A DNA stretch of 64,000 nucleotides from Candidatus Gottesmanbacteria bacterium RIFCSPHIGHO2_02_FULL_39_11 (lineage in GTDB: Bacteria; Patescibacteriota; Microgenomatia; 2-02-FULL-39-11): positions 3,226-67,225 of the forward strand of contig MFJL01000026.1 of the NCBI GenBank assembly GCA_001779195.1, read 5' to 3'. The notes below the pieces were generated by a model. It searched no databases. It saw only the letters and a program-made list of their open reading frames with translations, and was not told the origin of the DNA. This document shows, piece by piece, positions 1-64,000 of this stretch. The position numbers were made by a program, and so were the translations under genes. The number at the start of each line of letters is the position of its first letter. Within the stretch, counting starts at the first letter, position 1.

Positions 1-7
1 TTCTCAG

Positions 8-841
8 ATGTTTTATTTTAGAGCTCCCAGATCTCCGGGAAGTGCTGCAACTTTAAAAGTAAGCGGACTTATAAATATTCCGCAGAAGCCAGGGAATTAT
101 CCGGTCGTTGTAATGCTGCGGGGGTATATTCCCCGGGAAACGTATAAACCGGGAATCGGATCACAGCCTAGTGCACAAGTCTTTGCAAAAAACGGATTTA
201 TCACACTTTCTCCTGATTTTTTAGGGTACGGAGAATCGGCAAGTTCCTCGGCAAACCCGTTTGAGGAAAGGTTTCAAACATATACGACTGCTTTGAGTTT
301 GCTCTCATCACTGACACATTTAAACACGGGACTGGATGCTAGCTATTCAGGAAATATAACTGCGGATTTGACCAAGATCGGTATTTGGGGACACAGTAAC
401 GGAGGACATATCGCTTTATCTGTATTGGCCATAAGCGGAATGGCCTATCCTACAGTACTGTGGGCACCGGTTTCTCAGTCATTCCCCTATTCCATTCTCT
501 ATTATACGGACGAGTATGATGACGGTGGAAAAGCACTTCGGAAAGTTCTTTCTAATTTCGAACAGGAGTATGACACGGATATGTTCTCACCTTCCCGGTA
601 CTACTCGTGGATTAAAGCTCCTCTTCAAATCCATCAGGGGCTTTCTGACCGTGAAGTTCTGCCCTGGTGGTCTCTCGATCTTACAAAAATACTGAAGAAA
701 AATGATATCGACGTAACATATTTAACTTACCCAAACGCCGATCATAATTTACTTCCGAGCGGATGGACAAATGCAGTCCAAAGCAGTATTAATTTTTACA
801 ACGATCATTTTTACAAAAAATTTGGTATAATCTTACCATAA
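8..841 (+). CDS. alpha/beta-hydrolase fold protein (dienelactone hydrolase / S9 peptidase-like esterase)
   Basis: 277-aa ORF with nucleophile-elbow motif GHSNGG (G-x-S-x-G) and later D/H residues typical of alpha/beta hydrolases. May be 5'-truncated at the window edge. Confidence 0.5.
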   Translation: MFYFRAPRSPGSAATLKVSGLINIPQKPGNYPVVVMLRGYIPRETYKPGIGSQPSAQVFAKNGFITLSPDFLGYGESASSSANPFEERFQTYTTALSLLSSLTHLNTGLDASYSGNITADLTKIGIWGHSNGGHIALSVLAISGMAYPTVLWAPVSQSFPYSILYYTDEYDDGGKALRKVLSNFEQEYDTDMFSPSRYYSWIKAPLQIHQGLSDREVLPWWSLDLTKILKKNDIDVTYLTYPNADHNLLPSGWTNAVQSSINFYNDHFYKKFGIILP

Positions 842-865
842 TTGGTAAAGCGTTTGAGTTTATAC

Positions 866-900
866 CGCTCTTTCCGATCCCGATTTAATCGGGAGCGGAT
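866..900. repeat. nested GC-containing hairpin (ccgctc..tcccgat-ttaa-atcggga..gagcgg)
   Basis: Perfect inverted repeat tcccgat/atcggga nested in ccgctc/gagcgg, seen directly; it sits downstream of the hydrolase stop. Confidence 0.5.
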
Positions 901-903
901 TAG

Positions 904-936
904 CACTGTAAAATTTTTAAAAAAAATTTTACAGTG
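904..936. promoter_or_regulatory. 33-bp palindrome cactgtaaaa-N13(AT)-ttttacagtg, copy 1 of 2
   Basis: Perfect 10-bp inverted arms seen in sequence; a near-identical copy lies at 8290-8322 in the copper-operon promoter. It contains TGTA/TACA half sites. Confidence 0.5.
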
Positions 937-1124
937 TAAAAGAGGTTTCCCGCTAAACGATTCTTGAAAAAGAGCGCAGCATATGATAAATATGACGGAA
1001 GGACACCGTAGAAATAATCCAAAGTGTGTCGTAGTTAAACGGAGCACTAATAAGAATCTTAATCGATTGAAGCAAGGTGGTACCACGAGTTAACCTCGTC
1101 CTTGTCAAAGGAGGAGGTTTTTTT

Positions 1125-1937
1125 GTGGAAAATTCAGAAAGAAAAATACATTTAGATCAAGAAGAAACAGAGAAATTTATTTCTCAAAAAATTATTGTCA
1201 AAATCGGAAGCAGCACCATTACCGGAGGAAGAGAAGCACTGGATACTGCCTTTATATCTGATATTGCCCGCCAGATAAGCTACCTTAAAAAAAAGAATTT
1301 GAATGTGGCAATCGTCTCATCCGGAGCAGTTGCATGCGGAAAACACAGAGTTTCAAATTACGATGGGAGTATCCTCAGCCGTCAGCGTGCAGCAGCCAGA
1401 GGACAAAGAATCCTCATCCAAAAATGGGCAGATGCATTTGAAACCTATGGTATGGAAGTTGATCAAATACTGATTAATGATGACAACTTTCCTTCCGCAA
1501 AAAATCTTCTGAATTCTCTTCTTGCCGATCCTGTAGGTATTCCAATAATAAATGCAAATGACGCGGTAAGTGATCATGAGATGAAACAACTTTTAATTTC
1601 TGCCGATAATGATAGACTGGCTGGTTTTGTTGCCGGAGCAGTAGGAGCAGATACCGTATTTTTACTGAGTGATGTTGATGGAATTAAAGATAGAGAAGGT
1701 AATATTGTACCAACTATATATACTCATAATTACTCAGGAGAAAATATAATTTTTAGGGGAAGATCAGAAACCGGAACAGGAGGAATGGAATCAAAACATC
1801 AAGTTGCAATGGAATTAGCAGAGCAAAATATGAGAGTTGTCATCGGAAACGGAAGAGAAGAAAATATTCTGATAAGAGGAGCAAAGGGTGAAAGTGTGGG
1901 GACTTTATACTTCGCACCCTCCTCCACCTTGCAGTGA
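1125..1937 (+). CDS. proB: glutamate 5-kinase (ProB, no PUA domain)
   Basis: Motifs KIGSSTITGG, IVSSGAVACG, IPIINANDAVS, ADNDRLAG, GTGGMESK and VGTLY match the amino-acid kinase/ProB signature blocks. A GTG start at 1125 follows an AAAGGAGGAGG SD with 8-nt spacing; the ORF track begins at 1077. Confidence 0.8.
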   Translation: MENSERKIHLDQEETEKFISQKIIVKIGSSTITGGREALDTAFISDIARQISYLKKKNLNVAIVSSGAVACGKHRVSNYDGSILSRQRAAARGQRILIQKWADAFETYGMEVDQILINDDNFPSAKNLLNSLLADPVGIPIINANDAVSDHEMKQLLISADNDRLAGFVAGAVGADTVFLLSDVDGIKDREGNIVPTIYTHNYSGENIIFRGRSETGTGGMESKHQVAMELAEQNMRVVIGNGREENILIRGAKGESVGTLYFAPSSTLQ

Positions 1938-1946
1938 GATTTGCGT

Positions 1947-2771
1947 TTATTTTGAAGTTTTTTTACTTTCATGTTTTGCTACCTTTAGCATGAACCAAAC
2001 TAACAAGATTATCCCCATAAGAACAGCAATATCTAATAGGGGATTTGAAAGTTTTGAAGACAGGTTGAAAATAAATGTCCGAAGATTTTTGGCATAAGCC
2101 TCGTTTTCATCCATTATGATCTTATCGGTAAGCGCCATATAAGCGATAATAACTGATGACACCATAAAGAGAACACTTGCTGCCAGTTTTAAGGGTTTTT
2201 CTGTTTTGCTTTTTATCTTATACAGATACTGATTGGTAAGCTTTTCATAAAATAAGGATAGAAAAAAAAGAGGAAAGACTATTCCTAAAACGTAGACAAA
2301 TGAAACGATAAGAGAAGTAAGAATTGTCGGGGATAAGGATGATAGAGTAATTGCTGCAAATAGGACAGGGGCACAGCAGGATGAAGTAATGCCAGAAAAA
2401 AGTCCTAATACATAGGTCGAGAAAACGGTCGTTTTGGTTGGCATGGTAAAGTGAGGAAGCGGTAGCATCAGTTTGGTATCAAAAAGGGTCATTAACCCCA
2501 GAAGAAACATAAGAAGAGCTCCTAATAAGTAGGTAGTAGTATGAAACTGGTCAAACACCGAGACAATGATTTTCATGCCAAGCGCAACCGGAACGAGTAT
2601 CGAGCCTAAGCCTAGAGCGAATACTAGTGTCAGAAGAACAATCCGTTTCCTTTCCTTAAAAATAGTACCTAAATAGGAAGGAAATAAAAAAGTGATACAG
2701 CAGGGGGCAAAAAGGGCTACCATTCCGCCTAAAAAAGATGCCGTTAGTGATACTCCGAAAAGTGCAGTCAT
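1947..2771 (-). CDS. ccdA: cytochrome c biogenesis / thiol-disulfide transporter CcdA (DsbD TM-domain family)
   Basis: Polytopic membrane protein with paired-Cys motifs (APCCITF, SSCCAPV) and CcdA-like topology. It is the last gene of the copper operon. Confidence 0.55.
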   Translation of the reverse strand: MTALFGVSLTASFLGGMVALFAPCCITFLFPSYLGTIFKERKRIVLLTLVFALGLGSILVPVALGMKIIVSVFDQFHTTTYLLGALLMFLLGLMTLFDTKLMLPLPHFTMPTKTTVFSTYVLGLFSGITSSCCAPVLFAAITLSSLSPTILTSLIVSFVYVLGIVFPLFFLSLFYEKLTNQYLYKIKSKTEKPLKLAASVLFMVSSVIIAYMALTDKIIMDENEAYAKNLRTFIFNLSSKLSNPLLDIAVLMGIILLVWFMLKVAKHESKKTSK

Positions 2772-2773
2772 AA

Positions 2774-3286
2774 CTAGTTTACATTCGCCTTAACGGTAAA
2801 ATTCAACCTCGGATTATTCGGGTCATTTGTCTCCATAAACACGTCACGACTTACCTCTCCTTTAACCGGCATGATAAAAGGACGATATATAACAGATAAA
2901 GTTGCTTTCTTCCCCGGAGCAATTGTTCCAACCCATGGATTTTTGGAGTGCATGGAGAATTCAGGACTTACTTTCCCATCGATGGTTATCTGACCATAAG
3001 TACAATCACACGATGAGCTTATCTTAAAAAGGGAAAGAGGTTTCAGGCCGTTATTAACGATCGTAAATTCTGCAGATTTCTCATCTTTAACATTCATATT
3101 TCCTAGATCGGAAAAGAAAGATGATACGCTCGCCTCCGGCTTCTCTTTATCGTTTGCTCTGTAACTGGTTATATTGGAAGCTGCCTGGCTCTGTTTTCCT
3201 TCATTAATGGAAAAAAGAACAATGAGTACCAAAAGAAGCACGGTAATTCCGCCAATAATGTAAAAAACTAGCTTGTCCGTACCCAT
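2774..3286 (-). CDS. DUF1573-like membrane-anchored beta-sandwich protein
   Basis: N-terminal TM helix followed by a soluble domain with an SCDCT motif resembling the DUF1573 SCGCT signature. The assignment is inferred from memory of that family. Confidence 0.35.
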   Translation of the reverse strand: MGTDKLVFYIIGGITVLLLVLIVLFSINEGKQSQAASNITSYRANDKEKPEASVSSFFSDLGNMNVKDEKSAEFTIVNNGLKPLSLFKISSSCDCTYGQITIDGKVSPEFSMHSKNPWVGTIAPGKKATLSVIYRPFIMPVKGEVSRDVFMETNDPNNPRLNFTVKANVN

Positions 3287-3288
3287 AT

Positions 3289-6246
3289 TTACTTTCCGGA
3301 GCTGACTCGGACATTTGACATCGGTTTTTCAGGTGTTGCCATGGTTGAGCTAATTTTGGCAAATCCGGCAAAGATTAAACTAAAAATAATAATCATGACA
3401 GTAGGAGCAATAAATGATAGGTAGTTTCTGCGGTGCGGCTGAAAATAGCGTAGAGTCAGAGAATTACTAACCACTGATACAGACGACAAGGCCATAGCAA
3501 GTCCGGCAAGTTCCGGTTTGAGCACCAGTCCGGCAAATGCCAGCGCTCGTGCTGCAACCGGAATTCCAATCACATTGTAAAACAGGGCAAAGAACATATT
3601 CTGTTTGATTTTACCCATCGTTTCTTTTGATAAGTTAATTGCTGTCGCGACATCTCTTAAATCATTTTTTACAATGACAATTCCCCCCGCTTCCATAGCC
3701 ACATCGGTTCCAGAACCCATAGCAATTCCTAAATCTGCTTGTGCTAGAGCCGGAGCATCATTAATACCGTCTCCGACCATGGCAACCGTCTTACTTTGTT
3801 CCTGAAGTTTCTTCACCTCGCTTGCCTTATCCTGAGGCAATACTTCTGCAAGAACATTGGTTATTCCTAATTGTTTGGCTATAGCTTCTGCCGTTTTCCG
3901 GTTATCGCCCGTTATCATATAGACAGCTATATTCTTTGCTGTTAGTTTTTGAATGGCTTCCCGGGATGTCTCTTTGAGAGTATCCGCAACGGCAACAGTA
4001 CCTATAATTTCTTTGTTGTTGGAAAGAAGCATTACCGTTTTTCCTTGTTCCTCAAGTCGTACTACTTTTCTGTCGACTCTATCAATTGGTAAGCCGACAA
4101 CATCAGTTGTCAGTTTTCTATTTCCAAAATAATACGTTTCACCGTTAATAACCCCTTGTACTCCGTGTCCGGCAATTGCCTTAAACTGCTCGACTCCGGA
4201 TGTTTTTATCGATTCTTCATTTGCATAAGTTACGATTGCCTCAGCCAAAGGATGCTCAGAAGAACGCTCAAGACTTGCTGCAAGAGAAAGAACATCGTTC
4301 TCATCAAAGTCAGAAAAGCAATCGACGTCAGTAACTACAGGCTTACCGTTTGTCAGTGTGCCCGTCTTATCAAAAATTACAACATTCACCTTACAAGCCT
4401 TTTCAAGCGGCTCACCGCCTTTTATTAATATGCCGTGTTCAGCACCTTTTCCGGTTCCTACCATAAGAGCGGTTGGAGTTGCCAGTCCCAACGCGCATGG
4501 ACAGGCGATGACTATCACTGCCGTAAATGCCATAAGTGCATAGGAAAGCGGTGCACCGATTACAAAAAACCATACAACAAAGGTAAGAAGTGCAATCGCA
4601 ATTACAGCCGGGACAAAGTATGCTGATATTTTATCGGCGAAAGCTTGAATAGGAGCTTTGCTTCCTTGAGCTTCTTCAATAAGTCTGATTATCTGAGACA
4701 ATGTTGTTTCCGATCCCACACGGGTTGCTTCAAATTCAAAACTGCCCATCTTATTCATAGTAGCGCCAATAACTGTATCACCAATATTTTTCTCAACCGG
4801 GATACTTTCACCGGTTACCATGGACTCGTCAATACTTGATGAACCCTTTATTATTTTCCCGTCAACTGGTATCTTTTCACCCGGTCTAACCAAAATAACA
4901 TCTCCTTTAACTACTTCATCAATCGGTATATCTAGCGTTTGATTGCCGCGCACCACTCGTGCAGTTTTTGCCTGAAGACCCATCAGCTTTTTTATGGCGT
5001 CTGATGTCTGTCCTTTAGCACGAAGTTCGAGCCATTTTCCTAAAAGAACAAAGGTAATAAGAAATGCCGCTGTTTCAAAATACAGTTCAGGAATTTTTTC
5101 TCCGTTTAGACCAATAAATGAACCGGTCCTAAGACTGTAGAATAGAAAATTATAGATACTGTATAGAAATGCAGTTGACGTTCCGATTGCTATAAGACTG
5201 TCCATATTAAACGTCTTCATACGAAGAGCAGATATCATTCCTTTATAGAAACTGTTTCCTAAGAAGATTTGGACCGGTGAGGCAAGAAGAAAAGAGATAG
5301 CTCCTACATACGGAAGTAAAATAGTCTTTCCCGGAATGAAAGGGAAGAAGTCAAAAAGCATAAAGTAGAGCATGGGAAAACTTAGCACAAAACCCATAAT
5401 GAATTTATTACGGGCTTTTTTTATTTCTTTCTGCCTTTTTTTTGACTCGAAAGTAGCATCTTTCTGATTGACAATTTCCGCTTTATATCCTGCTCTCTCC
5501 ACGGCCTTAATCAGTAAGTCAACAGACGTTTTTGCTAGGTTAAAATCAACGAGAGCTTTTTCTGCCGCGAAGTTGACATTTGCCTGCGATACGCCATCTA
5601 CTTTTTTTAAGGATCTCTCGATAATTGCCGCACAGGAGGAACAGTGCATCCCTGAAAGGGATAGATTGACTCTTGTAGTTTGAGATGCAATATTTTCCTG
5701 TTTTTGTATGCTTTTATTTTCTCTATCTTTCCCAATTTCAGGTGTATTTGCAGAAGATGTGATTCCGTCAAAAAGTCTGATTACATCAAGTGAAGAGACA
5801 AGATTCTCTAAATACTCCTTAGACGTTTTTTGATTTTCCGGAACAGATACCTTTACTTGGCGGTTGTTCTTGAGCACTCCTTCAAAATACGATTTACCTT
5901 CAGGATCTTGTCGTACTTTTCCTTCGGCTACGATTTCCGATTCCAATGAAAACTTAAGAGGTTTTCCTGTTGGAATAACTTCTTGCTCTATATTCATTCC
6001 ATTTCCCAATACAGCATTCCCATTTCCGTTACTTTCAACTTTCGCTTCATATCCGGCACGAGCAATGGCAGAAACAATATTCCGTAATGATCCGTCATTA
6101 TCATCTGCTACCAGACTGGCAGCACCTGTTTTATGATCGATGGATCTCACCTGTACCCCAGGAATTTCCGACAGTTCATCTTTAATAAGAGCTTCACATG
6201 AACTACAATGCATTCCCGAGATAGTAAAGTTTATGTTTGTTGTCAT
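3289..6246 (-). CDS. copA: copper-translocating P1B-type ATPase with multiple N-terminal HMA domains
   Basis: HMA motifs GMHCSSC (x2), TM CPC motif [11 protein letters not shown], phosphorylation site FDKTGTLT, hinge [10 protein letters not shown]; 985 aa. Confidence 0.9.
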
Positions 6247-6249
6247 ATC

Positions 6250-6465
6250 TTATGCTTCTAAAACGGTATAGGGCATACCCGACAGTGCAGTGATAATATC
6301 GGACACTTTCAACTCATTGCTGCTTGTTATCGTCGTTTCTCCGTTATTGTTTTTAATCGCCACATCTGTAACTCCTGTAAGCCTTCCCACTTTTTTCTTA
6401 ATCAATTTGACACAAGCTTCGCAGGTTATCCCTGAAATTTTTAAAGTTAAAGTGTAATTATTCAT
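6250..6465 (-). CDS. copZ: copper chaperone (HMA domain protein, CopZ-like)
   Basis: 71 aa with GITCEACV metal-binding motif; its start overlaps copA. Confidence 0.8.
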   Translation of the reverse strand: MNNYTLTLKISGITCEACVKLIKKKVGRLTGVTDVAIKNNNGETTITSSNELKVSDIITALSGMPYTVLEA

Positions 6466-8228
6466 AGAACTTTGATAACTCCCCGTGGTACACCCATTGC
6501 ACAGGTAATAGGATAATTTCCTTTTCCATTCGGGGTGAAATTGAAGGTAATTGTTTTACCTTTCGCCAAATATTGAGGATCATCTACCAGTCTTGGAATA
6601 GTTATGGTTCCCATGCACCCCGACCCGTTATCTTTAACATCTATTTCCATCCTTACCGGTGTTCCAGCTTTTACAGAAAACTCATTAGGAGAAATATCCC
6701 GGTCAGCAGTATATGTTGTTTTTATAACCTGTACGGCACCTTCCCGTTTTGCTTCTTGGGCAACAACGGGTTGTTGGACAGCTTGTTTTGCCCCTCCTCC
6801 ACAACCGCAACCGCCCGTCCCGCATGATACTCCGCTTTTTGCCGGCGGTGCCTGCGCAACTGCATCCGTACTTTTTTCAACTACATTAAAAACTCCCGTA
6901 TACATGCCCATACTGCATGAGAAAGGCAATCTTCCAACGTCTGTTGGGGTAAATTCTATGGTATTGTCACCTAATTCAAGATTTTTCCGTATGCCAAGGC
7001 GGGATATAATGATGGCACTGGCACACGTATTAGAATCAGTTGAGTTGATTTCCCATTTCACCGGAACATCTTTTACGACAGTAAATATATTCGGATTATA
7101 TCCGTTTGCCGACTGCGTCATCTTAACGACTTGAAAACCATCCACAATAGTATTGACAGAAGATGCAGCCAATACATTCTGATTAGAAGAAAAAAGATAT
7201 GCAGGAGATAATCCCATCAAATTTAATCCGTTTTGAGCATTGAAAAACGCTAGTATTGTAACGACAACACCGGCAAATTTGAAGAATTTTTGGGCAAAAT
7301 ATCCTTTGATGACGGATGTCACTCCTCCGACACCTAATAATCCGGGAGCAGTACCCAAAGCAAAAATACCCATGATGGTGGCCCCTCTGATAAAACTGCC
7401 GCTACTCATAGCCAAAAGCTGCATCGCTTGGGTAAAACCGCAGGGAAGAAAAAAAGTCAATCCGCCCAGGATGAATGCATTTTTATGACTGTATTCTTTA
7501 TTCTGCTGCTCTTTTATCCCCAACGCCTTACTTATTCCTGTTGGAAGAGTGAAATGGGCATTGCTGATCCTGGGAAACAGTCCGGTAAGTTGCAATCCGA
7601 GCATCAACATAACCAGAGCTACTCCCAAGGTAAGAAGACCTAAACCAAAGCCAGATAGCTGAAAAAATGATCCGATTAGGCCAATAACACCGCCCAGTAT
7701 TACGTAAGAGGTGATTCTTCCGAAATTAAAAAAAAGATGGGGTTTAAATTTTTCATACACTGATGCATTAGGATTTTTTTCTGAAAAACGGGCAGATACC
7801 CCAAGCACCAGACCTCCCACAAGCGCCATGCAGGTAGAGAGACCTGCGGTTATTCCTATCAGGAATATGGGTATCAGACCGGACGGACGGGAAATAGAAG
7901 TACTGAATAATTTGTTTAAACCAAATATATCGACAAGAATAAAAAGAAAGGAAAGCACAATAACTGAAATGATAATATCTTTGTAGTCATTAATGTTTTT
8001 AGAAAAAAGCGGTTTTTCCTCCTCGTAACCAACTTGATACCCTGCCCGCTCTACTGACTGTATAATTGTGCCATCATTTAAGTAGTTTTCGTGATAAAGT
8101 TCTGCACATTTTTTCCGCTGGGAAACGGTAACTTTTTTCACTCCGGGGATGTCTTTTAATTCATCCTCAATTAAAAGTTCGCAGGATCTGCAGTGCATTC
8201 CTTGAATTGGAACAGTAGTGATTCTCAT
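6462..8228 (-). CDS. fusion protein: N-terminal HMA domain, polytopic permease-like membrane domain, Cys/Gly-rich linker, two C-terminal cupredoxin-like domains
   Basis: N-terminal GMHCRSC HMA motif; ~8 predicted TM helices (TauE/SafE- or CcdA-like); GCGCGGG linker. Two tandem beta-rich repeats end in C..M motifs (SCSMGM, TCAMG) reminiscent of cupredoxin/CopC-like copper sites. Confidence 0.5.
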   Translation of the reverse strand: MRITTVPIQGMHCRSCELLIEDELKDIPGVKKVTVSQRKKCAELYHENYLNDGTIIQSVERAGYQVGYEEEKPLFSKNINDYKDIIISVIVLSFLFILVDIFGLNKLFSTSISRPSGLIPIFLIGITAGLSTCMALVGGLVLGVSARFSEKNPNASVYEKFKPHLFFNFGRITSYVILGGVIGLIGSFFQLSGFGLGLLTLGVALVMLMLGLQLTGLFPRISNAHFTLPTGISKALGIKEQQNKEYSHKNAFILGGLTFFLPCGFTQAMQLLAMSSGSFIRGATIMGIFALGTAPGLLGVGGVTSVIKGYFAQKFFKFAGVVVTILAFFNAQNGLNLMGLSPAYLFSSNQNVLAASSVNTIVDGFQVVKMTQSANGYNPNIFTVVKDVPVKWEINSTDSNTCASAIIISRLGIRKNLELGDNTIEFTPTDVGRLPFSCSMGMYTGVFNVVEKSTDAVAQAPPAKSGVSCGTGGCGCGGGAKQAVQQPVVAQEAKREGAVQVIKTTYTADRDISPNEFSVKAGTPVRMEIDVKDNGSGCMGTITIPRLVDDPQYLAKGKTITFNFTPNGKGNYPITCAMGVPRGVIKVL

Positions 8229-8289
8229 AAAATATCTATACCCATCTTACTCAGGTTTGCAACTAGAATAGTTGCAATAGCTCACTTAG

Positions 8290-8322
8290 CACTGTAAAAT
8301 TTTTTAAAAAAAATTTACAGTG
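8290..8322. promoter_or_regulatory. palindrome cactgtaaaa-AT-ttttacagtg, copy 2, ~65 nt upstream of the copper operon start
   Basis: Near-identical to 904-936. It is followed upstream by a second perfect palindrome tactgaaaaa-ggcg-tttttcagta (8336-8359) and a direct repeat ttttcagtatat (8351-8362, 8393-8404). Confidence 0.55.
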
Positions 8323-8639
8323 TAAAATGGGTTTATACTGAAAAAGGCGTTTTTCAGTATATATGCTGGAAAAACATATTTCAACCTCGAGTTTTTTCAG
8401 TATATTAGGTAATTTTAGTAATAACGACTATCTTACCAATACAGTTATTAAGATTTTATGAGTACCGGGCACAAAAAATTTATTCGTATTATTTCCTTTC
8501 CTTTTTCGTGATCTCCTTGGCGAAATAAATGATACCGAGAATAAGAAAAACAATAACTAATAACCATATCAGTGAACCAAATATTCCCCAGCCAGACATC
8601 ATATTTGAGTAATATCCCATCATAATAAGCCACCTCCTT

Positions 8640-10826
8640 TCAAATTGAAATTAAATCTTTTTCTGCTCGTTTTAATAATACTGCATTTGTCGCCACAATA
8701 ATTGATGAGATACTCATAAGAAGTGCTGATATTTCAGGCCGTAATGAAATACCAAACCCAGGATATAAAATACCTGCTGCAACCGGAATTGCCAGAAGGT
8801 TATAAATCGATGCCCAAAACAGATTTTGTTTCATTTTGCGCACGGTTGCTTTGGATAATTTGATTGCTCGTAGAATATCAGCAGGATCTGATTTCATTAG
8901 GACAACTTTCGCGGTCTCAATAGCAACATCAGTACCAGCGCCAATTGCAATTCCTATATCTGCTTGTGAGAGAGCCGGAGCATCATTGACTCCATCGCCA
9001 ACCATAGCAGTAAACTTACCTTCTTTTTGTAACTTCTTAATATATGAGGCTTTGTCTTCCGGCAACACCTCAGAGAATATTCTGTCTATAGTTAATTGCT
9101 TCCCAATTGCTTCCGCAGTTTTTTTATTATCGCCTGTTATCATGGCTACTTCCAACCCCAACTCTTTCATAGCTAGGATTGCTTCTTTGGCTGTTGGTTT
9201 AATCTTATCGGCTGCTGCCGCCACGCCTGCAACTTTGCCGTCAATTGCCAAAATCATTATGGTTTTGCCCTCAGATAATAATCGGTCAATATCTTTCTGG
9301 AGTGGAGTAATATCAACTTTCCGATCATTCATGAGCTTTATGGTTCCCACAAGAACGTGCCTGCCGGAAACATACGCTTCAACGCCATGACCAGCTAAGT
9401 TTTTGAATCCCGCAACTTCACCTAGAACAAGTTTTTCTTTCTCGGCTTTTTCCAAAATAGCGTGACTTAGAGGATGACTCGATCGCTTCTCAACAGAGGC
9501 AATAAACCATAGAACCTTTTTCTCATCGTGCGATACTGATAGTATATCAATCACGGTGGGTTTGCCTTCTGTCAATGTACCCGTCTTATCAAGAACCACT
9601 GCTTGGATTTTTGATACCTGCTCAAGCGTGGGGGCATCTTTGATGAGGATATTATGTTTGGCTCCAAGACCAGTGCCTACTGCTACGGCAGTTGGAGTTG
9701 CTAGTCCAAGTGCATCCGGACAAGCAATCACGACAGTTGAAATAGCAAAGGACAGCGCAACAAGAAGTGGTTGACCCAGAATAAAAAACCAAATACCGAA
9801 TGTCAAAAGCCCACCGCCTACGGCGATTATAACAAGATATTTGGCAAACTTATCTGCTAATTTTTGCCCGGGTGCTTTTGAGTTCTGGGCAGTTTCCACC
9901 ATTTTAACAATTTGGGCAAGAGCAGTATCTTCGCCAACTTTCGTGGCTTTGAATTTGACAGAGCCGGAAGTATTGATTGAACCACCAATAACCGAATCGC
10001 CTATATTTTTAGCCACCGGAATTGACTCACCAGTAACCAGAGATTCATCAATCGCCGTCTCTCCTTCGATAATCTCGCCATCGACTGGCACTTTGTCCCC
10101 TGGTTTAAGCATAAGAATATCGCGAGACTTAACTTGTGATGTAGGTACCATTTCTTCTTTTCCATCTTTCCAAAGCCTTGCTTGGGGAGGAACGAGGTTA
10201 AATAATGCTTGGAGTGCATCGGTAGTACCCCGCCGACTTTTCATCTCCATCCAATGGCCAAAAAGCACAAAGGTAATAAGCATTACAGAGGCTTCGTAAT
10301 ACGAATCATTACTGCCTAAAATAGTTAGGACAACACTAAATCCATAGGCCGCTGTGATCCCTACCGCAATCAAAACTGCCATATTGAGAGTCTTGGCTTG
10401 AAGTGCTTTATAAGTTGAATAAAGGAAGATCCATCCGGCGTAGAAAAATACGGGTGTGGTTAACAGAAACAGAAGCCACGGTACTGGAATTGGACTTGGT
10501 AAAGTTACTCCGATAATTTTCTCCCCAAGGGGGGAATACAGGATAATGGGGATGGAAAAAAGCAGAGCGAAAAAGAATTTATTTCGGATATCTTCTTCCA
10601 TCAACTTTGCCATTTCACGACCTGCCAATCCTCCGTGCTCCATCCCCATACTCATCGTCATACTCATCTTTAATTTTTCCCATGATGACATCCCAGAAGT
10701 AGGCTTCATGACATGTCCAGCTTCTAATTTCTCACTTCTGGCTTCCAGTTCCATCCCGCATTTAGGACATGAACCAGGAATATCTGAAGAAATTTCAGGA
10801 TGCATCGGACACGTATATTTTTGCAT
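8640..10826 (-). CDS. heavy-metal (Cu) P1B-type ATPase with N-terminal CPMHPE...CPKCGM metal-binding domain and Met-rich segment; non-canonical CPD TM motif
   Basis: YTCPMHPEISSDIPGSCPKCGM (HMBD-type), MSMTMSMGMEHGG Met-rich stretch, TM motif IACPDALGLATP (CPD rather than CPC/CPH), LDKTGTLT, GDGVNDAPAL. Confidence 0.85.
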   Translation of the reverse strand: MQKYTCPMHPEISSDIPGSCPKCGMELEARSEKLEAGHVMKPTSGMSSWEKLKMSMTMSMGMEHGGLAGREMAKLMEEDIRNKFFFALLFSIPIILYSPLGEKIIGVTLPSPIPVPWLLFLLTTPVFFYAGWIFLYSTYKALQAKTLNMAVLIAVGITAAYGFSVVLTILGSNDSYYEASVMLITFVLFGHWMEMKSRRGTTDALQALFNLVPPQARLWKDGKEEMVPTSQVKSRDILMLKPGDKVPVDGEIIEGETAIDESLVTGESIPVAKNIGDSVIGGSINTSGSVKFKATKVGEDTALAQIVKMVETAQNSKAPGQKLADKFAKYLVIIAVGGGLLTFGIWFFILGQPLLVALSFAISTVVIACPDALGLATPTAVAVGTGLGAKHNILIKDAPTLEQVSKIQAVVLDKTGTLTEGKPTVIDILSVSHDEKKVLWFIASVEKRSSHPLSHAILEKAEKEKLVLGEVAGFKNLAGHGVEAYVSGRHVLVGTIKLMNDRKVDITPLQKDIDRLLSEGKTIMILAIDGKVAGVAAAADKIKPTAKEAILAMKELGLEVAMITGDNKKTAEAIGKQLTIDRIFSEVLPEDKASYIKKLQKEGKFTAMVGDGVNDAPALSQADIGIAIGAGTDVAIETAKVVLMKSDPADILRAIKLSKATVRKMKQNLFWASIYNLLAIPVAAGILYPGFGISLRPEISALLMSISSIIVATNAVLLKRAEKDLISI

Positions 10827-10872
10827 AGCAATTCTATTCTACCTTTTGGTTTCTGCGCTCATCATGGATAGA

Positions 10873-11487
10873 CTATGTGAAACTATGTTTATATGATTCT
10901 GCAATAACTTGAACAGACGATTGGATGATAAGAAATGATATACCCAGTCCGACAAAAATATCCGGCCAGGCGGAATTAAAATAGGAAACTAATAATCCTG
11001 CACCAATAACTGCCACATTTGCCGTCACATCGTTTCTGGAACATATCCATGCTGACTTAACATTAATATCTTCTTTCCGATGCTTCATCAACAAAAGAAA
11101 ACTCACCAGGTTAGCAATCAACGCAACCACTCCTAAAAGGGTAATTGTTTCTGCTTGAGGTAGTGTCGGCACAATAATTCTAAGGATACTTTTATAGACA
11201 ACAAAAAATCCCAACAATAGCATAATTAACCCTTTGATAAGGGACGCCTTTGCCCGTAGGTTTGATGATTTATTCATTACGAGCAAACTTACTCCATAAA
11301 CCGAGGCATCTCCCAACATATCCAGCGAGTCACCCAGAAGCGCGTTTGAGGATGCGAGAATTCCGCCAATAAATTCGGCTATGAACATCACGAAATTAAT
11401 AGCCAAAACAATGATAAAAATTTGCTTCAGCTCTTTCTTTTTGGCTAGATCGAGTTCTTTGTTATCAAACTCACAACAGTCAGACAT
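10873..11487 (-). CDS. cation diffusion facilitator (CDF)-like transporter, transmembrane domain only
   Basis: The N-terminus matches CDF TM1-2 signature (FIAEFIGGILASSNALLGDSLDMLGDA). It is only 204 aa and lacks the ~90-aa cytoplasmic C-terminal domain of CzcD-type CDFs. Confidence 0.5.
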   Translation of the reverse strand: MSDCCEFDNKELDLAKKKELKQIFIIVLAINFVMFIAEFIGGILASSNALLGDSLDMLGDASVYGVSLLVMNKSSNLRAKASLIKGLIMLLLGFFVVYKSILRIIVPTLPQAETITLLGVVALIANLVSFLLLMKHRKEDINVKSAWICSRNDVTANVAVIGAGLLVSYFNSAWPDIFVGLGISFLIIQSSVQVIAESYKHSFT

Positions 11488-11606
11488 ATAAATTCCTCAG
11501 GACACATAGGGCATATATATATAATTCCACAGTAATTTTATTATACCTTAGAGGATTTAAGGATTTTGCTGATTCTTGGGTAGAGAATAGGACACTTTCC
11601 ATATTT

Positions 11607-12287
11607 TTACAATTTTTTACTGGTTATACGTTTATTAAATACTTCTGCTGAAATCATTTTTACTGATGGGAAAAAGCCGGGTGTTTCTTTTTGATAGCGA
11701 ATGTATGCATCGCCAAACATTTTAATCATCTCCCTCTCTTCAACTCGCGCAAGCCGGATATATCGGAAAATAAGGATCGGGGCCATGAACAAGGTAATAA
11801 GAGTTGGCCATTGAATGAGAAAGCCAAAAATAATCAAAATAAATGCAAGATATTGCGGATGACGAATATAGTTATAGACACCCCCAATCGCGAGCCGTTG
11901 TTGTTTTTGGGCTTTATATAATACTTCCCATGCTTTACCCAGAAGGACAAGTCCGCCGATAATTAAAGCGTAGCTTGTAATATGCAGAATATTAAAATGT
12001 GGATCCCCGCCAAGACCTAACAAAGTATTAAGGATGTGGCCGTTATTATGAGTAAAATCCAAACCTATTTTGTTGCCAAAAAATGAAGTCAACAAGTAGA
12101 TAGTCAGAGGAAATCCGTACATCTCGGCAAACAGGGCAACGATGAATGCCCCAAGAATCTTGTACGTCCTCCAGTCTGTATTTGTCCTCGGCTTGAAAGC
12201 GCTCTTAATGAAATAGAGAAAAAGAATGATATTGAATATTACGAGAAACCAGTTTCCGTAGTCGTACATATAAGGAAAGTGTAACAA
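11607..12287 (-). CDS. isoprenylcysteine carboxyl methyltransferase / phospholipid methyltransferase family membrane protein
   Basis: Polytopic membrane protein with C-terminal NYIRHPQYLAFILIIFGF motif (RHPxY...E of ICMT/PEMT family). Confidence 0.55.
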   Translation of the reverse strand: MLHFPYMYDYGNWFLVIFNIILFLYFIKSAFKPRTNTDWRTYKILGAFIVALFAEMYGFPLTIYLLTSFFGNKIGLDFTHNNGHILNTLLGLGGDPHFNILHITSYALIIGGLVLLGKAWEVLYKAQKQQRLAIGGVYNYIRHPQYLAFILIIFGFLIQWPTLITLFMAPILIFRYIRLARVEEREMIKMFGDAYIRYQKETPGFFPSVKMISAEVFNKRITSKKL

Positions 12288-12353
12288 AGAATAGATTAAG
12301 AAATCGTGAGATTATTATCCAGTATTAATCAGGGTTGAACTTTTTGCTTCCAA

Positions 12354-12372
12354 TTACTACAATTAGTAGTAA
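12354..12372. promoter_or_regulatory. palindrome ttactac-aatta-gtagtaa immediately upstream of blaI/copY-like start
   Basis: Perfect 7-bp arms; ends 6 nt before the ATG at 12378. It shares the ACTAC/GTAGT core with the 13763-13781 palindrome. Confidence 0.5.
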
Positions 12373-12377
12373 CCTAT

Positions 12378-12758
12378 ATGTTTCAAAAAACACTAAGCCC
12401 TCTGGAACAAGAGATTATGACTATTGTTTGGGAACTGAAGAAGTGCTCTGTTCGGGATGTTATGGAGCAACTTAACCGGGAGAAAAAACTTGCGTATACA
12501 ACGGTTGCCACACTGCTTCAGCGCTTGTTTGAAAAGGGTCTTGTCCAGAGAGGCAGTCGAGGTACAGTACTTTCCTACATACCTAAAGTTTCCAAGGAAC
12601 TATACAGCAAAAGAACGGCTAAGTCGTTTATGCGAACGTTTGTGTCTTCTTTTGGGGAAACAGCTATCGCTTCGTTTGCCGAGTCTATTGACAAACTGCC
12701 AAAGGACAAAAAGGATTATTTGTTGCAGCTGTTGGAAAAACAAAATGAGGATAAATAA
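12378..12758 (+). CDS. BlaI/MecI/CopY-family winged-helix transcriptional repressor
   Basis: The N-terminus (LSPLEQEIMTIVWELKKCSVRDVMEQL...KLAYTTVATLLQRLFEKGLVQR) matches the penicillinase-repressor family. It has no C-terminal Cys cluster, so it is BlaI-like rather than classical CopY. Confidence 0.8.
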   Translation: MFQKTLSPLEQEIMTIVWELKKCSVRDVMEQLNREKKLAYTTVATLLQRLFEKGLVQRGSRGTVLSYIPKVSKELYSKRTAKSFMRTFVSSFGETAIASFAESIDKLPKDKKDYLLQLLEKQNEDK

Positions 12759-13731
12759 GCATTTGTTCATTTTTTCAAGTTTATTATTTCTTCTGACTGC
12801 GAGTTATTTTTTTGTTTTAGTGAAGTTTTTTCCACTACTGGTACACCATACCTTTTATTACTGTCAAGAAATGGCAAAGGTAATATCTTTGAGCCTTCCG
12901 GGGAACTGGGGAGTTGTTGTCTTTGGGATATTAATTATTTCGGTTCTTTACACCGCATTCAAATTATTTGCTACCATCGTTCAAGTTTATAAGTTTCGTC
13001 AGTTGTTGTCCCGATCCATTGTCAAGAATCATGAACTTTCAGATATTTTCAAATCTCTCAAGCTTGTAGATAAAGTGGTCGTATTACATGAAACTAAGCC
13101 ATTTGCATATTGTTTTGGAGTAAGAAACCCAAAAATCTTTATTACTATTGGTTTAATTGCAATGGTTAATAGAAAGGAACTTGAGGTTATTTTACGCCAC
13201 GAAAAGTATCATCTGGAACATCGGGATAACCTAATTTTACTGGTAGCAACATTTATTGAGTCTCTATTCCCTTTTTTCCCAATACTTACGGACCTTATCC
13301 GTATTTACAAGACAGATCGGGAATTACTAGCAGATCAGGCTGCTATCCATAGAGAAGCAGATAAACATTCCCTTTCGTCTATTTTGAAAAAACTCCTTCA
13401 ATATGAACCCGTAACACTACCTGCATTGGCTCCCGCAATTGCTGATGTTGATACACTTGAGACTCGTATAAAATCATTGCTTTCAATTAAAGTAGATTAT
13501 CCTAAGCTAGGAAAAAGAAATTCGCTTCTCAGTATAATTTCCATTGCCGCACTCATGGCGCTTATGAGAACTTCTGTACATGCAGTAGAACTTCATAGGG
13601 ACGGCTTGGATATAATGATAGTCTGTAATGGAAATGTCAGCTGCGAATCTGTCTGTAAAGACCGCAACTTGATCAAATCGCAAAGTATCAGCTCTTCGTA
13701 CACTTCTAAAAACTTCTCCGCAAACAACTGA
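12745..13731 (+). CDS. M56-family (BlaR1-like) membrane metalloprotease / antirepressor without a penicillin-binding sensor domain; His/Cys-rich extracytoplasmic tail
   Basis: HEXXH motif (RHEKYHLEHRD) between TM helices. An in-frame ATG at 12745 overlaps the repressor stop by 14 nt. After the last TM the C-terminus reads HAVELHRDGLDIMIVCNGNVSCESVC. Confidence 0.7.
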   Translation: MRINKHLFIFSSLLFLLTASYFFVLVKFFPLLVHHTFYYCQEMAKVISLSLPGNWGVVVFGILIISVLYTAFKLFATIVQVYKFRQLLSRSIVKNHELSDIFKSLKLVDKVVVLHETKPFAYCFGVRNPKIFITIGLIAMVNRKELEVILRHEKYHLEHRDNLILLVATFIESLFPFFPILTDLIRIYKTDRELLADQAAIHREADKHSLSSILKKLLQYEPVTLPALAPAIADVDTLETRIKSLLSIKVDYPKLGKRNSLLSIISIAALMALMRTSVHAVELHRDGLDIMIVCNGNVSCESVCKDRNLIKSQSISSSYTSKNFSANN

Positions 13732-13762
13732 TATTTTATCTGTTGACAAATGGTTAATATAC

Positions 13763-13781
13763 CTACTACACTTTGTAGTAG
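13763..13781. promoter_or_regulatory. palindrome ctactaca-ctt-tgtagtag (TACA-N3-TGTA) upstream of the dsbA-MCO operon, preceded by TTGACA at 13743-13748
   Basis: Perfect 8-bp arms seen in sequence. It resembles BlaI/CopY operator half-sites (TACA/TGTA). Confidence 0.55.
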
Positions 13782-13801
13782 ATTCTAACTATTTTTATTT
13801 T

Positions 13802-14566
13802 ATGCCGGAAAACTTATCCACTCTGAAAATAAACACAGTGTTTGCGGGATTTTTAATCGTTGCTTCATTTATCATTGGTTCTTTATGGACAAAAGTGCAG
13901 TATCTCGAGAAGGGAGCTTCACAACCTGCGCTGGCTGCCGATAACCCAAGTGCCGATGTGCCTGCTCCAATTGTCGCTCCAGGGGATAATGGTGAGCCGG
14001 TAAAAGTATCAATTGATGACGATCCTGTATTGGGAGATAAGAACGCAAAAGTGACATTGATAGATTTTTCAGATTACGAATGTCCTTTTTGTAAACGACA
14101 TTTCGATGAAGTCTATCCACAACTGAAGAAAGACTATATTGATACGGGAAAAGTCAAAATGGTTTTTCGCGACCTTCCTTTGAGCTTTCATCAAAATGCT
14201 CCCAAAGAGGCTGAGGCCGCTGAGTGTGCAAGAAAACAAGGCGGTGACCAGATGTACTACAAGTACCACGACCAAATCTTTACCAAAACCACTTCCAACG
14301 GAACAGGCTTAGCTCTTGACCAGCTACCAGTTATAGCCAAAGACTTAGGGCTGAATATAGGTCAGTTTCAACAGTGTCTTGATTCCGGCGAATTTAAAGC
14401 GGAAGTCGATAAAGACTTAGCCGATGCAGCTAAAGTCGGGGCTAGTGGTACACCTACGTTTTTTATCGGTAAATCAACAAGCAATGGCGAGATAGACGGC
14501 ATCAAGGTGGTTGGAGCACAACCGTACAGCGCTTTTAAGACAATTATTGATGAAAAATTGAAATAA
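13802..14566 (+). CDS. DsbA-like thioredoxin-fold thiol:disulfide oxidoreductase (membrane-anchored)
   Basis: N-terminal TM segment; CPFC active site in YECPFCKRHF context; DsbA-family length. Confidence 0.7.
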   Translation: MPENLSTLKINTVFAGFLIVASFIIGSLWTKVQYLEKGASQPALAADNPSADVPAPIVAPGDNGEPVKVSIDDDPVLGDKNAKVTLIDFSDYECPFCKRHFDEVYPQLKKDYIDTGKVKMVFRDLPLSFHQNAPKEAEAAECARKQGGDQMYYKYHDQIFTKTTSNGTGLALDQLPVIAKDLGLNIGQFQQCLDSGEFKAEVDKDLADAAKVGASGTPTFFIGKSTSNGEIDGIKVVGAQPYSAFKTIIDEKLK

Positions 14567-14573
14567 TATATGT

Positions 14574-15089
14574 ATGGACAAATCAATCTTTTCCAGTCGA
14601 CTGCTTTTGCCTACAGTAATAATTTCTAGCCTCTATCTTTTAATAACAATACTTCTTATGAATCGCAGTTTAACTGTTGATACACTTTTTGGAACATACT
14701 CTCTTGACTACAAAGGTCAAATAATTATTTCACTTATAAGCGGTATGTGGACTTCGATGACTGACATGGGTTTGTTTCTTCTTGTGATAGCTTCGGTGCT
14801 TACCGGTCTTAACATTTCCCTTTTAGTAGATCGCTTGAACAAGTTAAAAAAGTTAGCGAAGCTTCATTTAGTGGTTGGAGGAAGTTCAATTCTGGGAATA
14901 GTAGGAAGCGGTTGTGCGGCCTGTGGATTGCCAATTCTAGCCCTTCTGGGATTAAGCGGAAGTGCTGCATATTTGCCTCTGAGGGGCATGGAACTGTCGT
15001 ACTTTTCTGTCTTAATATTATTATTTTCTTTTTATTTTTTGGTTAAAACTGATACCCGTCAATCTTGTACTATTAATGTAAATAAATAA
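14574..15089 (+). CDS. small polytopic membrane protein with CAAC motif (possible DsbB/VKOR-like or metal-handling partner)
   Basis: ~4 TM helices; GSGCAACGLP motif; immediately downstream of the DsbA-like gene. No confident family match. Confidence 0.3.
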   Translation: MDKSIFSSRLLLPTVIISSLYLLITILLMNRSLTVDTLFGTYSLDYKGQIIISLISGMWTSMTDMGLFLLVIASVLTGLNISLLVDRLNKLKKLAKLHLVVGGSSILGIVGSGCAACGLPILALLGLSGSAAYLPLRGMELSYFSVLILLFSFYFLVKTDTRQSCTINVNK

Positions 15090-15097
15090 ACGTCTAT

Positions 15098-16165
15098 ATG
15101 GATACAGAATTTTTACTCAAAAATAAATATGTTTTAGTTGTTCTGACAGTAGTCTTTTTGGCTGTTGTCTTTTTCCAAATAAATAAATCAAAAAGTGGCG
15201 TAACACTCAAAAACACTCCGGCGCAGTTATCGATATCAGGGGAGAATGAAACCGCACTTAAGGCTATGGAAGCGATTCCACAAGATAATGTCCCTATGGC
15301 AACAGAAAAACAAGGCCTTCAGGAATTGCCATTTAAAGTGGAAAACGGTGAGAAAGTTTTTAATCTGACTACCCAACCGGTGAAGTGGAATATTTTAAAA
15401 GATGTTACGGTGACGGCTTGGGCATACAATGGAATGATTCCCGGACCGCTCATCCGTGTAACTGAGGGGGACAAAGTGAAAATTTTAGTCAAAAATAATT
15501 TGTCTGAGCCTACCACTATCCATTGGCACGGGATTCAAGTTCCTAATAATATGGATGGTATCCCCGATGAGACGCAAAAACCCATTGCTCCGACAGAAAC
15601 ATTTACCTATGAATTCATAGCAAAGCCGGCTGGTACTTATTGGTACCATTCCCACTATGATAGCGATAAGCAAATCTCGGTGGGGCTCTCCGGTGCCTTT
15701 ATTATAGAACCGAAAGGTGGACTAGCCTCAAAGCCGGATATCGACAAAATTCTTATGCTTAATGAATGGCGTGTCATTGATGATCAAACCTATGCTGCTA
15801 TGCCGGCAACGGGAATGGATGGCAACTTCTTTACCATTAACGGTAAAGCATTCCCTGAGACTGAAACGCTGAATGTTAAGATTGGCCAGAAGGTGAGATT
15901 GCGCTTTATAGGAAGCGGCCAGATGATCCACCCGATGCATTTGCATGGATTCCCCTTTAAAATAGTGGCAACTGACGGCAACGATGTGCTGGAATCTGCC
16001 CAATGGATAAAGGATACCGTCTCGGTGGCTCCCGGTGAGCGGTATGATGTCGAATTTACACCTGATCGGCCAGGCAAATGGATGCTGCATTGTCATATAC
16101 CCCATCACACGACTAACGAACATGTTGAGCCCGGTGGGCTTATGATGATTGTTAATGTTACTTAA
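15098..16165 (+). CDS. two-domain multicopper oxidase
   Basis: All four MCO His motifs are present (HWHG, HSHY, HPMHLHG, HCHIPHH). At 355 aa it is a small two-cupredoxin-domain MCO, and it has an N-terminal TM/signal segment. Confidence 0.8.
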   Translation: MDTEFLLKNKYVLVVLTVVFLAVVFFQINKSKSGVTLKNTPAQLSISGENETALKAMEAIPQDNVPMATEKQGLQELPFKVENGEKVFNLTTQPVKWNILKDVTVTAWAYNGMIPGPLIRVTEGDKVKILVKNNLSEPTTIHWHGIQVPNNMDGIPDETQKPIAPTETFTYEFIAKPAGTYWYHSHYDSDKQISVGLSGAFIIEPKGGLASKPDIDKILMLNEWRVIDDQTYAAMPATGMDGNFFTINGKAFPETETLNVKIGQKVRLRFIGSGQMIHPMHLHGFPFKIVATDGNDVLESAQWIKDTVSVAPGERYDVEFTPDRPGKWMLHCHIPHHTTNEHVEPGGLMMIVNVT

Positions 16166-16185
16166 TTTATTTATAAAGAGGACTT

Positions 16186-16596
16186 ATGAACAATAAAAAT
16201 CTACTCGTTGTGTTAGCAATTGCAGTTGGTGTTCTAGTAATACTCGGATTCAAATTGATGAATACTTCCGGTTCAAGTTCACCATCAAATAATGGAAGAA
16301 ACGCACAGGTGAGTTTAACCACTGATCCAGACCCGCTTAAAATGGGACAGGCAACCTTTATTATTGACGTTAAAGATCAGACCGGCAAGCCAGTCGATAA
16401 TGCGACGGTATTTTTCGATCTCAATATGACCGCTATGAACATGGGAACCCAACAGGGAAACGCCACTTCCCAGGGTAATGGTAGGTACGCAGCCTCCGGA
16501 AGGATGAGCATGCGCGGTCCCTGGAAAGTGACAACAAAAGTCACTATGCCGGACAGTAGTGTTGTGAATAAAGATTTTACAGTCAATGTTCCTTAA
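16186..16596 (+). CDS. YtkA-like / periplasmic copper-binding Ig-like domain protein
   Basis: N-terminal TM/signal, then a Met-rich beta domain (FFDLNMTAMNMGT...GRMSMRGPWKVTTKVTMPD) resembling the YtkA/FixH-like domain found in copper operons. Confidence 0.4.
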   Translation: MNNKNLLVVLAIAVGVLVILGFKLMNTSGSSSPSNNGRNAQVSLTTDPDPLKMGQATFIIDVKDQTGKPVDNATVFFDLNMTAMNMGTQQGNATSQGNGRYAASGRMSMRGPWKVTTKVTMPDSSVVNKDFTVNVP

Positions 16597-16632
16597 ATTG
16601 TGGTTCGGGATATTGATCCGGTTATCCATCTC

Positions 16633-16905
16633 TTACTTATTCTTAAGAAGATGGTTATATATAAAAGCAAAGATATATCCGGTAATCCATGCAGATACTG
16701 TAAATGTAACCAGACCCCACAACATCGTACCTATCTCAGGCGGAGATCCCCTCCATATCTGAGATAGATCTGCCCCATGTGCCCACGAAATAGCAATACT
16801 TTTGTATAAGTCAGGAGCAATATAGATAAGTGAAGCACAGACTATATAGTAAGCTCCGGCCATTATTGCTAAACTATGTGCAGCAACTTTTTCATTTAAC
16901 TTCAT
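16633..16905 (-). CDS. small hydrophobic membrane protein, function unknown
   Basis: 90 aa with 2-3 predicted TM helices. Confidence 0.3.
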   Translation of the reverse strand: MKLNEKVAAHSLAIMAGAYYIVCASLIYIAPDLYKSIAISWAHGADLSQIWRGSPPEIGTMLWGLVTFTVSAWITGYIFAFIYNHLLKNK

Positions 16906-16993
16906 AAATAATCACCCCCTCTTTATATATCATACGTAATTTCATGTCTTTAGTTATTTATACATTATTTATTATGGCAACAATATGCCTCCT

Positions 16994-17173
16994 CTATTCT
17001 GACAACATTTTCCGTGACGGCGATAATACCAAAGATAGAAATATTTTATTCCTGCCTTCTTCCCTTAAAATCAAAAGATAACCTGAAGAAATCAGAAAAA
17101 AAAGAAGAGTTCCGCAGCAAAAAAGATGAAGTGCCAAAAATGGCAATATTCCGGTAATAACTTTTTTCATCAT
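16994..17173 (-). CDS. unannotated 59-aa membrane ORF with vicinal CC motif (HLFCCG)
   Basis: Hand-translated: MMKKVITGILPFLALHLFCCGTLLFF.... It starts 10 nt downstream of the 17183 stop and is below the 60-aa threshold of the ORF track. The CC-in-TM pattern recalls MerT/MerE-type metal handling. Confidence 0.3.
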   Translation of the reverse strand: MMKKVITGILPFLALHLFCCGTLLFFLISSGYLLILREEGRNKIFLSLVLSPSRKMLSE

Positions 17174-17182
17174 TAAACCCCG

Positions 17183-17401
17183 TTAATGTTTGTGACCGCC
17201 GTCCTTCATCATCCAAATGTGCATTAACGGACAAGCCAGAAGTACTGCTCCAAAGAATACCGTACTTACCGGGATTCGAAAAATAGTCACCGCTACAACC
17301 GCCAAAGCTATTAGTCCTAAACACATACCGAGCCACCTTAGAGATGAGTCTTGAGCCTTAACAGCAGAAAATGTACTCGAATGATCATTATGGTTTTCCA
17401 T
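17183..17401 (-). CDS. DUF2933-like small His-rich membrane protein
   Basis: 72 aa: an HNDHSS N-terminus, one TM helix, and C-terminal CPLMHIWMMKDGGHKH. It resembles the DUF2933 family seen in metal-resistance loci (from memory). Confidence 0.35.
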   Translation of the reverse strand: MENHNDHSSTFSAVKAQDSSLRWLGMCLGLIALAVVAVTIFRIPVSTVFFGAVLLACPLMHIWMMKDGGHKH

Positions 17402-17466
17402 ATTTTCACCTCCTTTTACTGCATTATAGAAATCAGATTATGAAGATTTCGTTAATTATGTGAAGT

Positions 17467-18864
17467 TTAAGTACCGGGAAAGGATATAGATACTGTGGTA
17501 CCATGTTCTACTTTGCTGTCGATATCTATTTTCCCGTGATGTGAGGAAATGATAGCCTGAGCAATCGCAAGACCAAGCCCGGAGCCTGAAGCTTTCTCAT
17601 TCTTTGACGCTCTATAAAACCGTTCGAAAATATGGGGCAGATCTTTTTTAGCAATTCCAGTGCCATTGTCTTTTATCTCTACATGAACCAGATTCCTTAT
17701 CTTATGTAACATAATGGTAACTGTTCCATTCTCGTGTGTGTACTTCATTGCGTTATCAACAATATTTAGTATGGCATGGAATAATTTATCTCTTTTCCCG
17801 TGTATTTTAATATCCGGCGCGGTTTCTCCGGTAATTTTAATATTTTTAGAAGAAGCCATTTTTGTCGCCAGTTCGCGGATTTCCTCCAGAAGCTCTGAAA
17901 GATCAAAAACTTCAAAATGAGCAGTAACATCCGCTTCTGACCACGCAAGATCCAAAATGTTTTCCAGCGTTTGCGACATTCTTTTATTATCGATAAGTGT
18001 TTCATCCAAAGCCTTTATATACTCATTTTTTCCTCTCTCTTTTAAGCGTATAATCTCGATATTGCTTCTTTGGGTAGCCAGAGGAGTTTTCAGTTCATGG
18101 GCTACATCTCCAATAAATTGCCGTTCCCTTTTAAATGCCGAATTTAACCGGTCCAAAAGACTGTTAAAAGTTACTGCTAATTCTTTAATCTCGTCATTAG
18201 TGTCGGGAGTATCTACTCGTTCATCAAGATTTTCGTGGCTTATCTTTTTCAGTTTTTCAGAAATGGATGCGATGGGTGCAATCGCGCTTTTGGCGAGAAG
18301 GTATCCCCCAAAAACAGTCGGCAATAAAAATACTACAAAAACGGCTCCAAGTATCAGGAGTAAATTGTTTAGAGAGTTTTCAATCACGTCAATCGGATGA
18401 CCGACAAACACAACCCCATACAACTGATTGTTTTTATAGATGGGGTCAATCCAGAAACGCATTCTAAGATCAGAAATAGTGTGATCTGTAATATGAGGGG
18501 ATTTTGCCGTCGCGGCTTGTTCAAAAAGTTGAGATAGTTTTTTATCGGATCGGTTAACGGTAACGGAACTGCCTACAATATTGCCGGTACTATCCATCAA
18601 AATTACAACCATTCCAGGAATATCGCTAAACTCAGAAAGAAAAGCATTTCGTGCCATCATCTGACATGTTTGACAGGATAGGTTCCCTTCTTTTGTGATC
18701 ACTTCAACAATCGAATTTCCGTGTGATTTAAGTGTTGCATCCGTTTGTGAATATAGAGTGTTTTTTGTAATGAGATAAAAACTGGCAAAAATGACTAGAG
18801 ATGCTATAAAAAAGGCAAGGGAATACCAAACCGTTAGACGAAATCTGACACTTCTCGTATTCAT
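17467..18864 (-). CDS. sensor histidine kinase (CusS/CopS-like)
   Basis: Two TM helices flanking a periplasmic domain containing CQTCQMM, then HAMP, HisKA H-box (HELKTPLA) and HATPase N/G boxes (DNGTGI, GSGLGL). Confidence 0.85.
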   Translation of the reverse strand: MNTRSVRFRLTVWYSLAFFIASLVIFASFYLITKNTLYSQTDATLKSHGNSIVEVITKEGNLSCQTCQMMARNAFLSEFSDIPGMVVILMDSTGNIVGSSVTVNRSDKKLSQLFEQAATAKSPHITDHTISDLRMRFWIDPIYKNNQLYGVVFVGHPIDVIENSLNNLLLILGAVFVVFLLPTVFGGYLLAKSAIAPIASISEKLKKISHENLDERVDTPDTNDEIKELAVTFNSLLDRLNSAFKRERQFIGDVAHELKTPLATQRSNIEIIRLKERGKNEYIKALDETLIDNKRMSQTLENILDLAWSEADVTAHFEVFDLSELLEEIRELATKMASSKNIKITGETAPDIKIHGKRDKLFHAILNIVDNAMKYTHENGTVTIMLHKIRNLVHVEIKDNGTGIAKKDLPHIFERFYRASKNEKASGSGLGLAIAQAIISSHHGKIDIDSKVEHGTTVSISFPGT

Positions 18865-19535
18865 ATTGATTCACTTATTTTATATCCGACACCGTGCAGG
18901 GTATGGATAAGTTTAACTTTCGCTCCTTTATCTACCTTACGCCTGATTGCAGCAAGAAAAACATCTACAACATTGCTCATGCTGTCAAAGTTATAGTCCC
19001 AGACATGTTCAATGATCATGGTTCGTGAAACAACTTCATCTTTATGACGGAGTAAAAGTTCCAGGACTGAAAATTCCTTAGGAGTAAGGGTAATAGGTTT
19101 TCCATTTCTTGTTAATAGATGTTTAATCGGATCCAGTTCCAAATCGGCAACACTTAGCGTGGGTGATGATTCCCCTTTACTGCGTCTTATAAGTGCGTGT
19201 ATTCGCGAGCGAAGTTCCAGATAGGCGAAAGGTTTTGTAATATAATCATCTGCTCCGCTATCAAGGCCGATAACTTTCTCTTCAAGCGTAGCACGGGCAG
19301 TGAGCATAAGGATTGGAGTTTTAATATTTTTCTTACGAAGTTCTTTGCAGATGGTTATCCCATCTGCTTTTGGCAGAGTTATATCCAATATAATAAGATC
19401 ATATTCTTCAGATTCTGCAAGATATTTTCCTTCTTCCCCATCATAAGCGATATCTACAGCAAATCCTTCTTCCGTAAGACCTTTTTTGACTACATTTGCA
19501 AGGCGCCTCTCATCTTCTACAAGAAGTATTCTCAT
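18861..19535 (-). CDS. OmpR-family response regulator (CusR/CopR-like)
   Basis: Receiver domain (MRILLVEDE, DLIILD) plus winged-helix trans_reg_C; it overlaps the kinase gene by 4 nt. Confidence 0.9.
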   Translation of the reverse strand: MRILLVEDERRLANVVKKGLTEEGFAVDIAYDGEEGKYLAESEEYDLIILDITLPKADGITICKELRKKNIKTPILMLTARATLEEKVIGLDSGADDYITKPFAYLELRSRIHALIRRSKGESSPTLSVADLELDPIKHLLTRNGKPITLTPKEFSVLELLLRHKDEVVSRTMIIEHVWDYNFDSMSNVVDVFLAAIRRKVDKGAKVKLIHTLHGVGYKISESI

Positions 19536-19598
19536 AGCCTCTGATTATACACCAAAAAGGTTAAGATTTTATGAAGTTTCCGGTTAGGAACAATATAC

Positions 19599-19913
19599 TT
19601 GACAAGTATATTAGTAATTGCTAATATAGTTAAGATGAAACACGATGTTATTTCCGCATTATGCAATCCGGTGAGACTTAAACTTATTCTCTGCCTTGCC
19701 AGAAAAAGCAAAAACGTACAAGAGCTTATACATACCTGTGGTTTATCTCAGTCGGCAGTTTCCCAACATTTAAATAAGCTAAGAAAAGCCGGGTTAGTAA
19801 AAGATCGAAAGGAAGGTCTATTTATTTATTACTCACTAAAGTATCCTAAAACCGCAAAAATTGCTGAGATGGTTATTAAATTTACTAAGGAGATACGGAA
19901 TGAAAAACAATAA
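19599..19913 (+). CDS. ArsR/SmtB-family metalloregulatory transcriptional repressor
   Basis: HTH CGLSQSAVSQHLNKLRKAGLV; the ALCNPVRLKLI region is typical of the ArsR family. Confidence 0.75.
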   Translation: MTSILVIANIVKMKHDVISALCNPVRLKLILCLARKSKNVQELIHTCGLSQSAVSQHLNKLRKAGLVKDRKEGLFIYYSLKYPKTAKIAEMVIKFTKEIRNEKQ

Positions 19914-20166
19914 AAGTATCACGCATGTAAAATTATACTCAACATTAACCTGTCCGTACTGCATCATGGAACAATCATGGTTAGAAAGTAAAAAGATACA
20001 ACATGAAGTTGTTCATGTGGACCTAAATCCGAAGGAGGCGGAATATATGGTAGAAAAGACCGGACAGATGGGAGTTCCGGTAACGGAGATTGGCTATAAG
20101 GACGGAAAAATGGAATATGTTATCGGATTTGATCAAACGCATCTGGAACAGATTTTACATGTTTGA
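19900..20166 (+). CDS. glutaredoxin-like protein (thioredoxin fold, CPYC)
   Basis: TCPYC active-site motif. ATG at 19900 follows AAGGAGA, overlapping the arsR 3' end. Confidence 0.7.
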   Translation: MKNNKSITHVKLYSTLTCPYCIMEQSWLESKKIQHEVVHVDLNPKEAEYMVEKTGQMGVPVTEIGYKDGKMEYVIGFDQTHLEQILHV

Positions 20167-20500
20167 TATTACAGAACCTCAAGTTCCGGAAATTACCGCA
20201 GAAAACGTAAAAAAATCCATCGATGCAAAAGAGGGAGCACTTCTACTGGATGTCCGGACTGCCGGAGAATACTTGCGTGGAAAAATTGAAGGAAGCATAA
20301 ATATACCGGTGGATGAAGTGACAAACTTCGTCGAATCGGTTGTCCCGGATAAAAGTCATACCATATACGTTTATTGTCTGTCTGGCTCCCGAAGCGTTCA
20401 TGCGGTTAGCACAATGGTAAAACTGGGATACACGCGTGTCTACAATATGATAAACGGCTTACTGGCGTGGCGGGCAAAGGGTTACCCGGTAGAAGGATAA
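20159..20500 (+). CDS. single-domain rhodanese (sulfurtransferase)
   Basis: Rhodanese fold with active-site loop CLSGSRS (CxxGxR type). Its ATG overlaps the glutaredoxin stop. Confidence 0.75.
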   Translation: MFDITEPQVPEITAENVKKSIDAKEGALLLDVRTAGEYLRGKIEGSINIPVDEVTNFVESVVPDKSHTIYVYCLSGSRSVHAVSTMVKLGYTRVYNMINGLLAWRAKGYPVEG

Positions 20501-20511
20501 TCTGTCAGAAC

Positions 20512-21084
20512 TCATTTCTCCACCGGTTCTTCCTTCTTCTGTTTTCTTCTTGTCCAAAGCTTTTCAAACCACCAGGGAATGGTGGTCATGGGGCCGAAAA
20601 TGCTGCCTATAATTGAAAAAAGCTTTGTCTGTCCTGTGGTAAACCCGAAGGTATTTGTGACAGTGATCCCTAATATTTTTGTATTTAAACTGTCAGACAC
20701 CGCTATCTCATACGTACCGGTTTTTCGGGGAGTCATAATCCAGGAGAGAAACCCTTTGCTTCCTTTTTGAAGGGTGATCGTCTGTTCGTCTTTGGAAGGC
20801 GTAATATCAAACCCGGGAGAACGCAGGGAGAGAATGGAGACACAATTCTCCGAGGCGGGATTATCTATATGTATAAGAAGAGCTTGGGATTTGTCCTCCG
20901 ACATCACCCGTTCCGAAACGTCCGCGTTCCAGATGCAGAGGGGCGGCCCCTGTACTATTCCATGTGCCGTTTTTTCGCTATCGCGGGAAACAGCATTTTT
21001 CTCCTCCTGATAAAGGGTAAAAAGAAAATACAGGCTGACAAGGAAAAACACAGCGCCGAGTATTCCAATAATTTTTTTTGTCAT
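20512..21084 (-). CDS. hypothetical membrane-anchored protein
   Basis: N-terminal TM helix followed by a ~150-aa soluble domain; no recognisable motif. Confidence 0.3.
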   Translation of the reverse strand: MTKKIIGILGAVFFLVSLYFLFTLYQEEKNAVSRDSEKTAHGIVQGPPLCIWNADVSERVMSEDKSQALLIHIDNPASENCVSILSLRSPGFDITPSKDEQTITLQKGSKGFLSWIMTPRKTGTYEIAVSDSLNTKILGITVTNTFGFTTGQTKLFSIIGSIFGPMTTIPWWFEKLWTRRKQKKEEPVEK

Positions 21085-21099
21085 TTAAATTAAATTATG

Positions 21100-22066
21100 A
21101 ATAGGAAGGGGGATTTTTAAATGTTTCTTCCAAACTGTTTTTTACAGATATAAAATCCATCTTTTCTCTTTCATGAATAAGAGCTTTTATACCTTGTATA
21201 GCACCATCGTATTTTGAAAATAACTGTCTGACCGTCTGTTGTACTTCAGCATCCATACTTCCAATCTCTAACTGTAGTTGAGATTGTCTGCCTTGGCTAA
21301 AATGAACCTGGGAATTAAGCCATGCCAGTAGTCTTTGTTGATAGAATTCTTCTTTTCCCGATCTCTTTCTCCGTTCTCATTGACTGATCTAAAATACTGA
21401 GCAATATCCAGATTATCCTCTATATATAACGAGTCTGCTTCCCACCGGGCAGTTCCTGATCCTTCCATTCCCCCTCCTCCTAAATCTGCCAAGGCAACCG
21501 CCTGAGCAACTAAGTTTCCTTTGTATTTCACAAACTCCGGTTGCGTCACAGTTCCTAGGGATACGTCAAAATTGGGAACAGTCAATAGAATTGCTTCCTG
21601 TACTTTCTGTCTATCTGATTCCGTAAATACTTCCTCCCCCGTTTCTTTATTAACCCCTGTCATATATTCTATCGCCAACTTGGCGCTGGACTGTTCATTA
21701 TTTCCCAAAGCACGTTTTCTTTTTACCATTGCCCGCCCTTTAGCATCTTCTTACCGGATTCGGCTTCCAATTCTGGACCGTATCATGCCATGCCGCGGCA
21801 AATTTGGCCAGACCAATATCTCTCTCTGTGACTTTATGTGAATTGGGGTTTGCCTGTCTTACTGCATTCAGGATACTTTCGCTCCGATGCATCACCCCTT
21901 GTGTATGAATTCTTATATGGTATGACAATCGGTTTTCGAGATTGGGATTTCTTTCAAAGTTTTCTTCAATTCTGGATAAGGCAGATGAAATCCCCCGTGC
22001 GATTGAGGCGTTGAATTTTTGTTCGTGTGATAAATTCCCTTCTGAAGGTTGAATCGTTTCAGTCAT
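21100..22066 (-). pseudogene. probable frameshifted gene (three consecutive same-strand ORF fragments; HD-like H...HD motif in the N-terminal fragment)
   Basis: ORFs 21740-22066 and 21268-21729 are separated by 10 nt. Protein-like coding in a third frame continues below 21268 to ~21100. The pattern H..H...AAWHD suggests an HD phosphohydrolase. Confidence 0.25.
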
Positions 22067-22149
22067 TATGGGTGAATTATTTCATAAGAAGGAACAAGAA
22101 ATCAAATGGAGCTCTTCCTGATAAAAATATGGTTTTGCTTTTCATAGAA

Positions 22150-22398
22150 TCATTTATACACTCCGTGTCTGTGTGCAATCGTCACAACATATACCCTCTT
22201 TTCTTTTTCATGGACATAATAAAGTATCCGGTAGGGCCAGGCCCGCAGAGACCTCGTTTCCGACAAAGTCCCCGAAAGTTTTTTGCCTTCTGCAGAATTT
22301 TTTTCCAGGAGTAAAAGTCTTTTTCTTATCTTTATTTGTTCCGTTTTCGGAAGACGAAGATATTGCTTAGCGGCTTTCGGAGTAATAATGACTTCCAT
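22150..22398 (-). CDS. RelE/ParE-family type II toxin
   Basis: 82 aa, with C-terminal RAWPYRILYYVHEKEKRVYVVTIAHRHG typical of the RelE/ParE fold; 4 nt downstream of the antitoxin. Confidence 0.7.
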   Translation of the reverse strand: MEVIITPKAAKQYLRLPKTEQIKIRKRLLLLEKNSAEGKKLSGTLSETRSLRAWPYRILYYVHEKEKRVYVVTIAHRHGVYK

Positions 22399-22401
22399 TT
22401 T

Positions 22402-22656
22402 TTATTTTAAGTCAGAGAGACGGATGCCCTGACCCTTTTTTGCCTGTTTCATGCCTTCCGAAATGCTTTTTTTGGCTCCGGGAATGGCAAAGATTTCCGC
22501 TGTCTCTTCAAGAGATTCTAATTCCTCCGCACTTACAAGTGTTGCCTTCGGCTGTCCGTTCACGGTGATCGTCACCCGATCCATATGCTGACTGACCTTA
22601 TTGACCAGATCCGGAAGGATCATTCGCGCGTCCGATATAGAAATTATGTTGCTCAT
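22402..22656 (-). CDS. Phd/YefM-family antitoxin
   Basis: MSNIISISDARMILPDLVNKV...LVSAEELESLEETAEI matches YefM/Phd. The start is taken at the internal Met; the ORF track extends to 22707. Confidence 0.7.
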   Translation of the reverse strand: MSNIISISDARMILPDLVNKVSQHMDRVTITVNGQPKATLVSAEELESLEETAEIFAIPGAKKSISEGMKQAKKGQGIRLSDLK

Positions 22657-22762
22657 ACCTAAAATGTACAACATTATGTACAAGATGTCAAGAGGAGATA
22701 TAACCACTATTTGCGCAAGTTAAAAACAAAATGCAGAATTTCATATGCAAGATCTTTCCTTT

Positions 22763-23182
22763 TCACTCTGAAACTGTAAATTTATTTTTCTTATAACTCT
22801 TGATTAAATATTCTGCGGCTGGAAATAAGTTTTGTGGGATTTTATCTTTATCAAACCATTCCCATTTCTCCCAGTCCTCCGGAATTAAGAGTTTCGGTCC
22901 ACCATCAATTTCTGCTGTTACTCCTATGCCGATATAGTGATTGCCGAAGGCGTAATTTGCGTTTACGGAAATGATTTTATACTTTTTAATACCGCATCCG
23001 AACTCTTCTTTGATATTCCGTCTCACCGTATCCCCGATTTTTTCTGCGAATCTGATATCTCTTCCAGGTACACCGTAAACCTGTTGTCCGTTATACATCC
23101 ACTTCTTAGTCAGTAGACCCAAGAGAATTTTATTATCTTTAATAACCAAAATAGCTACACTAACTTTTGGATATTTTTTCAT
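22763..23182 (-). CDS. NUDIX hydrolase
   Basis: Nudix box GVPGRDIRFAEKIGDTVRRNIKEEFG (Gx5Ex7REUxEExGU). Confidence 0.7.
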   Translation of the reverse strand: MKKYPKVSVAILVIKDNKILLGLLTKKWMYNGQQVYGVPGRDIRFAEKIGDTVRRNIKEEFGCGIKKYKIISVNANYAFGNHYIGIGVTAEIDGGPKLLIPEDWEKWEWFDKDKIPQNLFPAAEYLIKSYKKNKFTVSE

Positions 23183-23260
23183 ATTAGGCTGGGTTTACAT
23201 ATTCTGTTAGAACTTATTTTATTAATTTTTAAGTATATATTTCAACAAAATATACTGTCA

Positions 23261-23875
23261 CTAGTTCAAATATTTTTCAATTTTATCAATAATCTTCTTT
23301 GCATTATCAAACACATTATTAACATCTTTTTTTTGATAAAAATCATCCGTCTCTTTTAAGGCAGCTAGATGTATTCTGTTTCTTATCTTTCTTATTTTCT
23401 CTGCACAATCATATTCTTCTTTATCAAAAACTTTTGCTCTAAAGGCAGCTTTATTTAGTGTAATAAATTGAGTACTATCTTCAAAAGATTCACATTGTTT
23501 ACGTTTTATGACGCCACAAACTTTTTCAACTCCTGATATTTTATAGAGATCTTTGCATGTGATTTCTTTCCATTCAATATCCATAATATCTTTTTCTTCG
23601 ATCTTATTTAGAAATATAGCAGTTTTTAAACAGTAATATATGCAACTTTCTACTATTGCGGCAGTATGAACAATAATATCCTTAAATATAGAGTATGAAA
23701 TGGGACCTGGTAATTTTACTTTATCTTCCTCTAGGATAATCAAAAAGAGAATGTACCTAAAAGAAATAGTAATGTTTGTTCCTAAAAGATCATCTTTGAT
23801 AAATTTAAATCTAGCCTCAATGGTCTTTTGGGAAGGAATTTGCGGATTTAAAGAAGATAAAATCTTACTACCCAT
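23261..23875 (-). CDS. hypothetical protein with HEPN-like R-x6-H motif (RKIRNRIH)
   Basis: 204 aa, largely alpha-helical, with a C-terminal RKIRNRIHLAA motif compatible with the HEPN Rx4-6H signature. This is inference only. Confidence 0.3.
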   Translation of the reverse strand: MGSKILSSLNPQIPSQKTIEARFKFIKDDLLGTNITISFRYILFLIILEEDKVKLPGPISYSIFKDIIVHTAAIVESCIYYCLKTAIFLNKIEEKDIMDIEWKEITCKDLYKISGVEKVCGVIKRKQCESFEDSTQFITLNKAAFRAKVFDKEEYDCAEKIRKIRNRIHLAALKETDDFYQKKDVNNVFDNAKKIIDKIEKYLN

Positions 23876-24029
23876 TTTTGAGTAATTTACTTAATGAATC
23901 ATACCCTTTTTCTTTAAGATATTTGCCTAATTTCTTATCTGATCTCACACCAAAATCTTTACCATATTTTTTTTCAATAGTACCCATTTTCGTATCAGTT
24001 CTTTTACTTCTAAAGCTGGGATTCTTCAT
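23868..24029 (-). CDS. unannotated 53-aa basic protein translationally coupled (ATGGGTAG overlap) to the 23261-23875 gene
   Basis: Hand-translated: MKNPSFRSKRTDTKMGTIEKKYGKDFGVRSDKKLGKYLKEKGYDSLSKLLKNG; its stop overlaps the downstream start by 8 nt. Confidence 0.3.
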   Translation of the reverse strand: MKNPSFRSKRTDTKMGTIEKKYGKDFGVRSDKKLGKYLKEKGYDSLSKLLKNG

Positions 24030-24204
24030 ACATTTATTATATACTACTTTTCATTTTTTTTGTTTTAGTCATCGCTTGATCAATTAATATATCAACAAAA
24101 AAGGATAAAAACATAAATCCTAAAATCCTCCACCCTCCAGGTGGGGATGACTATTAGGGTCTATTTCTCACCCAACTAACAAGAAATATTGTACCGTATA
24201 GTTG

Positions 24205-24582
24205 CTAAGTCATACGATAAATATATGCATCTTCGATGAAGTAGTTATTAATCGTATTTTTAGAAAATCTGATACCAGAAATAGCAGTTCTTCCGGTACT
24301 TATAGCTTTTTTTAGCATAACTACTAAATTGTTATTGGGACTTACTACAGATATGTCCTTAAGGGAAATAATATTATTTCCAAGATAACTCTGGATGTCC
24401 TGGTAAACCTTTAAAGGTCCTTCTTCGTCAACTCTGGAGGAAGATATGACATATTTCCAACTATCAGAATTTTGATCATAGAACCACATAGCTGCATTAA
24501 CAGGAAATTTTTTTGAATCTAAGTTTTTCAATAACGTTTTACCCTCCGTTATGTATTTATCTACCAATATTTTTGTATCCAT
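24205..24582 (-). CDS. hypothetical protein, downstream partner of HEPN-domain gene
   Basis: 125 aa; overlaps the HEPN gene by 22 nt; no nucleotidyltransferase GSxDxD motif. Confidence 0.3.
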   Translation of the reverse strand: MDTKILVDKYITEGKTLLKNLDSKKFPVNAAMWFYDQNSDSWKYVISSSRVDEEGPLKVYQDIQSYLGNNIISLKDISVVSPNNNLVVMLKKAISTGRTAISGIRFSKNTINNYFIEDAYIYRMT

Positions 24583-24977
24583 TGCAATACTCCTTTCCTT
24601 GAATCAGTGATTGATAGGATCATGTCTTCTGCTTTTTTTCGTTGGTGCTGTTCATAACGAGCATTTTCTGACCAATCCTTAGCAACACCCCAATAGGTAT
24701 CGAATGTCTTATCTGCTTTTATCTGGTTATTAAGTTTTATTTCTAGCCCTGCTCCTTTTATCAGTTTTTCCAACTCATGTGTGTAGATGTTGTCAAGTGA
24801 TTTTCTGTCTAAAGGGAAATCGCCTTTCCTCGTTTTTCTAGCTATGCATGCTTTAAGTGCACACTCGATTACATATCCACTAATATAATACGCTCCCGAA
24901 TAATGACCCTTTTTTAGAAGAATTTGTGCTTCTTTTAATCGTATCGTTGATAGTTTTTTAAAGAGTAATCTATTCAT
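24561..24977 (-). CDS. HEPN-domain protein
   Basis: GYVIECALKACIA helix and overall 4-helix pattern of the classical HEPN domain; 138 aa. Confidence 0.5.
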   Translation of the reverse strand: MNRLLFKKLSTIRLKEAQILLKKGHYSGAYYISGYVIECALKACIARKTRKGDFPLDRKSLDNIYTHELEKLIKGAGLEIKLNNQIKADKTFDTYWGVAKDWSENARYEQHQRKKAEDMILSITDSRKGVLQWIQKYW

Positions 24978-25162
24978 AGAATTAAAAAAATAGATTCAAA
25001 TACATTTTAACATATCCGTGAAAGAGTGAGACTTTCCGAAGTGTTCACGTTGTTGATGTGATGGTCAAACTTAGGTATACCCAATCAAATCCTCTACCCT
25101 CCAGGTGGAAATGATAATCTTTTCTTCCATATTATTTTCACCCTTGCTCTGAGTGAGCTGTA

Positions 25163-26212
25163 TTACCTTTCTATGTAATCGTCATTTTTCATCGAAGGAT
25201 CAAGATCAACATAAAAATTTCTTTCCCAGGCATGATGTTTCAATTTTTCCATAAGTTGACCTGTTAATTTACGACCATCCGAAACGGATGCATTATCATC
25301 GACATATTTTACTTTTCTTGTTCCGGGGATAACTGTGGAAATTTCATCAAAAGAAAGTATCCAACGAAGAGCTAATTCCGGTAAAGTTTTTGCCTCGTTT
25401 CCTAAAAGTTTTTCAAGTTTTTTAATTCTTGGGATAAGTAACTTTAATCGTTCCTCACTAAAATATTTTGATCTCATATCGTCGTTAAACTTGCTTTCTA
25501 GTGTAAGTTTTCCGGTTAAACCTCCTTCGTCTCGTGGTACTCGAGCAATTAAACCGACGTTATGCTTTTTGGCAAATGGCAGAAGTTTTTCTGTAGGTTT
25601 TTGGTGAAAAATATTAAAAATAAATTGTATAGTACCAATTAAGCCTGTTTCTAAAGTTTTGAAACAGTTACTTGGTTGGTAATCGTTAATAGAAATTCCC
25701 CAGTATTTTACTTTCCCCTTTTTTGTAATACTCTGTATTTCTGATTTCCAGTCATCCTCTTCCACAAACTGATCTTGCCAGACGTGGAATTGCATGAGAT
25801 CAAGCGAGTCAATCTTTAAACTCTTTAGAGAACTATCAACCATTTTTTCAATATAACCTTTTGGAAATACTTCTGAAATCGGCACACCTCTCCATGCTGG
25901 CCATTTGCGGTTTTTACCGGGAATCTTGGAGGCGATAATTATCTTTTCTCTGTTACCCGACTCTTTAATAAACTTACCGATCAATTCTTCTGAACAATGT
26001 TTTCCTTGTTCATCACCTGGTTCATCAACTCTACCATAAACCCAAGCCGTATCTATAAAATTGCCTCTTAGCTCAACGAAACGATACAATGCTCTCATGC
26101 TTTCATTTTCATCCGGCGCATCCCAACCCCATGGTTTGCCCGCAAGTTGCCATGTACCCATACCAACTTCCGAAACTCGTAATCCTGTTTTACCAAGTGT
26201 TCTGTATTTCAT
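25163..26212 (-). CDS. aldo/keto reductase family oxidoreductase
   Basis: N-terminus YRTLGKTGLRVSEVGMGTW plus typical AKR length and (alpha/beta)8 pattern. Confidence 0.8.
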   Translation of the reverse strand: MKYRTLGKTGLRVSEVGMGTWQLAGKPWGWDAPDENESMRALYRFVELRGNFIDTAWVYGRVDEPGDEQGKHCSEELIGKFIKESGNREKIIIASKIPGKNRKWPAWRGVPISEVFPKGYIEKMVDSSLKSLKIDSLDLMQFHVWQDQFVEEDDWKSEIQSITKKGKVKYWGISINDYQPSNCFKTLETGLIGTIQFIFNIFHQKPTEKLLPFAKKHNVGLIARVPRDEGGLTGKLTLESKFNDDMRSKYFSEERLKLLIPRIKKLEKLLGNEAKTLPELALRWILSFDEISTVIPGTRKVKYVDDNASVSDGRKLTGQLMEKLKHHAWERNFYVDLDPSMKNDDYIER

Positions 26213-26233
26213 ATTTTTATCTTAGTATATTCA

Positions 26234-26316
26234 AATCCTCCAAAACCCTCCACCCTCCAGCCAAAACCCTCCAAAAACCCTCCACCCAAACCCTCCACCC
26301 TCCAGGTGGAAATGAG
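26234..26316. repeat. C-rich degenerate tandem array (AAACCCTCCA-like units, ~6 copies) ending in hairpin cctccaccctccaggtgg; G-rich on the minus strand
   Basis: Seen directly. The minus strand reads GGAGGGTGGAGGGTTTGGGTGGAGGGTTTTTGGAGGGTTTTGGCTGGAGGGTGGAGGG with at least 8 GGG tracts. Single-unit copies of the terminal hairpin lie at 24123-24144 and 25087-25108, each just 3' of a minus-strand gene. Confidence 0.7.
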
Positions 26317-26348
26317 TCCACACCTGCTTTTTATTTTTTTCAGAATCT

Positions 26349-26422
26349 TGGCTGCCCAGCTTGGATTCGAACCAAGATACCATCCTCCAGAGGGACGTGT
26401 CCTACCGTTAGACGACCGGGCA
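26349..26422 (-). tRNA. tRNA-Gln (anticodon CUG), CCA encoded
   Basis: Hand-folded cloverleaf: acceptor TGCCCGG/CTGGGCA, D-arm GTCT..GGAC, anticodon stem CGTCC/GGATG with loop CTCTGGA, T-arm CTTGG-TTCGAATC-CCAAG, and 3' G-CCA. Confidence 0.75.
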
Positions 26423-26481
26423 ATAATAATGAAATATCCTAACGATTGTATCATTTTTCTGCTAAAATCGGGATAACTCTT

Positions 26482-27192
26482 ATGTCCAGGCTCGTTACTC
26501 TCAAAAAAGAACTCAACTCTTTAGGCAGTTCCCAAAAAGCAAAAGCGTCGGCATGGTTTTTTAAAACCGGAAAAGGTGAATACGGAGAAGGAGACAAATT
26601 TATAGGGGTAACCTTACCGGAACAAAGAGGTATAGCCAAAAAATATTTCGATCTTCCGCTTAAGGATATTGAAAGACTATTAAATAGTCCTATTCACGAA
26701 CACAGATCAGTTGCTCTTATTATCTTGGTCAACCAATACCAAAAATCCGATAAAAAGAAACAAAAAGAAATTTTTAACTTCTATCTTTCACATACAAAAA
26801 GAATTAATAACTGGGATTTAGTCGATTGTTCAGCCGGATATATCGTAGGGGGATATTTAATTGATAAGCAGGTTACCATTCTCTCTAAATTAACAGAGTC
26901 TAAAAATATATGGGAAAGGCGTATTTCGATACTTGCAACTTTTAAATTTATATACAACGGCAGATACAAAGAGACATTTCTTATCGCAGAAAAACTTTTG
27001 GCTGATAAACATGACTTGATCCATAAAGCTGTCGGATGGATGCTTCGTGAGACGGGAAAAAGATGCGGTGAGGACATTGAAGAGGAATTTCTAAAAAAGC
27101 ATTATAAGAAAATGCCAAGGACTTCCCTGAGGTATGCTATCGAAAGGTTTTCAAAAGAAAAGAAATTTCAGTATCTTAAAGGTTTAGTTTAA
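26482..27192 (+). CDS. DNA alkylation repair enzyme (AlkD/AlkC-like HEAT-repeat glycosylase family)
   Basis: N-terminal KASAWFFKTG...VTLPEQRGIAKKY and WDLVDCSAGYIVG motifs typical of the DNA alkylation repair family (from memory). ATG at 26482; an alternative TTG at 26446. Confidence 0.65.
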   Translation: MSRLVTLKKELNSLGSSQKAKASAWFFKTGKGEYGEGDKFIGVTLPEQRGIAKKYFDLPLKDIERLLNSPIHEHRSVALIILVNQYQKSDKKKQKEIFNFYLSHTKRINNWDLVDCSAGYIVGGYLIDKQVTILSKLTESKNIWERRISILATFKFIYNGRYKETFLIAEKLLADKHDLIHKAVGWMLRETGKRCGEDIEEEFLKKHYKKMPRTSLRYAIERFSKEKKFQYLKGLV

Positions 27193-27231
27193 AATCACTA
27201 AGCGGGTGACCCGGAATCCAGTTGCAGGGCA

Positions 27232-28626
27232 ATGCAGGAAAGAATGAAGAAAAAAAATTTAATCCTATGGTTGATTTTACTTTTCGCGTTTATTTTTTAC
27301 TCCTCGTCTCTTTCCTTCTTTTTCATATCAGATGACTTTTTTCATATAAGTTTTAATCGCCTGGCTGAAATTTTTAAAATCAGTCCTTCGTATAACCACT
27401 ACATTCCTGTTTTTTTAAGTTCCCTTTTTATTATAAAAAAACTTTTTGGAACTAATCCTTTTGTCTTTCATTTGTATGTAGTTTTACTGCATATTTTAAA
27501 TATTTTTCTGGTATATGTTTTTACAAAAGAATTTTTAAAAAGTTCACGAAAAGCACTCATTGTTTCTCTTCTTTTTTCTTTTTTCTACTCCCACTATGAA
27601 GCAGTTTACTGGATCACGGGAACGACAAATTCTCTTATGACTTTGTTTTATTTATTATCCCTTATTTCGTTTCAAATGTTTACTAAAACAAGAAAAAATA
27701 TTTGCTTGGTTTTTACAGGAGTACTAATACCCCTCGCATTTCTCTCCCATGAGCATGCAATCACATTAATTCCAATAATTATCTGTTATGGAATTTACAG
27801 AAAAGTTAGAGTTAAGAATTACAAAATTCTCCTCCTGCCTATATTTCTGTTTTGTTTTATCTCAATTTTAAAAATTGAAAATACTCATTTAGAGGTGGTA
27901 AAAATAGCAACTTTTTCTCAATTCTACCAATCCGTTATTAGATCAAATATATATCTGTTAATTCCTATTCCATTTATAGTAGATAACATTCCGAAAGGAA
28001 TACCCCTGCTTGCTTTCTTAATTTTAATGATTATTATCTTTATATTAATAAAAAAAGAAACAAAACTTTTGTTCTGCTTAATTTGGCTGGAAATTCACAT
28101 ATTGCTTTTTTCATCAACCAGCCTTCCTCAGCCGAGATATTTTTATTTGGCATCCATACCGGCACTCTGTTTAATTATATCTTTCCTCTCTTACTTTAAG
28201 AAAAACGTGCAGTTTGTGCCTTATATGTTTCTACTTATCGGTTTTATTATTTTCCTATCAAATAGAAGCAGGGAATGGAAAGAGACAAGTATGATTATGC
28301 GCCAAACAATAACTTCTTTAAATACTATGTACTCAAGATTTTCTAAAGATAAAAAAGTATATTTTGTAAATCTTCCCGATTCTCTTAATGGACCTCCATG
28401 GAACGCGTATCTGTTTAGAAATGGAGTTGAAAGATTAATTGAATATGCATCTGGAATACTCCCTAATAATATTTATTATCTGAAGACAGTGAAAAATAAT
28501 ATATTACTTAGAAATGATCCATACATTAATACTAAAGAATTATATAGAATAAATAATTCAGCAGTTATGTTGTATAAAGAAGGAAAATTGTATTTTAGTG
28601 AGAGAAAAATAAAAGAAGAAAAATAA
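27232..28626 (+). CDS. large polytopic membrane protein, putative GT-C-type glycosyltransferase (ArnT/PMT-like)
   Basis: More than 10 predicted TM helices; an N-terminal FISDDFFH acidic loop motif is reminiscent of GT-C glycosyltransferases. Weak. Confidence 0.35.
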   Translation: MQERMKKKNLILWLILLFAFIFYSSSLSFFFISDDFFHISFNRLAEIFKISPSYNHYIPVFLSSLFIIKKLFGTNPFVFHLYVVLLHILNIFLVYVFTKEFLKSSRKALIVSLLFSFFYSHYEAVYWITGTTNSLMTLFYLLSLISFQMFTKTRKNICLVFTGVLIPLAFLSHEHAITLIPIIICYGIYRKVRVKNYKILLLPIFLFCFISILKIENTHLEVVKIATFSQFYQSVIRSNIYLLIPIPFIVDNIPKGIPLLAFLILMIIIFILIKKETKLLFCLIWLEIHILLFSSTSLPQPRYFYLASIPALCLIISFLSYFKKNVQFVPYMFLLIGFIIFLSNRSREWKETSMIMRQTITSLNTMYSRFSKDKKVYFVNLPDSLNGPPWNAYLFRNGVERLIEYASGILPNNIYYLKTVKNNILLRNDPYINTKELYRINNSAVMLYKEGKLYFSERKIKEEK

Positions 28627-29368
28627 GTGCCAGAATAATTCTGTAGATTCCAAAGATTTTTAATGAATGATTTTTTATATATTCGATAAAATATTTAATA
28701 GCAATTAATGCAGTAACAAATGCACCGATAAACCCGATAAGAAGAAGCATCCATTCGTTTGTTGAGTATGAAAATCCGACCTTTAACATGTCTAAAAGTG
28801 TTGCACCCAAAATAGTCGGAATTGCAAGAAGAAATGAAAACTCTACGGCGTGAACCTTGTCAAATCCGGCCATCTGTCCGCCGATAATAGTTGCCGCCGA
28901 ACGGGACACTCCGGGAATAATTGAGAATACCTGATACAGCCCAATTCCCATAGCTTCTTTGGCATTCATCTTTTCAATTGATTTGTCATGTTTTTCTTTG
29001 GGCAAAAGTTTCTCAAAACTGACAAGAATAACTCCTCCGATAAAAAGTGCTGCAACCGTGATCCAAATATTTCCGATTAATAATCCCTTGATGAATTTAT
29101 ACAGTACAAAGCCTGCCACTCCGGCCGGAACAAAGGAAATAATAATTGGCCGGATAAGTTTTTTATTATCAAGAATTTTTTTAGCATATAAAATAATTAC
29201 TGAAAATATCGATCCGAGTTGAATAAAAATTTCAAAACTTTTTACAAAATCAGTTTGGGCAACTCCTAAAATTTTGGAAGCGAGAATCAAATGACCTGTC
29301 GAGGATATGGGAAGAAATTCCGTAACTCCTTCAACCATTGATAAAATAATAGCCTGGAGAATGTTCAT
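28595..29368 (-). CDS. uppP: undecaprenyl-diphosphate phosphatase
   Basis: The N-terminus (AIILSMVEGVTEFLPISSTGHLIL) and 8-TM layout are the UppP/BacA signature. Confidence 0.9.
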   Translation of the reverse strand: MNILQAIILSMVEGVTEFLPISSTGHLILASKILGVAQTDFVKSFEIFIQLGSIFSVIILYAKKILDNKKLIRPIIISFVPAGVAGFVLYKFIKGLLIGNIWITVAALFIGGVILVSFEKLLPKEKHDKSIEKMNAKEAMGIGLYQVFSIIPGVSRSAATIIGGQMAGFDKVHAVEFSFLLAIPTILGATLLDMLKVGFSYSTNEWMLLLIGFIGAFVTALIAIKYFIEYIKNHSLKIFGIYRIILALIFLLLFFSH

Positions 29369-29375
29369 TTCTTAT

Positions 29376-29466
29376 TGTCATTCATAACTTCATGTGCGAT
29401 CAAACATAGACTCCCGCCTTCCCATAAAAACTCTAACGAGTTTTCAGGGTAAACGCGGGAATGACA
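29376..29466. repeat. palindromic intergenic repeat, family A module (TGTCATTC ... GGGTAAACGCGGGAATGACA), inverted orientation
   Basis: The same ~55-nt core recurs at 52741-52797, 55583-55635 and 57927-57985. Confidence 0.7.
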
Positions 29467-29470
29467 TCTC

Positions 29471-29782
29471 CTACTTTTTCTTTTTCTTCTCTTCTTTTTT
29501 AGTCTCTTTCTCTTTTTCCTCTTCGGGCACATCTCCGAGCTGTTCATCAGTTGCGGTAAGAATTGAGAACAATATAAACCCAGCAAATACCGGCATTATA
29601 AGAGTAAATCGGGTTACTTCATCTTTTACTTTAACCAAAATTCCAAGCGTTAAAATAACGGCAATAACCGCCGCCCAAACCATGGGCTTGTTTTCTTTGT
29701 ATATTTTATTTAAGAGTTTCATAAATAGGATATTAATTATTAATAGTACCATTATGCTATGGTAAGGTAGTATAATTGTCAA
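29471..29782 (-). CDS. small membrane protein with K/E-rich C-terminal tail
   Basis: Three TM helices then EEEKEKETKKEEKKKKK. Confidence 0.3.
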   Translation of the reverse strand: MTIILPYHSIMVLLIINILFMKLLNKIYKENKPMVWAAVIAVILTLGILVKVKDEVTRFTLIMPVFAGFILFSILTATDEQLGDVPEEEKEKETKKEEKKKKK

Positions 29783-29786
29783 GGTT

Positions 29787-30650
29787 ATGAAGTCGGGCTA
29801 CGTCGCAATCACCGGAAAACCAAATGTAGGGAAGTCTACACTTCTTAATAATATTTTGGGACAAAAAGTATCTATCACCTCTCCCAAGCCGCAGACTACT
29901 AGGCAGTCCATCGAAGCCGTGTATGAAGATAAGAGAGGTCAGATAATTTTTGTCGATACTCCGGGAATTTTTAAAAAAGTTGAAGATCCGGTTTCTGCAA
30001 AAATAAACCTCGTTGCTCCAAAAGCTTTGGGTAGGGAAATCGCCGTTGCTGTCTATGTAATTGATCCATCCCGGGAACGGGATGAGGAAGACAATAAAGT
30101 TTTGGGGATGGTGCGTAAAATGAAAATTCCGAAAATTCTCGCTATAAATAAAATGGATATTAAGCATCCTTCTTTTCTTCCCCACTATAAATTCATGGAA
30201 GAAGAATTTGATAAAGTTGTCACCATATCGGGAATGTATAAATTAAACACCAACTATCTTATAGATGCCATTTTCGAATTACTTCCGGAAGGGGAGCCCA
30301 TCGTTAAACCGGGACCGCGTGCTACTCCTCTTTTAAATTTGGACAGCAAGCTTTTTATAGGAGAGCTTATACGGGAAAAAGCATATATATTCCTAAGAAA
30401 AGAACTTCCCTATACATTGGGAACGGTTGTTGATGAAGTTACGGAAAGAGACCAAAATTTGACGTATGTAAAAGCCCGGATTCTGACAACTACTGATAAA
30501 TATAAAAAAATGATTATTGGGAGTCACGGAAGAATGATAAAAGAAATCGGAATGGCGGCACGGAAAGAACTGGAAACTGCAACCGGAAAAAAATTCTTCA
30601 TAGATCTGACTGTTGAAGAAAACCCTCACTGGATAGAGACATTACTATAA
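29787..30650 (+). CDS. era: GTPase Era
   Basis: G1 GKPNVGKST, G3 DTPG, G4 NKMD, C-terminal KH domain. Confidence 0.9.
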   Translation: MKSGYVAITGKPNVGKSTLLNNILGQKVSITSPKPQTTRQSIEAVYEDKRGQIIFVDTPGIFKKVEDPVSAKINLVAPKALGREIAVAVYVIDPSRERDEEDNKVLGMVRKMKIPKILAINKMDIKHPSFLPHYKFMEEEFDKVVTISGMYKLNTNYLIDAIFELLPEGEPIVKPGPRATPLLNLDSKLFIGELIREKAYIFLRKELPYTLGTVVDEVTERDQNLTYVKARILTTTDKYKKMIIGSHGRMIKEIGMAARKELETATGKKFFIDLTVEENPHWIETLL

Positions 30651-30654
30651 GAAT

Positions 30655-31251
30655 TTATTTTAATGGTTTTTTTACTAAATATTCTTTTACTTTATTAAAT
30701 GCTTTTCCGCGATGACTTATTTGGTTTTTTTCTTCCATACTTGCCTCTGCAAAGGTTTTCTTCAGGTCAAATGAATAAAAGATGGGATCGTATCCAAATC
30801 CGTTTCCTCCATCGGGCTTTGTGGTAATTTTCCCTTCACTTATTCCTTCAAACGTTTTTATTTCTTTGGTTAAGGGATTGTATAAAGCAACAACTTCACA
30901 GTACCGGGCAGATCTTTTACCTTCGGGAATATTTTTCATTTCTTTAAGGATCTGGCTGGTCCGATCAGAGTCACTCCCTTCACTATATCGGGCAGAGTAT
31001 ATTCCGGGTTTCCCACCTAAAGCATCTATTTCAAGCCCTGAGTCCTCCGCAAGAGTTAACAGACCGGTTTTTTCTCCCCAATACTGTGCTTTTAATCGTG
31101 CATTTTCCTCAAATGTTTTTCCCGTTTCTTCCGCTTGACCGTGCTTATTAATATCCTTAGGTGAAACAACTCCCAGAGATAAATCCTTAATTAATTCTTT
31201 AATTTCCTGAAGTTTATGAGCGTTTGTGGTTGCAATAAGAAGTTTTTGCAT
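30655..31251 (-). CDS. rdgB: non-canonical purine NTP pyrophosphatase (RdgB/Ham1)
   Basis: LLIATTNAHKLQEI N-terminus; Ham1 family length and motifs. Confidence 0.85.
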   Translation of the reverse strand: MQKLLIATTNAHKLQEIKELIKDLSLGVVSPKDINKHGQAEETGKTFEENARLKAQYWGEKTGLLTLAEDSGLEIDALGGKPGIYSARYSEGSDSDRTSQILKEMKNIPEGKRSARYCEVVALYNPLTKEIKTFEGISEGKITTKPDGGNGFGYDPIFYSFDLKKTFAEASMEEKNQISHRGKAFNKVKEYLVKKPLK

Positions 31252-31266
31252 GAATTATTGGGGTAA

Positions 31267-32682
31267 TTAGACTAATTTTAATCTTTCTGTACTCTCTTCT
31301 TTCCCCAAAATTTCCATCGATTCATTTAAGGGTGGACTTACTTTTCGTCCGGTAACTGCTATTCTTACCGCCATAAAATAATCCGATGATTTTTTGCCGG
31401 TCTCGTTGACAACTTGTTGCATTGCTTCCCCAATAGATACAGCATCCCATTTTTTAACCGATTTTAATTTTTCCGAAGTTTTAGCAAAAATATCTTTCCA
31501 CGCTTTAATATCAATTTCATAAGCAGTCGGTTTTTCAAAAAAGAAAGAACTAAGAGGTAAATAATCGGAAAACTTTTTTATTCTCTCTTTAACCAGAGGA
31601 ATTGTTTTTCCAATAATTTCTTCCGGATAGTTATGATCTAAATAATTTGAAATTTGATCTTTGAGCTTTGGATTTTCCGTTTTACGGATATATTCCCCGT
31701 TTACCCACTCCAGTTTTTTCAAATCAAAAGAAGGGCCTACTGCTTTAAGATGTGCGATATCAAACTTTTTTATCATTTCCTCTATCGTGTATATCTCGAT
31801 ATCACCCGGATAAGACCATCCCATCTGTGCAAGATAATTTAAAATTGCTTCGGGCAAAAATCCCTGATCTTTATACCAACTAGCCCACACGGGATTTTTT
31901 CTTTTGGAAAGTTTTGAGTGATCCGGATTTCTGATAAGGGGCACATGACAAAATACAGGCAATTCCCAACCCAGATAGTGATAAAGAAGAATATGTTTTG
32001 GGGTGGACGAAATCCAGTCTTCGGCACGAATTACATGAGATATTCCCATAAGATAATCATCAACGACAACTGCTAAATGATAGGTGGGATATCCATCTGA
32101 TTTTAAAAGCACCTGATCATCAATAAGTTTATTTTCAAATGTGACTTTCCCCCGTATTACATCTTCAAACTGAGTAGTTCCGCTATCTGGTACATTTAAT
32201 CGAATTACATACTTTTCGTTCAATGATCTTTTTTTTGCTTCTTTAGAATTGATATTTTTGCAAAAGCCATCGTATAAAGTAGGTTCTTTTCTTGCGATTT
32301 GTCCTTTTCTCATTTCCTCAAGCCGTGCACTTGTGCAAAAACAATAATAAGCTTTTCCTTTTCCAACAAGTTCCTCGGCATATTTTTTATAAAAATTGAG
32401 TCTTTCTGATTGACGATATGGTCCATATTTACCTTCTGTATCGGGTCCTTCATCATAATCAAGATCAAACCATTTTAAGGAATTTAAAATCCGTGCTTCT
32501 GACCCCTGTACATACCGGGTCCGGTCGGTATCTTCAATCCGTACGATAAATATGCCGTTATTTTTTTTAGCATAAACGTAGTTAAGTAGAGCTGTGTATA
32601 CATTTCCTATATGAAGATCTTCTCCTGTTGGAGAAGGTGCGATGCGCACTCGGACTGGTTTTATCATGCGCTTATTATACAC
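31267..32682 (-). CDS. gltX: glutamate--tRNA ligase
   Basis: Class I HIGH-type motif (PSPTGEDLHIGN) and KLSKR motif (SKLSKRKN). Confidence 0.9.
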   Translation of the reverse strand: MYNKRMIKPVRVRIAPSPTGEDLHIGNVYTALLNYVYAKKNNGIFIVRIEDTDRTRYVQGSEARILNSLKWFDLDYDEGPDTEGKYGPYRQSERLNFYKKYAEELVGKGKAYYCFCTSARLEEMRKGQIARKEPTLYDGFCKNINSKEAKKRSLNEKYVIRLNVPDSGTTQFEDVIRGKVTFENKLIDDQVLLKSDGYPTYHLAVVVDDYLMGISHVIRAEDWISSTPKHILLYHYLGWELPVFCHVPLIRNPDHSKLSKRKNPVWASWYKDQGFLPEAILNYLAQMGWSYPGDIEIYTIEEMIKKFDIAHLKAVGPSFDLKKLEWVNGEYIRKTENPKLKDQISNYLDHNYPEEIIGKTIPLVKERIKKFSDYLPLSSFFFEKPTAYEIDIKAWKDIFAKTSEKLKSVKKWDAVSIGEAMQQVVNETGKKSSDYFMAVRIAVTGRKVSPPLNESMEILGKEESTERLKLV

Positions 32683-32731
32683 AACTTGCTACTTGATTCG
32701 TAATACGCAATACTTAATAAGCAGCACCTTT

Positions 32732-33784
32732 ATGTCTTCACTGACCCAAATCTCAATAAATGCCCGTAAAGCACTCGTCTTCGGTATTATCCTTTTTGTT
32801 GCATACCTTATATTAAATGCAATTTTCAACGCAGTTCTGAGATCTCTTCAGAAACCTCCACCTCCCTTTATACTCCTTCCTCAAAATGAATACGGACAGC
32901 TTCCCTCACCCAAGTTTACTACCGCTGAAAATACGGCAGGTATTAATCTCACCTTGGAAAATATAGAAGGACATCCTCCCGAATCAACAACCGCGGCAAA
33001 AGTATACAAATTTCCCGAAAGACTTTATACCAGCCTTTCTCTGGACCGGGCACGTGCATTCGGAAGAAATTTAGGATTCAGAGATGAACCCGTTGCTCAG
33101 TCCAAAACGTTATATTTATTCACCGATCCTAATAATCCCTTACGTACTTTACAAATAGATGTGGTGACTTTTAATTTCCAAATAAAATACAACTATGCTC
33201 AAAGTCCTGATCTTTTTAAAAATTTGCCAAATACAGGAAAAGATCAACTGGTGAAGGATGCCAGAAATTTTATCACACCGTTATTTGATTCGACTTTATT
33301 AGGAAATATAAAGAGCGATTATCTTAAAGTAGATGCAACCGGCACACAGCTTGTACCTGCCACTGATCGTTTTGATCCCATTCAGGGAGTGAAAATGAAT
33401 TTTTTCAGACCTAATTTGGACGGATTAAAAATAGTGACATCCCAATTTTTTGAAAGCCAGGTAAATCTGACTCACATACCTACCCCTGACATCAATACCA
33501 GCTTTCTTAATATTTCTTATACCTTTTGGCCTATTGCGTACGACTCATACAGTTTATACGGTATACGCACAGCTCTTCAGGCATGGCAGGATTTAAAAGA
33601 CGGATACGGAGCAGTAATATCTATGGGAAATAATACTCCCGAGAAAGTCGTCATCAGAGATATATATATGGCTTACTATGATTCTGAGGAAGAACAACCA
33701 TACTTGCAGCCGGTATATGTATTTGAGGGAGATAATGATTTTGTAGCGTATGTACCCGCGGTTTCTCCGGAACAATTGAATTAA
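32732..33784 (+). CDS. hypothetical secreted/membrane-anchored protein
   Basis: An internal Met followed by a TM/signal segment; no recognisable domain. Its 3' end overlaps the convergent dac gene by ~130 nt. Confidence 0.3.
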   Translation: MSSLTQISINARKALVFGIILFVAYLILNAIFNAVLRSLQKPPPPFILLPQNEYGQLPSPKFTTAENTAGINLTLENIEGHPPESTTAAKVYKFPERLYTSLSLDRARAFGRNLGFRDEPVAQSKTLYLFTDPNNPLRTLQIDVVTFNFQIKYNYAQSPDLFKNLPNTGKDQLVKDARNFITPLFDSTLLGNIKSDYLKVDATGTQLVPATDRFDPIQGVKMNFFRPNLDGLKIVTSQFFESQVNLTHIPTPDINTSFLNISYTFWPIAYDSYSLYGIRTALQAWQDLKDGYGAVISMGNNTPEKVVIRDIYMAYYDSEEEQPYLQPVYVFEGDNDFVAYVPAVSPEQLN

Positions 33785-34724
33785 TATCTTTCCACTGAAA
33801 ATTATCAAATATCCAATTCATCAGATGTTGCGTCTCTGTAAACCTGTCGGCACTTTTTAAAATGACAATCAGAACTCTATGATCATTTCTTTTTACTTCT
33901 GAGACCAGGATTTCTCCTCCTTCCTCGGTAAATCCGGTTTTAACTCCTGACACGCCGGGAATCCTTCCCAATAGCTCATTTACGTTTTTTAAATCATGAA
34001 AATATTGGTAATTTACATCTGAAACCGTTATCTCTTTGGTACCGACCATTTTGGTAAATACCGGATTTCTAAGACCCACTAAGGCCATTTGTGCAAGTTC
34101 TGATGCCGTTGTATACTGGTTGGTATTATCAAACCCGACGGGGTTTTGAAAATGGGTATTACTAAGCCCCATCTCCTTGGCAACCCGGTTCATCTCGGAA
34201 ACAAAATTTTCAACTCCTCCCGGATAGTTATCTGCCAGAGTGTAAGCAGCATCGTTTGCTGAGTCAACAAGTGTCGCGTATAGAACGTTTTCGGCAGTCA
34301 TCCTCTCACTGTTTACGAGTCCCATGGTTTTTCCCTCAGTAATTACCGTTTTAACCGTCAAAACATCATCCAGTTTGTAATGGTTGAGAGATACAAGAGC
34401 GGTCATAATTTTAGATGTTGAAGCAGGAGCAAGCCGTTCATTTTTATTTTTTGAATACAAAACGACTCCGGATGTAATATCTTTAACCAGAACTGCAGCA
34501 GCAGAAAGTAGAGGAGGAGGATTTTTTGTCTGATTTATAGGAATAGCAGGAGGAGCTGGCAAGACTGATTTTTCAGGAAGAGCATATCCGATGAGTTCAG
34601 GAGGGGTATAAAAATAGACATTTTGAGAAGGAAAAAGAGATATTAGAATGAGGAAAAGAACAAATATAATAATTCTTTGTTTGTGCTTTTTGAGATTTTT
34701 TAATTTAGAGCTGATCTTTTTCAT
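33654..34724 (-). CDS. D-alanyl-D-alanine carboxypeptidase (serine-type, PBP5/S11 family)
   Basis: SxxK (ASTSK), SxN (DSANDAA), KTG (VKTGFT) motifs; N-terminal signal/TM. Confidence 0.8.
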   Translation of the reverse strand: MKKISSKLKNLKKHKQRIIIFVLFLILISLFPSQNVYFYTPPELIGYALPEKSVLPAPPAIPINQTKNPPPLLSAAAVLVKDITSGVVLYSKNKNERLAPASTSKIMTALVSLNHYKLDDVLTVKTVITEGKTMGLVNSERMTAENVLYATLVDSANDAAYTLADNYPGGVENFVSEMNRVAKEMGLSNTHFQNPVGFDNTNQYTTASELAQMALVGLRNPVFTKMVGTKEITVSDVNYQYFHDLKNVNELLGRIPGVSGVKTGFTEEGGEILVSEVKRNDHRVLIVILKSADRFTETQHLMNWIFDNFQWKDINSIVPEKPRVHTLQNHYLPQIHIPAASMVVLPQNHSKPYIYL

Positions 34725-34769
34725 TCATTTATATGGAGCCGGTTCCCGGTTCTCTCGCGCAGCAAATTG

Positions 34770-36158
34770 TTATCTATTTTTAATCACTTTAATCCCCAAC
34801 TCTTTTAGCTGTTCACTAGAAAGCTGATTGGGAGCATCCATGACGGACGTTCTTCCTCCTGATGTCTGAGGAAAAGCAACTACTTCACGCAAATATTGCT
34901 CATTAGCCAGCATCATAATTAATCTTTCAACTCCAAAAGCGCATCCGCCGTGAGGAGGCGCCCCATAGGAAAATGCCTCCAGCATGTGTCCGAATTTTTC
35001 CCATATTTCTTTTTTTTCGTATCCCAGTATTCCAAAAACTGCTTCCAGAATCTCAGGACGGTGAGCTCTAGTGCTTCCTCCTCCTACTTCAAACCCATTA
35101 CAGACTAAATCATATTGAGTTGTAAGAATACCTTCAATATTTCGCTTATTTAATAAGTCCTTAATAAATTCATCTTTGGGTTTTGAAAACGGATTATGGG
35201 TAAATGTCCATTTTCCTTCTTTGTCTTTTTCAAAAAATGGAAAATCTACAACCCATGCAAATGCTTTTACTCCGTTTTTCTTCTCTTCTTCATTTCTTAA
35301 ATCGAATTTGTCGCTTGCAAATTTTTCCATTGCTTCTTTATAGGTAAGTACTGGAAATGGTTTTTGTTTTATTTTAACGTCAAAACTTTCAAAAACCTGC
35401 GTAATCATTTCCTCCAAAATTTCCATCACATCTTCCCTTTCTATAAAACTCATTTCCAAATCAATTTGGGTATGTTCAAATCCCCGGTCAGCGCGCAAAT
35501 CTTCATCGCGCAGACACCGTGCAATTTGGAAATATCTCTCAAATCCGGCTACCATCAGAAGCTGTTTATATTGCTGGGGTGATTGAGGAAGTGCGTAGAA
35601 ATTTCCCTGCTGAAGTCGGGAAGGTACGACAAAATCCCGCGAGCCTTCAGGAGTTGACTTAGTCAAAAGAGGAGTTTCAATTTCACAAAAATCTTTTGAA
35701 AAAAGAAATTCGCGGACCTTTTGTACAAACTGAGAACGAAGTCTGATGTTTTTAGTAAGTCTGTCTCTTCGAAGATCCAGATATCGATATTTTAATCTCG
35801 ACTCTTCGTTAACATCGTATCCATCGCCGTCAATTGGAATCGGTAATTCTTTTGCTTTTGATACAATCTCAAGGGATTTTATCTCCACTTCGACTTTCCC
35901 GGTTGCTATTTTAGGATTTACCATTTTAACAGGTCTCTCTTTAACCAAACCGGCAATTTTCACAACATCCTCAGTTGTTATATTTTCTTTAAGGTTGACT
36001 CCTACACATTGGATAAACCCGCTCCTGTCGCGAAGATCTATAAACATGACTTTTCCATGATCACGCCGGGTCGCGACCCATCCCATGAGAGTTACTTCTT
36101 TTCCAACTTCTCGAACTGAGTCAGCAATTAATATTCGTTTCATAAATACTCTTGTCAT
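34770..36158 (-). CDS. aspS: aspartate--tRNA ligase, archaeal/eukaryal-type (possibly non-discriminating)
   Basis: Class II motifs, QSPQQYKQ signature of Asp/Asn synthetases, C-terminal GGGSTRAHR...GAPPHGGCAFGVERL; ~460 aa. Confidence 0.75.
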   Translation of the reverse strand: MTRVFMKRILIADSVREVGKEVTLMGWVATRRDHGKVMFIDLRDRSGFIQCVGVNLKENITTEDVVKIAGLVKERPVKMVNPKIATGKVEVEIKSLEIVSKAKELPIPIDGDGYDVNEESRLKYRYLDLRRDRLTKNIRLRSQFVQKVREFLFSKDFCEIETPLLTKSTPEGSRDFVVPSRLQQGNFYALPQSPQQYKQLLMVAGFERYFQIARCLRDEDLRADRGFEHTQIDLEMSFIEREDVMEILEEMITQVFESFDVKIKQKPFPVLTYKEAMEKFASDKFDLRNEEEKKNGVKAFAWVVDFPFFEKDKEGKWTFTHNPFSKPKDEFIKDLLNKRNIEGILTTQYDLVCNGFEVGGGSTRAHRPEILEAVFGILGYEKKEIWEKFGHMLEAFSYGAPPHGGCAFGVERLIMMLANEQYLREVVAFPQTSGGRTSVMDAPNQLSSEQLKELGIKVIKNR

Positions 36159-36203
36159 CCCCGCAATGGATCCTTCTCCCGTCAGGGCGGGGTCAGGATG
36201 ACA
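36154..36203. repeat. palindromic repeat, family D (TGTCATCCCCGC...GCGGGGTCAGGATGACA)
   Basis: Hairpin with TGTCATCC/GGATGACA termini; related copies at 38960-38997 and 55513-55540. Confidence 0.7.
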
Positions 36204-37398
36204 TTTTGTTATATTTCTTTATCGCCATTCCTAAAAGCTCCATTGCTCTTTCAAGTCTTTTCTCTTTAAGAACATAAGCAATCCGTATCTCATCTTTTCC
36301 TTTTCCGCCGCTCGCATAAAATCCGGTCGCCGGAGCAACCATAAGTGTCTCATTTTTGTCGCTGAATTCTTTGAGTAAATATTGGGCAAAGCGGTCGCTG
36401 TCTCTAATTGGAAGCTTCGGAATGATATAAAAAGCTCCCTGAGGAGGAGTGAATTTTGCACCTGTGATCTTTGAAAGACCTGAAACGATTGTATCTCTTC
36501 TGCTTTGATATACTTTTTTAATCTTTTCAGTATAGGATTTCCAATTTTTAAATGCAGGAATCATTGCAAGTTGTTCAATGGTTGCAACCGATAACCGCGA
36601 TTGTGCAAAACGAAGCATCACCTGCATAACTTCGCTGTTTTTACTTGCAACGCAGCCGATCCTTGCTCCGCAGGCATTAAATCTTTTAGATGTTGAATCG
36701 CAAATAATTAACTGGCTATGAATTTCAGAAAAACATATAAAGGGAAGAACTTTTTTATTATCAAAAACAATTTCCTGATACGTTTCGTCAGAAATAATAA
36801 ATAAATTATGTTCTTTTGCAATTTCAACAATTGTTTCTACTTCCTCATCTGTATAAACAGTCCCGGTAGGATTATTTGGGTTGCATACTACAATCCCTTT
36901 TGTTTTTTTGCCGATTGCCCTCTCTATAATTTCTTTTTTCGGCAGGTGAAATCCGTCCTCTACATGCGTCATGACAGGTTTTAAAACAATATCTCCCATA
37001 CGGGCAATGATGGCATAGCTTGTGTAAAAGGGGTCAAAAACCAAAAGCTCATCACCCGGATCACACACCGTAAAGAAAGCAAAAATAAGCCCTTCAGATC
37101 CTCCTGCTGTAACTATAATATCGTGATCTTCAATGGGATACTGCTTTGACCGGTAAAATTCTCCCCAGGCATGAATGGTTTCCGGAAATCCTAATGACGG
37201 AGCGTATTCCAAAGTTGTAAGCTTCAGTCTATGAATCTCTTTAAAAACTTCTGGAGGAGTAGGAAGATCCGGTTGCCCGATATTTACATGATAAACTGTC
37301 CTTCCCTTCTTTTTTGCTTCCTCAGCAAATGGCACAAGTTTTCGAATAGCTGATGAAGGAGTTTGGCGCCCCCGATTTGAAATGGATATTTTTTTCAT
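36193..37398 (-). CDS. PLP-dependent aminotransferase, class I/II (aspartate aminotransferase-like)
   Basis: Fold-type I length with a conserved SKRF lysine region. Confidence 0.75.
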   Translation of the reverse strand: MKKISISNRGRQTPSSAIRKLVPFAEEAKKKGRTVYHVNIGQPDLPTPPEVFKEIHRLKLTTLEYAPSLGFPETIHAWGEFYRSKQYPIEDHDIIVTAGGSEGLIFAFFTVCDPGDELLVFDPFYTSYAIIARMGDIVLKPVMTHVEDGFHLPKKEIIERAIGKKTKGIVVCNPNNPTGTVYTDEEVETIVEIAKEHNLFIISDETYQEIVFDNKKVLPFICFSEIHSQLIICDSTSKRFNACGARIGCVASKNSEVMQVMLRFAQSRLSVATIEQLAMIPAFKNWKSYTEKIKKVYQSRRDTIVSGLSKITGAKFTPPQGAFYIIPKLPIRDSDRFAQYLLKEFSDKNETLMVAPATGFYASGGKGKDEIRIAYVLKEKRLERAMELLGMAIKKYNKMSS

Positions 37399-37401
37399 AA
37401 C

Positions 37402-38901
37402 TTATCCTAAACTTTTTCTAAGCACTCCGGATCTGGTTATAAGATCCGAGACTTTTTTATGGTGCCGATCCTCGTAAATAGTGTCCGTCAATTCTTTATG
37501 TTCAAAATGAGACGGTTCTTTCGGTCCTAACTCAATATGAAAAATCTCTTCAATGCCTTCTATATCTTTTCGCAATCCGTTTAAGTTTTTTATGCTTCCT
37601 ATAGTCTTTTCAAGAGTATTTTGATTGAAAAAATAACCTGCCTGGATGATATCATTTTTAAGTGTGGGGTACAAATGTAAAATTTCAGAAAGTACACCTT
37701 TCTTTTTGGCATCTAGTAGTCCCCGCCCGGTTCCTATAATCTCAGGCGGAATCCCTATGGAATAAAGAGAAGCAGTAAAGGGAATTGCCCGGGGTAATGT
37801 CACTTTTCCGACTCCTCTGCTGTATCCAAACAATCCTACATGCTGCACCCGTTCGCGCCTTTTTGCTACCTGTTTACTCAGAATATTTATAAGCGGCGCA
37901 ATTTTTTCAATCGTTTCCCGATATGGTTTTTCAAAAAAGGAAACTGATTCTTTTGCAGTATTTTCAAGTTTCTTAGGAACGGAGACGGCACTTAGATGGG
38001 GAAGTTCCCTATTTAATTCGTGAATTGCTTCCTTGACTCTTTTCTCAGCATAATCATATCTAAAAGCACTTTGAATTGTGAGAGTTCTTACCCCCGGATA
38101 TTTTTGAATGGTTTCTGAAGTAGTTAACGGATTTACCCCTCCCCTAAAAGGAAGAGAGCCGGTCCCCAGCATCGGGAAAAGTTTTACTCCGGTTTCACTC
38201 TCCAAAGATGAGAAATTTGATAAAGCGCATCTGACTGCGAGCATTGTTGCAACCAGTCCTGAATTTAATGCCGGATCGCTTCTGGCACAATAGGGTCTTA
38301 GGTATTGGGGTTTTTTGCCGAATTTTTTAAGATGGAGTGAAATATATTTTTTTATGATGTTGCTTGATTCAAATATGCGCTCTACTTGCTCAAAAAGAGG
38401 AATAATTTCAATATGCTGAATGGAGTCTTCCATTTTCAACAGTTTGTGATCGATTGCGACAAGTTCACGAAATGCTTCCTGAATGTCCATAATCTCAGAA
38501 GCGGTCTCAGTAAGAGGGAGGATGGTTTCAAAAATAGGCGGGCTTGAGAATCCCAGACTTTCAGCCAACTGTGAACTGGTTATCATAACCATAAAGGCTC
38601 GTGCCAGTCTGAACTGCTTTTCAATCCGGGGATTAGGGATGCGGAATGTCAGAAATTTTTCTTTGCCCAGAGAGTGACTTTTAAAATAATCAAAGTATTT
38701 ATGCAAAAGCCGGTCAACAACGGCCTCATCCACAAACTTTCCCTCCCAGTCCCAGTTATATTCATCCATCCCGAGATTATTAAAACAATAATAAGCCTCG
38801 CGGGGTTCGGTTCCGGTTGATATATAAGCACGGGAATTCCAAAGAGGACGTCCTGCATTGTCCGGATGCTGAGTAGCCATGGTAGAGGGAATTTTGCGCA
38901 T
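37402..38901 (-). CDS. archaeal-type phosphoenolpyruvate carboxylase
   Basis: N-terminal IPSTMATQHPDN motif and ~500-aa length are characteristic of atPEPC (PpcA). Confidence 0.65.
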   Translation of the reverse strand: MRKIPSTMATQHPDNAGRPLWNSRAYISTGTEPREAYYCFNNLGMDEYNWDWEGKFVDEAVVDRLLHKYFDYFKSHSLGKEKFLTFRIPNPRIEKQFRLARAFMVMITSSQLAESLGFSSPPIFETILPLTETASEIMDIQEAFRELVAIDHKLLKMEDSIQHIEIIPLFEQVERIFESSNIIKKYISLHLKKFGKKPQYLRPYCARSDPALNSGLVATMLAVRCALSNFSSLESETGVKLFPMLGTGSLPFRGGVNPLTTSETIQKYPGVRTLTIQSAFRYDYAEKRVKEAIHELNRELPHLSAVSVPKKLENTAKESVSFFEKPYRETIEKIAPLINILSKQVAKRRERVQHVGLFGYSRGVGKVTLPRAIPFTASLYSIGIPPEIIGTGRGLLDAKKKGVLSEILHLYPTLKNDIIQAGYFFNQNTLEKTIGSIKNLNGLRKDIEGIEEIFHIELGPKEPSHFEHKELTDTIYEDRHHKKVSDLITRSGVLRKSLG

Positions 38902-38911
38902 ATAATGAATA

Positions 38912-38997
38912 TGTCATTCTGAGCGGAGCGAAGAATCCCGACCGATTGCATAATCCCAACGGGATCCTTCCCCCCGCGAACGGGGATCAGGATGACA
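38912..38997. repeat. composite palindromic repeat (TGTCATTCTGAGCGGAGCGAAGAATCC + family D module)
   Basis: Sits between recJ and PEPC; seen directly. Confidence 0.7.
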
Positions 38998-38999
38998 AC

Positions 39000-40676
39000 T
39001 CAATTCGAAACTTTAACATCAATGAGCGTCAACTGCAACTTTTTCTCTCCATTCCACTCATTCTCGCAAACCCTATATACAATGTCCAAATGGTTATTTT
39101 CGATAAACTCGGATACCCTTTCCCCCATTCCAAAACCCATTGCTTCATAGTAAGTATTATTTTTTGAATCTTTTATTTTTATTTTCAGATGGCTCCCTGT
39201 TTTTCCTACAAACCTTTTTTCAACTATTTCCGCATTTTTTGAAAGAAACACCGGCTCCGGATTTGCAACCCCGAAGGGCTTTAACAATTCAACGGTTTTT
39301 AACAGTTTAGTATCTAAAGCGGAAAGGGGAAGTTGGGCATCAACCGGTATTTCCTTTTCCATTTTTCTGCCCTTTAATATTTTCTTTGCTTTTTTCTCTA
39401 AAACTTCTTGAAGTTTCTCTACATTTTCAAGTTTGACGGTAAATCCTGCTGCCATAGGATGTCCTCCTACATCTACAAACCAACCTATCTCCTCCCTAAA
39501 AAATTCAACGATGTTAAATCCCGCAACTGATCTTGCCGAAGCTTTGGCAAATTCCTTTCCTAATGACATTACAACTGAAGGCTTGTTGTATTTTTCCGTA
39601 AGTTTTCCTGCAACCAAACCGATTATTCCTTCATTAAATTCTTCATGGCTGATAATTAGTATCGACTCATCTTTTTTAACCATCTCAAATGCAATATCCG
39701 TTGATTCGCGGGTCAAGTCCTGACGATTTGTGTTGGTATAGCCCAATATGCGAGCCAGCTCACGGGCACGTTTACCATCTGTTGTGCATAACAGCCTTAG
39801 CGCATCCATTGCGTGGGTAATCCTTCCCATGGCGTTAATTCGCGGAGCAATGATGTGTCCTATGTGATAAGTATCTATTTCCTTATCTTTTAATCCTGAT
39901 TGTTCAATAAGGGCAAGTAAACCCAAACGCTTTGTATTATTTAATCTTTCCAGTCCGAATTTTACAATTGCCCGGTTAGGACCCGTCAGAGGAACCAGAT
40001 CAGCAACCGTTCCAATAACCGCCAAGTCCAGATAATTTTTTTTCAATTCTTCAAAAGAAATTTCTTTAACAACAGATCTTAGGTAATTTGAAAAAAACCA
40101 GGAAATTCCGGATGCGCACAACCCGGTGGTATGAACCAATGCAAAAGGCTTAGGAGGATTTTTAGGTATTAAATGATGATCAAGAATAATTACATCCATT
40201 CCTAAGTGTTTGGCATACTCTACTTTTTCTCCTGATGTTATTCCGTGATCAACGGTTATAAGAAGTGCAGGATTAAATTCCTTCTTTATATTTTCAATTC
40301 CAAGTTTTGATAAGCCATACCCCTCACGTACCCGGTGAGGAACATACGGCATGACATGCCCCCCTAACTTATAAAGAGTTTCCCAAAGAATGGCACCTCC
40401 TGAAACTCCATCCGCGTCATAATCTGTATAGACAACTATCGATTCCCGATTTTTAATTGCTTTTTTAATTCTTACAACCGCAATATCTGCTTCTTTTTTA
40501 TCAATTCCGGTTGTCTGAAACGTAATGCTTTCTAATGTAGGATGCAGAAAACTTTCTTCATCTTTTTTCCCTATATTCCTATTTTTTAATAAAATCGAAA
40601 ATAAATTTTGTGAAGTTACTTCTTCTTGCGATAACAGTTTCCACGTTGTCATAGGAGATATAGTACAATAATACAA
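39000..40676 (-). CDS. recJ: single-stranded-DNA-specific exonuclease RecJ
   Basis: DHH motifs (VVYTDYDADGVSG, ILDHH) and DHHA1 domain (GGHPMAAG). Confidence 0.85.
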   Translation of the reverse strand: MYYCTISPMTTWKLLSQEEVTSQNLFSILLKNRNIGKKDEESFLHPTLESITFQTTGIDKKEADIAVVRIKKAIKNRESIVVYTDYDADGVSGGAILWETLYKLGGHVMPYVPHRVREGYGLSKLGIENIKKEFNPALLITVDHGITSGEKVEYAKHLGMDVIILDHHLIPKNPPKPFALVHTTGLCASGISWFFSNYLRSVVKEISFEELKKNYLDLAVIGTVADLVPLTGPNRAIVKFGLERLNNTKRLGLLALIEQSGLKDKEIDTYHIGHIIAPRINAMGRITHAMDALRLLCTTDGKRARELARILGYTNTNRQDLTRESTDIAFEMVKKDESILIISHEEFNEGIIGLVAGKLTEKYNKPSVVMSLGKEFAKASARSVAGFNIVEFFREEIGWFVDVGGHPMAAGFTVKLENVEKLQEVLEKKAKKILKGRKMEKEIPVDAQLPLSALDTKLLKTVELLKPFGVANPEPVFLSKNAEIVEKRFVGKTGSHLKIKIKDSKNNTYYEAMGFGMGERVSEFIENNHLDIVYRVCENEWNGEKKLQLTLIDVKVSN

Positions 40677-40699
40677 GATTTTGTCATTATACTATTAAT

Positions 40700-42049
40700 A
40701 TGTCATATTCACTTCCTCAATCAGTACAAGATTTAATAAAACAATTTCGCCATTCTAGATTTGAAATCTATGCTGTTGGTGGAGCTGTTAGAAATATGCT
40801 TCTTGGCAAACTTTCAAACGATTGGGATTTTACAACTAATGCAAAACCCGAAGAGATTCAAAAACTGTTTCCTGACTCGTTCTATGATAATTCTTTTGGC
40901 ACAGTCGGAATTCCCATTAAGGATAATGATGGAAATACCGAGTCCGTATATGAAGTAACTACGTTTAGATCCGATAGGAATTATTCAGATTCACGTCATC
41001 CTGATTCCGTAGCATGGGGAAGCTCTTTGCAAGAGGACCTCTTGAGAAGAGATTTTACAATAAATGCTATAGTATATGATGGAAAGTCTATTATTGATCC
41101 GTTAAACGGACAGGAGGATCTGAAAAATAAACTGGTAAAAGCCGTTGGAGATCCCCAAAAAAGATTTCAGGAGGATGCGCTTCGCATGATGCGGGCAGTT
41201 CGCATTGCAACGGAATTGGGATTTGCAATTGATGAGAGTACTTTTGATGCAATCAAAAAAAACGCGCCCCTCCTTTCTAAAATTTCAGGGGAAAGAATAC
41301 GGGATGAACTTATAAAAATACTCTCCTCAGATTATCCCTCTGACGGGATCATGGTTTTAAAAAATTCCACACTTCTCGATAGTATCATCCCCGAGTTTGT
41401 AATCTGTTTTGGAGTTGGTCAGATAAGCCCTAAAAGACACCATACCCTGGATGTCGGGACGCATCTTATTGAATCTCTCAGGAATTGTCCCTCAAAAGAT
41501 CCCATTGTACGGCTTGCAACTCTTCTTCATGACATCGGAAAACCGCAGACGCGCAAAGAAATTGACGGAGTAATTACTTTTTATAATCACGAAATAGTGG
41601 GGGCGGGAATTGTCAGAAGAATACTGGATCGTCTCCATTTTTCCAAAAAAGACAGAGAAAAAATTTACCGGTTAGTAAGATTTCATCAGTTTACCGTTGA
41701 TGAAAGACAGACGGATTCGGCCCTTCGAAGAATTCTAAGAAATGTAGGAGTTGAGAATATGGATAACATGTTAGCTCTTCGAACCGGAGACAGACTAGGC
41801 GGAGGAGCACGGGAAACTTCCTGGCGACTTGAACTTTTTAAGAAACGCCTCATTGAAGTTCAGATTATTCCGTTTTCCGTGCAGGATTTAAAAATAAGCG
41901 GATATGATGTGATGAAAGAATTAAATATAAAACCCGGCCCTCAAGTCGGAAAAATCCTGAATGAAATTTTTGAAAAAGTGGAAAAAGGAGAGTTGAAAAA
42001 TGAAAGAGAAGTTTTATTAAAATATATTCAATCCAATCAGCATTTCTAA
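40700..42049 (+). CDS. cca: tRNA nucleotidyltransferase (CCA-adding enzyme) with HD domain
   Basis: Pol-beta NT motif (YAVGGAVRN...DWDF) plus an HD domain (HTLDV...HDIGK). Confidence 0.8.
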   Translation: MSYSLPQSVQDLIKQFRHSRFEIYAVGGAVRNMLLGKLSNDWDFTTNAKPEEIQKLFPDSFYDNSFGTVGIPIKDNDGNTESVYEVTTFRSDRNYSDSRHPDSVAWGSSLQEDLLRRDFTINAIVYDGKSIIDPLNGQEDLKNKLVKAVGDPQKRFQEDALRMMRAVRIATELGFAIDESTFDAIKKNAPLLSKISGERIRDELIKILSSDYPSDGIMVLKNSTLLDSIIPEFVICFGVGQISPKRHHTLDVGTHLIESLRNCPSKDPIVRLATLLHDIGKPQTRKEIDGVITFYNHEIVGAGIVRRILDRLHFSKKDREKIYRLVRFHQFTVDERQTDSALRRILRNVGVENMDNMLALRTGDRLGGGARETSWRLELFKKRLIEVQIIPFSVQDLKISGYDVMKELNIKPGPQVGKILNEIFEKVEKGELKNEREVLLKYIQSNQHF

Positions 42050-42142
42050 ATCAAAACGGAACGAGTTACAAATACCTTCCGGCTTCAAAGTATTTAAAAC
42101 GGAACGGATTACAAATACCTTCCGGCTTAAAACTTAGTTCTT

Positions 42143-42487
42143 TTATTCAATTGTCATCTCGCTGGGAAAACCATCAAGTCGTCTTATAAATCGTTTTACA
42201 TCCTCCGGATCACCGCTATAAAATTCATAGTATCGGTCATCACTTAATAGGCTTTGGCTTCCATCACCATTTACTCTAAATATTTCTCCGCTTTTTCCGT
42301 ATCTGCCACACACTTCTATTTTTCCTTTAGACAAGCCTTCTTGTATAGCAATATCAATATGGCTCTCAGTGCCAAATCCCCATTTATCAGCCGTATACAA
42401 TGTACCACCGGCAAATATATATGGTACAGAAGATCTATCAAGTACTAAACCATTTCTACGATCATAACTTTCTACTGGATGAGACAT
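42143..42487 (-). CDS. hypothetical protein translationally coupled to secF (TAATG overlap)
   Basis: An internal Met at 42487 overlaps the secF stop (TAATG); the ORF track extends to 42511. Confidence 0.3.
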   Translation of the reverse strand: MSHPVESYDRRNGLVLDRSSVPYIFAGGTLYTADKWGFGTESHIDIAIQEGLSKGKIEVCGRYGKSGEIFRVNGDGSQSLLSDDRYYEFYSGDPEDVKRFIRRLDGFPSEMTIE

Positions 42488-43383
42488 TATTTTTTCTTCC
42501 TCTCTTCCCACAAAACTAATAATGGTGCTGCGTTAAATATGGATGAGTAAGTACCCGATAGTATACCGATTAATAGTGCTACGGCAAACCACCGGATGGA
42601 CTCTCCTCCGAAAAGAACGAGTGCCAGAATAGTGAGAAGTACAGTCAAAGATGTAGAAAGAGAACGGACGAGTGTCTGATTCATTGAGAAATTCACTATT
42701 TCTGAAAAATGTACTTCCGGCATTTTACGAAGATTTTCCCGGACCCGGTCAAAAACAACGATGGTATCATGTACGGAAAATCCCATGACAGTCAGAAGTG
42801 CTGTTATAAAAAGACTATCAACTTCAACTTTTAAGAAATGTCCGAGTATTGAAAATAGACCGACAACAACCAAAACATCATGGATAAGGGCAACTACTGC
42901 GCATACTCCGAATGCAATCGGGGAATACGGTTTGGGAATTTTGCGAAACGACCAGGCAATATACAAAATGATAAACAGAGAAGCAACGAGTACTGCCTTA
43001 ACGGCATTGAGTGTCGTTTCCTGACCTACACTCGGTCCAACTGTCTCGTATTTTTTCTGAATAACGGTACCCCCTATTTCTTTTTCAGCTGAGGATAGAA
43101 TCTCCCGACTTTTATTTACGTCAATCGGTTTCATTCTCAGTAAATACGAATCATCACCTGCCTCTGCAACGGATGCTACCTCTACTCCGCTTTTTACAAT
43201 CACATCTTTCAGTTTTTCTTTTGAGAATCCAGGAGACGGATTTTTTATCTGATACTCAAGAAGAGTTCCTCCGGTAAAATCAATGGAAGGACTAAGACCC
43301 CACAAGATAAGCGAAATAGTACCCGGAATAATAATAAGACCGGAGATAATAAAATAGAGGGTTTTTTTCCCGATGATATTCAT
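42487..43383 (-). CDS. secF: protein translocase subunit SecF
   Basis: Six-TM SecF pattern with conserved N-terminal region. Confidence 0.85.
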   Translation of the reverse strand: MNIIGKKTLYFIISGLIIIPGTISLILWGLSPSIDFTGGTLLEYQIKNPSPGFSKEKLKDVIVKSGVEVASVAEAGDDSYLLRMKPIDVNKSREILSSAEKEIGGTVIQKKYETVGPSVGQETTLNAVKAVLVASLFIILYIAWSFRKIPKPYSPIAFGVCAVVALIHDVLVVVGLFSILGHFLKVEVDSLFITALLTVMGFSVHDTIVVFDRVRENLRKMPEVHFSEIVNFSMNQTLVRSLSTSLTVLLTILALVLFGGESIRWFAVALLIGILSGTYSSIFNAAPLLVLWEERKKK

Positions 43384-43393
43384 GATTTGCTTT

Positions 43394-43494
43394 TGTCATT
43401 CCCGCGAAGGCGGGAATCCAATCATTTAGATAAAAATACTAATAATAAAACTTATTTATTAAGGAGTGGATCCCGGGTCAAGCCCGGGATGACA
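43394..43494. repeat. composite palindromic repeat (TGTCATTCCCGCGAAGGCGGGAATCC ... GGATCCCGGGTCAAGCCCGGGATGACA) between secD and secF
   Basis: Two hairpin modules with an AT-rich spacer fill the 117-nt secD-secF gap. Confidence 0.7.
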
Positions 43495-43500
43495 CCATAT

Positions 43501-44829
43501 TTAATCCTTATAAATCATTCCTAAAAACGTTCTGGTAATTACAACCGCGCTAAAAAGTGAAACTAAAATACCGATTGCCAAAGTGATTGCAAAGCCTCTT
43601 ATGGTTCCGCTCCCAAAGTAATACAAAATACCGCATGTCAGAAGTGAGGATACATTTGAATCCCGAATAGACGGATATGCCCGGTCAAAACCCAATCTAA
43701 GCGCGGATACAAAACTGTGTCCCCATCCCCTCTCTTCTTTCATTCTCTCAAATATTAAAATATTGGCATCAACCGCCATTCCAACTGATAGAATAAACCC
43801 GGCAATTCCTGCAAGAGTCAGAGTGACCGGAATAATTTTAAATATAGCAAGAGTTAGAAATGTATAGATAACCAGTGCACAAACGGCGACTATTCCTAAA
43901 ATTCCGTACTGGACGATCATAAAAACAGCAATAATAGTAAGCCCAATTCCGCCCGCTAGTAAACTTTTATCAATGGATGACTGTCCCAGAGTTGCTCCGA
44001 TGTTTCTTTCTTCAATAGGCTTAAGAGGAACGGGAAGCGCGCCTGCGTTTAGGGCAATTGAGAGTTTTTTTGCTTCATCTACTCCAAAACTTCCGTTAAT
44101 AACCGCTTTTCCTCCGTCGATTCTCTCGCTTACGTTCGGAGCTGAAAGAAGCTCGTTATCCAAAAATATCGCCAGTGTCTTTCCTATGTTTCGAGAAGTA
44201 ATGTCTGAAAATAGCTTTGATCCGGCTTCATCAAACTCCAAAGATACCTGCGGAACTCCTGTTTTCGGATCAAAGGTAACTTCAGATTTTTTCAGCTGTT
44301 TGCCTGTCAGTTTTGTCTCTTTAGGCCAGACTTCCAACAGACCTGACGGTGTTGCTACTTTGGCGCTTTCAGATGCTTCCTCCCGAAAAGTCAGTTGGGC
44401 AGTTTTGCCGATAAGATCAACCGCCTGGTGTACATCAGTCACCCCCGGAATTTCTGCAATAATCCGGTATGAGTTTCCCACTTTTGACTGCTGAATAACC
44501 GGCTCGGTAAGACCATACAGATTTACCCGTCTTTCAACAACCGTTTTAGCAGCATCAAAAGCACTTTTCCTGTCACTTTCGGCAACCCCGGTCATATCAG
44601 CCTCTAAAACCAGATGGGTTCCTCCGGAGAGGTCCAAACCAAATTTAGGAGGAAATGACTTTACGATATTAATTGGCCCTAAATGAATATTAAATTCAAG
44701 AGGATGAAGAGTACGGTTAATGTTAATTGGTCCGGCGTGAATATTCAAAGGAACACTGGGGATGTTAATAAGAACCGCGTAAAGGGTAATGATAAAAATG
44801 ATACCGATAAGAAATTTATTTTGTCTCAT
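43501..44829 (-). CDS. secD: protein translocase subunit SecD
   Basis: Periplasmic P1 domain plus C-terminal 6-TM core (LDLSGGTHLVLEAD). Confidence 0.85.
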   Translation of the reverse strand: MRQNKFLIGIIFIITLYAVLINIPSVPLNIHAGPININRTLHPLEFNIHLGPINIVKSFPPKFGLDLSGGTHLVLEADMTGVAESDRKSAFDAAKTVVERRVNLYGLTEPVIQQSKVGNSYRIIAEIPGVTDVHQAVDLIGKTAQLTFREEASESAKVATPSGLLEVWPKETKLTGKQLKKSEVTFDPKTGVPQVSLEFDEAGSKLFSDITSRNIGKTLAIFLDNELLSAPNVSERIDGGKAVINGSFGVDEAKKLSIALNAGALPVPLKPIEERNIGATLGQSSIDKSLLAGGIGLTIIAVFMIVQYGILGIVAVCALVIYTFLTLAIFKIIPVTLTLAGIAGFILSVGMAVDANILIFERMKEERGWGHSFVSALRLGFDRAYPSIRDSNVSSLLTCGILYYFGSGTIRGFAITLAIGILVSLFSAVVITRTFLGMIYKD

Positions 44830-45401
44830 CTTACCAATTCCTCTTCATCCCCTATTACCATAATCCGGGAACCTTTTAAAATTTCAAGAACAAAAGGATC
44901 CCGTCTATTTTTTCGAAACTCAAACTCTTCTTCACTCATTACCGTGTAATTAATCTCTTTTTCCCGCCTTACCTCCTCAGCTCTTACGATTTGATTTATT
45001 TCCGGTAATACTACCTTACCAACCAACAAGAGGTCAACCTCGTTTGCGTTTTTCTTTAAATTACGGGCAAATTTTCCTGCTATCATGGCAAACTTTACTT
45101 TGCCCAGCTTGGGCTTATTTTTGATAATTTCTCCGCCCATTCCTGTTGTTTTTACGATAAGTTCTAAAAGATCGTAATAAATGGAATAGTCCTTTCGAAG
45201 TGAATAAAAAAGCCGATTTGCCCGGTGCTCCTTACTCATGATCCCCTTTTTCTCAAGATGGGAAAGTTCTCTGCGGACCGCATTTATTTCCTCACTCGTC
45301 CGTCTTACAATCTCCCGGACATGATAGATAGTCTCAGGATTTGAGAAAAATAATTCGAGGATTTTGACCCTCACCCGCGAGACAATTAGATCATGTAGCA
45401 T
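44826..45401 (-). CDS. winged-helix DNA-binding domain protein with uncharacterised C-terminal domain
   Basis: N-terminal RVRVKILELFFSNPETIYHVREIVRRT (ArsR/PadR-like wHTH); it overlaps the secD start by 4 nt. Confidence 0.35.
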   Translation of the reverse strand: MLHDLIVSRVRVKILELFFSNPETIYHVREIVRRTSEEINAVRRELSHLEKKGIMSKEHRANRLFYSLRKDYSIYYDLLELIVKTTGMGGEIIKNKPKLGKVKFAMIAGKFARNLKKNANEVDLLLVGKVVLPEINQIVRAEEVRREKEINYTVMSEEEFEFRKNRRDPFVLEILKGSRIMVIGDEEELVR

Positions 45402-45441
45402 AATTACTCCTATACGGGCAGGCCTTTAAATAATTAAAATT

Positions 45442-46623
45442 TCATTGGTATGTCACTTGGCTTTCATTTGGAATAAGTTCAATCCAGATAAGGCCCCGGT
45501 TAAATTCGATCTCTTTTCCATCCGGCCCAAAATACTGGGTCCGTCCAATCCTGCTTTTTTTAGACCACGTCCCCATAATTTGTTTGCCGTCCTTAAAAAT
45601 AAGTGCCTTGCCGCCTCCTATAGTCCCGTACAGCAAATGTCCGTGTTCATCCACCGGCCCGGTCAATTTAGTAAGCTGAACAACTACATTTTTAACCCTG
45701 AGTTGCTCCTTTGTTGTCAGATCAAGATGAGCCGCTCCTCCCGTCTTTCTCTTGTAACTATTTGAAGCTTTGTCATAATCCCACTCCGCGTCATATTTTT
45801 CATACCCCTGGCTAAACTGGACTTTAACCGTATTTACGGCACTTTGATCCGTTGGCGAACCGTCTATAAATTTCCATGGGGTAAAGTTTTTATCCCATGC
45901 AATTCCCCGGTCATCTACATTGGTCCACTCTCTTTTTTCGGCTATCTTATATAGATTTTCAGAGAAACATACCATGGTATGCTCTGTAGCCACCGGATGG
46001 TCTAATCTATCAGGATTTCTGTAGCAGTCAGGATACCCGATGCCGAACTGATCCATATCTTTTATGCGATAGTTCTGGATTTGACACAGTGCTTTTGCAC
46101 GCGGGTCAACGGTATCATCCGGACATCTCCCGGCTCCTCCTACATGGTTATATAAAGCGTCATACTCTGAAACATAGTCCACATAATAGGTACGGGCTGA
46201 CCGCACAGGAGCAAATTCAATATTTTCAAAGGGTGTATTGCAATAAAAAACACCCATAAGTCTTGTGATCCATCCTTCAGCCAGTGCTTCGTAAATAATG
46301 TCAGCTCGGGAAATTCCCGACTGAGGTCTAGCCTCTTCCGTATTTTCAATCATGACGGCAAGAGGACGCCTAGTTGCCCATACCTCTTCTTCCTTTTTGG
46401 TATATTTCATACCGTTTAAGGGACATTCTTCGGTTTTGGGCAAAGATGGATCGACTTTGTATTTGGGTGTCGGAGAGACAGAAGTTTTAGGAGATTTTCC
46501 GTCCAGGCCCGATATATCTGCAAGCCCCTCTGAATTTACCCTGCTAAATCCCATAAAAGATACTCCGGTCACAACCAGATATAATCCTAAGCCACCAATA
46601 AGATAGGACAGCTTTTTATTCAT
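45442..46623 (-). CDS. hypothetical secreted protein/lipoprotein (DUF3048-like?)
   Basis: Internal Met (MNKKLSYLIGGLGLYLVV) then a signal/TM segment and a ~370-aa soluble domain; family guess only. Confidence 0.3.
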   Translation of the reverse strand: MNKKLSYLIGGLGLYLVVTGVSFMGFSRVNSEGLADISGLDGKSPKTSVSPTPKYKVDPSLPKTEECPLNGMKYTKKEEEVWATRRPLAVMIENTEEARPQSGISRADIIYEALAEGWITRLMGVFYCNTPFENIEFAPVRSARTYYVDYVSEYDALYNHVGGAGRCPDDTVDPRAKALCQIQNYRIKDMDQFGIGYPDCYRNPDRLDHPVATEHTMVCFSENLYKIAEKREWTNVDDRGIAWDKNFTPWKFIDGSPTDQSAVNTVKVQFSQGYEKYDAEWDYDKASNSYKRKTGGAAHLDLTTKEQLRVKNVVVQLTKLTGPVDEHGHLLYGTIGGGKALIFKDGKQIMGTWSKKSRIGRTQYFGPDGKEIEFNRGLIWIELIPNESQVTYQ

Positions 46624-46680
46624 AAACAATTCTCTCCTTTTTAAAACTAATAACTGACAACTAATAACCAACAACCGACT

Positions 46681-47181
46681 TTACTTCATCATGGCCAAAA
46701 GCGTATTTGACCACCCTTCTTTTAAGATGCTGGCATGTTTGACTGCTTCTTTTTCTTCAGAAGATAACTCATGATCCACACTTTTTCCATCCATTACCCT
46801 TTTTATATACCACCTGGTATTGCCTCTATTATGAAGAGAGGTAATGACCAGTCCGCTGTTGTATCCATCCAGAAGTGCAATGATAAAACTCTGTTCTCCT
46901 CCTGTATTTGCAAAAGGATTAAACCGGACTAAGCCCATTTTCTGAATATGATATTTCGTATCTTTTTTGAGAGTGTCTACTTCTTTTTCAAAATAGTCCT
47001 GCCGGGTTGAATGTTCATTTACGTGCCCTAAAATCTCAGTTAAAATTTCCTGCAGATTTTTTTTATTATTTCCCCCCGTAAGCGTCCTGTAATGACTCAT
47101 CATTTTATACAAATTCAGAGTCAGTACTGACATCCATCCCACGATTAACCCGATTAATACAAAAAGAATTACACTTTCCAT
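46681..47181 (-). CDS. DUF4446-like membrane-anchored protein
   Basis: MESVILFVLIGLIVGW TM start, then a domain ending GEQSFIIALLDGYNSGLVITSLH. It resembles DUF4446 from memory. Confidence 0.35.
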   Translation of the reverse strand: MESVILFVLIGLIVGWMSVLTLNLYKMMSHYRTLTGGNNKKNLQEILTEILGHVNEHSTRQDYFEKEVDTLKKDTKYHIQKMGLVRFNPFANTGGEQSFIIALLDGYNSGLVITSLHNRGNTRWYIKRVMDGKSVDHELSSEEKEAVKHASILKEGWSNTLLAMMK

Positions 47182-47256
47182 AAATGAGTACACTATGTAT
47201 TCGAGATTGTAAATTACTTTACAAGGTTCTGTCAATATGATAGGCTCAAATCTGCT

Positions 47257-47523
47257 ATGCCGCAAAAAACCAGAAAAGAAAAAATCCTCGCAGAAAAAAG
47301 GAGACAGAAGCAACTTTTAATTTCTCCTGCCGTGCCTGCTTATTCTTTAGACATAAAACCTGCTCCCAAAACTTCTTCAGAAGCGCAAAGTGTACAAAAC
47401 ACAGAAAAAGTAAATATACTGACAGGACACGCTGACCTCAAGTCTGACCTTTTAAAAATTTCACTTTTTACCGTAGGGGCTGTTGCTTTTCAACTTATTT
47501 TATTCTTCTTTGTTATCAAATAA
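47257..47523 (+). CDS. small hypothetical protein with C-terminal TM helix
   Basis: 88 aa, basic N-terminus, C-terminal hydrophobic helix. Confidence 0.25.
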   Translation: MPQKTRKEKILAEKRRQKQLLISPAVPAYSLDIKPAPKTSSEAQSVQNTEKVNILTGHADLKSDLLKISLFTVGAVAFQLILFFFVIK

Positions 47524-47524
47524 C

Positions 47525-47631
47525 ACGACTTACTATGTAAGTCGTCATCCTGAACTTGATTCAGCCTGCCTGCCGGCAGGCAGGGATCCAGAAATTAACT
47601 AACTGGATTCCGGGTCAAGCCCGGAATGACA
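47525..47631. repeat. composite palindromic repeat (hairpin acgacttac/gtaagtcgt; GTCATCCTGAAC...; cctgcctgcc/ggcaggcagg; GGATTCCGGGTCAAGCCCGGAATGACA)
   Basis: Several perfect hairpins concatenated, seen directly. Confidence 0.7.
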
Positions 47632-47843
47632 ACATATGCCCTTCATTTTCTGTGTCCGGTGTCAGACAAAGCGGGATGATCCTAATGCACAAAAAGTTAT
47701 AATGAAAAATAAGCGTCCGGCTCTTAAAGGAAAATGCCCGGTCTGCGGGGCAACCTTGTTTCAGTTGGGAGGATAACCAAGATATTGAAGAAAAGAATTC
47801 AATAATATATTTAATCCTAATTCAGCTAATATAATTTTTTGAA

Positions 47844-48728
47844 ATGCTTGAAAATAAAATAGCAATAATAACCGGTGCAGCAAGCGGAATTGGCCAAGAA
47901 GCAATAAGACGCTTTATTCAAAATCCAAATTATCAAGTATATGCTGTAGATAAAAACCCGCTAGTCTGTCAACTGTACGACAGAAGTTCTTCTGTTAAAC
48001 CAACTCTGTTAGATGTTAGAGAACGTGATGCAGTATCTCAATTCGTTCAACAAGTGCTGGAAAGAAACAGCAGTGTAGAGGTGCTTGTAAACGGAGCGGG
48101 AATTTTGAATGTTGGCAGAGTGGAAACATATTATGATATAGATGGAAAACCAAATTCAAAATATCAAGATCTCTTAGAAACGAATTATACGGCCCCTTTA
48201 AGATTAATGAGATTAATCTTACCTGTTATGAGGCAACAAGGTTCAGGGGTTATAGTAAATATTACCTCAACAAAAGAATATGTACAGGATCCCTATCATG
48301 TTCCTTATGCTGATTTAAAAGCAAAATTAACAAAAGTCACAAGAAGGATTTCACAGGTAGAAAGAGAAAATGGTATTAGAGTTGTTGCTTTGCAACCGGG
48401 AAATACGAAAACAAATATCGATCCGGGACTATGGACTCCGGGAAGTGATGAAGAAGAGTCATATCAAATACAAACATTAAATGACTGGTGGAGAAAAGTC
48501 TTTGGAAACAATCCCCGAAATGTCGCAGAAGTAATTTACCAAATTGCAGAAGGAGATATAACAGATGAACGGGTTTTGGTGGGAATGGATGCAAAACTTG
48601 CGGCAATTTTGCATGATCATCTACCCTATTGGGATAAAATATTTGCACTAGGTTATAAATCTGCAATGATTCTAACCAGAGTAAGTCTTGCAATTCAAAA
48701 TAAAAGGAATGAGCAAATTAATAAATAG
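47844..48728 (+). CDS. short-chain dehydrogenase/reductase (SDR) family oxidoreductase
   Basis: TGAASGIG cofactor motif and the YxxxK region (YADLK). Confidence 0.85.
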   Translation: MLENKIAIITGAASGIGQEAIRRFIQNPNYQVYAVDKNPLVCQLYDRSSSVKPTLLDVRERDAVSQFVQQVLERNSSVEVLVNGAGILNVGRVETYYDIDGKPNSKYQDLLETNYTAPLRLMRLILPVMRQQGSGVIVNITSTKEYVQDPYHVPYADLKAKLTKVTRRISQVERENGIRVVALQPGNTKTNIDPGLWTPGSDEEESYQIQTLNDWWRKVFGNNPRNVAEVIYQIAEGDITDERVLVGMDAKLAAILHDHLPYWDKIFALGYKSAMILTRVSLAIQNKRNEQINK

Positions 48729-48736
48729 GGTGAGAA

Positions 48737-49531
48737 TTAAAAGTGATAAAACGATATTCTTGCTTTCTTCTCTAATTTTAATAGTCCCTTCGTAACTAAT
48801 TCTGTTAAATAGTCGGTTGCGGCACTTTGGCTCACGTGAAGAAAAGTCCGAACCTCTTTATTGGTGACTTTTCCTTTTACTTTGACATAGTCAACAATCT
48901 TATTCATGCGAATCATCCTTCGCCGGGCACGTTCCTGGTTTGCATGGTTTAATTTTTCAAAAGCATTTCTCTTGATCCCTTCTTTCACTTGATCTTCAAT
49001 AGCATGCTTGTCAGATGAACCTATCTGATCGGCCGGATTCGTCTGCGGCAATCGGCCAGGTTCGTCTATAGTATCGGCCACATTGGTAGAAGACTCTACG
49101 GGATGATCGGCCGGATTGGTACTCTCCTCCCGGCCACTTTCGCTCACCGGATCGGCCATTTTGGTGGAATCTGGCCGATCGGCATTTGTGGAAGGATCAG
49201 AAGGCTGATCGGCCGGAATGGAATCAGATTTTGGGCCGGGTTCAACGGATTGGTTGGGAACAGGAGAAGCAGGAAGAGGTCGAATCTCGACAGGCTTTGA
49301 AGGTTCAACTTGAATAGGAGGAGGACTAACGGGAACCGGAGAAGCACTCGACGGAGACTCAACTGGAGAAGACGGAATGGAAGGTTCCTGCGGAAGGTTT
49401 TGAACAGGAGGGTTGGGTTGAGTAGGTAGGAACTCAGGAATAGAAACTTTCACGTCTTTAAGTTTATTAAGGATGTCGCCAAAAGACGTGCGTGAATTTC
49501 CCAAAGGAGGAACTGTAGCATCATCTGCCAT
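48737..49531 (-). CDS. Pro/Ser/Asp-rich low-complexity protein with C-terminal winged-helix DNA-binding domain
   Basis: C-terminal KEVRTFLHVSQSAATDYLTELVTKGLL wHTH. The N-terminal two-thirds is low complexity with NPAD/ADQ repeats, encoded by GATCGGCC-type DNA repeats. Confidence 0.4.
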   Translation of the reverse strand: MADDATVPPLGNSRTSFGDILNKLKDVKVSIPEFLPTQPNPPVQNLPQEPSIPSSPVESPSSASPVPVSPPPIQVEPSKPVEIRPLPASPVPNQSVEPGPKSDSIPADQPSDPSTNADRPDSTKMADPVSESGREESTNPADHPVESSTNVADTIDEPGRLPQTNPADQIGSSDKHAIEDQVKEGIKRNAFEKLNHANQERARRRMIRMNKIVDYVKVKGKVTNKEVRTFLHVSQSAATDYLTELVTKGLLKLEKKARISFYHF

Positions 49532-49594
49532 ACAAAGTCAGTATAGCATTCCAATCATTATACTGCTTTGATCAGGTAATTCGATAAAAAAAAT

Positions 49595-49623
49595 TTGACA
49601 AAAGCCGCAAAAGAAGATATATT
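49595..49623 (+). promoter_or_regulatory. sigma70-type promoter TTGACA-N17-TATATT for leuA leader
   Basis: Consensus -35 at 49595-49600 and -10 at 49618-49623, seen directly. Confidence 0.6.
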
Positions 49624-49722
49624 TTCTATAGTGTGATTACAAATTCTCTTTCAAACCTTTTAAATCTCCTCCTTCTTGGAGGCATTTAATGGGGTTTGAG
49701 AGAGCCAAAGTTTTAGAATAAG

Positions 49723-49745
49723 TCTCTCGAAAGAGAGATTTTTTT
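49723..49745 (+). terminator. intrinsic terminator-like hairpin tctctc-gaaa-gagaga + T7 within the leuA 5' leader
   Basis: Perfect 6-bp stem and 7 T residues. An upstream GAGAGAG (49699-49705) could alternatively pair with the 5' arm as an antiterminator. Confidence 0.5.
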
Positions 49746-49834
49746 ATGCAGCCGTTGCCGATTCTGAGTTTGACGAAGAAGCGGTTTACGGATGCATAAT
49801 CCGCCGAAGCCTTGGCGAAGGCGGATATTACCTT

Positions 49835-51334
49835 ATGAAACAAAAAATTTACATCTTTGACACCACCCTAAGAGACGGTGAACAAACCCCCGGAGCCAAA
49901 TTAAATACTGCCCAAAAAGTAATTTTGGCAAAACAACTTGAGAAACTGGGAGTGGATATTATTGAGGCCGGGTTCCCTATCTCATCTCCGGGAGACTTCC
50001 AATCGGTTGTTGAGATCGGAAAAGCAGTAAAAGACGTAGTCGTATGCGGACTGACACGGGCTATAAAAGGAGATATCGACCGTGCAGCTGAGGCGCTTAA
50101 ATATTGTAAACATCCCCGGATTCATACCGGTATCGGAGCATCGGATGTTCACATCGAATTTAAATTTAAAAGTACTAGAGAAAAAATACTTGAACAAGGC
50201 ATAGAAGCTGTAAAGTACGCTAAAAAATGTGTAGATGATGTTGAATTTTATGCGGAAGATGCAGGACGGGCTGATAATGGATTTTTAGCCAAAATGGTGT
50301 ATGAAGTTATTAAAGCCGGTGCAACCGTTGTAAATATTCCGGATACTACCGGATATTGTTTTCCTGAGGAATTCGGAGAAAAAATAAAGTATCTTTTTAA
50401 TCACGTGGAAAACATAGACAAGGCAATTATTTCCGTTCACTGCCATAATGATCTGGGTATGGCAACTGCCAATACGCTATCAGGAGTGGCAAATGGAGCA
50501 AGACAAGTAGAGGTTACGATAAACGGCATCGGAGAGAGAGCAGGAAACACATCTCTTGAGGAAGTTGTAATGGCTCTTTATACCAGGAAAGACAAAACGG
50601 ATTACTTTACCGATATTAAAACTGCTGAGATTTCCCCGGCAAGTAAAATGGTATCAAGCATTATGGGAATTCCCATTCAGCCGAATAAAGCAATAGTGGG
50701 AGCCAATGCATTTGCCCATTCCTCAGGAATACATCAGGATGGAGTTTTAAAGAGACGCGAAAACTATGAAATTATTGATCCGAAAACCGTAGGACTGGAT
50801 GCATCCCAAATTATACTTACGGCACGATCAGGACGTGCTGCACTCCGACATAAGTTGGGAGAACTTGGAATTGAATTAAATCAGGATGAATTAAACGGTT
50901 TGTATGAAGATTTTTTAAATCTCGCTGACCGGAAAAAAGAAATTTATGATGAGGATCTCCGTATGTTGGTAGGAGAAAAACAGGAGGGCAAGCCGCAAAA
51001 AATAAAATTGGATTTGATACATGCAATTTCAGGGAATCAAAACCTTCCAACCGCTTCGGTCAAACTTACCATCCTGGACAAAGAATACGAGTCAGCAGCA
51101 ACCGGAGACGGAGGAATTGATGCCGCTTTTAAAGCAATTGATCACTGTGTGAAGAAAAAATACAAGCTTACTGAATTTATGATTACTGCAGTAAGTGTGG
51201 GAACAGACGCGCAAGCCCGGGTAAATGTAGCAATTGAGTATAATAAAGAACTTTTTTGGGGCGTGGGTATTGATACGGATACCGTCGTTGCAGCAGCTAA
51301 ATCTTATATAGATGCGATAAATAAATTTATCTGA
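49835..51334 (+). CDS. leuA: 2-isopropylmalate synthase / (R)-citramalate synthase family (LeuA/CimA) with C-terminal LeuA-dimer regulatory domain
   Basis: HMGL-like N-terminus [12 protein letters not shown]; HxH metal site; C-terminal [12 protein letters not shown] regulatory domain. Confidence 0.85.
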
Positions 51335-51336
51335 TT

Positions 51337-52734
51337 ATGCCTAAAACTCTTTTTCAAAAATTATGGGATTCTCATATCGTCAAAAAAATAGATGATGAGA
51401 CTTTCTTAATCTATATCGATACTCATCTGGTGCATGAGGTTACTTCCCCCCAGGCGTTTAACGGACTGAGAAAGCGCGGAATCAAAGTAAGACGGAGGGA
51501 TAAAACTTTTGCAACATGCGATCATAATGTCCCGACATCCGATCAGAAAAACATACGGGATGAATTATCCCGCCTCCAAGTTGAAGCGCTTGAAAAAAAC
51601 TGTAAGGAATTTGAAATCCCCCTGTATGGACTGGATAGTCCCCATCAGGGAATTGTTCATGTAATAGGACCTGAACTTGGAATTACACAGCCGGGTGCAA
51701 CCATAGTCTGCGGAGATTCCCACACGTCCACTCATGGTGCATTTGGGACTTTGGCATTCGGAATTGGAACAACGGAAGTTGAACAGGTTTTAGCAACTCA
51801 GTGTCTGCTCCAATCTCCCTTAAAGACTATGGAAATAAAAATTGATGGAAAATTGGGGAGTGGTGTAACTGCTAAAGATATTATTCTGACCATTATTAGA
51901 AATATCGGAACTAAAGGCGGAAGCGGGTATGCAATTGAATACACGGGAGAAGCAATAAGAAATCTTTCAATGGATGGACGCATGACCATATGCAATATGA
52001 GTATCGAGGCAGGGGCAAAAGCAGGAATGGTTGCTGCGGATCAAAAGACATTTGACTATATAAAAGGAAAAATGTTTGCACCCTATGGAACAAATTGGGA
52101 TAAAGCTTTAGATTATTGGAAAAGTCTTCATACAGATAAAGGGGCTGCATATGATAAATTAATTGTAATTAATGGAAATACAATTGAACCGCTGGTAACA
52201 TATGGAACAGATCCTTCAACAGGAATTAAATTAAGCGAAAAAATTCCAAATTTTTCCGATTTAAAAACTCCTGAGGAAAAAATTACACTTACCAAATCTT
52301 TGGAATACATGCAGATTAAACCCGGAACATCTTTAAATAATTTTCCTATAGATTATGTGTTTATTGGAAGCTGTACGAACTCTAGACTATCCGATCTTCG
52401 TGAAGTTACAAACTTAATAAAAGGAAAAAAAGTAAAATCAGGAGTTTATGCTTTTGTGGTACCGGGATCCCGGCATGTAAAAAAAATGGCTGAGGAAGAG
52501 GGCTTAGACAAAATATTTATAAGTGCCGGATTTGACTGGAGAGGAGCGGGATGCTCAGCCTGTCTGGGGATGAACGAAGATAAAATTCCGGCAGGAAAAT
52601 ACTGTGTTTCGACAAGTAATAGAAATTTTCAAGGCCGCCAGGGCCCGGGAGCCCGCACTTTTTTGGCAAGTCCTCTAACCGCTGCAATTTCAGCAATAGA
52701 AGGAAAAATTGTTGATGTGAGAAATTATTTATAA
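51337..52734 (+). CDS. leuC: 3-isopropylmalate dehydratase large subunit
   Basis: Aconitase-family Cys ligands and the LeuC N-terminus. Confidence 0.9.
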   Translation: MPKTLFQKLWDSHIVKKIDDETFLIYIDTHLVHEVTSPQAFNGLRKRGIKVRRRDKTFATCDHNVPTSDQKNIRDELSRLQVEALEKNCKEFEIPLYGLDSPHQGIVHVIGPELGITQPGATIVCGDSHTSTHGAFGTLAFGIGTTEVEQVLATQCLLQSPLKTMEIKIDGKLGSGVTAKDIILTIIRNIGTKGGSGYAIEYTGEAIRNLSMDGRMTICNMSIEAGAKAGMVAADQKTFDYIKGKMFAPYGTNWDKALDYWKSLHTDKGAAYDKLIVINGNTIEPLVTYGTDPSTGIKLSEKIPNFSDLKTPEEKITLTKSLEYMQIKPGTSLNNFPIDYVFIGSCTNSRLSDLREVTNLIKGKKVKSGVYAFVVPGSRHVKKMAEEEGLDKIFISAGFDWRGAGCSACLGMNEDKIPAGKYCVSTSNRNFQGRQGPGARTFLASPLTAAISAIEGKIVDVRNYL

Positions 52735-52740
52735 ACATAC

Positions 52741-52826
52741 TGTCATTCCCACGTTTACCCTGAAAAGTTCGCTTTTTAGGGAAGGCGGGAATCCATCCTG
52801 GATCCCGGATCAAGTCCGGGATGACA
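52741..52826. repeat. composite palindromic repeat (family A + family B modules) between leuC and leuD
   Basis: TGTCATTCCCACGTTTACCCTGAAAAGTTCGCTTTTTAGGGAAGGCGGGAATCC + TGGATCCCGGATCAAGTCCGGGATGACA. Confidence 0.75.
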
Positions 52827-52836
52827 AATAATATAT

Positions 52837-53424
52837 ATGAAAAAAATTCACAAAATCACTTCTCATACTCTCCCATTAAAACACGAGAACATCGACACAG
52901 ACCAAATTATCCCTGCTAAATTTCTTAAAACCACAGTGCGGGAAGGAATCGGGGAGTTTTTCTTCCATGCATGGCGGGAGGATAAAGATTCCGTTTTTCA
53001 TTCTTCTAAGCATAAAGGGGCCAAAATACTTTTGGCAGGAAAAAACTTCGGAATCGGAAGTTCCCGCGAGCATGCTGTGTGGGCAACACTGGATTACGGA
53101 TTTGATGCCGTTATTTCTTCTTCGTTTGGAGACATTTTTTACAACAACTCGTTAAAAAACGGCCTTATTCCTGTCAAAATCGCACACAGCGAACTTTTGG
53201 AACTGTTTGGATTGGTTGAAAAAGACCACACCACCATTATCGAAGTAAATTTGGAGAGTGAGGAAATTCATCTTCCCAAACACGGAAAAAAATATAAATT
53301 CCCGATTGATCCTTTCCGGAAACAGCTTTTGTTAAATGGAACAGATGAATTAGGGTATCTTTTGACACTCGATAAAGAAATTTCAGAATTTGAAAATAAA
53401 CATAAAGGATTTGTGAATAATTAA
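52837..53424 (+). CDS. leuD: 3-isopropylmalate dehydratase small subunit
   Basis: Aconitase swivel domain, 195 aa. Confidence 0.9.
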   Translation: MKKIHKITSHTLPLKHENIDTDQIIPAKFLKTTVREGIGEFFFHAWREDKDSVFHSSKHKGAKILLAGKNFGIGSSREHAVWATLDYGFDAVISSSFGDIFYNNSLKNGLIPVKIAHSELLELFGLVEKDHTTIIEVNLESEEIHLPKHGKKYKFPIDPFRKQLLLNGTDELGYLLTLDKEISEFENKHKGFVNN

Positions 53425-53445
53425 TTATCATCTAAAAAATATTCA

Positions 53446-53471
53446 GATCCTGAAACAAGTTCAGGATGACA
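53446..53471. repeat. palindromic repeat, family C (GATCCTGAAACAAGTTCAGGATGACA) between leuD and leuB
   Basis: Perfect hairpin ATCCTGAAC/GTTCAGGAT; the same unit recurs at 59205-59231. Confidence 0.7.
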
Positions 53472-53477
53472 TAAGAT

Positions 53478-54542
53478 ATGCAAAAAACCATAGCTGTTTT
53501 ACCGGGTGACGGAATCGGTCCTGAAATAATTGAAGAAAGTATTAACATACTAAATGCCGTTGCAAAAAAATTCAATCATATGTTCGAGTATAAATATGGA
53601 TTAATCGGCGCTTCCGCAATTGATAAAACAGGTGATCCGTTTCCAAAAGAGACAGAAGAAATTTGCAGAACTTCCGATGCAATTTTATTTGGGGCAATCG
53701 GGGATCCGAAATATGATAATGACCCGCGGGCAAAAGTAAGACCGGAACAGGGAATTTTACGTCTTAGAAAGTCTTTGGAACTTTTTGCAAACATTAGACC
53801 AGTCAGTATTTACCCGGAACTTTTTGATATTTCTCCTCTGAAAAATGAAAAGCTTAAAAACGTAGATTTTATTATCGTCAGAGAATTGACCGGCGGGATA
53901 TATTTTGGTGAAAAGAAACGATTCAGTAGCAGTAAAAGTGCATCCGATGTCCTAACTTATTCAAAAGATGAAATAAAGAGAATTGCAAAAAAAGCATTTG
54001 ATCTTGCTAAAAAAAGAAAGAAAAAAGTGACATCTGTTGACAAAGCAAACGTTTTGGAAACTTCACGGCTTTGGAGAGAGACGGTAAATGAAATATCACA
54101 GGATTATTCAGGTGTTGAGTTAAATCATCTATTTGTTGACAATACTTCCATGCAGATTATCAAACGTCCCTCTGAATTTGATGTCATTCTGACGGAAAAT
54201 ATGTTCGGAGATATTCTCTCCGATGAGGCATCGGTGCTAGCCGGTTCAATAGGACTTCTTCCTTCCGCATCCATCGGAGAAAAATACGCGCTTTACGAAC
54301 CTATCCATGGAGCGTTTAATAAAGCCGCGGGTAAAAATATAGCAAATCCCGTGGGTACCATTTTATCCGCAGCCATGATGTTGCGGTTAAGTTTTAAGAT
54401 GGAAGAAGAAGCACAAGTAGTTGAAAACGCAGTGAAAGAAACGATTAAGGATGGGAAGAGAACTAAAGATACAGCACCCTCACAAGAAACTTATTTAGGA
54501 ACAAAAGAATTCGGGGAAATAATTAAGAAAAATTGTCTTTGA
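53478..54542 (+). CDS. leuB: 3-isopropylmalate dehydrogenase
   Basis: IAVLPGDGIGPEI N-terminus and the isocitrate/IPM dehydrogenase signature. Confidence 0.9.
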   Translation: MQKTIAVLPGDGIGPEIIEESINILNAVAKKFNHMFEYKYGLIGASAIDKTGDPFPKETEEICRTSDAILFGAIGDPKYDNDPRAKVRPEQGILRLRKSLELFANIRPVSIYPELFDISPLKNEKLKNVDFIIVRELTGGIYFGEKKRFSSSKSASDVLTYSKDEIKRIAKKAFDLAKKRKKKVTSVDKANVLETSRLWRETVNEISQDYSGVELNHLFVDNTSMQIIKRPSEFDVILTENMFGDILSDEASVLAGSIGLLPSASIGEKYALYEPIHGAFNKAAGKNIANPVGTILSAAMMLRLSFKMEEEAQVVENAVKETIKDGKRTKDTAPSQETYLGTKEFGEIIKKNCL

Positions 54543-54548
54543 TTTTCT

Positions 54549-55502
54549 TTAAATTTTCGTTAGCCAATTTTTATATTTGTTATTTCTCCCTCTCACAATG
54601 TCAAAAAAGAGTTTCTGAAGTTTTCCGGTGACGGGTCCAATTTTACCATCACGTATTTTCCTTCCGTCAACTTCTGAAATCCATGCCACCTGCGCGCCGG
54701 TTCCTGACAGAAAACACTCATCTGAAATATATACCTCACTCCTATCTACTTCCCGTTCCTCAACCGGAATATGAAGATCACGGGCAAGCTGAATAATGGA
54801 ACGCCTGGTAATTCCTTCTAAAATATCTGAATAGTTAGATGGGGTGATAAGCACACCATCCCTTACCATAAAGAAATTTGCGGCAGATCCTTCAGTAATG
54901 TGGCCTTCTGATGTCATCATTAGAGCGTCATCAAATCCCAAGCTTTCAGCGTCTCCTTTTGCCAACGATGAGTTAATATATGCTCCTGTAACTTTTGCCC
55001 GTGCCGGAATCATCACATCTGAAATCCGTATCCAGTTTGAAATCATCAGTTTCAATCCTTTGTGTATCGGCAGGTACTCCCCCAGAGGGATCATGTATAT
55101 CGCAAAATCAAAGACCGCTTCGTGAAGGTTAGGAGATAATCCTAAATTGGATGCATAAGCAAGGGGCCGGAAATAACAATCTGTATCCGGTGCATTTTTC
55201 TTTGCAAGTTCAATGGTAATATCAACCAATTTCTTATGAGAATAAGGAATGGTCTTATTTAAAATATTGAGCGACTTTAAAAACCTTTGATAATGATCCG
55301 CAATTCTGAAAATCGCTACTTCTTTTTTGGGATTTTGGATTTTGGATTTTGGATTTTCTTGTACATACCCCCGTATTCCTCCAAATATTCCCGTCCCGTA
55401 CTGAAGAGCGTTTGTCATAATACTGACCTTTGCTTCACCAATCGGAACTATTTTCCCTTTAAAAAAAACATAGGGAAAAGAGATTTTTGAATTGTTTGTC
55501 AT
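54549..55502 (-). CDS. ilvE: branched-chain amino acid aminotransferase (fold type IV)
   Basis: Class IV aminotransferase motifs; its stop lies 6 nt from the convergent leuB stop. Confidence 0.85.
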   Translation of the reverse strand: MTNNSKISFPYVFFKGKIVPIGEAKVSIMTNALQYGTGIFGGIRGYVQENPKSKIQNPKKEVAIFRIADHYQRFLKSLNILNKTIPYSHKKLVDITIELAKKNAPDTDCYFRPLAYASNLGLSPNLHEAVFDFAIYMIPLGEYLPIHKGLKLMISNWIRISDVMIPARAKVTGAYINSSLAKGDAESLGFDDALMMTSEGHITEGSAANFFMVRDGVLITPSNYSDILEGITRRSIIQLARDLHIPVEEREVDRSEVYISDECFLSGTGAQVAWISEVDGRKIRDGKIGPVTGKLQKLFFDIVRGRNNKYKNWLTKI

Positions 55503-55512
55503 AAAGTTAATA

Positions 55513-55635
55513 TGTCATCCCCGACCAGATCGGGGATCCACTCATTAATAAATAAGTTTTATTCTAAGATTTTTTAAGGATTGGATTCCCGCCTGCCCTA
55601 AAAAGCGAATTTTCAGGGTAAACGCAGGAATGACA
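55513..55635. repeat. composite palindromic repeat (family D + inverted family A) between ilvE and ridA
   Basis: Seen directly. Confidence 0.7.
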
Positions 55636-55659
55636 AAATATTAAATATTTGTAATTAAC

Positions 55660-56085
55660 TTAACAGCATTCTCCTCCGCATCCATCACATCCTTCATCCT
55701 TCATCCGTTTAATATACGCAATACATTCAATTTCAATCGGCGATCCTTTCGGAAGAACAGCAACCTGTACCGTTGCACGAGCAGGGAACGGCTTCTCAAA
55801 ATAAGTTTCATAAACTTTATTCATATCAGAGAATTTCGAAAGATCAGTCATATAAACCGTTGTTTTAAGTACCGATTCCATGCCGGAGCCGGCATCTTCT
55901 AAAATCGATTTGATATTTTCCAAAACTTGTTTTGTTTGTTTTGAAATATCACCCTTTACTATTTCTTTTGTTTTAGGGTTTATGGGAATCTGTCCTGAAA
56001 CAAAAACCAGATCTCCTATAACCACCCCTTGGGAATAGGGGCCAATTGCTTGTGGTGCATTGGGTGTAATAATTTCTTGAATCAT
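55660..56085 (-). CDS. ridA: RidA/YjgF-family reactive enamine/imine deaminase with Cys-rich C-terminal tail
   Basis: PNAPQAIGPYSQGVVIGDLVFVSGQIP RidA core; an extra C-terminal CDGCGGECC. Confidence 0.8.
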   Translation of the reverse strand: MIQEIITPNAPQAIGPYSQGVVIGDLVFVSGQIPINPKTKEIVKGDISKQTKQVLENIKSILEDAGSGMESVLKTTVYMTDLSKFSDMNKVYETYFEKPFPARATVQVAVLPKGSPIEIECIAYIKRMKDEGCDGCGGECC

Positions 56086-56086
56086 G

Positions 56087-57916
56087 TTATTTACCTTTCT
56101 TGTTTAACTGATAATAAAGTTCATTATACCCTCTTACATATGCATCCATGGATGCAACTATCATATCAGGAGATGTTCCTTTTGCAACAATTTCCGTACC
56201 GTCACTTGATACCAAAACCATAGTCACAACAACAGATGCGTTGCTTCCTGAGGTAGGAATCTCAACAAGAAAGTCTTTCAGACGAAAAGAGATGCCGTCA
56301 TATTTATTAATAATTGATTTAATTGCAGAAACCGCAGCATCCACGGGCCCGTCTCCGATACCGTTTGCTGTATATATTTTTCCGTTAAGTTTAACCGTCA
56401 CAAAAACAGACGCTTTTCTGTGTTTAGAATCAGAAAGAGTAAAGTCTTCCAAACTTAGATAATCATTGGGAGACTGATGCTGAAAAATGGTCTCAAGAAT
56501 TGTCTGCAAATCAGCTTTCCCCAGAGATTTTCCTTTCTCTTTTACAAAATGGTTTACCTGTTTTACAACTTTTTTTATGTCGTCTTGTGATAATTGTATG
56601 TCAAATTCATGGTGAATAATTTTCGAAATTTTTTTCTCATCAAAATTTTCATCCAGAAGCTTTTTCTCTTTTTCTGAAGTTTCTGATGTCTTCATGGAAA
56701 GCAAATTTTGGGAAAAAATCCGCTCTACTTCTTTAAGATCCGGTTCAATTGTCGGAGGTGCCGCCATAATTTTTAAAGTTGCCGCAGGGTCTTTAAGCCC
56801 TATACCGGTTGCCACACACACGACCGTATCATCTTTAGAGATAGTTTTAGTCTTTAGCAGTTTTGCCAAAGCAACAATGGTTGTTGCACTGCTGGGCTCG
56901 ATATACAAAGCCTGAGTTTGAGCAAGCATTTTTTGTGCGAGAAGTGCCTCTTCATCAGAGGCATCGGTAATGGTTCCGTGTGTGTTAACTAACGATTCAA
57001 TCACTTTCGGAGCATCAATTGGGAATCCGCATGCGATTGCTCCGCAGATAGTCTGAGGTTTTTGAACCGGCCGGACTTGGTATGAATTTTTATCAGGATA
57101 AATGGAATGACAACCGGAAGCTTGTACTCCGACAATTTTAGGCATTTTTTTAATAAGTCCAAGTCTATAGTACTCATATATTCCTTTATAAATTCCTGAA
57201 AGATGCGTACCCATGCCGATAGGAACTATAATCCAGTCTACATTTCCGCCAGGTACTTGATCCATGATTTCAAAGCCGGTTGATTTCTGACCTTCCTGTC
57301 TAAAAACATAATCTCCTGCAAGATAAAAATTGTATTTTTTGGCAACTTTTTCACACAGCTCGCTTGCTTCATTATAGGTGCTACTTACCTGAATCACCTT
57401 TGCACCATAGGAGAGTGTCTGAGCAAGTTTTCCTTTGGGAGTATTTTCAGGAATAAAGACATAGCAGGCAAGTCCCGCTTGTGCGGAAAATGCAGCAACA
57501 GATGCAGCCATATTGCCTGTTGAAGCCACACACACAGAAGTAAATCCAAGCTCTTTGGCTTTATTTATCTCGACAAAACTTCCCCGATCCTTAAACGCAC
57601 CTGTTGGATTAAGTCCCTCATGCTTAATATAGATATGATCGTTTTTAAGTTTTATTCCCAGTTTTTTTGCATGAATAAGGGGAGTTCCGCCTTCTTTAAG
57701 AGAAACTAAATTTTTCCTGGATTTAAACGGATAAAAATCCAGGTACTTCATAACCGTGGGCTTTGCATTTTCCAACAGATACGGATTCATTTTATTTTTA
57801 AGTTCCTCAAAATTATATTCAATAGTTAAAGCACCTCCGCAGGAAAGACACCGGGAGGTGGTCATTTTTTCATCCGTCTTTTTTTTACATGAGACACACT
57901 GCAGATAGTAATTCAT
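56087..57916 (-). CDS. PLP-dependent ThrC-like enzyme (threonine synthase/dehydratase fold II) with N-terminal Zn-ribbon and C-terminal LeuA-dimer-like allosteric domain
   Basis: Cys4 ribbon (CVSC...CLSC); PLP-lysine signature HEGLNPTGAFKDRGS. The C-terminal ~110 aa match the LeuA_dimer regulatory block (ANGIGDGPVDAAVSAIKSI). Confidence 0.6.
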   Translation of the reverse strand: MNYYLQCVSCKKKTDEKMTTSRCLSCGGALTIEYNFEELKNKMNPYLLENAKPTVMKYLDFYPFKSRKNLVSLKEGGTPLIHAKKLGIKLKNDHIYIKHEGLNPTGAFKDRGSFVEINKAKELGFTSVCVASTGNMAASVAAFSAQAGLACYVFIPENTPKGKLAQTLSYGAKVIQVSSTYNEASELCEKVAKKYNFYLAGDYVFRQEGQKSTGFEIMDQVPGGNVDWIIVPIGMGTHLSGIYKGIYEYYRLGLIKKMPKIVGVQASGCHSIYPDKNSYQVRPVQKPQTICGAIACGFPIDAPKVIESLVNTHGTITDASDEEALLAQKMLAQTQALYIEPSSATTIVALAKLLKTKTISKDDTVVCVATGIGLKDPAATLKIMAAPPTIEPDLKEVERIFSQNLLSMKTSETSEKEKKLLDENFDEKKISKIIHHEFDIQLSQDDIKKVVKQVNHFVKEKGKSLGKADLQTILETIFQHQSPNDYLSLEDFTLSDSKHRKASVFVTVKLNGKIYTANGIGDGPVDAAVSAIKSIINKYDGISFRLKDFLVEIPTSGSNASVVVTMVLVSSDGTEIVAKGTSPDMIVASMDAYVRGYNELYYQLNKKGK

Positions 57917-57926
57917 ATGTTTTCTC

Positions 57927-58046
57927 TGTCATTCCCGCGTTTACCCTGAAAAATTCGCTTTTTAGGGCAGGCGGGAATCCATCGATGGATCCCGGGTCTC
58001 GGAACAATTCTGTCGAATTTTCCGAGTAAACAAGCCCGGGATGACA
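57927..58046. repeat. composite palindromic repeat (family A + expanded family B) between ilvC and thrC-like gene
   Basis: Seen directly. Confidence 0.75.
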
Positions 58047-58050
58047 ATTA

Positions 58051-59103
58051 TTATTTTTTTAAATTTTCCGGTCTTAAGCTTCTAACCATTCTTCCTGCTC
58101 TCCAAATTTCAAGTTCTGACATCTCTTTTAATTCTTTATTTAATTTTTCTTTGTAATCTTTTGTTGCGTTTGCTTTAAGAACCCGTGCTGTTTCTTTCCC
58201 CTCTTTGACACTCTGATATAACTTTTTAAATACCGGCATCACCGCTTTTTTAAACTTCCCCTTCCAATCCAGTGCTCCCCGCTGAGCAGTTGTACTACAA
58301 TTTGCGTACATCCAATCCATTCCACTCTCTGCAACCATTCGGATAAGACTTTGTGTCAGTTCTTCAACCGTTTCGTTAAATGCTTCACTGGGAGTGTGTC
58401 CTTTTTTCCTAAGAGTCTCGTACTGAGCTTCCATAATTCCGGCAAGCGCTCCCATTAAGACTCCCCTCTCTCCGGTCAGATCGCTGTATACTTCATTTTT
58501 AAAATTGGTTTCAAATAAAAACCCCGATCCTATTGCAATTCCCATAGCCAATACTCTTTCTCTAGCACGGCCGGTTGCATCCTGAAAAACCGCAAAACTG
58601 CTGTTTATTCCGCTTCCGTCTAAAAAGTTAGTCCGAACCGATCTTCCAGCGCCTTTCGGAGCAACTAAAATTACATCAATATCTATGGGTGGAATAATTT
58701 TCGTTTGTTCCTTATAGGTAATTCCAAATCCGTGAGAAAAATACAAGGCTTTTCCCTTGGTTAAGTATTTTTTAACATCTGGCCATAACTGCATTTGTCC
58801 TGCATCGGATAACAAATATGCGATAATGGTGCCTTTTTCCAGCGCTTCTTCAATTGAAAATAAATTTTTCCCTTTTTTCCATCCGTCTTTTACGGCTTTA
58901 CCCCAGGAGGGAGATGGATACCTCTGTCCGATAATTACATGAATTCCGTTATCTCTCAAATTCATTGCCTGCGCAGGTCCTTGGACTCCATATCCGATTA
59001 TCGCAACGGTTTCACCTTTTAAGACTTCCTTTGCCTTTTTTAAAGGAAATTCTTCCCGGGTCATAACGGTTTCTAATTCATCTCCGAATTTTATTTTGGA
59101 CAT
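58051..59103 (-). CDS. ilvC: ketol-acid reductoisomerase (class I)
   Basis: Rossmann motif GYGVQGPAQAMNLRDNG and a KARI C-terminal knotted domain. Confidence 0.9.
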   Translation of the reverse strand: MSKIKFGDELETVMTREEFPLKKAKEVLKGETVAIIGYGVQGPAQAMNLRDNGIHVIIGQRYPSPSWGKAVKDGWKKGKNLFSIEEALEKGTIIAYLLSDAGQMQLWPDVKKYLTKGKALYFSHGFGITYKEQTKIIPPIDIDVILVAPKGAGRSVRTNFLDGSGINSSFAVFQDATGRARERVLAMGIAIGSGFLFETNFKNEVYSDLTGERGVLMGALAGIMEAQYETLRKKGHTPSEAFNETVEELTQSLIRMVAESGMDWMYANCSTTAQRGALDWKGKFKKAVMPVFKKLYQSVKEGKETARVLKANATKDYKEKLNKELKEMSELEIWRAGRMVRSLRPENLKK

Positions 59104-59110
59104 AAATTTT

Positions 59111-59268
59111 TGTAAGTGACCTAGAAGCAGTCTCGAAACCTTTACATCTCTGTCATGCTGAATTCATTTCAGCATCTTCAGAAGATTCCTGAACCGAATT
59201 CAGGACAGGCTCTGAAACAAGTTCAGGATGACGGTTTAGAGATGACTTCTAAGTCACTTAAGTAACTT
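59111..59268. mobile_element. MITE-like composite of hairpin modules bounded by ~17-25-bp imperfect terminal inverted repeats (TGTAAGTGACCTAGAAG / CTTCTAAGTCACTTAAGTAACTTAC) between ilvN and ilvC
   Basis: Terminal IRs with 1 mismatch enclose TGTCATGCTGAA..., ATTCCTGAACCGAATTCAGGACAG and family C modules. Confidence 0.45.
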
Positions 59269-59752
59269 ACTTAAATAATGCCGTCCTTCCGGTTCTTACG
59301 AACTCCATCACTCCATATTTCTTCATATTTTTATAAAATCCTTGTATCTTTTCTTCGTTTCCGGTTATCTCAAGCATCATATATTCAGGCGTGACTTGAA
59401 TTACTTTTGCACGGAAGTGATCTGCAATTAAAGAAATTTCTCCCTTGCTTCCGGTTTTTGTAGTTGAAACTTTAATAAGTCCAAGCTCTCTGGCAACAAT
59501 ACTATCTTCTTCCGGTTCGTTTACCTTGATAACTTCGATGATCCGGTATAACTGCTTTGCCATTTTTTCGACCGTTTCCTTATCTCCTTCAACAACGATT
59601 GTAAATCGGGACATGTCAGGATCCTCAGTTGCCGATACCGTAAGAGAAGCGATGTTAAATCTTCTTTTTCGGATAAGTCCTGAGATCCGGTATAAAACAC
59701 CCGGTTTATTTTGAACGGTTACGATTAATGTAGAAAATTTATTTTGCTTCAT
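59267..59752 (-). CDS. ilvN: acetolactate synthase small (regulatory) subunit
   Basis: N-terminal ACT domain followed by the ALS_ss_C domain. Confidence 0.85.
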   Translation of the reverse strand: MKQNKFSTLIVTVQNKPGVLYRISGLIRKRRFNIASLTVSATEDPDMSRFTIVVEGDKETVEKMAKQLYRIIEVIKVNEPEEDSIVARELGLIKVSTTKTGSKGEISLIADHFRAKVIQVTPEYMMLEITGNEEKIQGFYKNMKKYGVMEFVRTGRTALFK

Positions 59753-59785
59753 AGTCTTAATTGTTCATTGTACATTGAACACTAT

Positions 59786-61471
59786 TCATTCAATTCTAAT
59801 TTCATCCACCGATGCTCCCTGCGGAATCATCGGGAAAATATTCTGCTCTTTTTCAACAACAAACTCAATAAGATAGGGTCCTTTATGCTTTCTCGCCCGT
59901 TTAATTGCGCCTTCTATATCTTTTCTTTCCGTCACTTTTTCTGATGGAATTCCGAATCCTTCTGATAATTTCATAAAGTCAGGATTTTTCAAAGATACGG
60001 ATGAATAATTTTTATCAAAAAATAACTGCTGCCATTGTCTTACCATTCCTAAAAAATTATTATTTAAAAGCATTATTTTTATATCCAGGTTTTCCTGAGC
60101 AATCGTTGCCATCTCCTGCATAGTCATTTGGAAAGATCCGTCTCCGACAATTGTCCATACTTCATCATTAGGCTTTGCAACTTTAACACCTATACTGGCG
60201 GGAAGTGCAAAACCCATGGTTCCCAACCCCCCGCTTGTGACAAAACTGTCATGTTTTTTATATTCATAATATCTGCAAGCAATCATCTGATGCTGTCCGA
60301 CATCAGCAACGATACGTGATTTTCCGTGGGTTATATCGGAAAGTTTTTTTACAATTTCACTCATTTTTAAGGGTCCTTTCCTAGGATAGATTTCAGGACG
60401 GATCACTTTTTCGTACTCCACTTTGTCATAATCTTTAAACATGTCAAACCATTCTTTTCTTCCTTTAGATTCTTTGATGAGGGGAAGCAAACTTTTCAGT
60501 ACTTCTTTTACGTCTCCGACAATAGGTACACTGACTTTTACATTCTTACCCAGTTCCGCAGGATCAATATCTACATGAATAATAGTTGCATGGGGCAAAT
60601 AATCATTTAGTCTTCCAGTTACCCGATCATCAAATCGCATCCCAAGGGCAATAACAACATCGGCTTTATTTACACATTTATTGGGGGCCAAATTCCCATG
60701 CATCCCAAGCCAGCCGATATAATTAGGATGGTCTCTTTTGATACAGCTGATTCCGTGAAGTGTGGTTCCAACCGGAATTGCGGCTTTTTCGGATAACTCT
60801 AAAAGTTCTTTTTCCGCATGAGAAATAAGTACACCGTGTCCGGCAAAGATATAGGGCTTACTGCTTTGGTTTATAAATTCAGCCGCCCGTTCTATCTGAT
60901 GCATGTTTCCTTTCACTGTAGGATTATACCCGGGTAAATTAATTTTTTCGGGATAGTTAAATTCTATTTTTTCAAATTGTGCGTCTTTTGTGATATCAAT
61001 TACAACCGGTCCGGGCCTTCCGGTTCCGGATATATGAAACGCTTCTTTAACTGACACGGCAATTTCAGATGCTTTCATTATCAGATAATTATGCTTAGTA
61101 ACCATCGCTGTAATTCCTACAACATCCGTTTCCTGAAAAGCATCTCCCCCAATCAGATGTGAATGAACCTGTCCGCTTATGGCAACAACGGGAACTGAAT
61201 CAAGTATCGCATCAGCAAGACCGGTAACAACATTGGTTGCTCCCGGTCCTGATGTCACCAGACACACGGCAGGTTTTCCGGTAGACCTAGCATATCCTTC
61301 AGCCGCATGGATTGCTCCCTGTTCATGACGAACCAAAATATGGCGAAGTTTTGGATAGCGGGTGAGCGCATCATAAACGGGCATAATCGCGCCTCCCGGA
61401 TATCCGAATATTACTTCAACTCCTTCTTTTAATAGTGATTCACAAAGTATTTCAGCGCCGGTTAGTTTCAT
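59786..61471 (-). CDS. ilvB: acetolactate synthase large subunit (ThDP-dependent)
   Basis: ThDP-binding GDG...N motif and the conserved N-terminus. Confidence 0.9.
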
Positions 61472-63144
61472 ACAAGTATCGCCCCTTTTTCAGCACCCGT
61501 TACCAACTTTGCATACCTTGCTAACCATCCCTTAGAAACAGACAGTTTAAACGATTTTAAGTTTTTCTTTCTTTTTAAAATTTCTCTCTCTGAAACCAGT
61601 AGTGATATTTTCTTTTTTTCTGCATCTATTTCTATTTCATCCCCGTCTTTTACTAAAGAAATCGGACCGCCAACTGCAGCCTCCGGTGCAATATGTCCTA
61701 CAACATGCCCATGCGTTCCTCCCGAGAATCTTCCGTCTGTTATTAATGCTATATCTTCTCCTAATCCTTTTCCCATTACAGCGGAGGTGACCGATAACAT
61801 TTCTCTCATTCCGGGGCCGCCTTTGGGTCCTTCGTACCGGATGACAAGGACTGATCCTTTTTTTATTTTATTTTTCATAAGAGCATCCATGGCTTCTTCT
61901 TCGCTGTTAAAGACTTGGGAAGGACCCTTAAAATAGGAATATTTAAGTCCGGTAAGTTTAGTAATTGCTCCACGAGGGGCTAAGTTACCGTTAAGAATTG
62001 CCATTGGCGGATGAGTATACATTGGGTTATCAAAGGAAGAAATAACATCCTGCCCTTTTTTAAAGTCGGAAACAGCTTTTAAATTTTCTTTTATGGTTTT
62101 TCCGGTAACTGTCAAACACTCTCCGTGTAATAAACCCGCTTGTAATAACTGCTTCATAAGTGCTGGTACTCCTCCTACTTTATATAAATCAGCCATCACA
62201 TACTTCCCCGAAGGTTTAAGATTTCCCAGATAGGGGGTTTTTAATGCAACTCTTTGAAAGTCATCCAGTGTTAACTTGATATCTACTTCATGGGCCATGG
62301 CTAATAAATGTAACACTGCATTGGTTGATCCTCCGAGAGCCATCACAACAGTAATTGCATTTTCAAATGCTTTTTTTGTCATAATCATTTTTGGAGTAAT
62401 CTTTTTTTTAATCAGAGTAACAATCTGCTCGCCGGCTTTTTTACATTCCTCTTTTTTTTCAGGATATACTGCAGGAGTGGATGAAGATTGCGGTAAACTC
62501 ATACCCAAAGATTCAATTGCTGAGGACATTGTGTTGGCCGTATACATTCCTCCGCATGCACCCGGACCCGGACACGCGTTACACTCTATACATTTAAATT
62601 CATCTTTGGAAATTTTTCCCGCATTATATTTTCCTACAGCTTCAAAAATGGATACAATATCTACTTTCTTTCCATGACACTCCCCAGGAAGTATGGTTCC
62701 GCCGTAAACAAATATAGATGGAATATTAATTCTACCCATAGCCATGAGGCAACCGGGCTGATTTTTATCGCATCCGCCGATTGCGACAAGCCCATCGTAA
62801 TTTTGGGCTTTTGCAACAGTCTCAATTGAATCTGCAATAATTTCCCGCGAAGGCAGAGAATATTTCATCCCCCAGTGTCCCATTCCGATTCCGTCAGAGA
62901 CAGTTATGGTATTAAAAATCTGAGGAGCCCCGCCCCCTATTTTCACGCCTTGTTTAACTTCACGAGCGAGCACATCAATATGGCTGTTGCAGGGCGTAAC
63001 TTCAGCCCACGTTGACGCAACACCTATCATGGGTTTTTTAAAATCGAGATCTGTAAATCCAACAGCTCTAAGCATGGCACGATTCGGCGCCCTCTCATTC
63101 CCTTCCGTTGTCAGATAACTTCTGAATTTAAGATATGACTTCAT
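61468..63144 (-). CDS. ilvD: dihydroxy-acid dehydratase
   Basis: IlvD/EDD Cys ligands ([17 protein letters not shown]). Confidence 0.9.
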
Positions 63145-63299
63145 ATAAATTCGAAATCCGAATATCGAAATCCGAAATAAATTCTAATTATTAAAATTCC
63201 AAATTTTCAAAATGTTTAGAATTTTCTTCTTTTAGAATTTCGATATTGTTTCGAATTTCGTATTTCATGCTTCGTATTTTCTTACTATATAACGCAAAA

Positions 63300-63318
63300 A
63301 CCTCTCACTTGGAGAGGT
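63300..63318 (-). terminator. intrinsic terminator (hairpin acctctc-caagt-gagaggt + T-run on minus strand)
   Basis: Seen directly; a T5 run follows the hairpin on the minus strand. Confidence 0.5.
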
Positions 63319-63476
63319 TAATTCAATATTCTATTTGGAAGCTTTTCAGGTCCTCTCAACCTTTAGCCCCCATAGAGGGACAATAAGGTTAAGGACAATA
63401 ATTGAAAAGCTGCTATTTATCATAATTGTTAGATTCTATCAAAAGGAAGCTTCAAATGTCAAGAATTTCTCTTTTT

Positions 63477-63983
63477 TTAGTGAAGGATTCTTTTAAGTTC
63501 ATCCAGACGCGCAAGAAAATAATTAAGCCCTTCCCCCGGATGTGTTATACAGTAAACTGCTTTTTTACTGCAGTCGAGAACCATCTCAACCGGAACATTC
63601 GAGACCATTTCTATTCCGTTTATCACTATACTTACCTGAGTTTTAAAAGGCTTGCTACCTGATATATCTACAAACCACGGAGTTACCCGATATGAGTAGT
63701 CAGAAGGATAGTCGACTTTTATATTTTCAATTTCAGGGGACAGATTAACGGAGATACTAGCAACGGGCGTTGTTCTTCCGTATACATTTAAAGGCAAAAT
63801 AAAAAGCCGGATAGGATTTCTTCCCGCTATTGCTTTTTTATTATTCCAATAAAAAATAGATTTATAAGAATCAACTTCCAGGTTTGCTTTATCCGGTTGA
63901 AAAATAGGATTTAGTTCTTCCAAGTTTTGCAGGGAAGTTTGCGGAGTCAGGGTAATTTGGTCAGTATCTTTTAAAAGATTCAA
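63477..63983 (-). CDS. hypothetical protein
   Basis: 168-aa ORF; no recognisable motif. Confidence 0.3.
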   Translation of the reverse strand: MNLLKDTDQITLTPQTSLQNLEELNPIFQPDKANLEVDSYKSIFYWNNKKAIAGRNPIRLFILPLNVYGRTTPVASISVNLSPEIENIKVDYPSDYSYRVTPWFVDISGSKPFKTQVSIVINGIEMVSNVPVEMVLDCSKKAVYCITHPGEGLNYFLARLDELKRILH

Positions 63984-64000
63984 AAGAGGTACAAAAATCT

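Follow-up and report, generated by a model that had tools for sequence, protein, structure and literature searches.

Three co-oriented copies of a short hairpin repeat lie within less than 2.2 kb beside the tRNA-Gln gene of Candidatus Gottesmanbacteria, a member of the Candidate Phyla Radiation (CPR). The repeat sits just past the 3′ ends of genes, is kin to a pair of sequences that flanks a transposase gene in another organism, and has an architecture in common with a hairpin family (family 1) resident in the same genome. We favor the view that the three copies are REP-type short extragenic hairpin repeats, probably made and spread in single-stranded form by a HUH/Y1 'REP-associated' transposase whose gene would lie elsewhere.

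Placement and anatomy of the repeat

The window, by which we mean the whole 64-kb stretch of DNA analyzed here, contains the following features around the repeat:

24117–24173, minus strand: copy 1 (core block 24117–24150, second block 24161–24173)
24205–24582, minus strand: 125-aa gene, overlapping the HEPN-domain gene
24561–24977, minus strand: HEPN-domain gene; with the 125-aa gene it spans 24205–24977, between copies 2 and 1
25081–25143, minus strand: copy 2 (core block 25081–25114, second block 25130–25143)
25163–26212, minus strand: aldo-keto reductase (AKR) gene, bracketed by copies 3 and 2
26233–26316, minus strand: C-rich array (G-rich on the minus strand), an expanded copy 3, from Tandem Repeats Finder and its collinearity with copy 2
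26278–26300, minus strand: predicted canonical G-quadruplex (G4) motif GGGTGGAGGGTTTGGGTGGAGGG, from a G3N1-7 pattern scan
26282–26315, minus strand: core block of copy 3 (head CTCATTT and hairpin CCACC-TGGAG-GGTGG)
26303–26340, plus strand: CAGGTG...CACCTG hairpin followed by CTTTTTATTTTTTT, terminator-like on this strand only
26349–26422, minus strand: tRNA-Gln (CTG), from a tRNA search

The 18-mer CCTCCACCCTCCAGGTGG occurs three times in the 64 kb against 0.02 expected, a count reached by none of 100 shuffles. On the plus strand, its copies map to 24127–24144 (exact), 25091–25108 (one mismatch, C→T), and 26292–26309 (exact). No further copy was found in the window at up to three mismatches, no more divergent one by nhmmer with a five-sequence profile, and none in the 7 kb beyond the window. 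All three copies are intergenic, share one orientation, and lie 33–61 nt past the 3′ ends of the tRNA-Gln gene, the AKR gene, and the HEPN gene pair. Specifically, the array ends 33 nt from the tRNA-Gln 3′ end and starts 22 nt from the AKR ATG; copy 2 begins ~20 nt after the AKR stop codon, with its motif 55 nt past it; and copy 1, located after the HEPN/125-aa gene pair, has its motif 61 nt past the stop codon of the 125-aa gene. Both distances agree with the 50–80 nt past minus-strand stop codons given for the solitary copies in a preliminary description of this DNA, whose 22-bp unit falls short of the conserved block of ~30–34 nt.

Read on the minus strand as TCATYYCCACCTGGAGGGTRGAGGRTTT, this block consists of a head, (T)GTCATYY, a hairpin, CCACC-TGGAG-GGTGG, and a tail, AGGATTT, present in each unit. 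The core stem comprises only 5–6 bp. By reading the sequence, we found a second, weakly conserved block (TATTTYTCACCC on the plus strand, at 26330–26343 in copy 3) that lies 13–20 nt upstream of the head on the minus strand, where it reads GGGTGARAAATA and may pair with the 5′ arm. The core of copy 1, AGTCATCC-CCACC-TGGAG-GGTGG-AGGAT, forms the best predicted hairpin of the set (−13 kcal/mol). With the C→T change of copy 2, the stem is broken on the transcribed strand and persists only on the plus strand, as a G·U pair. A coding function was discarded: one plus-strand frame of the motif reads NPPPSRWK*, with neither an ORF nor a start.

The tRNA-Gln gene marks a boundary, with housekeeping DNA to its right and, to its left, accessory DNA that includes toxin-antitoxin modules, NUDIX, small unknown genes, and metal resistance. 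This left-hand DNA is unlike that of the closest relative (L079), in which tRNA-Gln is followed by a different, non-orthologous HEPN gene and then by the shared NUDIX gene, with no array. The AKR gene is absent at the same site in L079, and homologues with 70–90% identity occur widely among CPR lineages. The genes are probably transcribed from promoters of their own, because a −10-like box (TATACT, TATAAT) lies in the spacer close to the next ATG and most genes lack a Shine-Dalgarno (SD) sequence, an SD-like motif being found in only 8 of 55 genes. We also rejected a Shine-Dalgarno or standby-site role for the array, whose last GGAGG is 27 nt from the AKR ATG in a genome that rarely uses SD sequences.

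The C-rich array as an expanded copy of the repeat

The C-rich array lies between the tRNA-Gln 3′ end and the AKR start with the sequence first described. We counted seven GGG tracts on its minus strand (16 tracts of GG or longer), fewer than the eight or more reported, and a GC content of 38.8% for the window and 34% locally, in place of ~36%. Tandem Repeats Finder delimits the array at 26233–26305, with periods of 7, 11, 13, and 21. It is copy 3 with the loop, 3′ arm, and tail (TGGAGGGTGGAGGGTTT) reiterated; outside the expansion, which is preceded by TCATTTCCACCTGGAGGGTGGAGG and followed by ATTTGA..TATAC.TAAG, copy 3 is collinear with copy 2 on both sides. Slipped-strand reiteration of these three elements would generate the array and align four GGG tracts by chance, in which case the array would be no separate entity. 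The array is identical in six independent assemblies, without change in length. Several assemblies end at or near it.

The 64-kb window has a single canonical G3N1-7 quadruplex motif (four G3+ tracts with loops of 1–7 nt) on its two strands, GGGTGGAGGGTTTGGGTGGAGGG in the array, and the array has the highest-ranking G4Hunter score of the window (−1.84). It occupies positions −22 to −105 relative to the AKR ATG, with its G-rich face on the non-template strand. Uniqueness, location, and a length unchanged across the six assemblies all fit a functional G-quadruplex, formed by minus-strand DNA or read-through RNA, that would separate tRNA-Gln from AKR as an insulator or modulate the AKR promoter, which in that case would begin ~5 nt downstream of the array. 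This explanation appears very unlikely to us. The two solitary copies carry no canonical G4 motif, and a quadruplex therefore cannot explain the repeat family; the tract is accounted for by the reiterated hairpin arm containing GGAGGGT; competing hairpins use the same G-runs; and comparative support is absent because L079 lacks the array. What stands of the proposed G4 element is the single predicted motif in the array. Because the solitary copies lack it, the predicted capacity to form a G4 seems to be a side effect of the expansion of copy 3 and not what defines the family.

The array resembles contingency-locus minisatellites and promoter G-quadruplexes in having 7–21-nt tandem units directly upstream of a gene start and G3 tracts on the non-template strand. 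Unlike contingency-locus tracts, it has no length variation in the six assemblies, and it consists of imperfect units derived from a hairpin repeat.

A matching sequence flanks a Y1 transposase gene in another organism

An uncultured bacterium (L006/L208, GC 0.41) has two exact copies of the core CCACCCTCCAGGTG in 20.7 kb. They are inverted relative to each other and enclose a 223-aa gene, one lying 42 nt ahead of its start and the other 29 nt behind its stop. As inverted arms they reach 37 nt at 78% complementarity, and these flanking copies are the only two in about 30 kb. The gene product matches Pfam Y1_Tnp (32.9 against a cut-off of 23), and its sole NCBIfam match is 'REP-associated tyrosine transposase' (REP_Tyr_transpos), at 43.4 bits against a cut-off of 80. 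Its translation contains an HxH motif (NHFH) and a tyrosine-containing RYIHLNP motif; we found no sequence match in the PDB and no relatives in viral contigs. A genome scan found the 18-mer once in this organism, so the transposase gene is single-copy, as RAYTs are. We read the layout as a REP-associated transposase with its REPs. No Y1 transposase gene is present in the window or the 7 kb beyond it.

The likeness between the two organisms extends beyond the 18-mer to an ATCC upstream, a GGGTG block, and a GGATTaTTT tail; the heads at the transposase locus read TGTAATT and TGTCA..ATCC. Because of this extended likeness, and because nearly all other hits fall in high-GC contigs, we judge that the match is not due to chance. 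GTDB species-representative genomes yielded 66 single 18-mer matches, mostly at GC 0.55 or above, and those inspected cross coding sequence; JGI metagenomes yielded 114, all in contigs of GC 0.45 or above, with no match to the 22-mer. The only low-GC matches were the transposase locus and one Algoriphagus contig (L042, GC 0.42). The motif was found neither in viral contigs nor, by blastn, in plasmid and phage records. We take the matches in GC-rich coding DNA to be chance, the transposase locus aside. These collections did not yield the hundreds of loci elsewhere that the preliminary description had named as a refutation; outside this organism there are single chance matches to the 18-mer and one informative locus. 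Rfam returned only the tRNA, whether the whole window was searched at the gathering threshold or 23900–26500 at E ≤ 5. A literature search found no paper on repeats in Gottesmanbacteria or on REPs in the CPR.

A resident hairpin family with the same architecture

The head TGTCATYC occurs 19 times in the window, where 4.0 occurrences would be expected; none of 100 shuffles gave as many. Sixteen of these heads belong to the intergenic GC-rich hairpins of family 1, and 14 of the 16 hairpins form seven inverted doublets of 51–116 nt. Their stems have six different sequences, all of which remain complementary. The window thus holds about one such hairpin per 3–4 kb, with none to the left of tRNA-Gln. 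The head of copy 1 is identical to that of the family-1 unit at 55513, with which it shares the string GTCATCCCC; across the sets, the heads read TCATYY in the three motif copies and TGTCATYC in family 1. On this comparison of predicted hairpins, the motif copies share their architecture with an abundant family of the same genome.

Termination and RNA-based functions

All three copies lie 33–61 nt past a 3′ end in the orientation of the gene, and the −10-like boxes and scarce Shine-Dalgarno sequences suggest that the genes have their own promoters. The copies could then be transcription terminators or RNA 3′-end hairpins with no link to mobile DNA, each ending the upstream unit before the next promoter. 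The fold of copy 1 on the minus strand, which beats shuffles (z = −2.5), is consistent with this explanation; the other RNA folds are no better than shuffles. We nevertheless consider it unlikely. The minus-strand stems are short and weak (−4.0 to −13.5 kcal/mol), the substitution in copy 2 disrupts pairing on the transcribed strand, and in place of a directly adjoining U-tract, GGA and then a short U run come after the stem. A terminator scan called no intrinsic terminator on the minus-strand copies, and the region contains no excess of terminator-like sites (9, with 7.6 expected). Termination would also leave unexplained why no other 3′ end in the 64 kb has the motif and why the same 14-mer stands inverted on both sides of the transposase gene of the other organism. 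From the earlier suggestion of a terminator family, the location just past three 3′ ends is retained, but the weak minus-strand stems and the missing U-tract do not suit it. The only terminator site called at the repeats is on the plus strand, at 26306–26321; the meaning of the T-run at 26303–26340 is ambiguous because it corresponds at the same time to block 2 of copies 1 and 2.

This plus-strand hairpin and T-run, preceded by an unstructured C-rich tract, could also end a C-rich sRNA with CCUCC anti-SD-like seeds, the array then serving as an RNA sponge. On the minus strand, an 83-nt tract with eight GGA motifs, one lying in the hairpin loop, could instead form a GGA-rich CsrA/Rsm decoy. Both versions strike us as extremely improbable: an anti-SD sponge would have few targets among genes of which only 8 in 55 carry an SD-like motif, no CsrA-like ORF was found in the window at E < 0.1 (with approximate query sequences), no convincing plus-strand promoter was found, Rfam gave no match even at E = 5, and the solitary copies lack a terminator.

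Gene modules between the copies

Direct repeats bracket exactly two modules, in the order copy 3, AKR, copy 2, HEPN and 125-aa genes, copy 1, and both modules are missing at the same site in L079. Such an arrangement could arise if the copies were att-like scars of serial site-specific insertion, with AKR and the HEPN pair arriving as circular cassettes that recombined at a resident site beside tRNA-Gln and left a direct repeat at every junction, or if they were left and right ends of IS200/IS605-like type that let each module transpose as single-stranded DNA. Consistent with this, AKR behaves like mobile cargo in L090, where a homologue with 89% identity is enclosed by 105-bp inverted repeats next to a serine recombinase, and the breaks of several assemblies fall at or near the array. 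We regard these scenarios as quite unlikely. Pfam tables list no integrase or transposase in the window or the 7 kb beyond it, and a recombinase is missing from about 33 kb of DNA on the left side and 38 kb on the right. The tRNA 3′ end has no second copy, the 3′ half of the tRNA being unique in the window; the next junction, between a 204-aa gene and NUDIX, lacks the motif; the palindrome, with its 6-bp arms and 5-nt spacer, falls short of the size of a tyrosine-recombinase core site; and no empty-site strain was found.

The only apparent swap, in L071, where window positions 26204–28041 are identical and a peptidase S66 gene replaces AKR, was rejected as an assembly chimera with foreign DNA at both ends. 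The left part of L071 is 97.8% identical to a conserved operon of another organism (tRNA synthetase, peptidase, AdoMet decarboxylase, methyltransferase), the join lies inside a shared 21-nt AT-rich string, AAGATAAAAATATGAAATAC, and the right end runs into unrelated, more GC-rich DNA inside a PMT_2 gene. The proposal that the array is the att core of a tRNA-adjacent patch is therefore borne out only as regards the accessory nature of the left-hand DNA, given the lack of an integrase and of a tRNA 3′-end duplicate and the chimeric origin of the swap. Comparison of the tRNA-Gln flank with that of L079 revealed differing accessory DNA on the left and no array in L079. A dif/Xer-like site was rejected for its short arms, and the motif is not known to resemble a dif site.

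A related scheme, which we hold to be highly improbable, has the co-oriented hairpins as left and right ends for a Y1 transposase acting in trans, so that single-gene modules (AKR; HEPN with the 125-aa gene) would be excised and pasted as single-stranded DNA circles and accumulate beside tRNA-Gln. Equally improbable in our estimate is its corollary that the G4-capable expansion marks the preferred entry site. If true, the scheme would add a form of gene capture distinct from both integrons and integrase islands.

The locus is like tRNA-linked islands and integron attC arrays in that co-oriented accessory genes, toxin-antitoxin genes included, lie beside a tRNA gene with a hairpin after each module. 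It differs from tRNA-linked islands in having no integrase and no direct repeat of the tRNA 3′ end. Integron attC sites measure 55–140 nt, carry R″-L″/L′-R′ cores (RYYYAAC/GTTRRRY), and go with an IntI integrase and attI, whereas the repeat here is far shorter (30–34 nt), lacks R″/R′ cores and an integrase, and is conserved in sequence, attC sites being conserved in structure only.

Discussion

The REP-type interpretation places the locus beside the REP/REPIN and RAYT (TnpA_REP) systems (Nunvar 2010, PMC2817692; Bertels & Rainey 2011, PMC3116915; Quentin 2018, PMC6006769). A REP is an extragenic imperfect palindrome of about 21–65 nt, and in classical REPs the foot of the hairpin is preceded on its 5′ side by a conserved GT[AG]G, the head or guide tetranucleotide (PMC6006769). 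The copies described here are likewise short extragenic imperfect palindromes at gene 3′ ends in which a conserved head precedes the foot of the hairpin; inverted copies of the same sequence flank a single-copy Y1 gene in the uncultured bacterium, and family 1 forms inverted doublets like REPINs, with stems that vary yet stay complementary. Differences are the (T)GTCATYY head in which GT[AG]G is absent, a stem of only 5–6 bp, three clustered direct copies in 64 kb where classical REPs are numerous and dispersed, the expansion of one copy into a tandem tract, the absence of a transposase gene from this genome fragment (window plus 7 kb), and the CPR host.

A Y1 transposase encoded elsewhere would mobilize the hairpin units. 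REPs at 3′ ends raise mRNA stability and terminate transcription (PMC6006769). By analogy, the copies may act as terminators or mRNA stabilizers, as a barrier to 3′ exonucleases or by partial termination, and they might have been recombination hot spots while the accessory patch was assembled.

The ends of IS200/IS605 elements are subterminal hairpins recognized as single-stranded DNA by a Y1 HUH transposase. As in these and in palindrome-associated transposable elements, co-oriented hairpins here bracket cargo like left and right ends; in contrast, the flanks of the transposase in the uncultured bacterium are inverted, its gene is single-copy, and no conserved target tetranucleotide could be defined. 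Most likely, the copies are a fresh case of a known element type, with no new mechanism.

Many metagenome assemblies break at the repeat and the neighboring tRNA gene, which also gave rise to at least one chimeric scaffold, and such faults matter for inferring gene flux from these contigs. If our reading of its origin holds, the array is a clean example of a G4-capable tract born by slippage inside a hairpin repeat, and it calls for caution in assigning function to isolated G4 motifs. CPR genomes are small, as that of this host probably is, and repeats are expected to be scarce in them. If the REP-type interpretation is true, systems that pair a domesticated REP/RAYT-type transposase with hairpin repeats would extend to the Candidate Phyla Radiation, with a head, TGTCATYY, that differs from the classical GTAG.

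Hairpin copies and array downstream of tRNA-Gln

The 18-mer CCTCCACCCTCCAGGTGG occurs at 24127, 25091 (with a single C-to-T change) and 26292, hereafter copies 1–3; no further copy was found in the 64 kb at up to three mismatches (chance expectation 0.02 copies), and a five-copy profile search returned no additional one. The source population is from the Rifle aquifer (CPR, Microgenomates, Candidatus Gottesmanbacteria), and the AlkD and aldo-keto reductase (AKR) proteins are 100% identical to their RIFCSPHIGHO2_02_FULL_39_11 counterparts. Housekeeping genes (AlkD, PMT, UppP, Era, GltX, AspS and others) occupy the right side of tRNA-Gln, and the order downstream of it is as follows.

Genes at and downstream of tRNA-Gln
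26349–26422, minus strand, tRNA-Gln(CTG)
25163–26212, minus strand, AKR gene, first downstream of tRNA-Gln
24205–24977, minus strand, HEPN-domain gene and overlapping 125-aa gene, next after AKR
Minus strand, unknown genes of 53 aa and 204 aa, after the HEPN/125-aa pair
Minus strand, NUDIX gene, after the 53-aa and 204-aa genes
Minus strand, Phd/ParE, after NUDIX
Minus strand, further small unknown genes and then metal-resistance genes, after Phd/ParE

Aligned on the minus strand, the copies share the invariant block TCATYYCCACCTGGAGGGTRGAGGRTTT. Copies 2 and 3 are collinear outside it too (ATTTGA..TATAC.TAAG), so the array (26233–26316) is an internal reiteration within copy 3, whose loop, 3' arm and tail recur as TGGAGGGTGGAGGGTTT-like units (periods 7, 11, 13 and 21). 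The entire tRNA–AKR spacer is identical across six independent assemblies. The array minus strand carries 7 GGG tracts, not the at least 8 counted in the preliminary description, and 8 GGA motifs. For the quadruplex candidacy proposed there, the sole canonical quadruplex motif of the window (26278–26300, minus strand) lies within the array, and a functional G4 is a possible but unlikely reading of it. Another unlikely reading makes the array or motif a sponge RNA; the window holds no CsrA homologue, and the motif matches no Rfam family.

At −4 to −13.5 kcal/mol, the core hairpin ranges from weak to moderate. Block 2 is a second, weakly conserved short block 13–20 nt from the core; the longer pairing that includes it, like the base change in copy 2, gives G.U on the plus strand and A.C on the minus. 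Across only three copies, this hints that folding takes place on the C-rich strand. The earlier idea of a terminator family is less likely: on the transcribed strand, nothing resembling an intrinsic terminator comes after the hairpin. Only the plus strand at copy 3 has a hairpin with a T-run, and that T-run corresponds to block 2 of copies 1 and 2.

A second hairpin family with the same head and foot

A check for ribosome-binding sites revealed GRATGACA 8–13 nt before many start codons. Its reverse complement, TGTCATYC, occurs 19 times in the window against 4.0 expected, a count reached in 0 of 100 shuffles. Sixteen of the 19 heads belong to intergenic GC-rich hairpins (family 1; e.g., TGTCATTCCCGCGAAGGCGGGAATCC, TGTCATCCCGGGCTTGACCCGGGATCC), and 14 of these 16 form seven inverted doublets of 51–116 nt, heads outward, in intergenic spacers at ~29.4, 36.2, 38.9, 43.4, 52.8, 55.6 and 58.0 kb.

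Family-1 sites with the TGTCATYC head
29376–29466
36153–36203
38912–38997
43394–43494
47624–47631
52741–52826
53464–53471
55513–55635
57927–58046

Family-1 units often end 8–13 nt upstream of a start codon, and their six different stem sequences all keep complementarity. Units resembling these are also present on L090 (6363–6445, 15036), a contig of another Patescibacteria genome. With a conserved head and inverted doublets, family 1 resembles REP/REPIN elements (short extragenic hairpin repeats and their inverted doublets). Copy 1 reads, head first, AGTCATCC-CCACC-TGGAG-GGTGG-AGGAT, so that the family-1 head and foot (ATCC...GGAT) enclose an inner stem of another sequence; degraded heads are found in copies 2 and 3 and in the L208 copies described below. 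Since head and foot are held in common, the three-copy motif classifies as a small subfamily within a REP/REPIN-like superfamily. Family 1 was not found at 1–29 kb of the window or 7 kb further left, which sets the DNA left of tRNA-Gln apart from the core genome.

An SD-like motif precedes only 8 of 55 genes, so Shine-Dalgarno-based ideas are weak here. Many genes have a TATAAT-like box 6–12 nt before the ATG (e.g., 29787, 31267, 39000, 40700, 47844, 48737), and together these features suggest leaderless or very short-leader mRNAs.

Motif copies flank a Y1 transposase gene in another bacterium

Contig L006/L208 (GC 0.41), from a bacterium that is uncultured and unclassified, carries a 223-aa gene with the exact 18-mer 42 nt ahead of its start and a second 14-mer core on the opposite strand, 29 nt downstream of its stop; the inverted arms reach 37 nt with 78% complementarity. 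The product matches Pfam Y1_Tnp (32.9 bits, cut-off 23) and contains NHFH and RYIHLNP, identifying it by sequence as a Y1 HUH transposase. Its sole NCBIfam match, 'REP-associated tyrosine transposase', scores 43 bits, below the cut-off of 80. The transposase gene is single-copy, because that genome contains a single 18-mer match and no other core lies within 20.7 kb. Judged by gene and repeat arrangement, a transposase gene flanked by inverted motif copies, the layout is that of a REP–RAYT system (RAYT, REP-associated Y1 tyrosine transposase). The downstream copy resembles the window copies over ~50 nt, comprising the GGGTG block, spacer, head, hairpin and GGATT.TTT tail.

A scan of GTDB, with each species represented by one genome, returned 66 single matches to the 18-mer (Y allowed at the variable position), nearly all in GC-rich DNA. 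The GC-rich matches inspected lie across coding sequence; L006 and one Algoriphagus contig (L042, GC 0.42) depart from this pattern. JGI metagenomes yielded 0 matches to the 22-mer and 114 single 18-mer matches, every contig having GC of at least 0.45, and no match came from viral contigs, plasmids or phages. The motif is thus rare and lineage-restricted, rather than a terminator or regulatory signal common among CPR bacteria.

Accessory modules and the tRNA-Gln boundary

The closest available relative, L079 (AlkD identity 77%), keeps tRNA-Gln, AlkD, PMT, UppP, Era and the NUDIX gene, with only a non-orthologous HEPN gene between tRNA and NUDIX. AKR homologues at 70–90% identity are found dispersed among many CPR lineages, and in L090 an 89%-identity homologue sits between inverted repeats, adjoining a recombinase.

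AKR module of L090
9640–9745 and 11185–11290, perfect inverted repeats of ~105 bp around AKR
7903–9489, large serine recombinase, 528 aa

The L090 module looks invertible or mobile, given its repeats and recombinase. From the L079 differences and the AKR distribution, the motif-bracketed modules are accessory and probably horizontally acquired. Less likely, the motif copies may be att scars or cassette junctions. Gene content beside tRNA-Gln does differ in L079, in the kind of comparison that the preliminary description proposed; L079 lacks the array, no recombinase lies in the window or 7 kb beyond, the window has no tRNA 3'-end repeat, and no empty-site variant was found among the compared assemblies. 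Many contigs break in the tRNA or array, as repeats and shared tRNA k-mers alone would cause.

AKR and LD-carboxypeptidase homologues (match lists P0121–P0240 and P0241–P0360) share 65–97% identity across many CPR lineages, the latter also occurring in one DPANN archaeon bin; identity so unusually high for such divergent hosts suggests frequent transfer or strong constraint. At L079 8590–9060, two GIY-YIG endonuclease gene fragments adjoin tRNA-Gln, each accompanied by a tRNA-like fragment copy (ATTCGGACCAATCCGCC..GGCGGACTCCAGAG), which suggests homing-endonuclease activity at this locus.

Assembly chimeras and variants

An apparent AKR/peptidase swap in L071 was rejected as an assembly chimera. 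This public scaffold (ENA ERZ28563803 scaffold_129617) joins three parts at window positions 26204 and 28041: a peptidase S66/AdoMet-decarboxylase operon of another CPR organism, Gottesmanbacteria DNA, and unrelated DNA of higher GC content that encodes a HEFGHS metalloprotease motif. At the left join, the parts meet in a 21-nt AT-rich string common to the two start codons. At 28041–28044, inside PMT_2, the independent assemblies L073 and L075 (ERZ4903055, ERZ27254752) depart from the window and agree with each other past 28044 (GTAGTTATTGGACTGATG...), either a real glycosyltransferase-gene strain variant or a recurrent misjoin. In L077 1–28 (ENA ERZ4903070; window 26349–26375), the 5' part of tRNA-Gln is joined to a different, GC-rich T-arm/acceptor 3' strand, a poor pairing partner for the 5' acceptor strand; this end may be either a hybrid tRNA from a tRNA-integrated element in some cells or an artefact via shared tRNA k-mers.

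A probable REP-type element

We favor, with moderate confidence, a REP-type hairpin element akin to the copies flanking the RAYT-like Y1 transposase gene in the other bacterium. Here it forms three co-oriented singletons, each past the 3' end of a different transcription unit within the accessory patch; in this reading, slippage enlarged the tRNA-proximal copy into its G-rich tract. By analogy with published REP biology, a Y1 transposase would mobilize the element, with a side role as terminator or mRNA stabilizer. Such an element would have some bearing on the genome biology of CPR bacteria, and the locus is relevant to metagenome assembly artefacts.

Follow-up and report, generated by a model that had tools for sequence, protein, structure and literature searches.

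Hairpin repeats in operon spacers of a Candidatus Gottesmanbacteria genome as probable Ssn-related motifs

Described systems of tagged palindromes

The closest described counterparts of the repeats discussed here are the CGTC-tagged repetitive extragenic palindromes (REPs), a superfamily (CGTC-1 to -4) that includes Neisseria dRS3 and Rickettsia RPE-4 and RPE-6 (Di Nocera, De Gregorio, Rocco, BMC Genomics 2013; PMC3733652). [quoted passage not shown] The 2013 survey found no transposase association and no REP-associated tyrosine transposase (RAYT) flanked by CGTC units (PMC3733652). In 2025, these elements were renamed Ssn-related motifs (SRMs), with Ssn, a GIY-YIG endonuclease of ~94 aa, as their partner; Ssn acts on single-stranded DNA (ssDNA) and does not bind RNA (Chenal et al., Nat Commun 2025; PMC11893778). 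The criteria for an Ssn/SRM system are a single-domain GIY-YIG protein (cd10448), SRMs flanking ssn on both sides, and a strand-specific ssDNA cut a few nucleotides 5' of the tag, and in Neisseria meningitidis SsnA, specificity is set by both sequence and structure (PMC11893778). It has also been remarked that SRM-rich genomes are enriched in symbionts.

Repeat units in the window

The window analysed here is a stretch of 64,000 nucleotides from contig MFJL01000026.1 of a Candidatus Gottesmanbacteria bacterium, a groundwater member of the candidate phyla radiation (CPR). Between 29.4 and 59.3 kb, 10 intergenic spacers, not the 11 or more of the original prediction, hold GC-rich hairpin modules with TGTCAT/ATGACA ends. 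That these are dispersed palindromic repeats was confirmed by the strong over-representation of their termini relative to shuffled sequence: GGATGACA occurs nine times in the window (1.47 expected; none of 100 shuffles reaches nine) and GGAATGACA seven times (0.55 expected), and a generic tag-stem-tail pattern, YGTCATYC-N(10-60)-GRATCC, finds 13 units, all of them located at 36-58 kb, against 0.18 in 100 dinucleotide shuffles. The GC content is 57% in short units and 48% in whole elements versus 39% in the window, in agreement with the claim that the modules are GC-rich. Averaged over the whole window, there are ~0.25 units per kb; in the 30-kb core region, the density is ~0.5 per kb. Nor are the modules confined to the window: the Family A core, which is lineage-specific, recurs in nine further stretches, none overlapping the window, and the B/C hairpin is found in at least 120 stretches, which come from many phyla.

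The sequences quoted for four module families and a fifth unit were all found as written, and the gene pairs named as flanking the spacers are correct by Pfam. In window coordinates, the elements are as follows.

Family A modules: 52741, 57927, 55635 (minus strand) and 29466 (minus strand; degenerate copy)
Family B modules: 43467, 47604, 52799 and 57987-58046 (last copy with a loop insert)
Family C modules: 47547, 53444 and 59189-59233
Family D modules: 36168, 38962 and 55513
Fifth unit of the original prediction: 38912
29376-29466: degenerate dimer between bacA and era (divergent); left TGTCAT tag plus a decayed Family A unit
29408-29466, minus: the decayed Family A unit; matches the long-loop SRM pattern; nested insert 29421-29453
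36153-36203: compact dimer between asnS and an aminotransferase gene; minimal left unit TGTC-ATCC..GGAT-CC plus a D-type unit
36168-36203, minus: the D-type unit of this dimer
38912-38997: HH heterodimer between PEPC and recJ; DNA fold -19.7 kcal/mol, z -3.4
38912-38938, plus: first PEPC/recJ unit, TGTCATTCTGAGCGGAGCGAAGAATCC
38962-38997, minus: second PEPC/recJ unit, D-type
43394-43494: HH heterodimer between secF and secD; z -5.8; AT-rich extended tails join the units
43394-43420, plus: CGTC-1-like unit; stem ATTCCCGC, loop GAAG, tail CCA
43467-43494, minus: B unit; the published SRM pattern matches 43466-43494
47543-47631: HH heterodimer between DUF4446 and SDR genes (divergent); z -5.5
47543-47589, plus: CGTC-tagged unit of this dimer
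47604-47631, minus: B unit of this dimer
52741-52826: HH heterodimer between leuC and leuD, in a 102-nt spacer (52735-52836); z -4.5
52741-52794, plus: Family A unit, a CGTC-1 unit whose loop holds a 28-nt TTTAC hairpin (52754-52781)
52799-52826, minus: B unit of this dimer
53425-53477: leuD/leuB spacer, 53 nt
53444-53471, minus: single C-type unit between leuD and leuB; stem ATCCTGAA, loop CTTGT, tail CTG
53426-53449: possible decayed partner of this C-type unit
55513-55635: HH heterodimer between ilvE and ridA, in a 157-nt spacer; z -3.4
55513-55540, plus: CGTC-2-like unit; loop CCAGA
55583-55635, minus: Family A unit; nested insert 55596-55622
57927-58046: HH heterodimer between an ilvA-like gene and ilvC; -30.6 kcal/mol, z -5.5
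57927-57980, plus: Family A unit; insert 57940-57967
57987-58046, minus: B unit; 33-nt loop insert 57998-58030
59113-59260: composite between ilvC and ilvN; 83-nt three-hairpin tagged core at 59151-59233; z -4.8

In the last of these, the core is enclosed by an outer element with 28-nt inverted repeats (59113-59140 and 59233-59260), and four other copies of the core, on other contigs, are identical to it.

The proposed families are not separate modules; all are variants of one oriented DNA hairpin unit, with an unpaired 5' tag [T/C]GTC, a stem of 8-9 bp opening with A-T and T-A, a loop of 4-6 nt, and the tail CCA. Every unit begins TGTC or CGTC. In the 11 strict window units the tag is TGTC, the stems are 8 bp, the loops are, for example, GAAG, CTTGA, or CCAGA, and the tail is CCA in 10; nearly all units of nine further loci (L130-L138) end in CCA as well. 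Among 16 aligned short units, stems are 8 bp, columns 5/26 and 6/25 are always AU and UA, respectively, and loops are 4-6 nt. The stem is maintained while its sequence changes: 99.2% of cells are paired, five of eight pairs have changed on both sides, and compensatory cells number 24 against 7.0 in shuffles, with none of 500 shuffles reaching the observed value. Sliding the stem partners out of register collapses the pairing, and stem variation is strictly Watson-Crick, with a G-U pair in just 1 of 128 stem cells. At least eight different stem types coexist. Across the window and eight loci, 51 units form 18 HH pairs, two TT pairs, and no HT pair, with 15 singles; when folded as ssDNA, the dimers reach z-scores of -3.4 to -5.8. 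The TGTCAT(T)CC ... GGA(A)TGACA termini are thus only apparent and arise because two different units usually face each other with their tags outward in an HH heterodimer.

This anatomy is that of a known pan-bacterial family of tagged hairpins, here in a CPR bacterium, and we consider that the modules are very probably SRMs, i.e. CGTC/TGTC-tagged REPs. They share with CGTC REPs the tag, stem, loop, and CCA tail, the predominance of HH dimers, the absence of HT dimers, and the occurrence of heterodimers, as well as a location between co-directional genes with occasional overlap of ORF ends. The same tag-hairpin-tail unit, orientation, and genome enrichment are found in the Neisseria SRM system (Neisseria Transformation Sequence, NTS) with SsnA (PMC11893778), and the unit at 43394, TGTCATTCCCGCGAAGGCGGGAATCCA, closely resembles the Neisseria NTS, CGTCATTCCCGCGMAVGCGGGAATCYRG, from whose consensus it differs essentially only in that its tag begins with T instead of C. 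The published SRM pattern, HGTCWYN(0-2)YYVSBRHN(0-5)WNVSBRGN(0-2)RNCYNB (PMC11893778), has three strict matches in the window versus 0.10 in dinucleotide shuffles, and four versus 0.13 when its last two positions are dropped. Read literally, it catches only three or four of ~17 units, and it is a narrow test, as most of the others are missed only because of their final tail base or an enlarged loop.

There are also differences. The 2013 survey covered five phyla, without CPR, and nested TTTAC loops of 27-43 nt are undescribed in it (PMC3733652). The SsnA host is a proteobacterium, whereas the present system comes from a CPR bacterium. Further, at least eight stem types coexist here, many units carry a nested second hairpin, and nearly all units are packed into heterodimers that fill operon spacers, whereas Neisseria SRMs cluster around surface-protein genes.

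Empty sites, nested hairpins, and a candidate nuclease

Comparison with relatives indicates how the units came to lie in these spacers. In three of them (L127, L128, and L129, with LeuD identities to the window of 76%, 73%, and 86%), the leu genes meet in overlapping ATGA junctions devoid of units, in contrast to the unit-filled spacers of 102 and 53 nt in the window; leuC and leuD, in particular, overlap by 4 nt. By alignment to the relatives, the stretch inserted between leuD and leuB is ~71 nt rather than 53, because leuD has also gained five C-terminal codons. The ilvE/ridA spacer measures 157 nt in the window versus 18 nt in L127. The empty leuC/leuD/leuB sites therefore show that the units were inserted. 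The units have spread into short housekeeping-operon spacers of this lineage, splitting at least two gene pairs that overlap in relatives; SRM dimers inserted where translationally coupled genes overlap by 4 nt would have created new stop codons as well as new spacers.

The long loops of Family A and some B units (27-43 nt) are explained by a nested insert. A Family A module is an SRM unit whose loop contains another hairpin, tagged TTTAC; loops are long because this insert, (G)TTTAC plus a 9-bp stem in an element of 27-43 nt, is nested after the loop G, its position being always after G and before A. The TTTAC hairpin can itself host a further SRM-like hairpin, giving three nested levels, and it also occurs free-standing and in tandem (L132, 11535-11610). 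Enlarged loops fit the reported tolerance of SsnA for loop changes and extensions (PMC11893778). The joint proposal that there is a second, lineage-specific class of loop-inserting TTTAC mini-hairpins and that SRM dimers are, or were until recently, mobile in a CPR genome is tentative, possible rather than probable. Both the TTTAC class and the comparative evidence of SRM-dimer mobility are absent from PMC3733652 and PMC11893778 and could be new. If the proposal is correct, the target of the TTTAC element would be a single-stranded hairpin loop that belongs to a different element, and the mobile dimers would bear on how CGTC REPs/SRMs multiply and on the part played by Ssn.

A candidate for the partner enzyme is encoded on another contig (L133), by an ORF of 97 aa (2274-2567, minus strand) with PF01541 GIY-YIG (E 1.9e-16) and no other domain, exactly framed by units at 2243-2266 (plus) and 2592-2618 (minus). 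Its product, OGG16052.1 of Ca. Gottesmanbacteria, belongs to the same accession series as OGG15392-15411 of the window, and the tetranucleotide signatures of contig and window correlate with r = 0.89, compared with 0.75 or less for unrelated loci. From accession series, shared lineage-specific repeats, and composition, the two probably represent one genome, although the linkage is not physical. As in the SRM/SsnA system, then, a single-domain GIY-YIG gene of ~95 aa has units on either side. Residues Y9, Y20, and E67 of OGG16052.1 (Y-11-Y-47-E) have the spacing of catalytic Y6, Y17, and E64 in N. meningitidis SsnA. The protein matches no NCBIfam family, and the sole solved relative found is UPF0213 protein 1ZG2 (E 1.6e-5). 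Ssn-like genes lie directly beside units at five loci, L133 and four of the ~120 fetched by hairpin pattern alone (L069, Flavobacteriales; L020, Bdellovibrionales; L029, Kerfeldbacteria; and L107), with units on both sides in L069 and on one side in the other three.

By analogy with the Neisseria and Wolbachia systems, the hairpin would form when DNA becomes single-stranded, for example when it is replicated, repaired, or taken up as transforming DNA, and the ~95-aa Ssn would bind it and place a nick in the ssDNA a few nucleotides to the 5' side of the tag. OGG16052.1 may likewise bind and cut the units of the window, and the position of its gene between two units is an IS-like SRM-ssn-SRM arrangement. 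Only one ssn gene was seen in ~140 kb, and a single enzyme may be insufficient for every type of unit, because at least eight stem types coexist and SsnA is specific for sequence as well as structure (PMC11893778). Ssn, or the ssDNA breaks that it makes, may multiply the units, and in the cell they could, for example, limit how far incoming ssDNA recombines, as happens in N. meningitidis.

Alternative readings

Three other accounts of the modules deserve consideration. First, they could act primarily at the RNA level and owe their selection to effects on leu/ilv, sec, and other transcripts, whether as intra-operon terminators, attenuators, RNase processing sites, or 3'-exonuclease barriers. 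The hairpins are stable, and E. coli REPs, which stabilise upstream mRNA, provide a precedent. The proposed intra-operon position holds for 8 of 10 sites, where the flanking genes run in the same direction and transcripts would include the repeat, but not for bacA/era and DUF4446/SDR, which are divergent. The secF/secD dimer has a sub-threshold Rfam match to a Francisella sRNA (E 0.14). Against this account, no T-run follows any unit, and there is no unit at any of the 39 terminator-like sites at 28-60 kb. The dimers are symmetric in orientation, and the characterised partner enzyme works on ssDNA without binding RNA (PMC11893778). The suggestion of termination sites is thus unsupported. Moreover, stem variation avoids G-U pairs, the hairpin recurs across phyla in unrelated contexts and beside a DNA nuclease gene, and relatives run the same operons with overlapping genes and no hairpin. 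An RNA-level function as the basis of these repeats thus seems improbable, although SRMs may have an mRNA-level side effect as a 3'-exonuclease barrier or processing site.

Second, the original prediction likened the modules to REP/BIME or MITE elements. As dispersed palindromes with inverted dimers they are indeed REP/BIME-like, but neither the RAYT-served GTAG type nor the classical MITE fits. GTAG-type REPs, REPINs, and BIMEs mobilised by RAYT (E. coli, Pseudomonas) look similar, in that they are short GC-rich extragenic palindromes with an unpaired 5' tetranucleotide tag and inverted dimers foldable into a larger structure, and in them too, copies of the repeat flank the gene for a small nuclease dedicated to it. 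However, the tag here is TGTC/CGTC, not GTAG, and the enzyme fold is GIY-YIG rather than HUH/Y1 transposase. The proposed search for a cognate RAYT gave none, either in the window or across ~1 Mb of loci centred on the motif: the best hit of E. coli RayT (phmmer) to six-frame ORFs of the window and 138 loci has E = 1.4, and no Y1 transposase appeared in Pfam scans of ~50 window ORFs. As stated above, the 2013 survey also recorded no RAYT flanked by CGTC units (PMC3733652). We therefore regard a RAYT-served origin as very unlikely.

Third, that the modules are MITEs, deletion derivatives of a DDE transposon with TGTCATYCC/GGRATGACA terminal inverted repeats moved in trans by a cut-and-paste transposase, is hardly credible: the 9-nt inverted termini, the insertions missing from relatives, and the assembly breaks at copies would fit, but the apparent terminal repeat is the tag and stem base of two independent hairpin units, units also occur singly and in many partner combinations, no transposase was seen among the scanned ORFs, and no consistent target-site duplication was found among 53 flanks or at the leuC/leuD, leuD/leuB, and ilvE/ridA junctions compared with their empty sites, which argues against classical MITEs. 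The "peel and paste" IS200/IS605 elements share some features with the Ssn/SRM system, namely ssDNA hairpin recognition, a cut a short distance from the hairpin foot, and no target duplication. Yet both of their ends lie on one strand, and simple single-strand excision of this kind fits poorly because the cuts predicted for an HH dimer, whose hairpins lie on opposite strands, fall on opposite strands.

If, as we think very probable, the modules are SRMs, an uncultured CPR bacterium joins the carriers of Ssn/SRM systems, a hint that heavy colonisation is possible in bacteria with small genomes and a probably episymbiotic lifestyle. A load of a few hundred units per genome is an extrapolation from window density, not a count; it fits the published symbiont enrichment of SRM-rich genomes. 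The units account for the breaks at these spacers in assemblies from this population, and they explain repeat-encoded ORF ends and short "hypothetical proteins" over such repeats. One such end qualifies the statement that the modules always lie between genes, which is nearly correct: the aminotransferase ORF (36193-37398, minus strand) ends inside a unit, which supplies its last three codons and TGA stop. The empty-site comparison offers a clean, datable set of SRM insertions for studying repeat spread, and the many stem variants that occur alongside one small nuclease lend themselves as substrates to the mapping of Ssn specificity, a matter relevant to ssDNA tools. As a separate observation, leuA has a Leu-rich leader.

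A single tagged hairpin and its place between genes

The window elements belong to a known family, the CGTC-type REPs or Ssn-related motifs (SRMs); the nuclease that partners this family was characterised in 2025. The original prediction had divided them into Families A to D and a fifth unit, but all of these reduce to one tagged hairpin. Its unpaired tag is TGTC or, in some units, CGTC; the stem has 8 bp and invariably begins with AT, the loop has 4–6 nt (GAAG, CTTGA, CCAGA and others) and the tail is CCA. Its variants include the following stem types and forms:

ATTCCCGC
ATCCCGGG
ATCCTGAA
ATCCCCGA
D type
forms with loop inserts

When 16 short units of the window and its sister contigs are aligned, 99.2% of stem cells are paired, and sliding the stem partners makes the pairing collapse. 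Five of the eight stem pairs have changed on both sides (24 cells versus 7.0 in shuffles; 0 of 500 shuffles reach 24). Among 51 units, the orientations were 18 HH (two units, tags outward), 2 TT, 0 HT and 15 singles, and the two partners of a dimer always differ in sequence. It is this inverted pairing, with tags outside, that produces the apparent TGTCAT...ATGACA termini. As ssDNA, the dimers are predicted to form multibranch folds closed by both tags (z-scores of −3.4 to −5.8).

The termini named in the original prediction are strongly over-represented in the window, with GGATGACA occurring 9 times versus 1.47 expected and GGAATGACA 7 times versus 0.55; the pattern YGTCATYC-N(10–60)-GRATCC has 13 matches versus 0.18 in 100 dinucleotide shuffles. 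The short units are also GC-rich, as described (57% versus 39% for the window). Direct reading of the spacers found the quoted modules at their quoted positions. The spacers number ten rather than at least 11, and Pfam assignments support their flanking genes:

bacA|era
asnS|aminotransferase
archaeal-type PEPC|recJ
secF|secD
DUF4446|SDR
leuA-leuC|leuD|leuB
ilvE|ridA
ilvA-like|ilvC|ilvN

In eight of the ten spacers an element edge lies 2–11 nt from the flanking stop or start codon, and in only two is there a gap of at least 15 nt on both sides. Both edges lie within 15 nt of genes in six, so that there the element occupies nearly the whole spacer. The C terminus of the aminotransferase (36193–37398, minus strand) is itself repeat-encoded: the ORF ends in M-S-S-stop, and its last three codons and TGA derive from the repeat (36193–36204).

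The original prediction had suggested a transcript-level reading, in which the units are terminators or processing sites. This role seems improbable, because no unit falls at any of the 39 terminator-like sites, the dimers are symmetric, two of them lie in divergent spacers and G-U pairs are almost absent from the stems. The units may nevertheless have a secondary effect on mRNA. Translation and promoter signals were also considered and set aside. The ATGACA of the tag scores as a TTGACA-like −35 box at several units, but the adjacent start codons are only 7–11 nt away, which rules it out as their promoter. The asnS ORF could be extended to an ATG within a tag (36156–36158), but the start at 36143 is equally available, and the GGA of the stem, at 13–16 nt from start codons, is too far to be a Shine–Dalgarno sequence. 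An Rfam search of the window placed tRNA-Gln alone above the gathering threshold and gave two sub-threshold matches at E ≤ 1. At the secF|secD dimer (43373–43466) there is a sub-threshold match to the Francisella sRNA FtrB (31.8 bits, gathering 66, E 0.14), and that sRNA family may overlap an SRM-like repeat.

Dispersal, family membership and a candidate nuclease

The repeats are dispersed, as predicted, and not unique to the window. A scan for the B/C hairpin pattern, with one genome per species and about 0.1–1 chance matches expected, found at least 120 stretches; among the matches listed are Melainabacteria, many CPR lineages, Proteobacteria, Treponema, Bacteroidota, Ignavibacteria, Dehalococcoidia, Elusimicrobia and others. 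Nine more metagenome stretches contain the Family A core specific to this lineage; the repeats are their sole likeness to the window, and they carry dozens of additional units with more stem variants. Finally, independent assemblies of the window's population (the source is a Rifle groundwater Candidatus Gottesmanbacteria MAG, proteins OGG15392–OGG15411) break exactly at units.

Every feature in the published definition of CGTC-tagged REPs is also found in the window units: the tag CGTC, with “CGTC changed to TGTC in many repeats,” stems of 8–9 bp beginning with AT, loops of 4–5 nt, CCA tails and a predominance of HH dimers (PMC3733652). Neisseria dRS3 and Rickettsia RPE-4/6 are members of that family, which, as of 2013, “apparently lack[ed] a dedicated transposase” (PMC3733652). 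The Neisseria NTS, CGTCATTCCCGCGMAVGCGGGAATCYRG, and the broader class of SRMs have since been defined (Chenal et al. 2025, PMC11893778). The published degenerate SRM pattern has 3 matches in the window versus 0.10 in shuffles, and most other window units miss it only at the last tail base or through enlarged loops.

The REP- or BIME-like character proposed for the repeats stands; the partner enzyme proposed for them, a RAYT or other transposase, does not. The idea that these are GTAG-type REPs driven by a RAYT is very unlikely, as the tag is wrong for that class, the window and about 1 Mb of loci yielded no RayT homologue (best E 1.4), and the approximately 50 window ORFs contain no transposase domain.

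For SRMs the partner is SsnA, a 94-aa single-domain GIY-YIG protein whose binding to the hairpin requires ssDNA and whose cut falls a few nucleotides before the tag; it is inactive on dsDNA and RNA, and tolerates loop changes and extensions (PMC11893778). In N. meningitidis (Nm) it restricts transformation by motif-bearing DNA, and ssnA homologues have the motif nearby in 71% of cases and on both sides in 42% (PMC11893778). A candidate of this kind is present in the sister contig L133, where a 97-aa GIY-YIG ORF is framed exactly by two units. Its product, OGG16052.1 of Ca. Gottesmanbacteria, belongs to the accession series of the window's proteins, and its Y9, Y20 and E67 are spaced like the catalytic residues Y6, Y17 and E64 in Nm SsnA. 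The tetranucleotide signature of L133 correlates with that of the window at r = 0.89 (unrelated loci, ≤0.75), as near as the window's own copies. A phmmer search found homologues adjoining the hairpin in four of the loci collected by hairpin pattern alone:

L069, Flavobacteriales, hairpins on both flanks
L020, Bdellovibrionales
L029, Kerfeldbacteria
L107

A possible cut-site signature was rejected. T at −5 and A at −4 of the flank (32 of 53 Gottesmanbacteria units each) match the cut position of Nm SsnA, but the bias is inflated by repeated copies and is lost in 140 independent units of other phyla, which favour only a pyrimidine at −1. We thus make no claim about the cut site.

The association of hairpin and GIY-YIG protein had been reported before (Chenal et al. 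2025, PMC11893778). The present analysis adds modestly to it, with a new host lineage, hairpins nested in one another and clean evidence of empty sites.

Empty sites and nested hairpins

In the nearest relatives available (LeuD 86%, 76% and 73% identical) the orthologous stretch has no units, and both leuC/leuD and leuD/leuB share a four-base overlap (ATGA). In the window these junctions are spacers of 102 and 53 nt, both made of units; the LeuC C terminus and LeuD N terminus are conserved up to the junction, and the overlapping TGA is replaced by a new TAA. Likewise, ilvE and ridA are 157 nt apart in the window versus 18 nt in a relative. Compared with the empty sites, none of these three insertions shows a consistent target-site duplication. 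Short AT-rich likenesses at the two leu sites, such as ACATAA flanking the leuD|leuB insert, were rejected because they are inconsistent between sites and the flanks are of low complexity. That the elements are MITEs with terminal inverted repeats is accordingly hardly credible: they lack the duplication, and the supposed terminal repeat is merely the tag and stem base of independent units.

Some of these CGTC-type units contain further hairpins. Family A is a CGTC-1-type unit, like that at 43394, whose loop G is followed by an inserted “(G)TTTAC + hairpin” of 27–33 nt. Overall, the nested (G)TTTAC hairpins are 27–43 nt long and always follow a loop G; in the window they lie as follows:

52754–52781
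57940–57967
55596–55622, minus strand
29421–29453, minus strand
57998–58030, minus strand

B units have a similar insert after CTTG (57998–58030, with copies in the sister contigs L130, L134 and L135), and some inserts enclose another SRM-like hairpin, giving a third level. The (G)TTTAC hairpins lie in SRM loops in 16 of 18 copies. In one of the others (L136) a further TTTAC hairpin breaks the 3′ stem arm of its host unit, and the last is a free-standing tandem pair (L132, 11535–11610). Loci from other phyla, 845 kb in all, contain none.

The ilvC|ilvN spacer holds a larger composite:

59113–59260, an 83-nt tagged core of three hairpins inside an outer element
28-nt inverted repeats of the outer element, TAAGTGACCTAGAAGCAGTCTCGAAACC / GGTTTAGAGATGACTTCTAAGTCACTTA

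The core has five identical copies, four of them within the outer element; elsewhere there are three full copies and one core alone (L131, L135 twice, L137).

Other features of the window

Pattern searches found no tagged units in 1–29 kb, the part of the window with a metal (copper) resistance island, and this absence is consistent with recent acquisition of the island. The island (1–21000) encodes a pair of paralogous P-type ATPases, HMA-domain proteins, a multicopper oxidase, a cation-efflux protein and a two-component system. Upstream of genes at 904–936 and 8283–8329 it has two copies of a perfect 15-bp inverted repeat, CACTGTAAAATTTTT/AAAAATTTTACAGTG, probably a repressor operator. An approximately 34-nt repeat (..CCTCCACCCTCCAGGTGGAAATGA) has three or four copies (24117–24150, 25081–25114, 26282–26315) near small ORFs, one with a HEPN domain, and adjoining tRNA-Gln (26349–26422). 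Directly 3′ of the CCA-adding enzyme gene is a tandem 43-nt duplication (42053–42132; AAAACGGAACGAGTTACAAATACCTTCCGGCTTCAAA, twice, 92% identical). In secD, 154 nt (43758–43911) are swapped for 26 nt in one independent assembly (L001 1102–1129, ANAN16 scaffold); the difference, a population variant or else an error of assembly, is unrelated to the repeats.

Upstream of leuA, 49595–49747 is a candidate leucine attenuator. It comprises a promoter-like TTGACA-17-TATATT (49595–49623), an 18-codon ORF that begins with GTG and contains 7 Leu, (M)ITNSLSNLLNLLLLGGI* (49633–49689), and downstream of this a hairpin with a T7 run (49720–49741); the region has a sub-threshold Rfam match to Phe_leader (E 0.15). 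Attenuation by a leader peptide, if true, would be of interest in a CPR bacterium. Finally, the spacer 63145–63476, directly upstream of the minus-strand ORF 61468–63144 (ILVD_EDD, ilvD-like by its sister locus), contains AT-rich 35-nt inverted repeats and reiterated CGAAATCCGAA motifs (63153–63266), possibly a regulatory region.

Follow-up and report, generated by a model that had tools for sequence, protein, structure and literature searches.

In this Gottesmanbacteria-like genome of the candidate phyla radiation (CPR), what decides whether RNA polymerase reads into the leuABCD operon when an intrinsic terminator stands between the promoter and the first structural gene? The leader of this operon was analysed in the window (the whole stretch of 64,000 nucleotides) and in related contigs, and its sequence features make it highly likely that it is a classical ribosome-mediated leader-peptide transcription attenuator, tuned to the supply of charged tRNA-Leu. 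A sequence-only reading of the same DNA had also proposed ribosome-mediated attenuation of the leu operon; its choice of class and its terminator/antiterminator alternative involving GAGAGAG (49698-49704) stand, but the ORFs that it took as sensors and its branched-chain amino-acid signal do not. The promoter, the terminator with its T7 run, the GAGAGAG, the two mini-ORFs and the GC-rich hairpin that it had listed were all found where it had placed them (Table 1).

Table 1. Predicted features of the leuA leader and the genes downstream, in window coordinates
Feature	Position	Strand	Remarks
-35 box	49595-49600	+	TTGACA; consensus match together with the -10 box
-10 box	49618-49623	+	TATATT; 17-nt spacer from -35; the pair matches at 11/12
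Leader-peptide ORF	49633-49689	+	GTG...TAA, MITNSLSNLLNLLLLGGI*; 18 codons, 7 Leu; TAA at 49687-49689
Segment 1	49646-49657	+	CTCTTTCAAACC; inside leader ORF; forms the 5' side of the outer stem (12 bp) of hairpin 1:2
Hairpin 1:2	49646-49704	+	Large; missed in the sequence-only reading
Four consecutive Leu codons	49666-49677	+	CTC CTC CTT CTT; putative regulatory run inside leader ORF
Apical stem of hairpin 1:2	49668-49682	+	CCUCC (Leu codons) pairs with GGAGG across a UUCUU loop
Mini-ORF 1	49689-49721	+	Single Leu; no regulatory codon run
Segment 2	49693-49704	+	GGTTTGAGAGAG; putative switch strand; starts 3 nt past the leader stop
Intrinsic terminator	49720-49745	+	Stem AAGTCTCTC / GAGAGATTT, GAAA loop; T7 run at 49739-49745
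Segment 3 and part of terminator loop	49723-49731	+	TCTCTCGAA; from conserved complementarity and predicted folds
Two post-terminator hairpins	49745-49798 and 49799-49826	+	RNA fold
Mini-ORF 2	49746-49799	+	3' of the terminator
Palindrome	49799-49826	+	ATCCGCC...GGCGGAT; ends 8 nt before the leuA ATG
leuA	49835-51334	+	First gene of the putatively regulated operon (49835-54542)
leuC	51337-52734	+	Putatively regulated operon
leuD	52837-53424	+	Putatively regulated operon
leuB	53478-54542	+	Putatively regulated operon, last gene

The leu operon, its promoter and the leader start

The genes directly 3' of the element are leuA, leuC, leuD and leuB, in that order, and all four products exceeded the NCBIfam equivalog cut-offs (LeuA scored 734.8 bits against NF002086, for which the cut-off is 532). 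A promoter of the form TTGAC[A/T]-N16/17-TATA[A/T]T is present 5' of the leader ORF in most relatives; L001 has TTGCAA at the -35 position, and no -35 box was identified in L166.

Taken singly, the promoter, the terminator-like site and the LLLL ORF of the window are each compatible with chance. One promoter with no more than one mismatch was found against 0.74 expected per window, and three terminator-like sites against 1.6 expected in 2 kb; the window has four short ORFs with LLLL where random sequence gives 1.1. Jointly, the leader features are beyond chance, as can be seen from the predicted fold of 49630-49840 (-80.9 kcal/mol; z = -7.25; none of 200 shuffles as stable) and from an architecture that is kept in 12 related contigs.

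The predicted transcription start lies at approximately 49630-49631, a few nucleotides 5' of the GTG at 49633. From the end of the -10 box to the leader start codon there are 9 nt in the window and in the closest relative, L161. Nine other relatives have 11-13 nt here, L164 has 6 nt and L166 has 16 nt. From these predicted promoter distances (9-13 nt in 11 of 13 leaders) we infer that the leader ORF is leaderless or nearly so. No Shine-Dalgarno (SD) sequence was found for this ORF, and between its GTG and the predicted 5' end there would be no more than about 2-3 nt; this speaks against translation of the leader, as such a site would initiate poorly in E. coli. SD-like motifs precede 8 of the 49 ORFs of the window, and about ten of its other genes have -10 boxes 6-12 nt 5' of their starts; start codons close to a promoter and seldom preceded by an SD appear to be usual across the genome, and that of the leader ORF conforms to this pattern.

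A leucine-rich leader ORF conserved in related contigs

The leader ORF and three complementary segments recur 5' of leuA in 12 other Gottesmanbacteria-type contigs, the LeuA proteins of which are 68-88% identical. Together with the window these contigs form a set of 13 leaders, 12 of which entered the folding and spacing counts. Judged by this comparison, the 18-codon ORF at 49633-49689, which the sequence-only reading had missed, is the predicted actual sensor. Its homologs in the 12 other contigs are 16-22 codons long, and 13/13 leaders share the open frame and the placement of start and stop; frame +1 contains stops in 13/13 and frame +2 in 9/13. All indels 5' of the Leu run are multiples of three nucleotides, and the GTG-ATT start is common to the window leader and L161.

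In all leaders three or four Leu codons follow one another, with CTC or CTT accounting for 43 of the 46 run codons; CTC itself is little used in this genome, at 7% of Leu codons. Across the leaders Leu position 4 is encoded by CTG, CTA, TTG or TTA, and the last codon of the run is CTT, CTG, TTG or TTA. This alternation between the CTN and TTR families indicates that selection acts on the amino acid. The conservation that had been suggested as a check on the leader was therefore found, as a Leu-run ORF and its codons are kept in 13/13, but in a different ORF from those that had been named. Since leucine makes up 39% of leader codons (92/236 in the 13 homologous leaders), and the window peptide has two Ile and no Val, the predicted signal is leucine and not the branched-chain amino acids generally.

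Predicted alternative structures of the leader RNA

Segment 2 is almost invariant in the relatives and has segment 1 or segment 3 as alternative partners. Segment 3 can pair either with 49695-49703 (TTTGAGAGA), giving a 9-bp antiterminator, or with segment 4, giving the terminator, the hairpin of which (49720-49741) has nine pairs, three of them G-C. A terminator based on CTCTC/GAGAG and followed by a T-run is present in 13/13 leaders. RNAalifold returned, unprompted, the 12-bp outer stem and the apical stem of hairpin 1:2, with compensatory changes at three pairs; one pair of the apical stem (36-40 with 46-50) shows C-G to U-A changes. When the segments were cut by hand, 98.3% of cells were paired in 1:2 and 86.7% in 2:3, and sliding the partner strand by 1-3 columns lowered the pairing to 17-65%.

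The covariation is statistically weak, because segment 2 is nearly invariant: with the hand-cut segments, shuffle controls reached the observed covariation score in 28/500 cases for 1:2 and 99/500 for 2:3. As these controls are not significant, the conclusion is drawn from the geometry, from complementarity that is conserved and from coherent changes across several strands. In L165, segment 2 carries a G-to-A change, and its two partners, segments 1 and 3, show the corresponding C-to-T changes; in L166 all four strands are altered coherently (CTCTCC, GGGAGAGA, TCTCTCCC and GGAGAGA). Segments 2 and 3 are kept while the spacer between them, 17-47 nt long, diverges; the spacers are A-rich.

Predicted energies across the leaders are -19 to -44 kcal/mol for hairpin 1:2, -9 to -17 kcal/mol for the 2:3 pairing and -9.6 to -13.8 kcal/mol for the 3:4 terminator. 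L084 is the exception for 2:3, where the fold of -29.4 kcal/mol includes an inserted GC palindrome hairpin. With segment 1 masked and segment 4 absent, 2:3 was the minimum-energy fold in 12/12 leaders, in agreement with the earlier proposal of an antiterminator with GAGAGAG opposed to the terminator. The window antiterminator (-9.2 kcal/mol) is weaker than its terminator (-11.5 kcal/mol), and the outcome would therefore have to be kinetic.

The spacing is also constrained, with 15-18 nt from the end of the Leu run to segment 2 in 10/12 leaders and 5-16 nt from the end of the stop codon to the end of segment 2 in 11/12. In L084 a 20-nt palindrome lies between the stop codon and segment 2, and this leader departs from the rule, since a ribosome halted at the stop would leave segment 2 uncovered. 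Four features by which attenuators of this class are recognised are found in this leader: tandem codons for the end product in a 5' leader ORF, an intrinsic terminator between that ORF and the first structural gene, pairings 1:2, 2:3 and 3:4 that are mutually exclusive according to prediction and conservation, and, with the exception of L084, a geometry in which segment 2 would be free when a ribosome stalls at the Leu run and masked when it stands at the stop.

Proposed mechanism

From the sequence elements, their conservation, predicted energetics and spacing, we infer the following course from transcription start to regulatory outcome. Transcription would begin a few nucleotides before the GTG at 49633, and a ribosome would start translation at the 5' end or immediately beside it, reading the 18-codon leader. 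When Leu-tRNA is plentiful, the ribosome would reach the TAA and cover segment 2; upon its release, segments 1 and 2 would form the very stable 1:2 hairpin (-29 kcal/mol in the window). With segment 2 either covered or held in 1:2, segment 3 would pair with segment 4, and the resulting terminator would stop transcription before leuA. When Leu-tRNA is scarce, the ribosome would stall on the CTC CTC CTT CTT run, occupying or sterically blocking segment 1, with its 3' edge approximately 5-14 nt short of segment 2. Segment 2 would then be free to pair with the emerging segment 3 as the antiterminator (49695-49703 with 49723-49731), the terminator would not form, and RNA polymerase would read into leuA.

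Region downstream of the terminator

The region between the terminator and leuA is homologous only in the closest relative, L161, where the stem of hairpin 4 is preserved via a C-G to U-A double change. The insert is absent in L001 and L163, in which the T-run abuts the leuA ATG, and the post-terminator hairpins are therefore best read as a lineage-specific insert outside the core attenuator. No second copy of the palindrome at 49799-49826 was found within the window. On the minus strand, a 68-aa ORF (49637-49843) was rejected as it has no counterpart in the closest relative, and the covariance-model matches on that strand reflect hairpin symmetry.

Alternative explanations

The sequence-only reading took the mini-ORFs at 49689-49721 and/or 49746-49799 as the sensors and the GC hairpin as a mask over the leuA ribosome-binding site. 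Both ORFs do exist, an SD-like GGAGG (49678-49682) lies 6 nt 5' of the ATG at 49689, and the hairpin ends close to the leuA ATG. However, neither ORF is conserved. At the position of the first, L161 has no ATG, L001 reads MWFERG and L002 MV, and the ORF itself, with its one Leu, lacks a codon run; the second lies downstream of the terminator and so cannot control it, is missing in L001 and L163, and has a counterpart in L161 that reads MRALMSVTNLTHSNLP with a frame-breaking indel. Pairing with the Leu codons CCUCC accounts for the GGAGG, and SD-like motifs are sparse in this genome, as noted above (8/49 ORFs). Because SD sequences are rarely used in this genome, the idea that the hairpin at 49799-49826 covers a leuA SD is likewise unsupported; leuA in the relatives has no SD, and the matching hairpin in L161 lies about 150 nt from leuA. 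Sensing by the mini-ORFs thus appears largely refuted by the comparative data, and we give it almost no credence. It is also very improbable that this structured 5' leader has no regulatory role, with a terminator that simply leaks or hairpins that stabilise the RNA, and that the likeness between contigs reflects shared ancestry only. Such a leader would account for covariation statistics that are not significant and for a promoter, terminator and LLLL ORF that could each have arisen by chance. Shared ancestry alone would hardly explain why the ORF and segments 1-4, with their spacing, are still present at a LeuA identity of 68-88% when spacers and flanks diverged or were exchanged, or why L165 and L166 show coherent changes in several strands. 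An essential biosynthetic operon that is cut off from its promoter by a terminator must also have some conditional bypass.

A three-strand switch could also be worked by an RNA-binding protein, an uncharged tRNA or a small ligand in place of a translating ribosome. The binding site would then be either hairpin 1:2 or the GGTTTGAGAG strand, which is invariant, and the Leu-rich ORF would be a by-product of a CU-rich stem, as CU-rich strands give Leu and Ser in one frame by default. Segment 2 is as close to invariant as a binding site would be, although this is also expected for a strand with two alternative partners, and the leader ORF has no SD and, in the window, a GTG start. For actinobacterial leuA leaders, mutational analysis in Streptomyces coelicolor is moreover reported to be inconsistent with strictly classical attenuation (PMC1262725). 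Against such a switch, frame, start and stop are kept in 13/13 leaders, indels come in threes, Leu codons switch synonymously between CTN and TTR, and the positions of the stop and the Leu run relative to segment 2 fit a ribosome footprint; no T-box or riboswitch match was found in Rfam, even at E up to 10. A switch of this kind is therefore unlikely, and ribosome-mediated attenuation is the reading that we prefer.

Distribution and implications

Searched against the window and 172 loci, a covariance model of the 5' half of the leader matched only these leaders, including the non-seed members L084 (39.6 bits), L167 (43.5 bits) and L166 (35.0 bits). Among approximately 150 more distant leuA loci (Bacteroidota, Coriobacteriia, Nitrospirota and others) the model had no match, and no homologous LLL ORF was found 5' of leuA. 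LLL-run ORFs are present 5' of leuA in L034 and L039, which we take to be known alphaproteobacterial leu leaders, unrelated to the Gottesmanbacteria family. The other CPR leuA loci (L082 and L169-L172, 64-67% identity) had no leader within 1.2 kb upstream; in these, leuA is inside larger operons.

Leader-peptide attenuation is textbook biology, and the mechanism alone would not be surprising. The usual picture of CPR bacteria, or Patescibacteria, is one of metabolic dependence and little regulation. A literature search on leader-peptide attenuation in this group returned nothing relevant, and we tentatively suggest that this family may be the first recognised cis-regulatory attenuator in the CPR, with a leader that would be translated in a leaderless or near-leaderless manner, from a GUG near the 5' end in the window lineage, in a genome with little SD-led initiation. 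If so, CPR bacteria with reduced genomes would couple transcription and translation tightly enough for attenuation, and the family could be put to use as a natural reporter of leaderless initiation and amino-acid autonomy in uncultured members. A complete leuABCD together with a predicted Leu-sensing switch would imply that the lineage makes its own leucine, that the supply fluctuates and that transcription-translation coupling operates, and the promoter-proximal, SD-less leader ORF would provide testable evidence for leaderless translation in the group. The 13 aligned leaders and the covariance model, R1, could also seed a new Rfam family and improve CPR annotation.

Comparison with known leaders

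At gathering thresholds, the only Rfam match in the whole window was a tRNA, and a permissive scan of 49500-49900 gave sub-threshold matches only; neither Leu_leader nor any T-box or riboswitch was among them, even at E up to 10. Membership of Leu_leader (RF00512) is therefore not indicated, as there was no match either at the gathering score or at E up to 10, nor is that of the T-box family (RF00230), for which there was no match. The sequence family lies outside any Rfam family; its regulatory class is well known. The best resemblances were to the Phe_leader (RF01859), with a full-length sub-threshold match (31.3 bits, E = 0.0019, gathering score 55), and to the His_leader (RF00514), with 16.9 bits (gathering score 49). 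The likeness to both is one of layout, a large hairpin followed by a terminator, but their regulatory codons are for a different amino acid and the Gottesmanbacteria leader is not a member of either.

The leuL leader of E. coli and Salmonella has four consecutive Leu codons, mutually exclusive 1:2, 2:3 and 3:4 hairpins and a terminator before leuA. The logic and the operon are the same as those proposed here, but there is no detectable homology of sequence or structure to RF00512. The Gottesmanbacteria peptide is shorter (16-22 aa), with extra scattered Leu (35-45% overall); its run uses CTC/CTT whereas that of leuL uses CUA, and its ORF has no SD and starts a few nucleotides from the predicted 5' end, with GTG in the window.

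In Staphylococcus aureus an attenuator peptide precedes ilvD in a larger ilv-leu operon. There, too, alternative RNA structures put branched-chain amino-acid genes under the control of an upstream ORF with a Leu-codon run (PMC5794164). In Deinococcus deserti, leaderless leader peptides have been proposed for attenuation, with start codons at or within about 1 nt of transcription starts that were mapped by differential RNA-seq (PMC4007540), whereas the Gottesmanbacteria start is predicted from the promoter; the likeness would lie in the leaderless start, between different phyla and with no sequence relationship. In the LEU element of actinobacterial leuA, a pseudoknot forms between the run of Leu codons and the SD of leuA, and there is no clear terminator (PMC1262725). 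Both systems have an upstream Leu-run ORF and alternative RNA structures, but the Gottesmanbacteria leader involves no SD and has a canonical terminator with a T-run.

A predicted leucine leader peptide upstream of leuA

The leader region is a 303-nt gap between a divergent 264-aa ORF and a four-gene plus-strand leu operon. The sequence-only reading had described here a promoter, a terminator that could alternatively pair with an upstream GAGAGAG, two mini-ORFs and a GC-rich palindrome before leuA, and had proposed ribosome-mediated attenuation. All of these elements are present; the promoter, with a 17-nt spacer, matches at 11 of 12 positions, and the terminator-like hairpin has nine pairs, a GAAA loop and a T7 run. 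On their own, the promoter and terminator-like features carry little weight (the window has one promoter match with no more than one mismatch against 0.74 expected; 2 kb contain three terminator-like sites against 1.6). The leader as a whole is far more structured than chance (49630-49840, -80.9 kcal/mol, z = -7.25), and its fold includes a large hairpin (49646-49704) that had gone undescribed.

The observation holds up, and the mechanism class had been correctly recognised, but the ORFs named as its sensors were the wrong ones. The Leu-run ORF starts at GTG 49633 and reads GTG ATT ACA AAT TCT CTT TCA AAC CTT TTA AAT CTC CTC CTT CTT GGA GGC ATT TAA, giving the peptide MITNSLSNLLNLLLLGGI with seven Leu in 18 codons, four of them consecutive (49666-49677). 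The ORF shares sequence with the 5' arm and the apex of the large hairpin, and 3 nt separate its stop codon from the GGTTTGAGAGAG strand downstream. The 17-codon ORF proposed earlier coincides with a hairpin beyond the terminator (hairpin 3), and its peptide is not kept in relatives. A 68-aa minus-strand ORF with a TTG start (49637-49843) runs across the full leader; the closest relative lacks a counterpart, and this ORF was rejected as spurious.

Coordinates of features in the window
Feature	Position	Strand
Glutamyl-tRNA synthetase	31267-32682	minus
264-aa ORF, divergent neighbour	48737-49531	minus
-35 box TTGACA	49595-49600	
-10 box TATATT	49618-49623	
Leader ORF	49633-49689	
Segment 1	49646-49657	
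10-codon ORF	49689-49721	
Segment 2	49693-49704	
GAGAGAG	49698-49704	
Terminator-like hairpin	49720-49741	
T7 run	49739-49745	
Hairpin 3	49745-49798	
17-codon ORF	49746-49799	
Hairpin 4, ATCCGCC...GGCGGAT	49799-49826	
leuA (NCBIfam, well above cut-off)	49835-51334	plus
leuC (NCBIfam, well above cut-off)	51337-52734	plus
leuD (NCBIfam, well above cut-off)	52837-53424	plus
leuB (NCBIfam, well above cut-off)	53478-54542	plus
Palindromic repeats	43394-43494, 52741-52826 (leuC-leuD spacer), 55513-55635, 57927-58046	
Single repeat termini	29458, 36153, 47623, 57104	
Phosphoenolpyruvate carboxylase and metal ATPase/DsbD genes	37402-38901, 3289-6246, 6462-8228, 8640-10826	all minus

Conservation in related leaders

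Upstream DNA of close LeuA homologues was taken from GTDB genomes, JGI metagenomes and contigs encoding LeuA homologues. The leader is conserved in 12 further distinct loci (L161, the closest; L001 (=L081), L002, L003, L084 (=L085) and L162, L163, L164, L165, L166, L167 and L168), whose LeuA proteins are 68-88% identical to that of the window. In each, a promoter, start codon, ORF, GGTTTGAGAG box, A-rich spacer and terminator follow in this order. The promoter is TTGAC[A/T]-N16/17-TATA[A/T]T in most leaders; L001 has TTGCAA, and no -35 box was identified for L166. The A-rich spacer (17-47 nt) has no conserved alignment, and the relatives' terminators are CTCTC/GAGAG-based with a T-run. The closest LeuA relative is on a Logan contig (88% identity); named best matches of LeuA and of the glutamyl-tRNA synthetase are nearly all Gottesmanbacteria (up to ~66-72% identity), the others being from other Microgenomates/CPR and, for LeuA, one partial Chryseolinea entry. 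The genome therefore most likely belongs to Candidatus Gottesmanbacteria (Microgenomates, CPR/Patescibacteria).

A covariance model of the leader 5' half, built from ten of the leaders, recovers the three non-seed members (L084, 39.6 bits; L167, 43.5; L166, 35.0) and has no match in ~150 more distant leuA loci (Bacteroidota, Coriobacteriia, Nitrospirota, others and other CPR, in which leuA lies inside larger operons); a homologous ORF is also absent from these loci. The window holds one copy only.

All 13 leaders have an uninterrupted frame 0 between start and stop codon, with stops in frame +1 in all 13 and in frame +2 in nine, and every length difference upstream of the Leu run is a multiple of three nucleotides. 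The relatives' ORFs have 16-22 codons (e.g. MKNLFLLNLFLLLPGEF, MRNLTLSSLNLLLGEDF, MGKLTLSNLDLLLLGEVI, VIRQSLSNLLNTLLLGGI), and Leu makes up 92 of 236 codons (39%) across leaders. At conserved Leu positions, codons of either Leu family are found (CTG, CTA, TTG or TTA at codon four; CTT, CTG, TTG or TTA at the end of the run), which points to selection on the amino acid and not on the RNA sequence only. CTC or CTT account for 43 of 46 codons within the runs, and a single tRNA-Leu isoacceptor would probably read both; CTC, at 7% of Leu codons, is a minor one among the genes of the window. An ORF with LLLL is not significant alone (four small ORFs in the window against 1.1 expected), so the coding argument rests on position and conservation.

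Predicted alternative pairing of the leader RNA

Without manual input, the RNAalifold prediction joins segment 1 (CTCTTTCAAACC) and segment 2 (GGTTTGAGAGAG) in an outer stem of 12 bp and pairs the Leu codons in an apical stem (CCUCC with GGAGG); compensatory changes occur at three pairs. Segment 2 is also complementary to the terminator 5' arm and loop, segment 3 (9 bp in the window, TTTGAGAGA with TCTCTCGAA); this 2:3 complementarity is 9-12 bp in relatives, owing to pairing of the ...ACC in their terminator loops with GGT of segment 2. Counted on hand-cut segments, 98.3% of cells are paired in the 1:2 hairpin (two pairs with double changes) and 86.7% in the 2:3 antiterminator (one double change), against only 17-65% when the partner is slid by 1-3 columns. 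Shuffle controls were not significant, the observed score being reached in 28 of 500 trials for 1:2 and 99 of 500 for 2:3, and segment 2 hardly varies, as expected of a strand constrained by two partners; the pattern is therefore taken as conserved complementarity plus a few concerted changes, short of proven covariation. Two cases are the most telling: L165, where a G-to-A change in segment 2 is matched by C-to-T in segments 1 and 3, and L166, where all four strands change coherently (CTCTCC, GGGAGAGA, TCTCTCCC, GGAGAGA).

In the 12 leaders folded, the 1:2 hairpin has -19 to -44 kcal/mol (window -29.4), the 2:3 antiterminator -9 to -17 (window -9.2; L084 -29.4 including its palindrome hairpin) and the 3:4 terminator -9.6 to -13.8 (window -11.5). 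With a ribosome on the last codon of the Leu run and segment 4 untranscribed, 2:3 is the lowest-energy structure of the free RNA in 12 of 12 leaders. In 10 of 12, 15-18 nt separate the end of the Leu run from segment 2, so that a stalled ribosome would leave segment 2 free for the antiterminator; in 11 of 12, 5-16 nt lie between the end of the stop codon and that of segment 2, so that a terminating ribosome would cover this segment. The window antiterminator is slightly weaker than the terminator, and the decision must therefore be kinetic, as it is in the E. coli trp attenuator.

L084 departs from the stop-codon rule: an insertion between the leader stop and segment 2, a perfect GC palindrome of 20 nt (CCTGCCTGCCGGCAGGCAGG; 1390-1420, =L085), lengthens the 1:2 hairpin and shifts the stop codon away; here the role of anti-antiterminator would have to fall to the highly stable 1:2 hairpin (-43.5 kcal/mol). 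The sequence elements, conservation, predicted energetics and spacing are observations; they point, with high confidence, to a classical leucine attenuator, for which the start of transcription, translation of the leader, ribosome stalling and the regulatory effect are inferred.

The segment 2-segment 3 spacer, otherwise divergent and A-rich, has a common motif, AATAAGCAAATAA, in L003, L084, L162 and L163; in the window and L161 it is short (17-18 nt) and lacks it.

Predicted translation start

No Shine-Dalgarno (SD) sequence precedes the leader ORF. The start codon is GTG in the window and L161. In 11 of 13 leaders, 9-13 nt separate the start codon from the preceding -10 box (6 nt in L164, 16 nt in L166), implying a 5' UTR of ~0-6 nt in most. 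This fits the genome, as only 8 of the 49 window ORFs with 150 aa or more are preceded by an SD-like motif, and a TATAAT-like -10 box ends 6-12 nt before the start codon of about ten genes (ORFs surveyed include 18861-19535, 29787-30650, 39000-40676, 40700-42049, 47844-48728 and the 264-aa neighbour). It suggests that leaderless or near-leaderless mRNAs may be widespread in this genome. For Deinococcus deserti, mapping of transcription starts has led to the proposal of leaderless leader peptides in attenuation (PMC4007540), and a leaderless attenuator peptide is thus a known variant.

Relation to known attenuators

Functionally, the window leader comes closest to the enterobacterial leu leader (RF00512), with the same operon, four-Leu run and logic; unlike that paradigm, it has no SD, starts close to the -10 box and has GTG as its start codon. 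It matches neither the RF00512 model, and so is not a member of that family, nor any other Rfam family. It further resembles the actinobacterial LEU element (PMC1262725), though with a canonical terminator and no SD pairing, and Leu-rich attenuator peptides described in Gram-positive bacteria (PMC5794164). A full-text search of incomplete coverage found no paper tying leader-peptide attenuation to CPR/Patescibacteria. The proposed attenuator is a new sequence family within a well-known kind of regulator, and its modest interest derives mainly from the host lineage and the predicted leaderless translation start.

The post-terminator stretch and other features

The 90 nt from the T-run to the leuA ATG (49746-49834) fold into two hairpins. 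Hairpin 3 starts ATGCA and finishes TGCAT-AA. The stretch is homologous in L161 only, where the hairpin 4 stem is kept through a C-G to U-A double change and lies ~150 nt from leuA, against 8 nt in the window. L001 and L163 lack it, their T-run adjoining the leuA ATG, and other relatives have different GC-rich inserts; the region is regarded as a lineage-specific insert. A link with the GC-rich palindromic modules found across intergenic regions of the genome is conceivable but speculative. The 3' half of hairpin 4, GCGAAGGCGG, resembles such a module.

In L165 (1070-1200, =L083 1-136) another structured insert occupies the terminator-leuA interval; it could form either of two mutually exclusive hairpins (GGGTGCCC...GGGCAC or CTATTTCTTT...AAAGAAATAG). 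L167 (790-1194) and L168 (842-1204) have an extra ORF of 120-134 aa between attenuator and leuA, with no Pfam match, which is presumably co-regulated with the leu operon.

The intergenic palindromic repeats of the window (~85-125 nt) are bounded by inverted termini TGTCATyCC ... GGrATGACA (12 termini against 1.0 expected), contain GC-rich hairpin modules such as TTCCCGCGAAGGCGGGAA and CCCGGATCAAGyCCGGG, and often end 10-15 nt before a start codon; one also lies upstream of leuA in a further locus (L095). They look like REP- or MITE-like elements of the lineage. The window also encodes an archaeal-type phosphoenolpyruvate carboxylase (PF14010, E = 4e-137) and a cluster of two P-type heavy-metal ATPases and a DsbD/cupredoxin protein, noteworthy metabolic content for a CPR genome.
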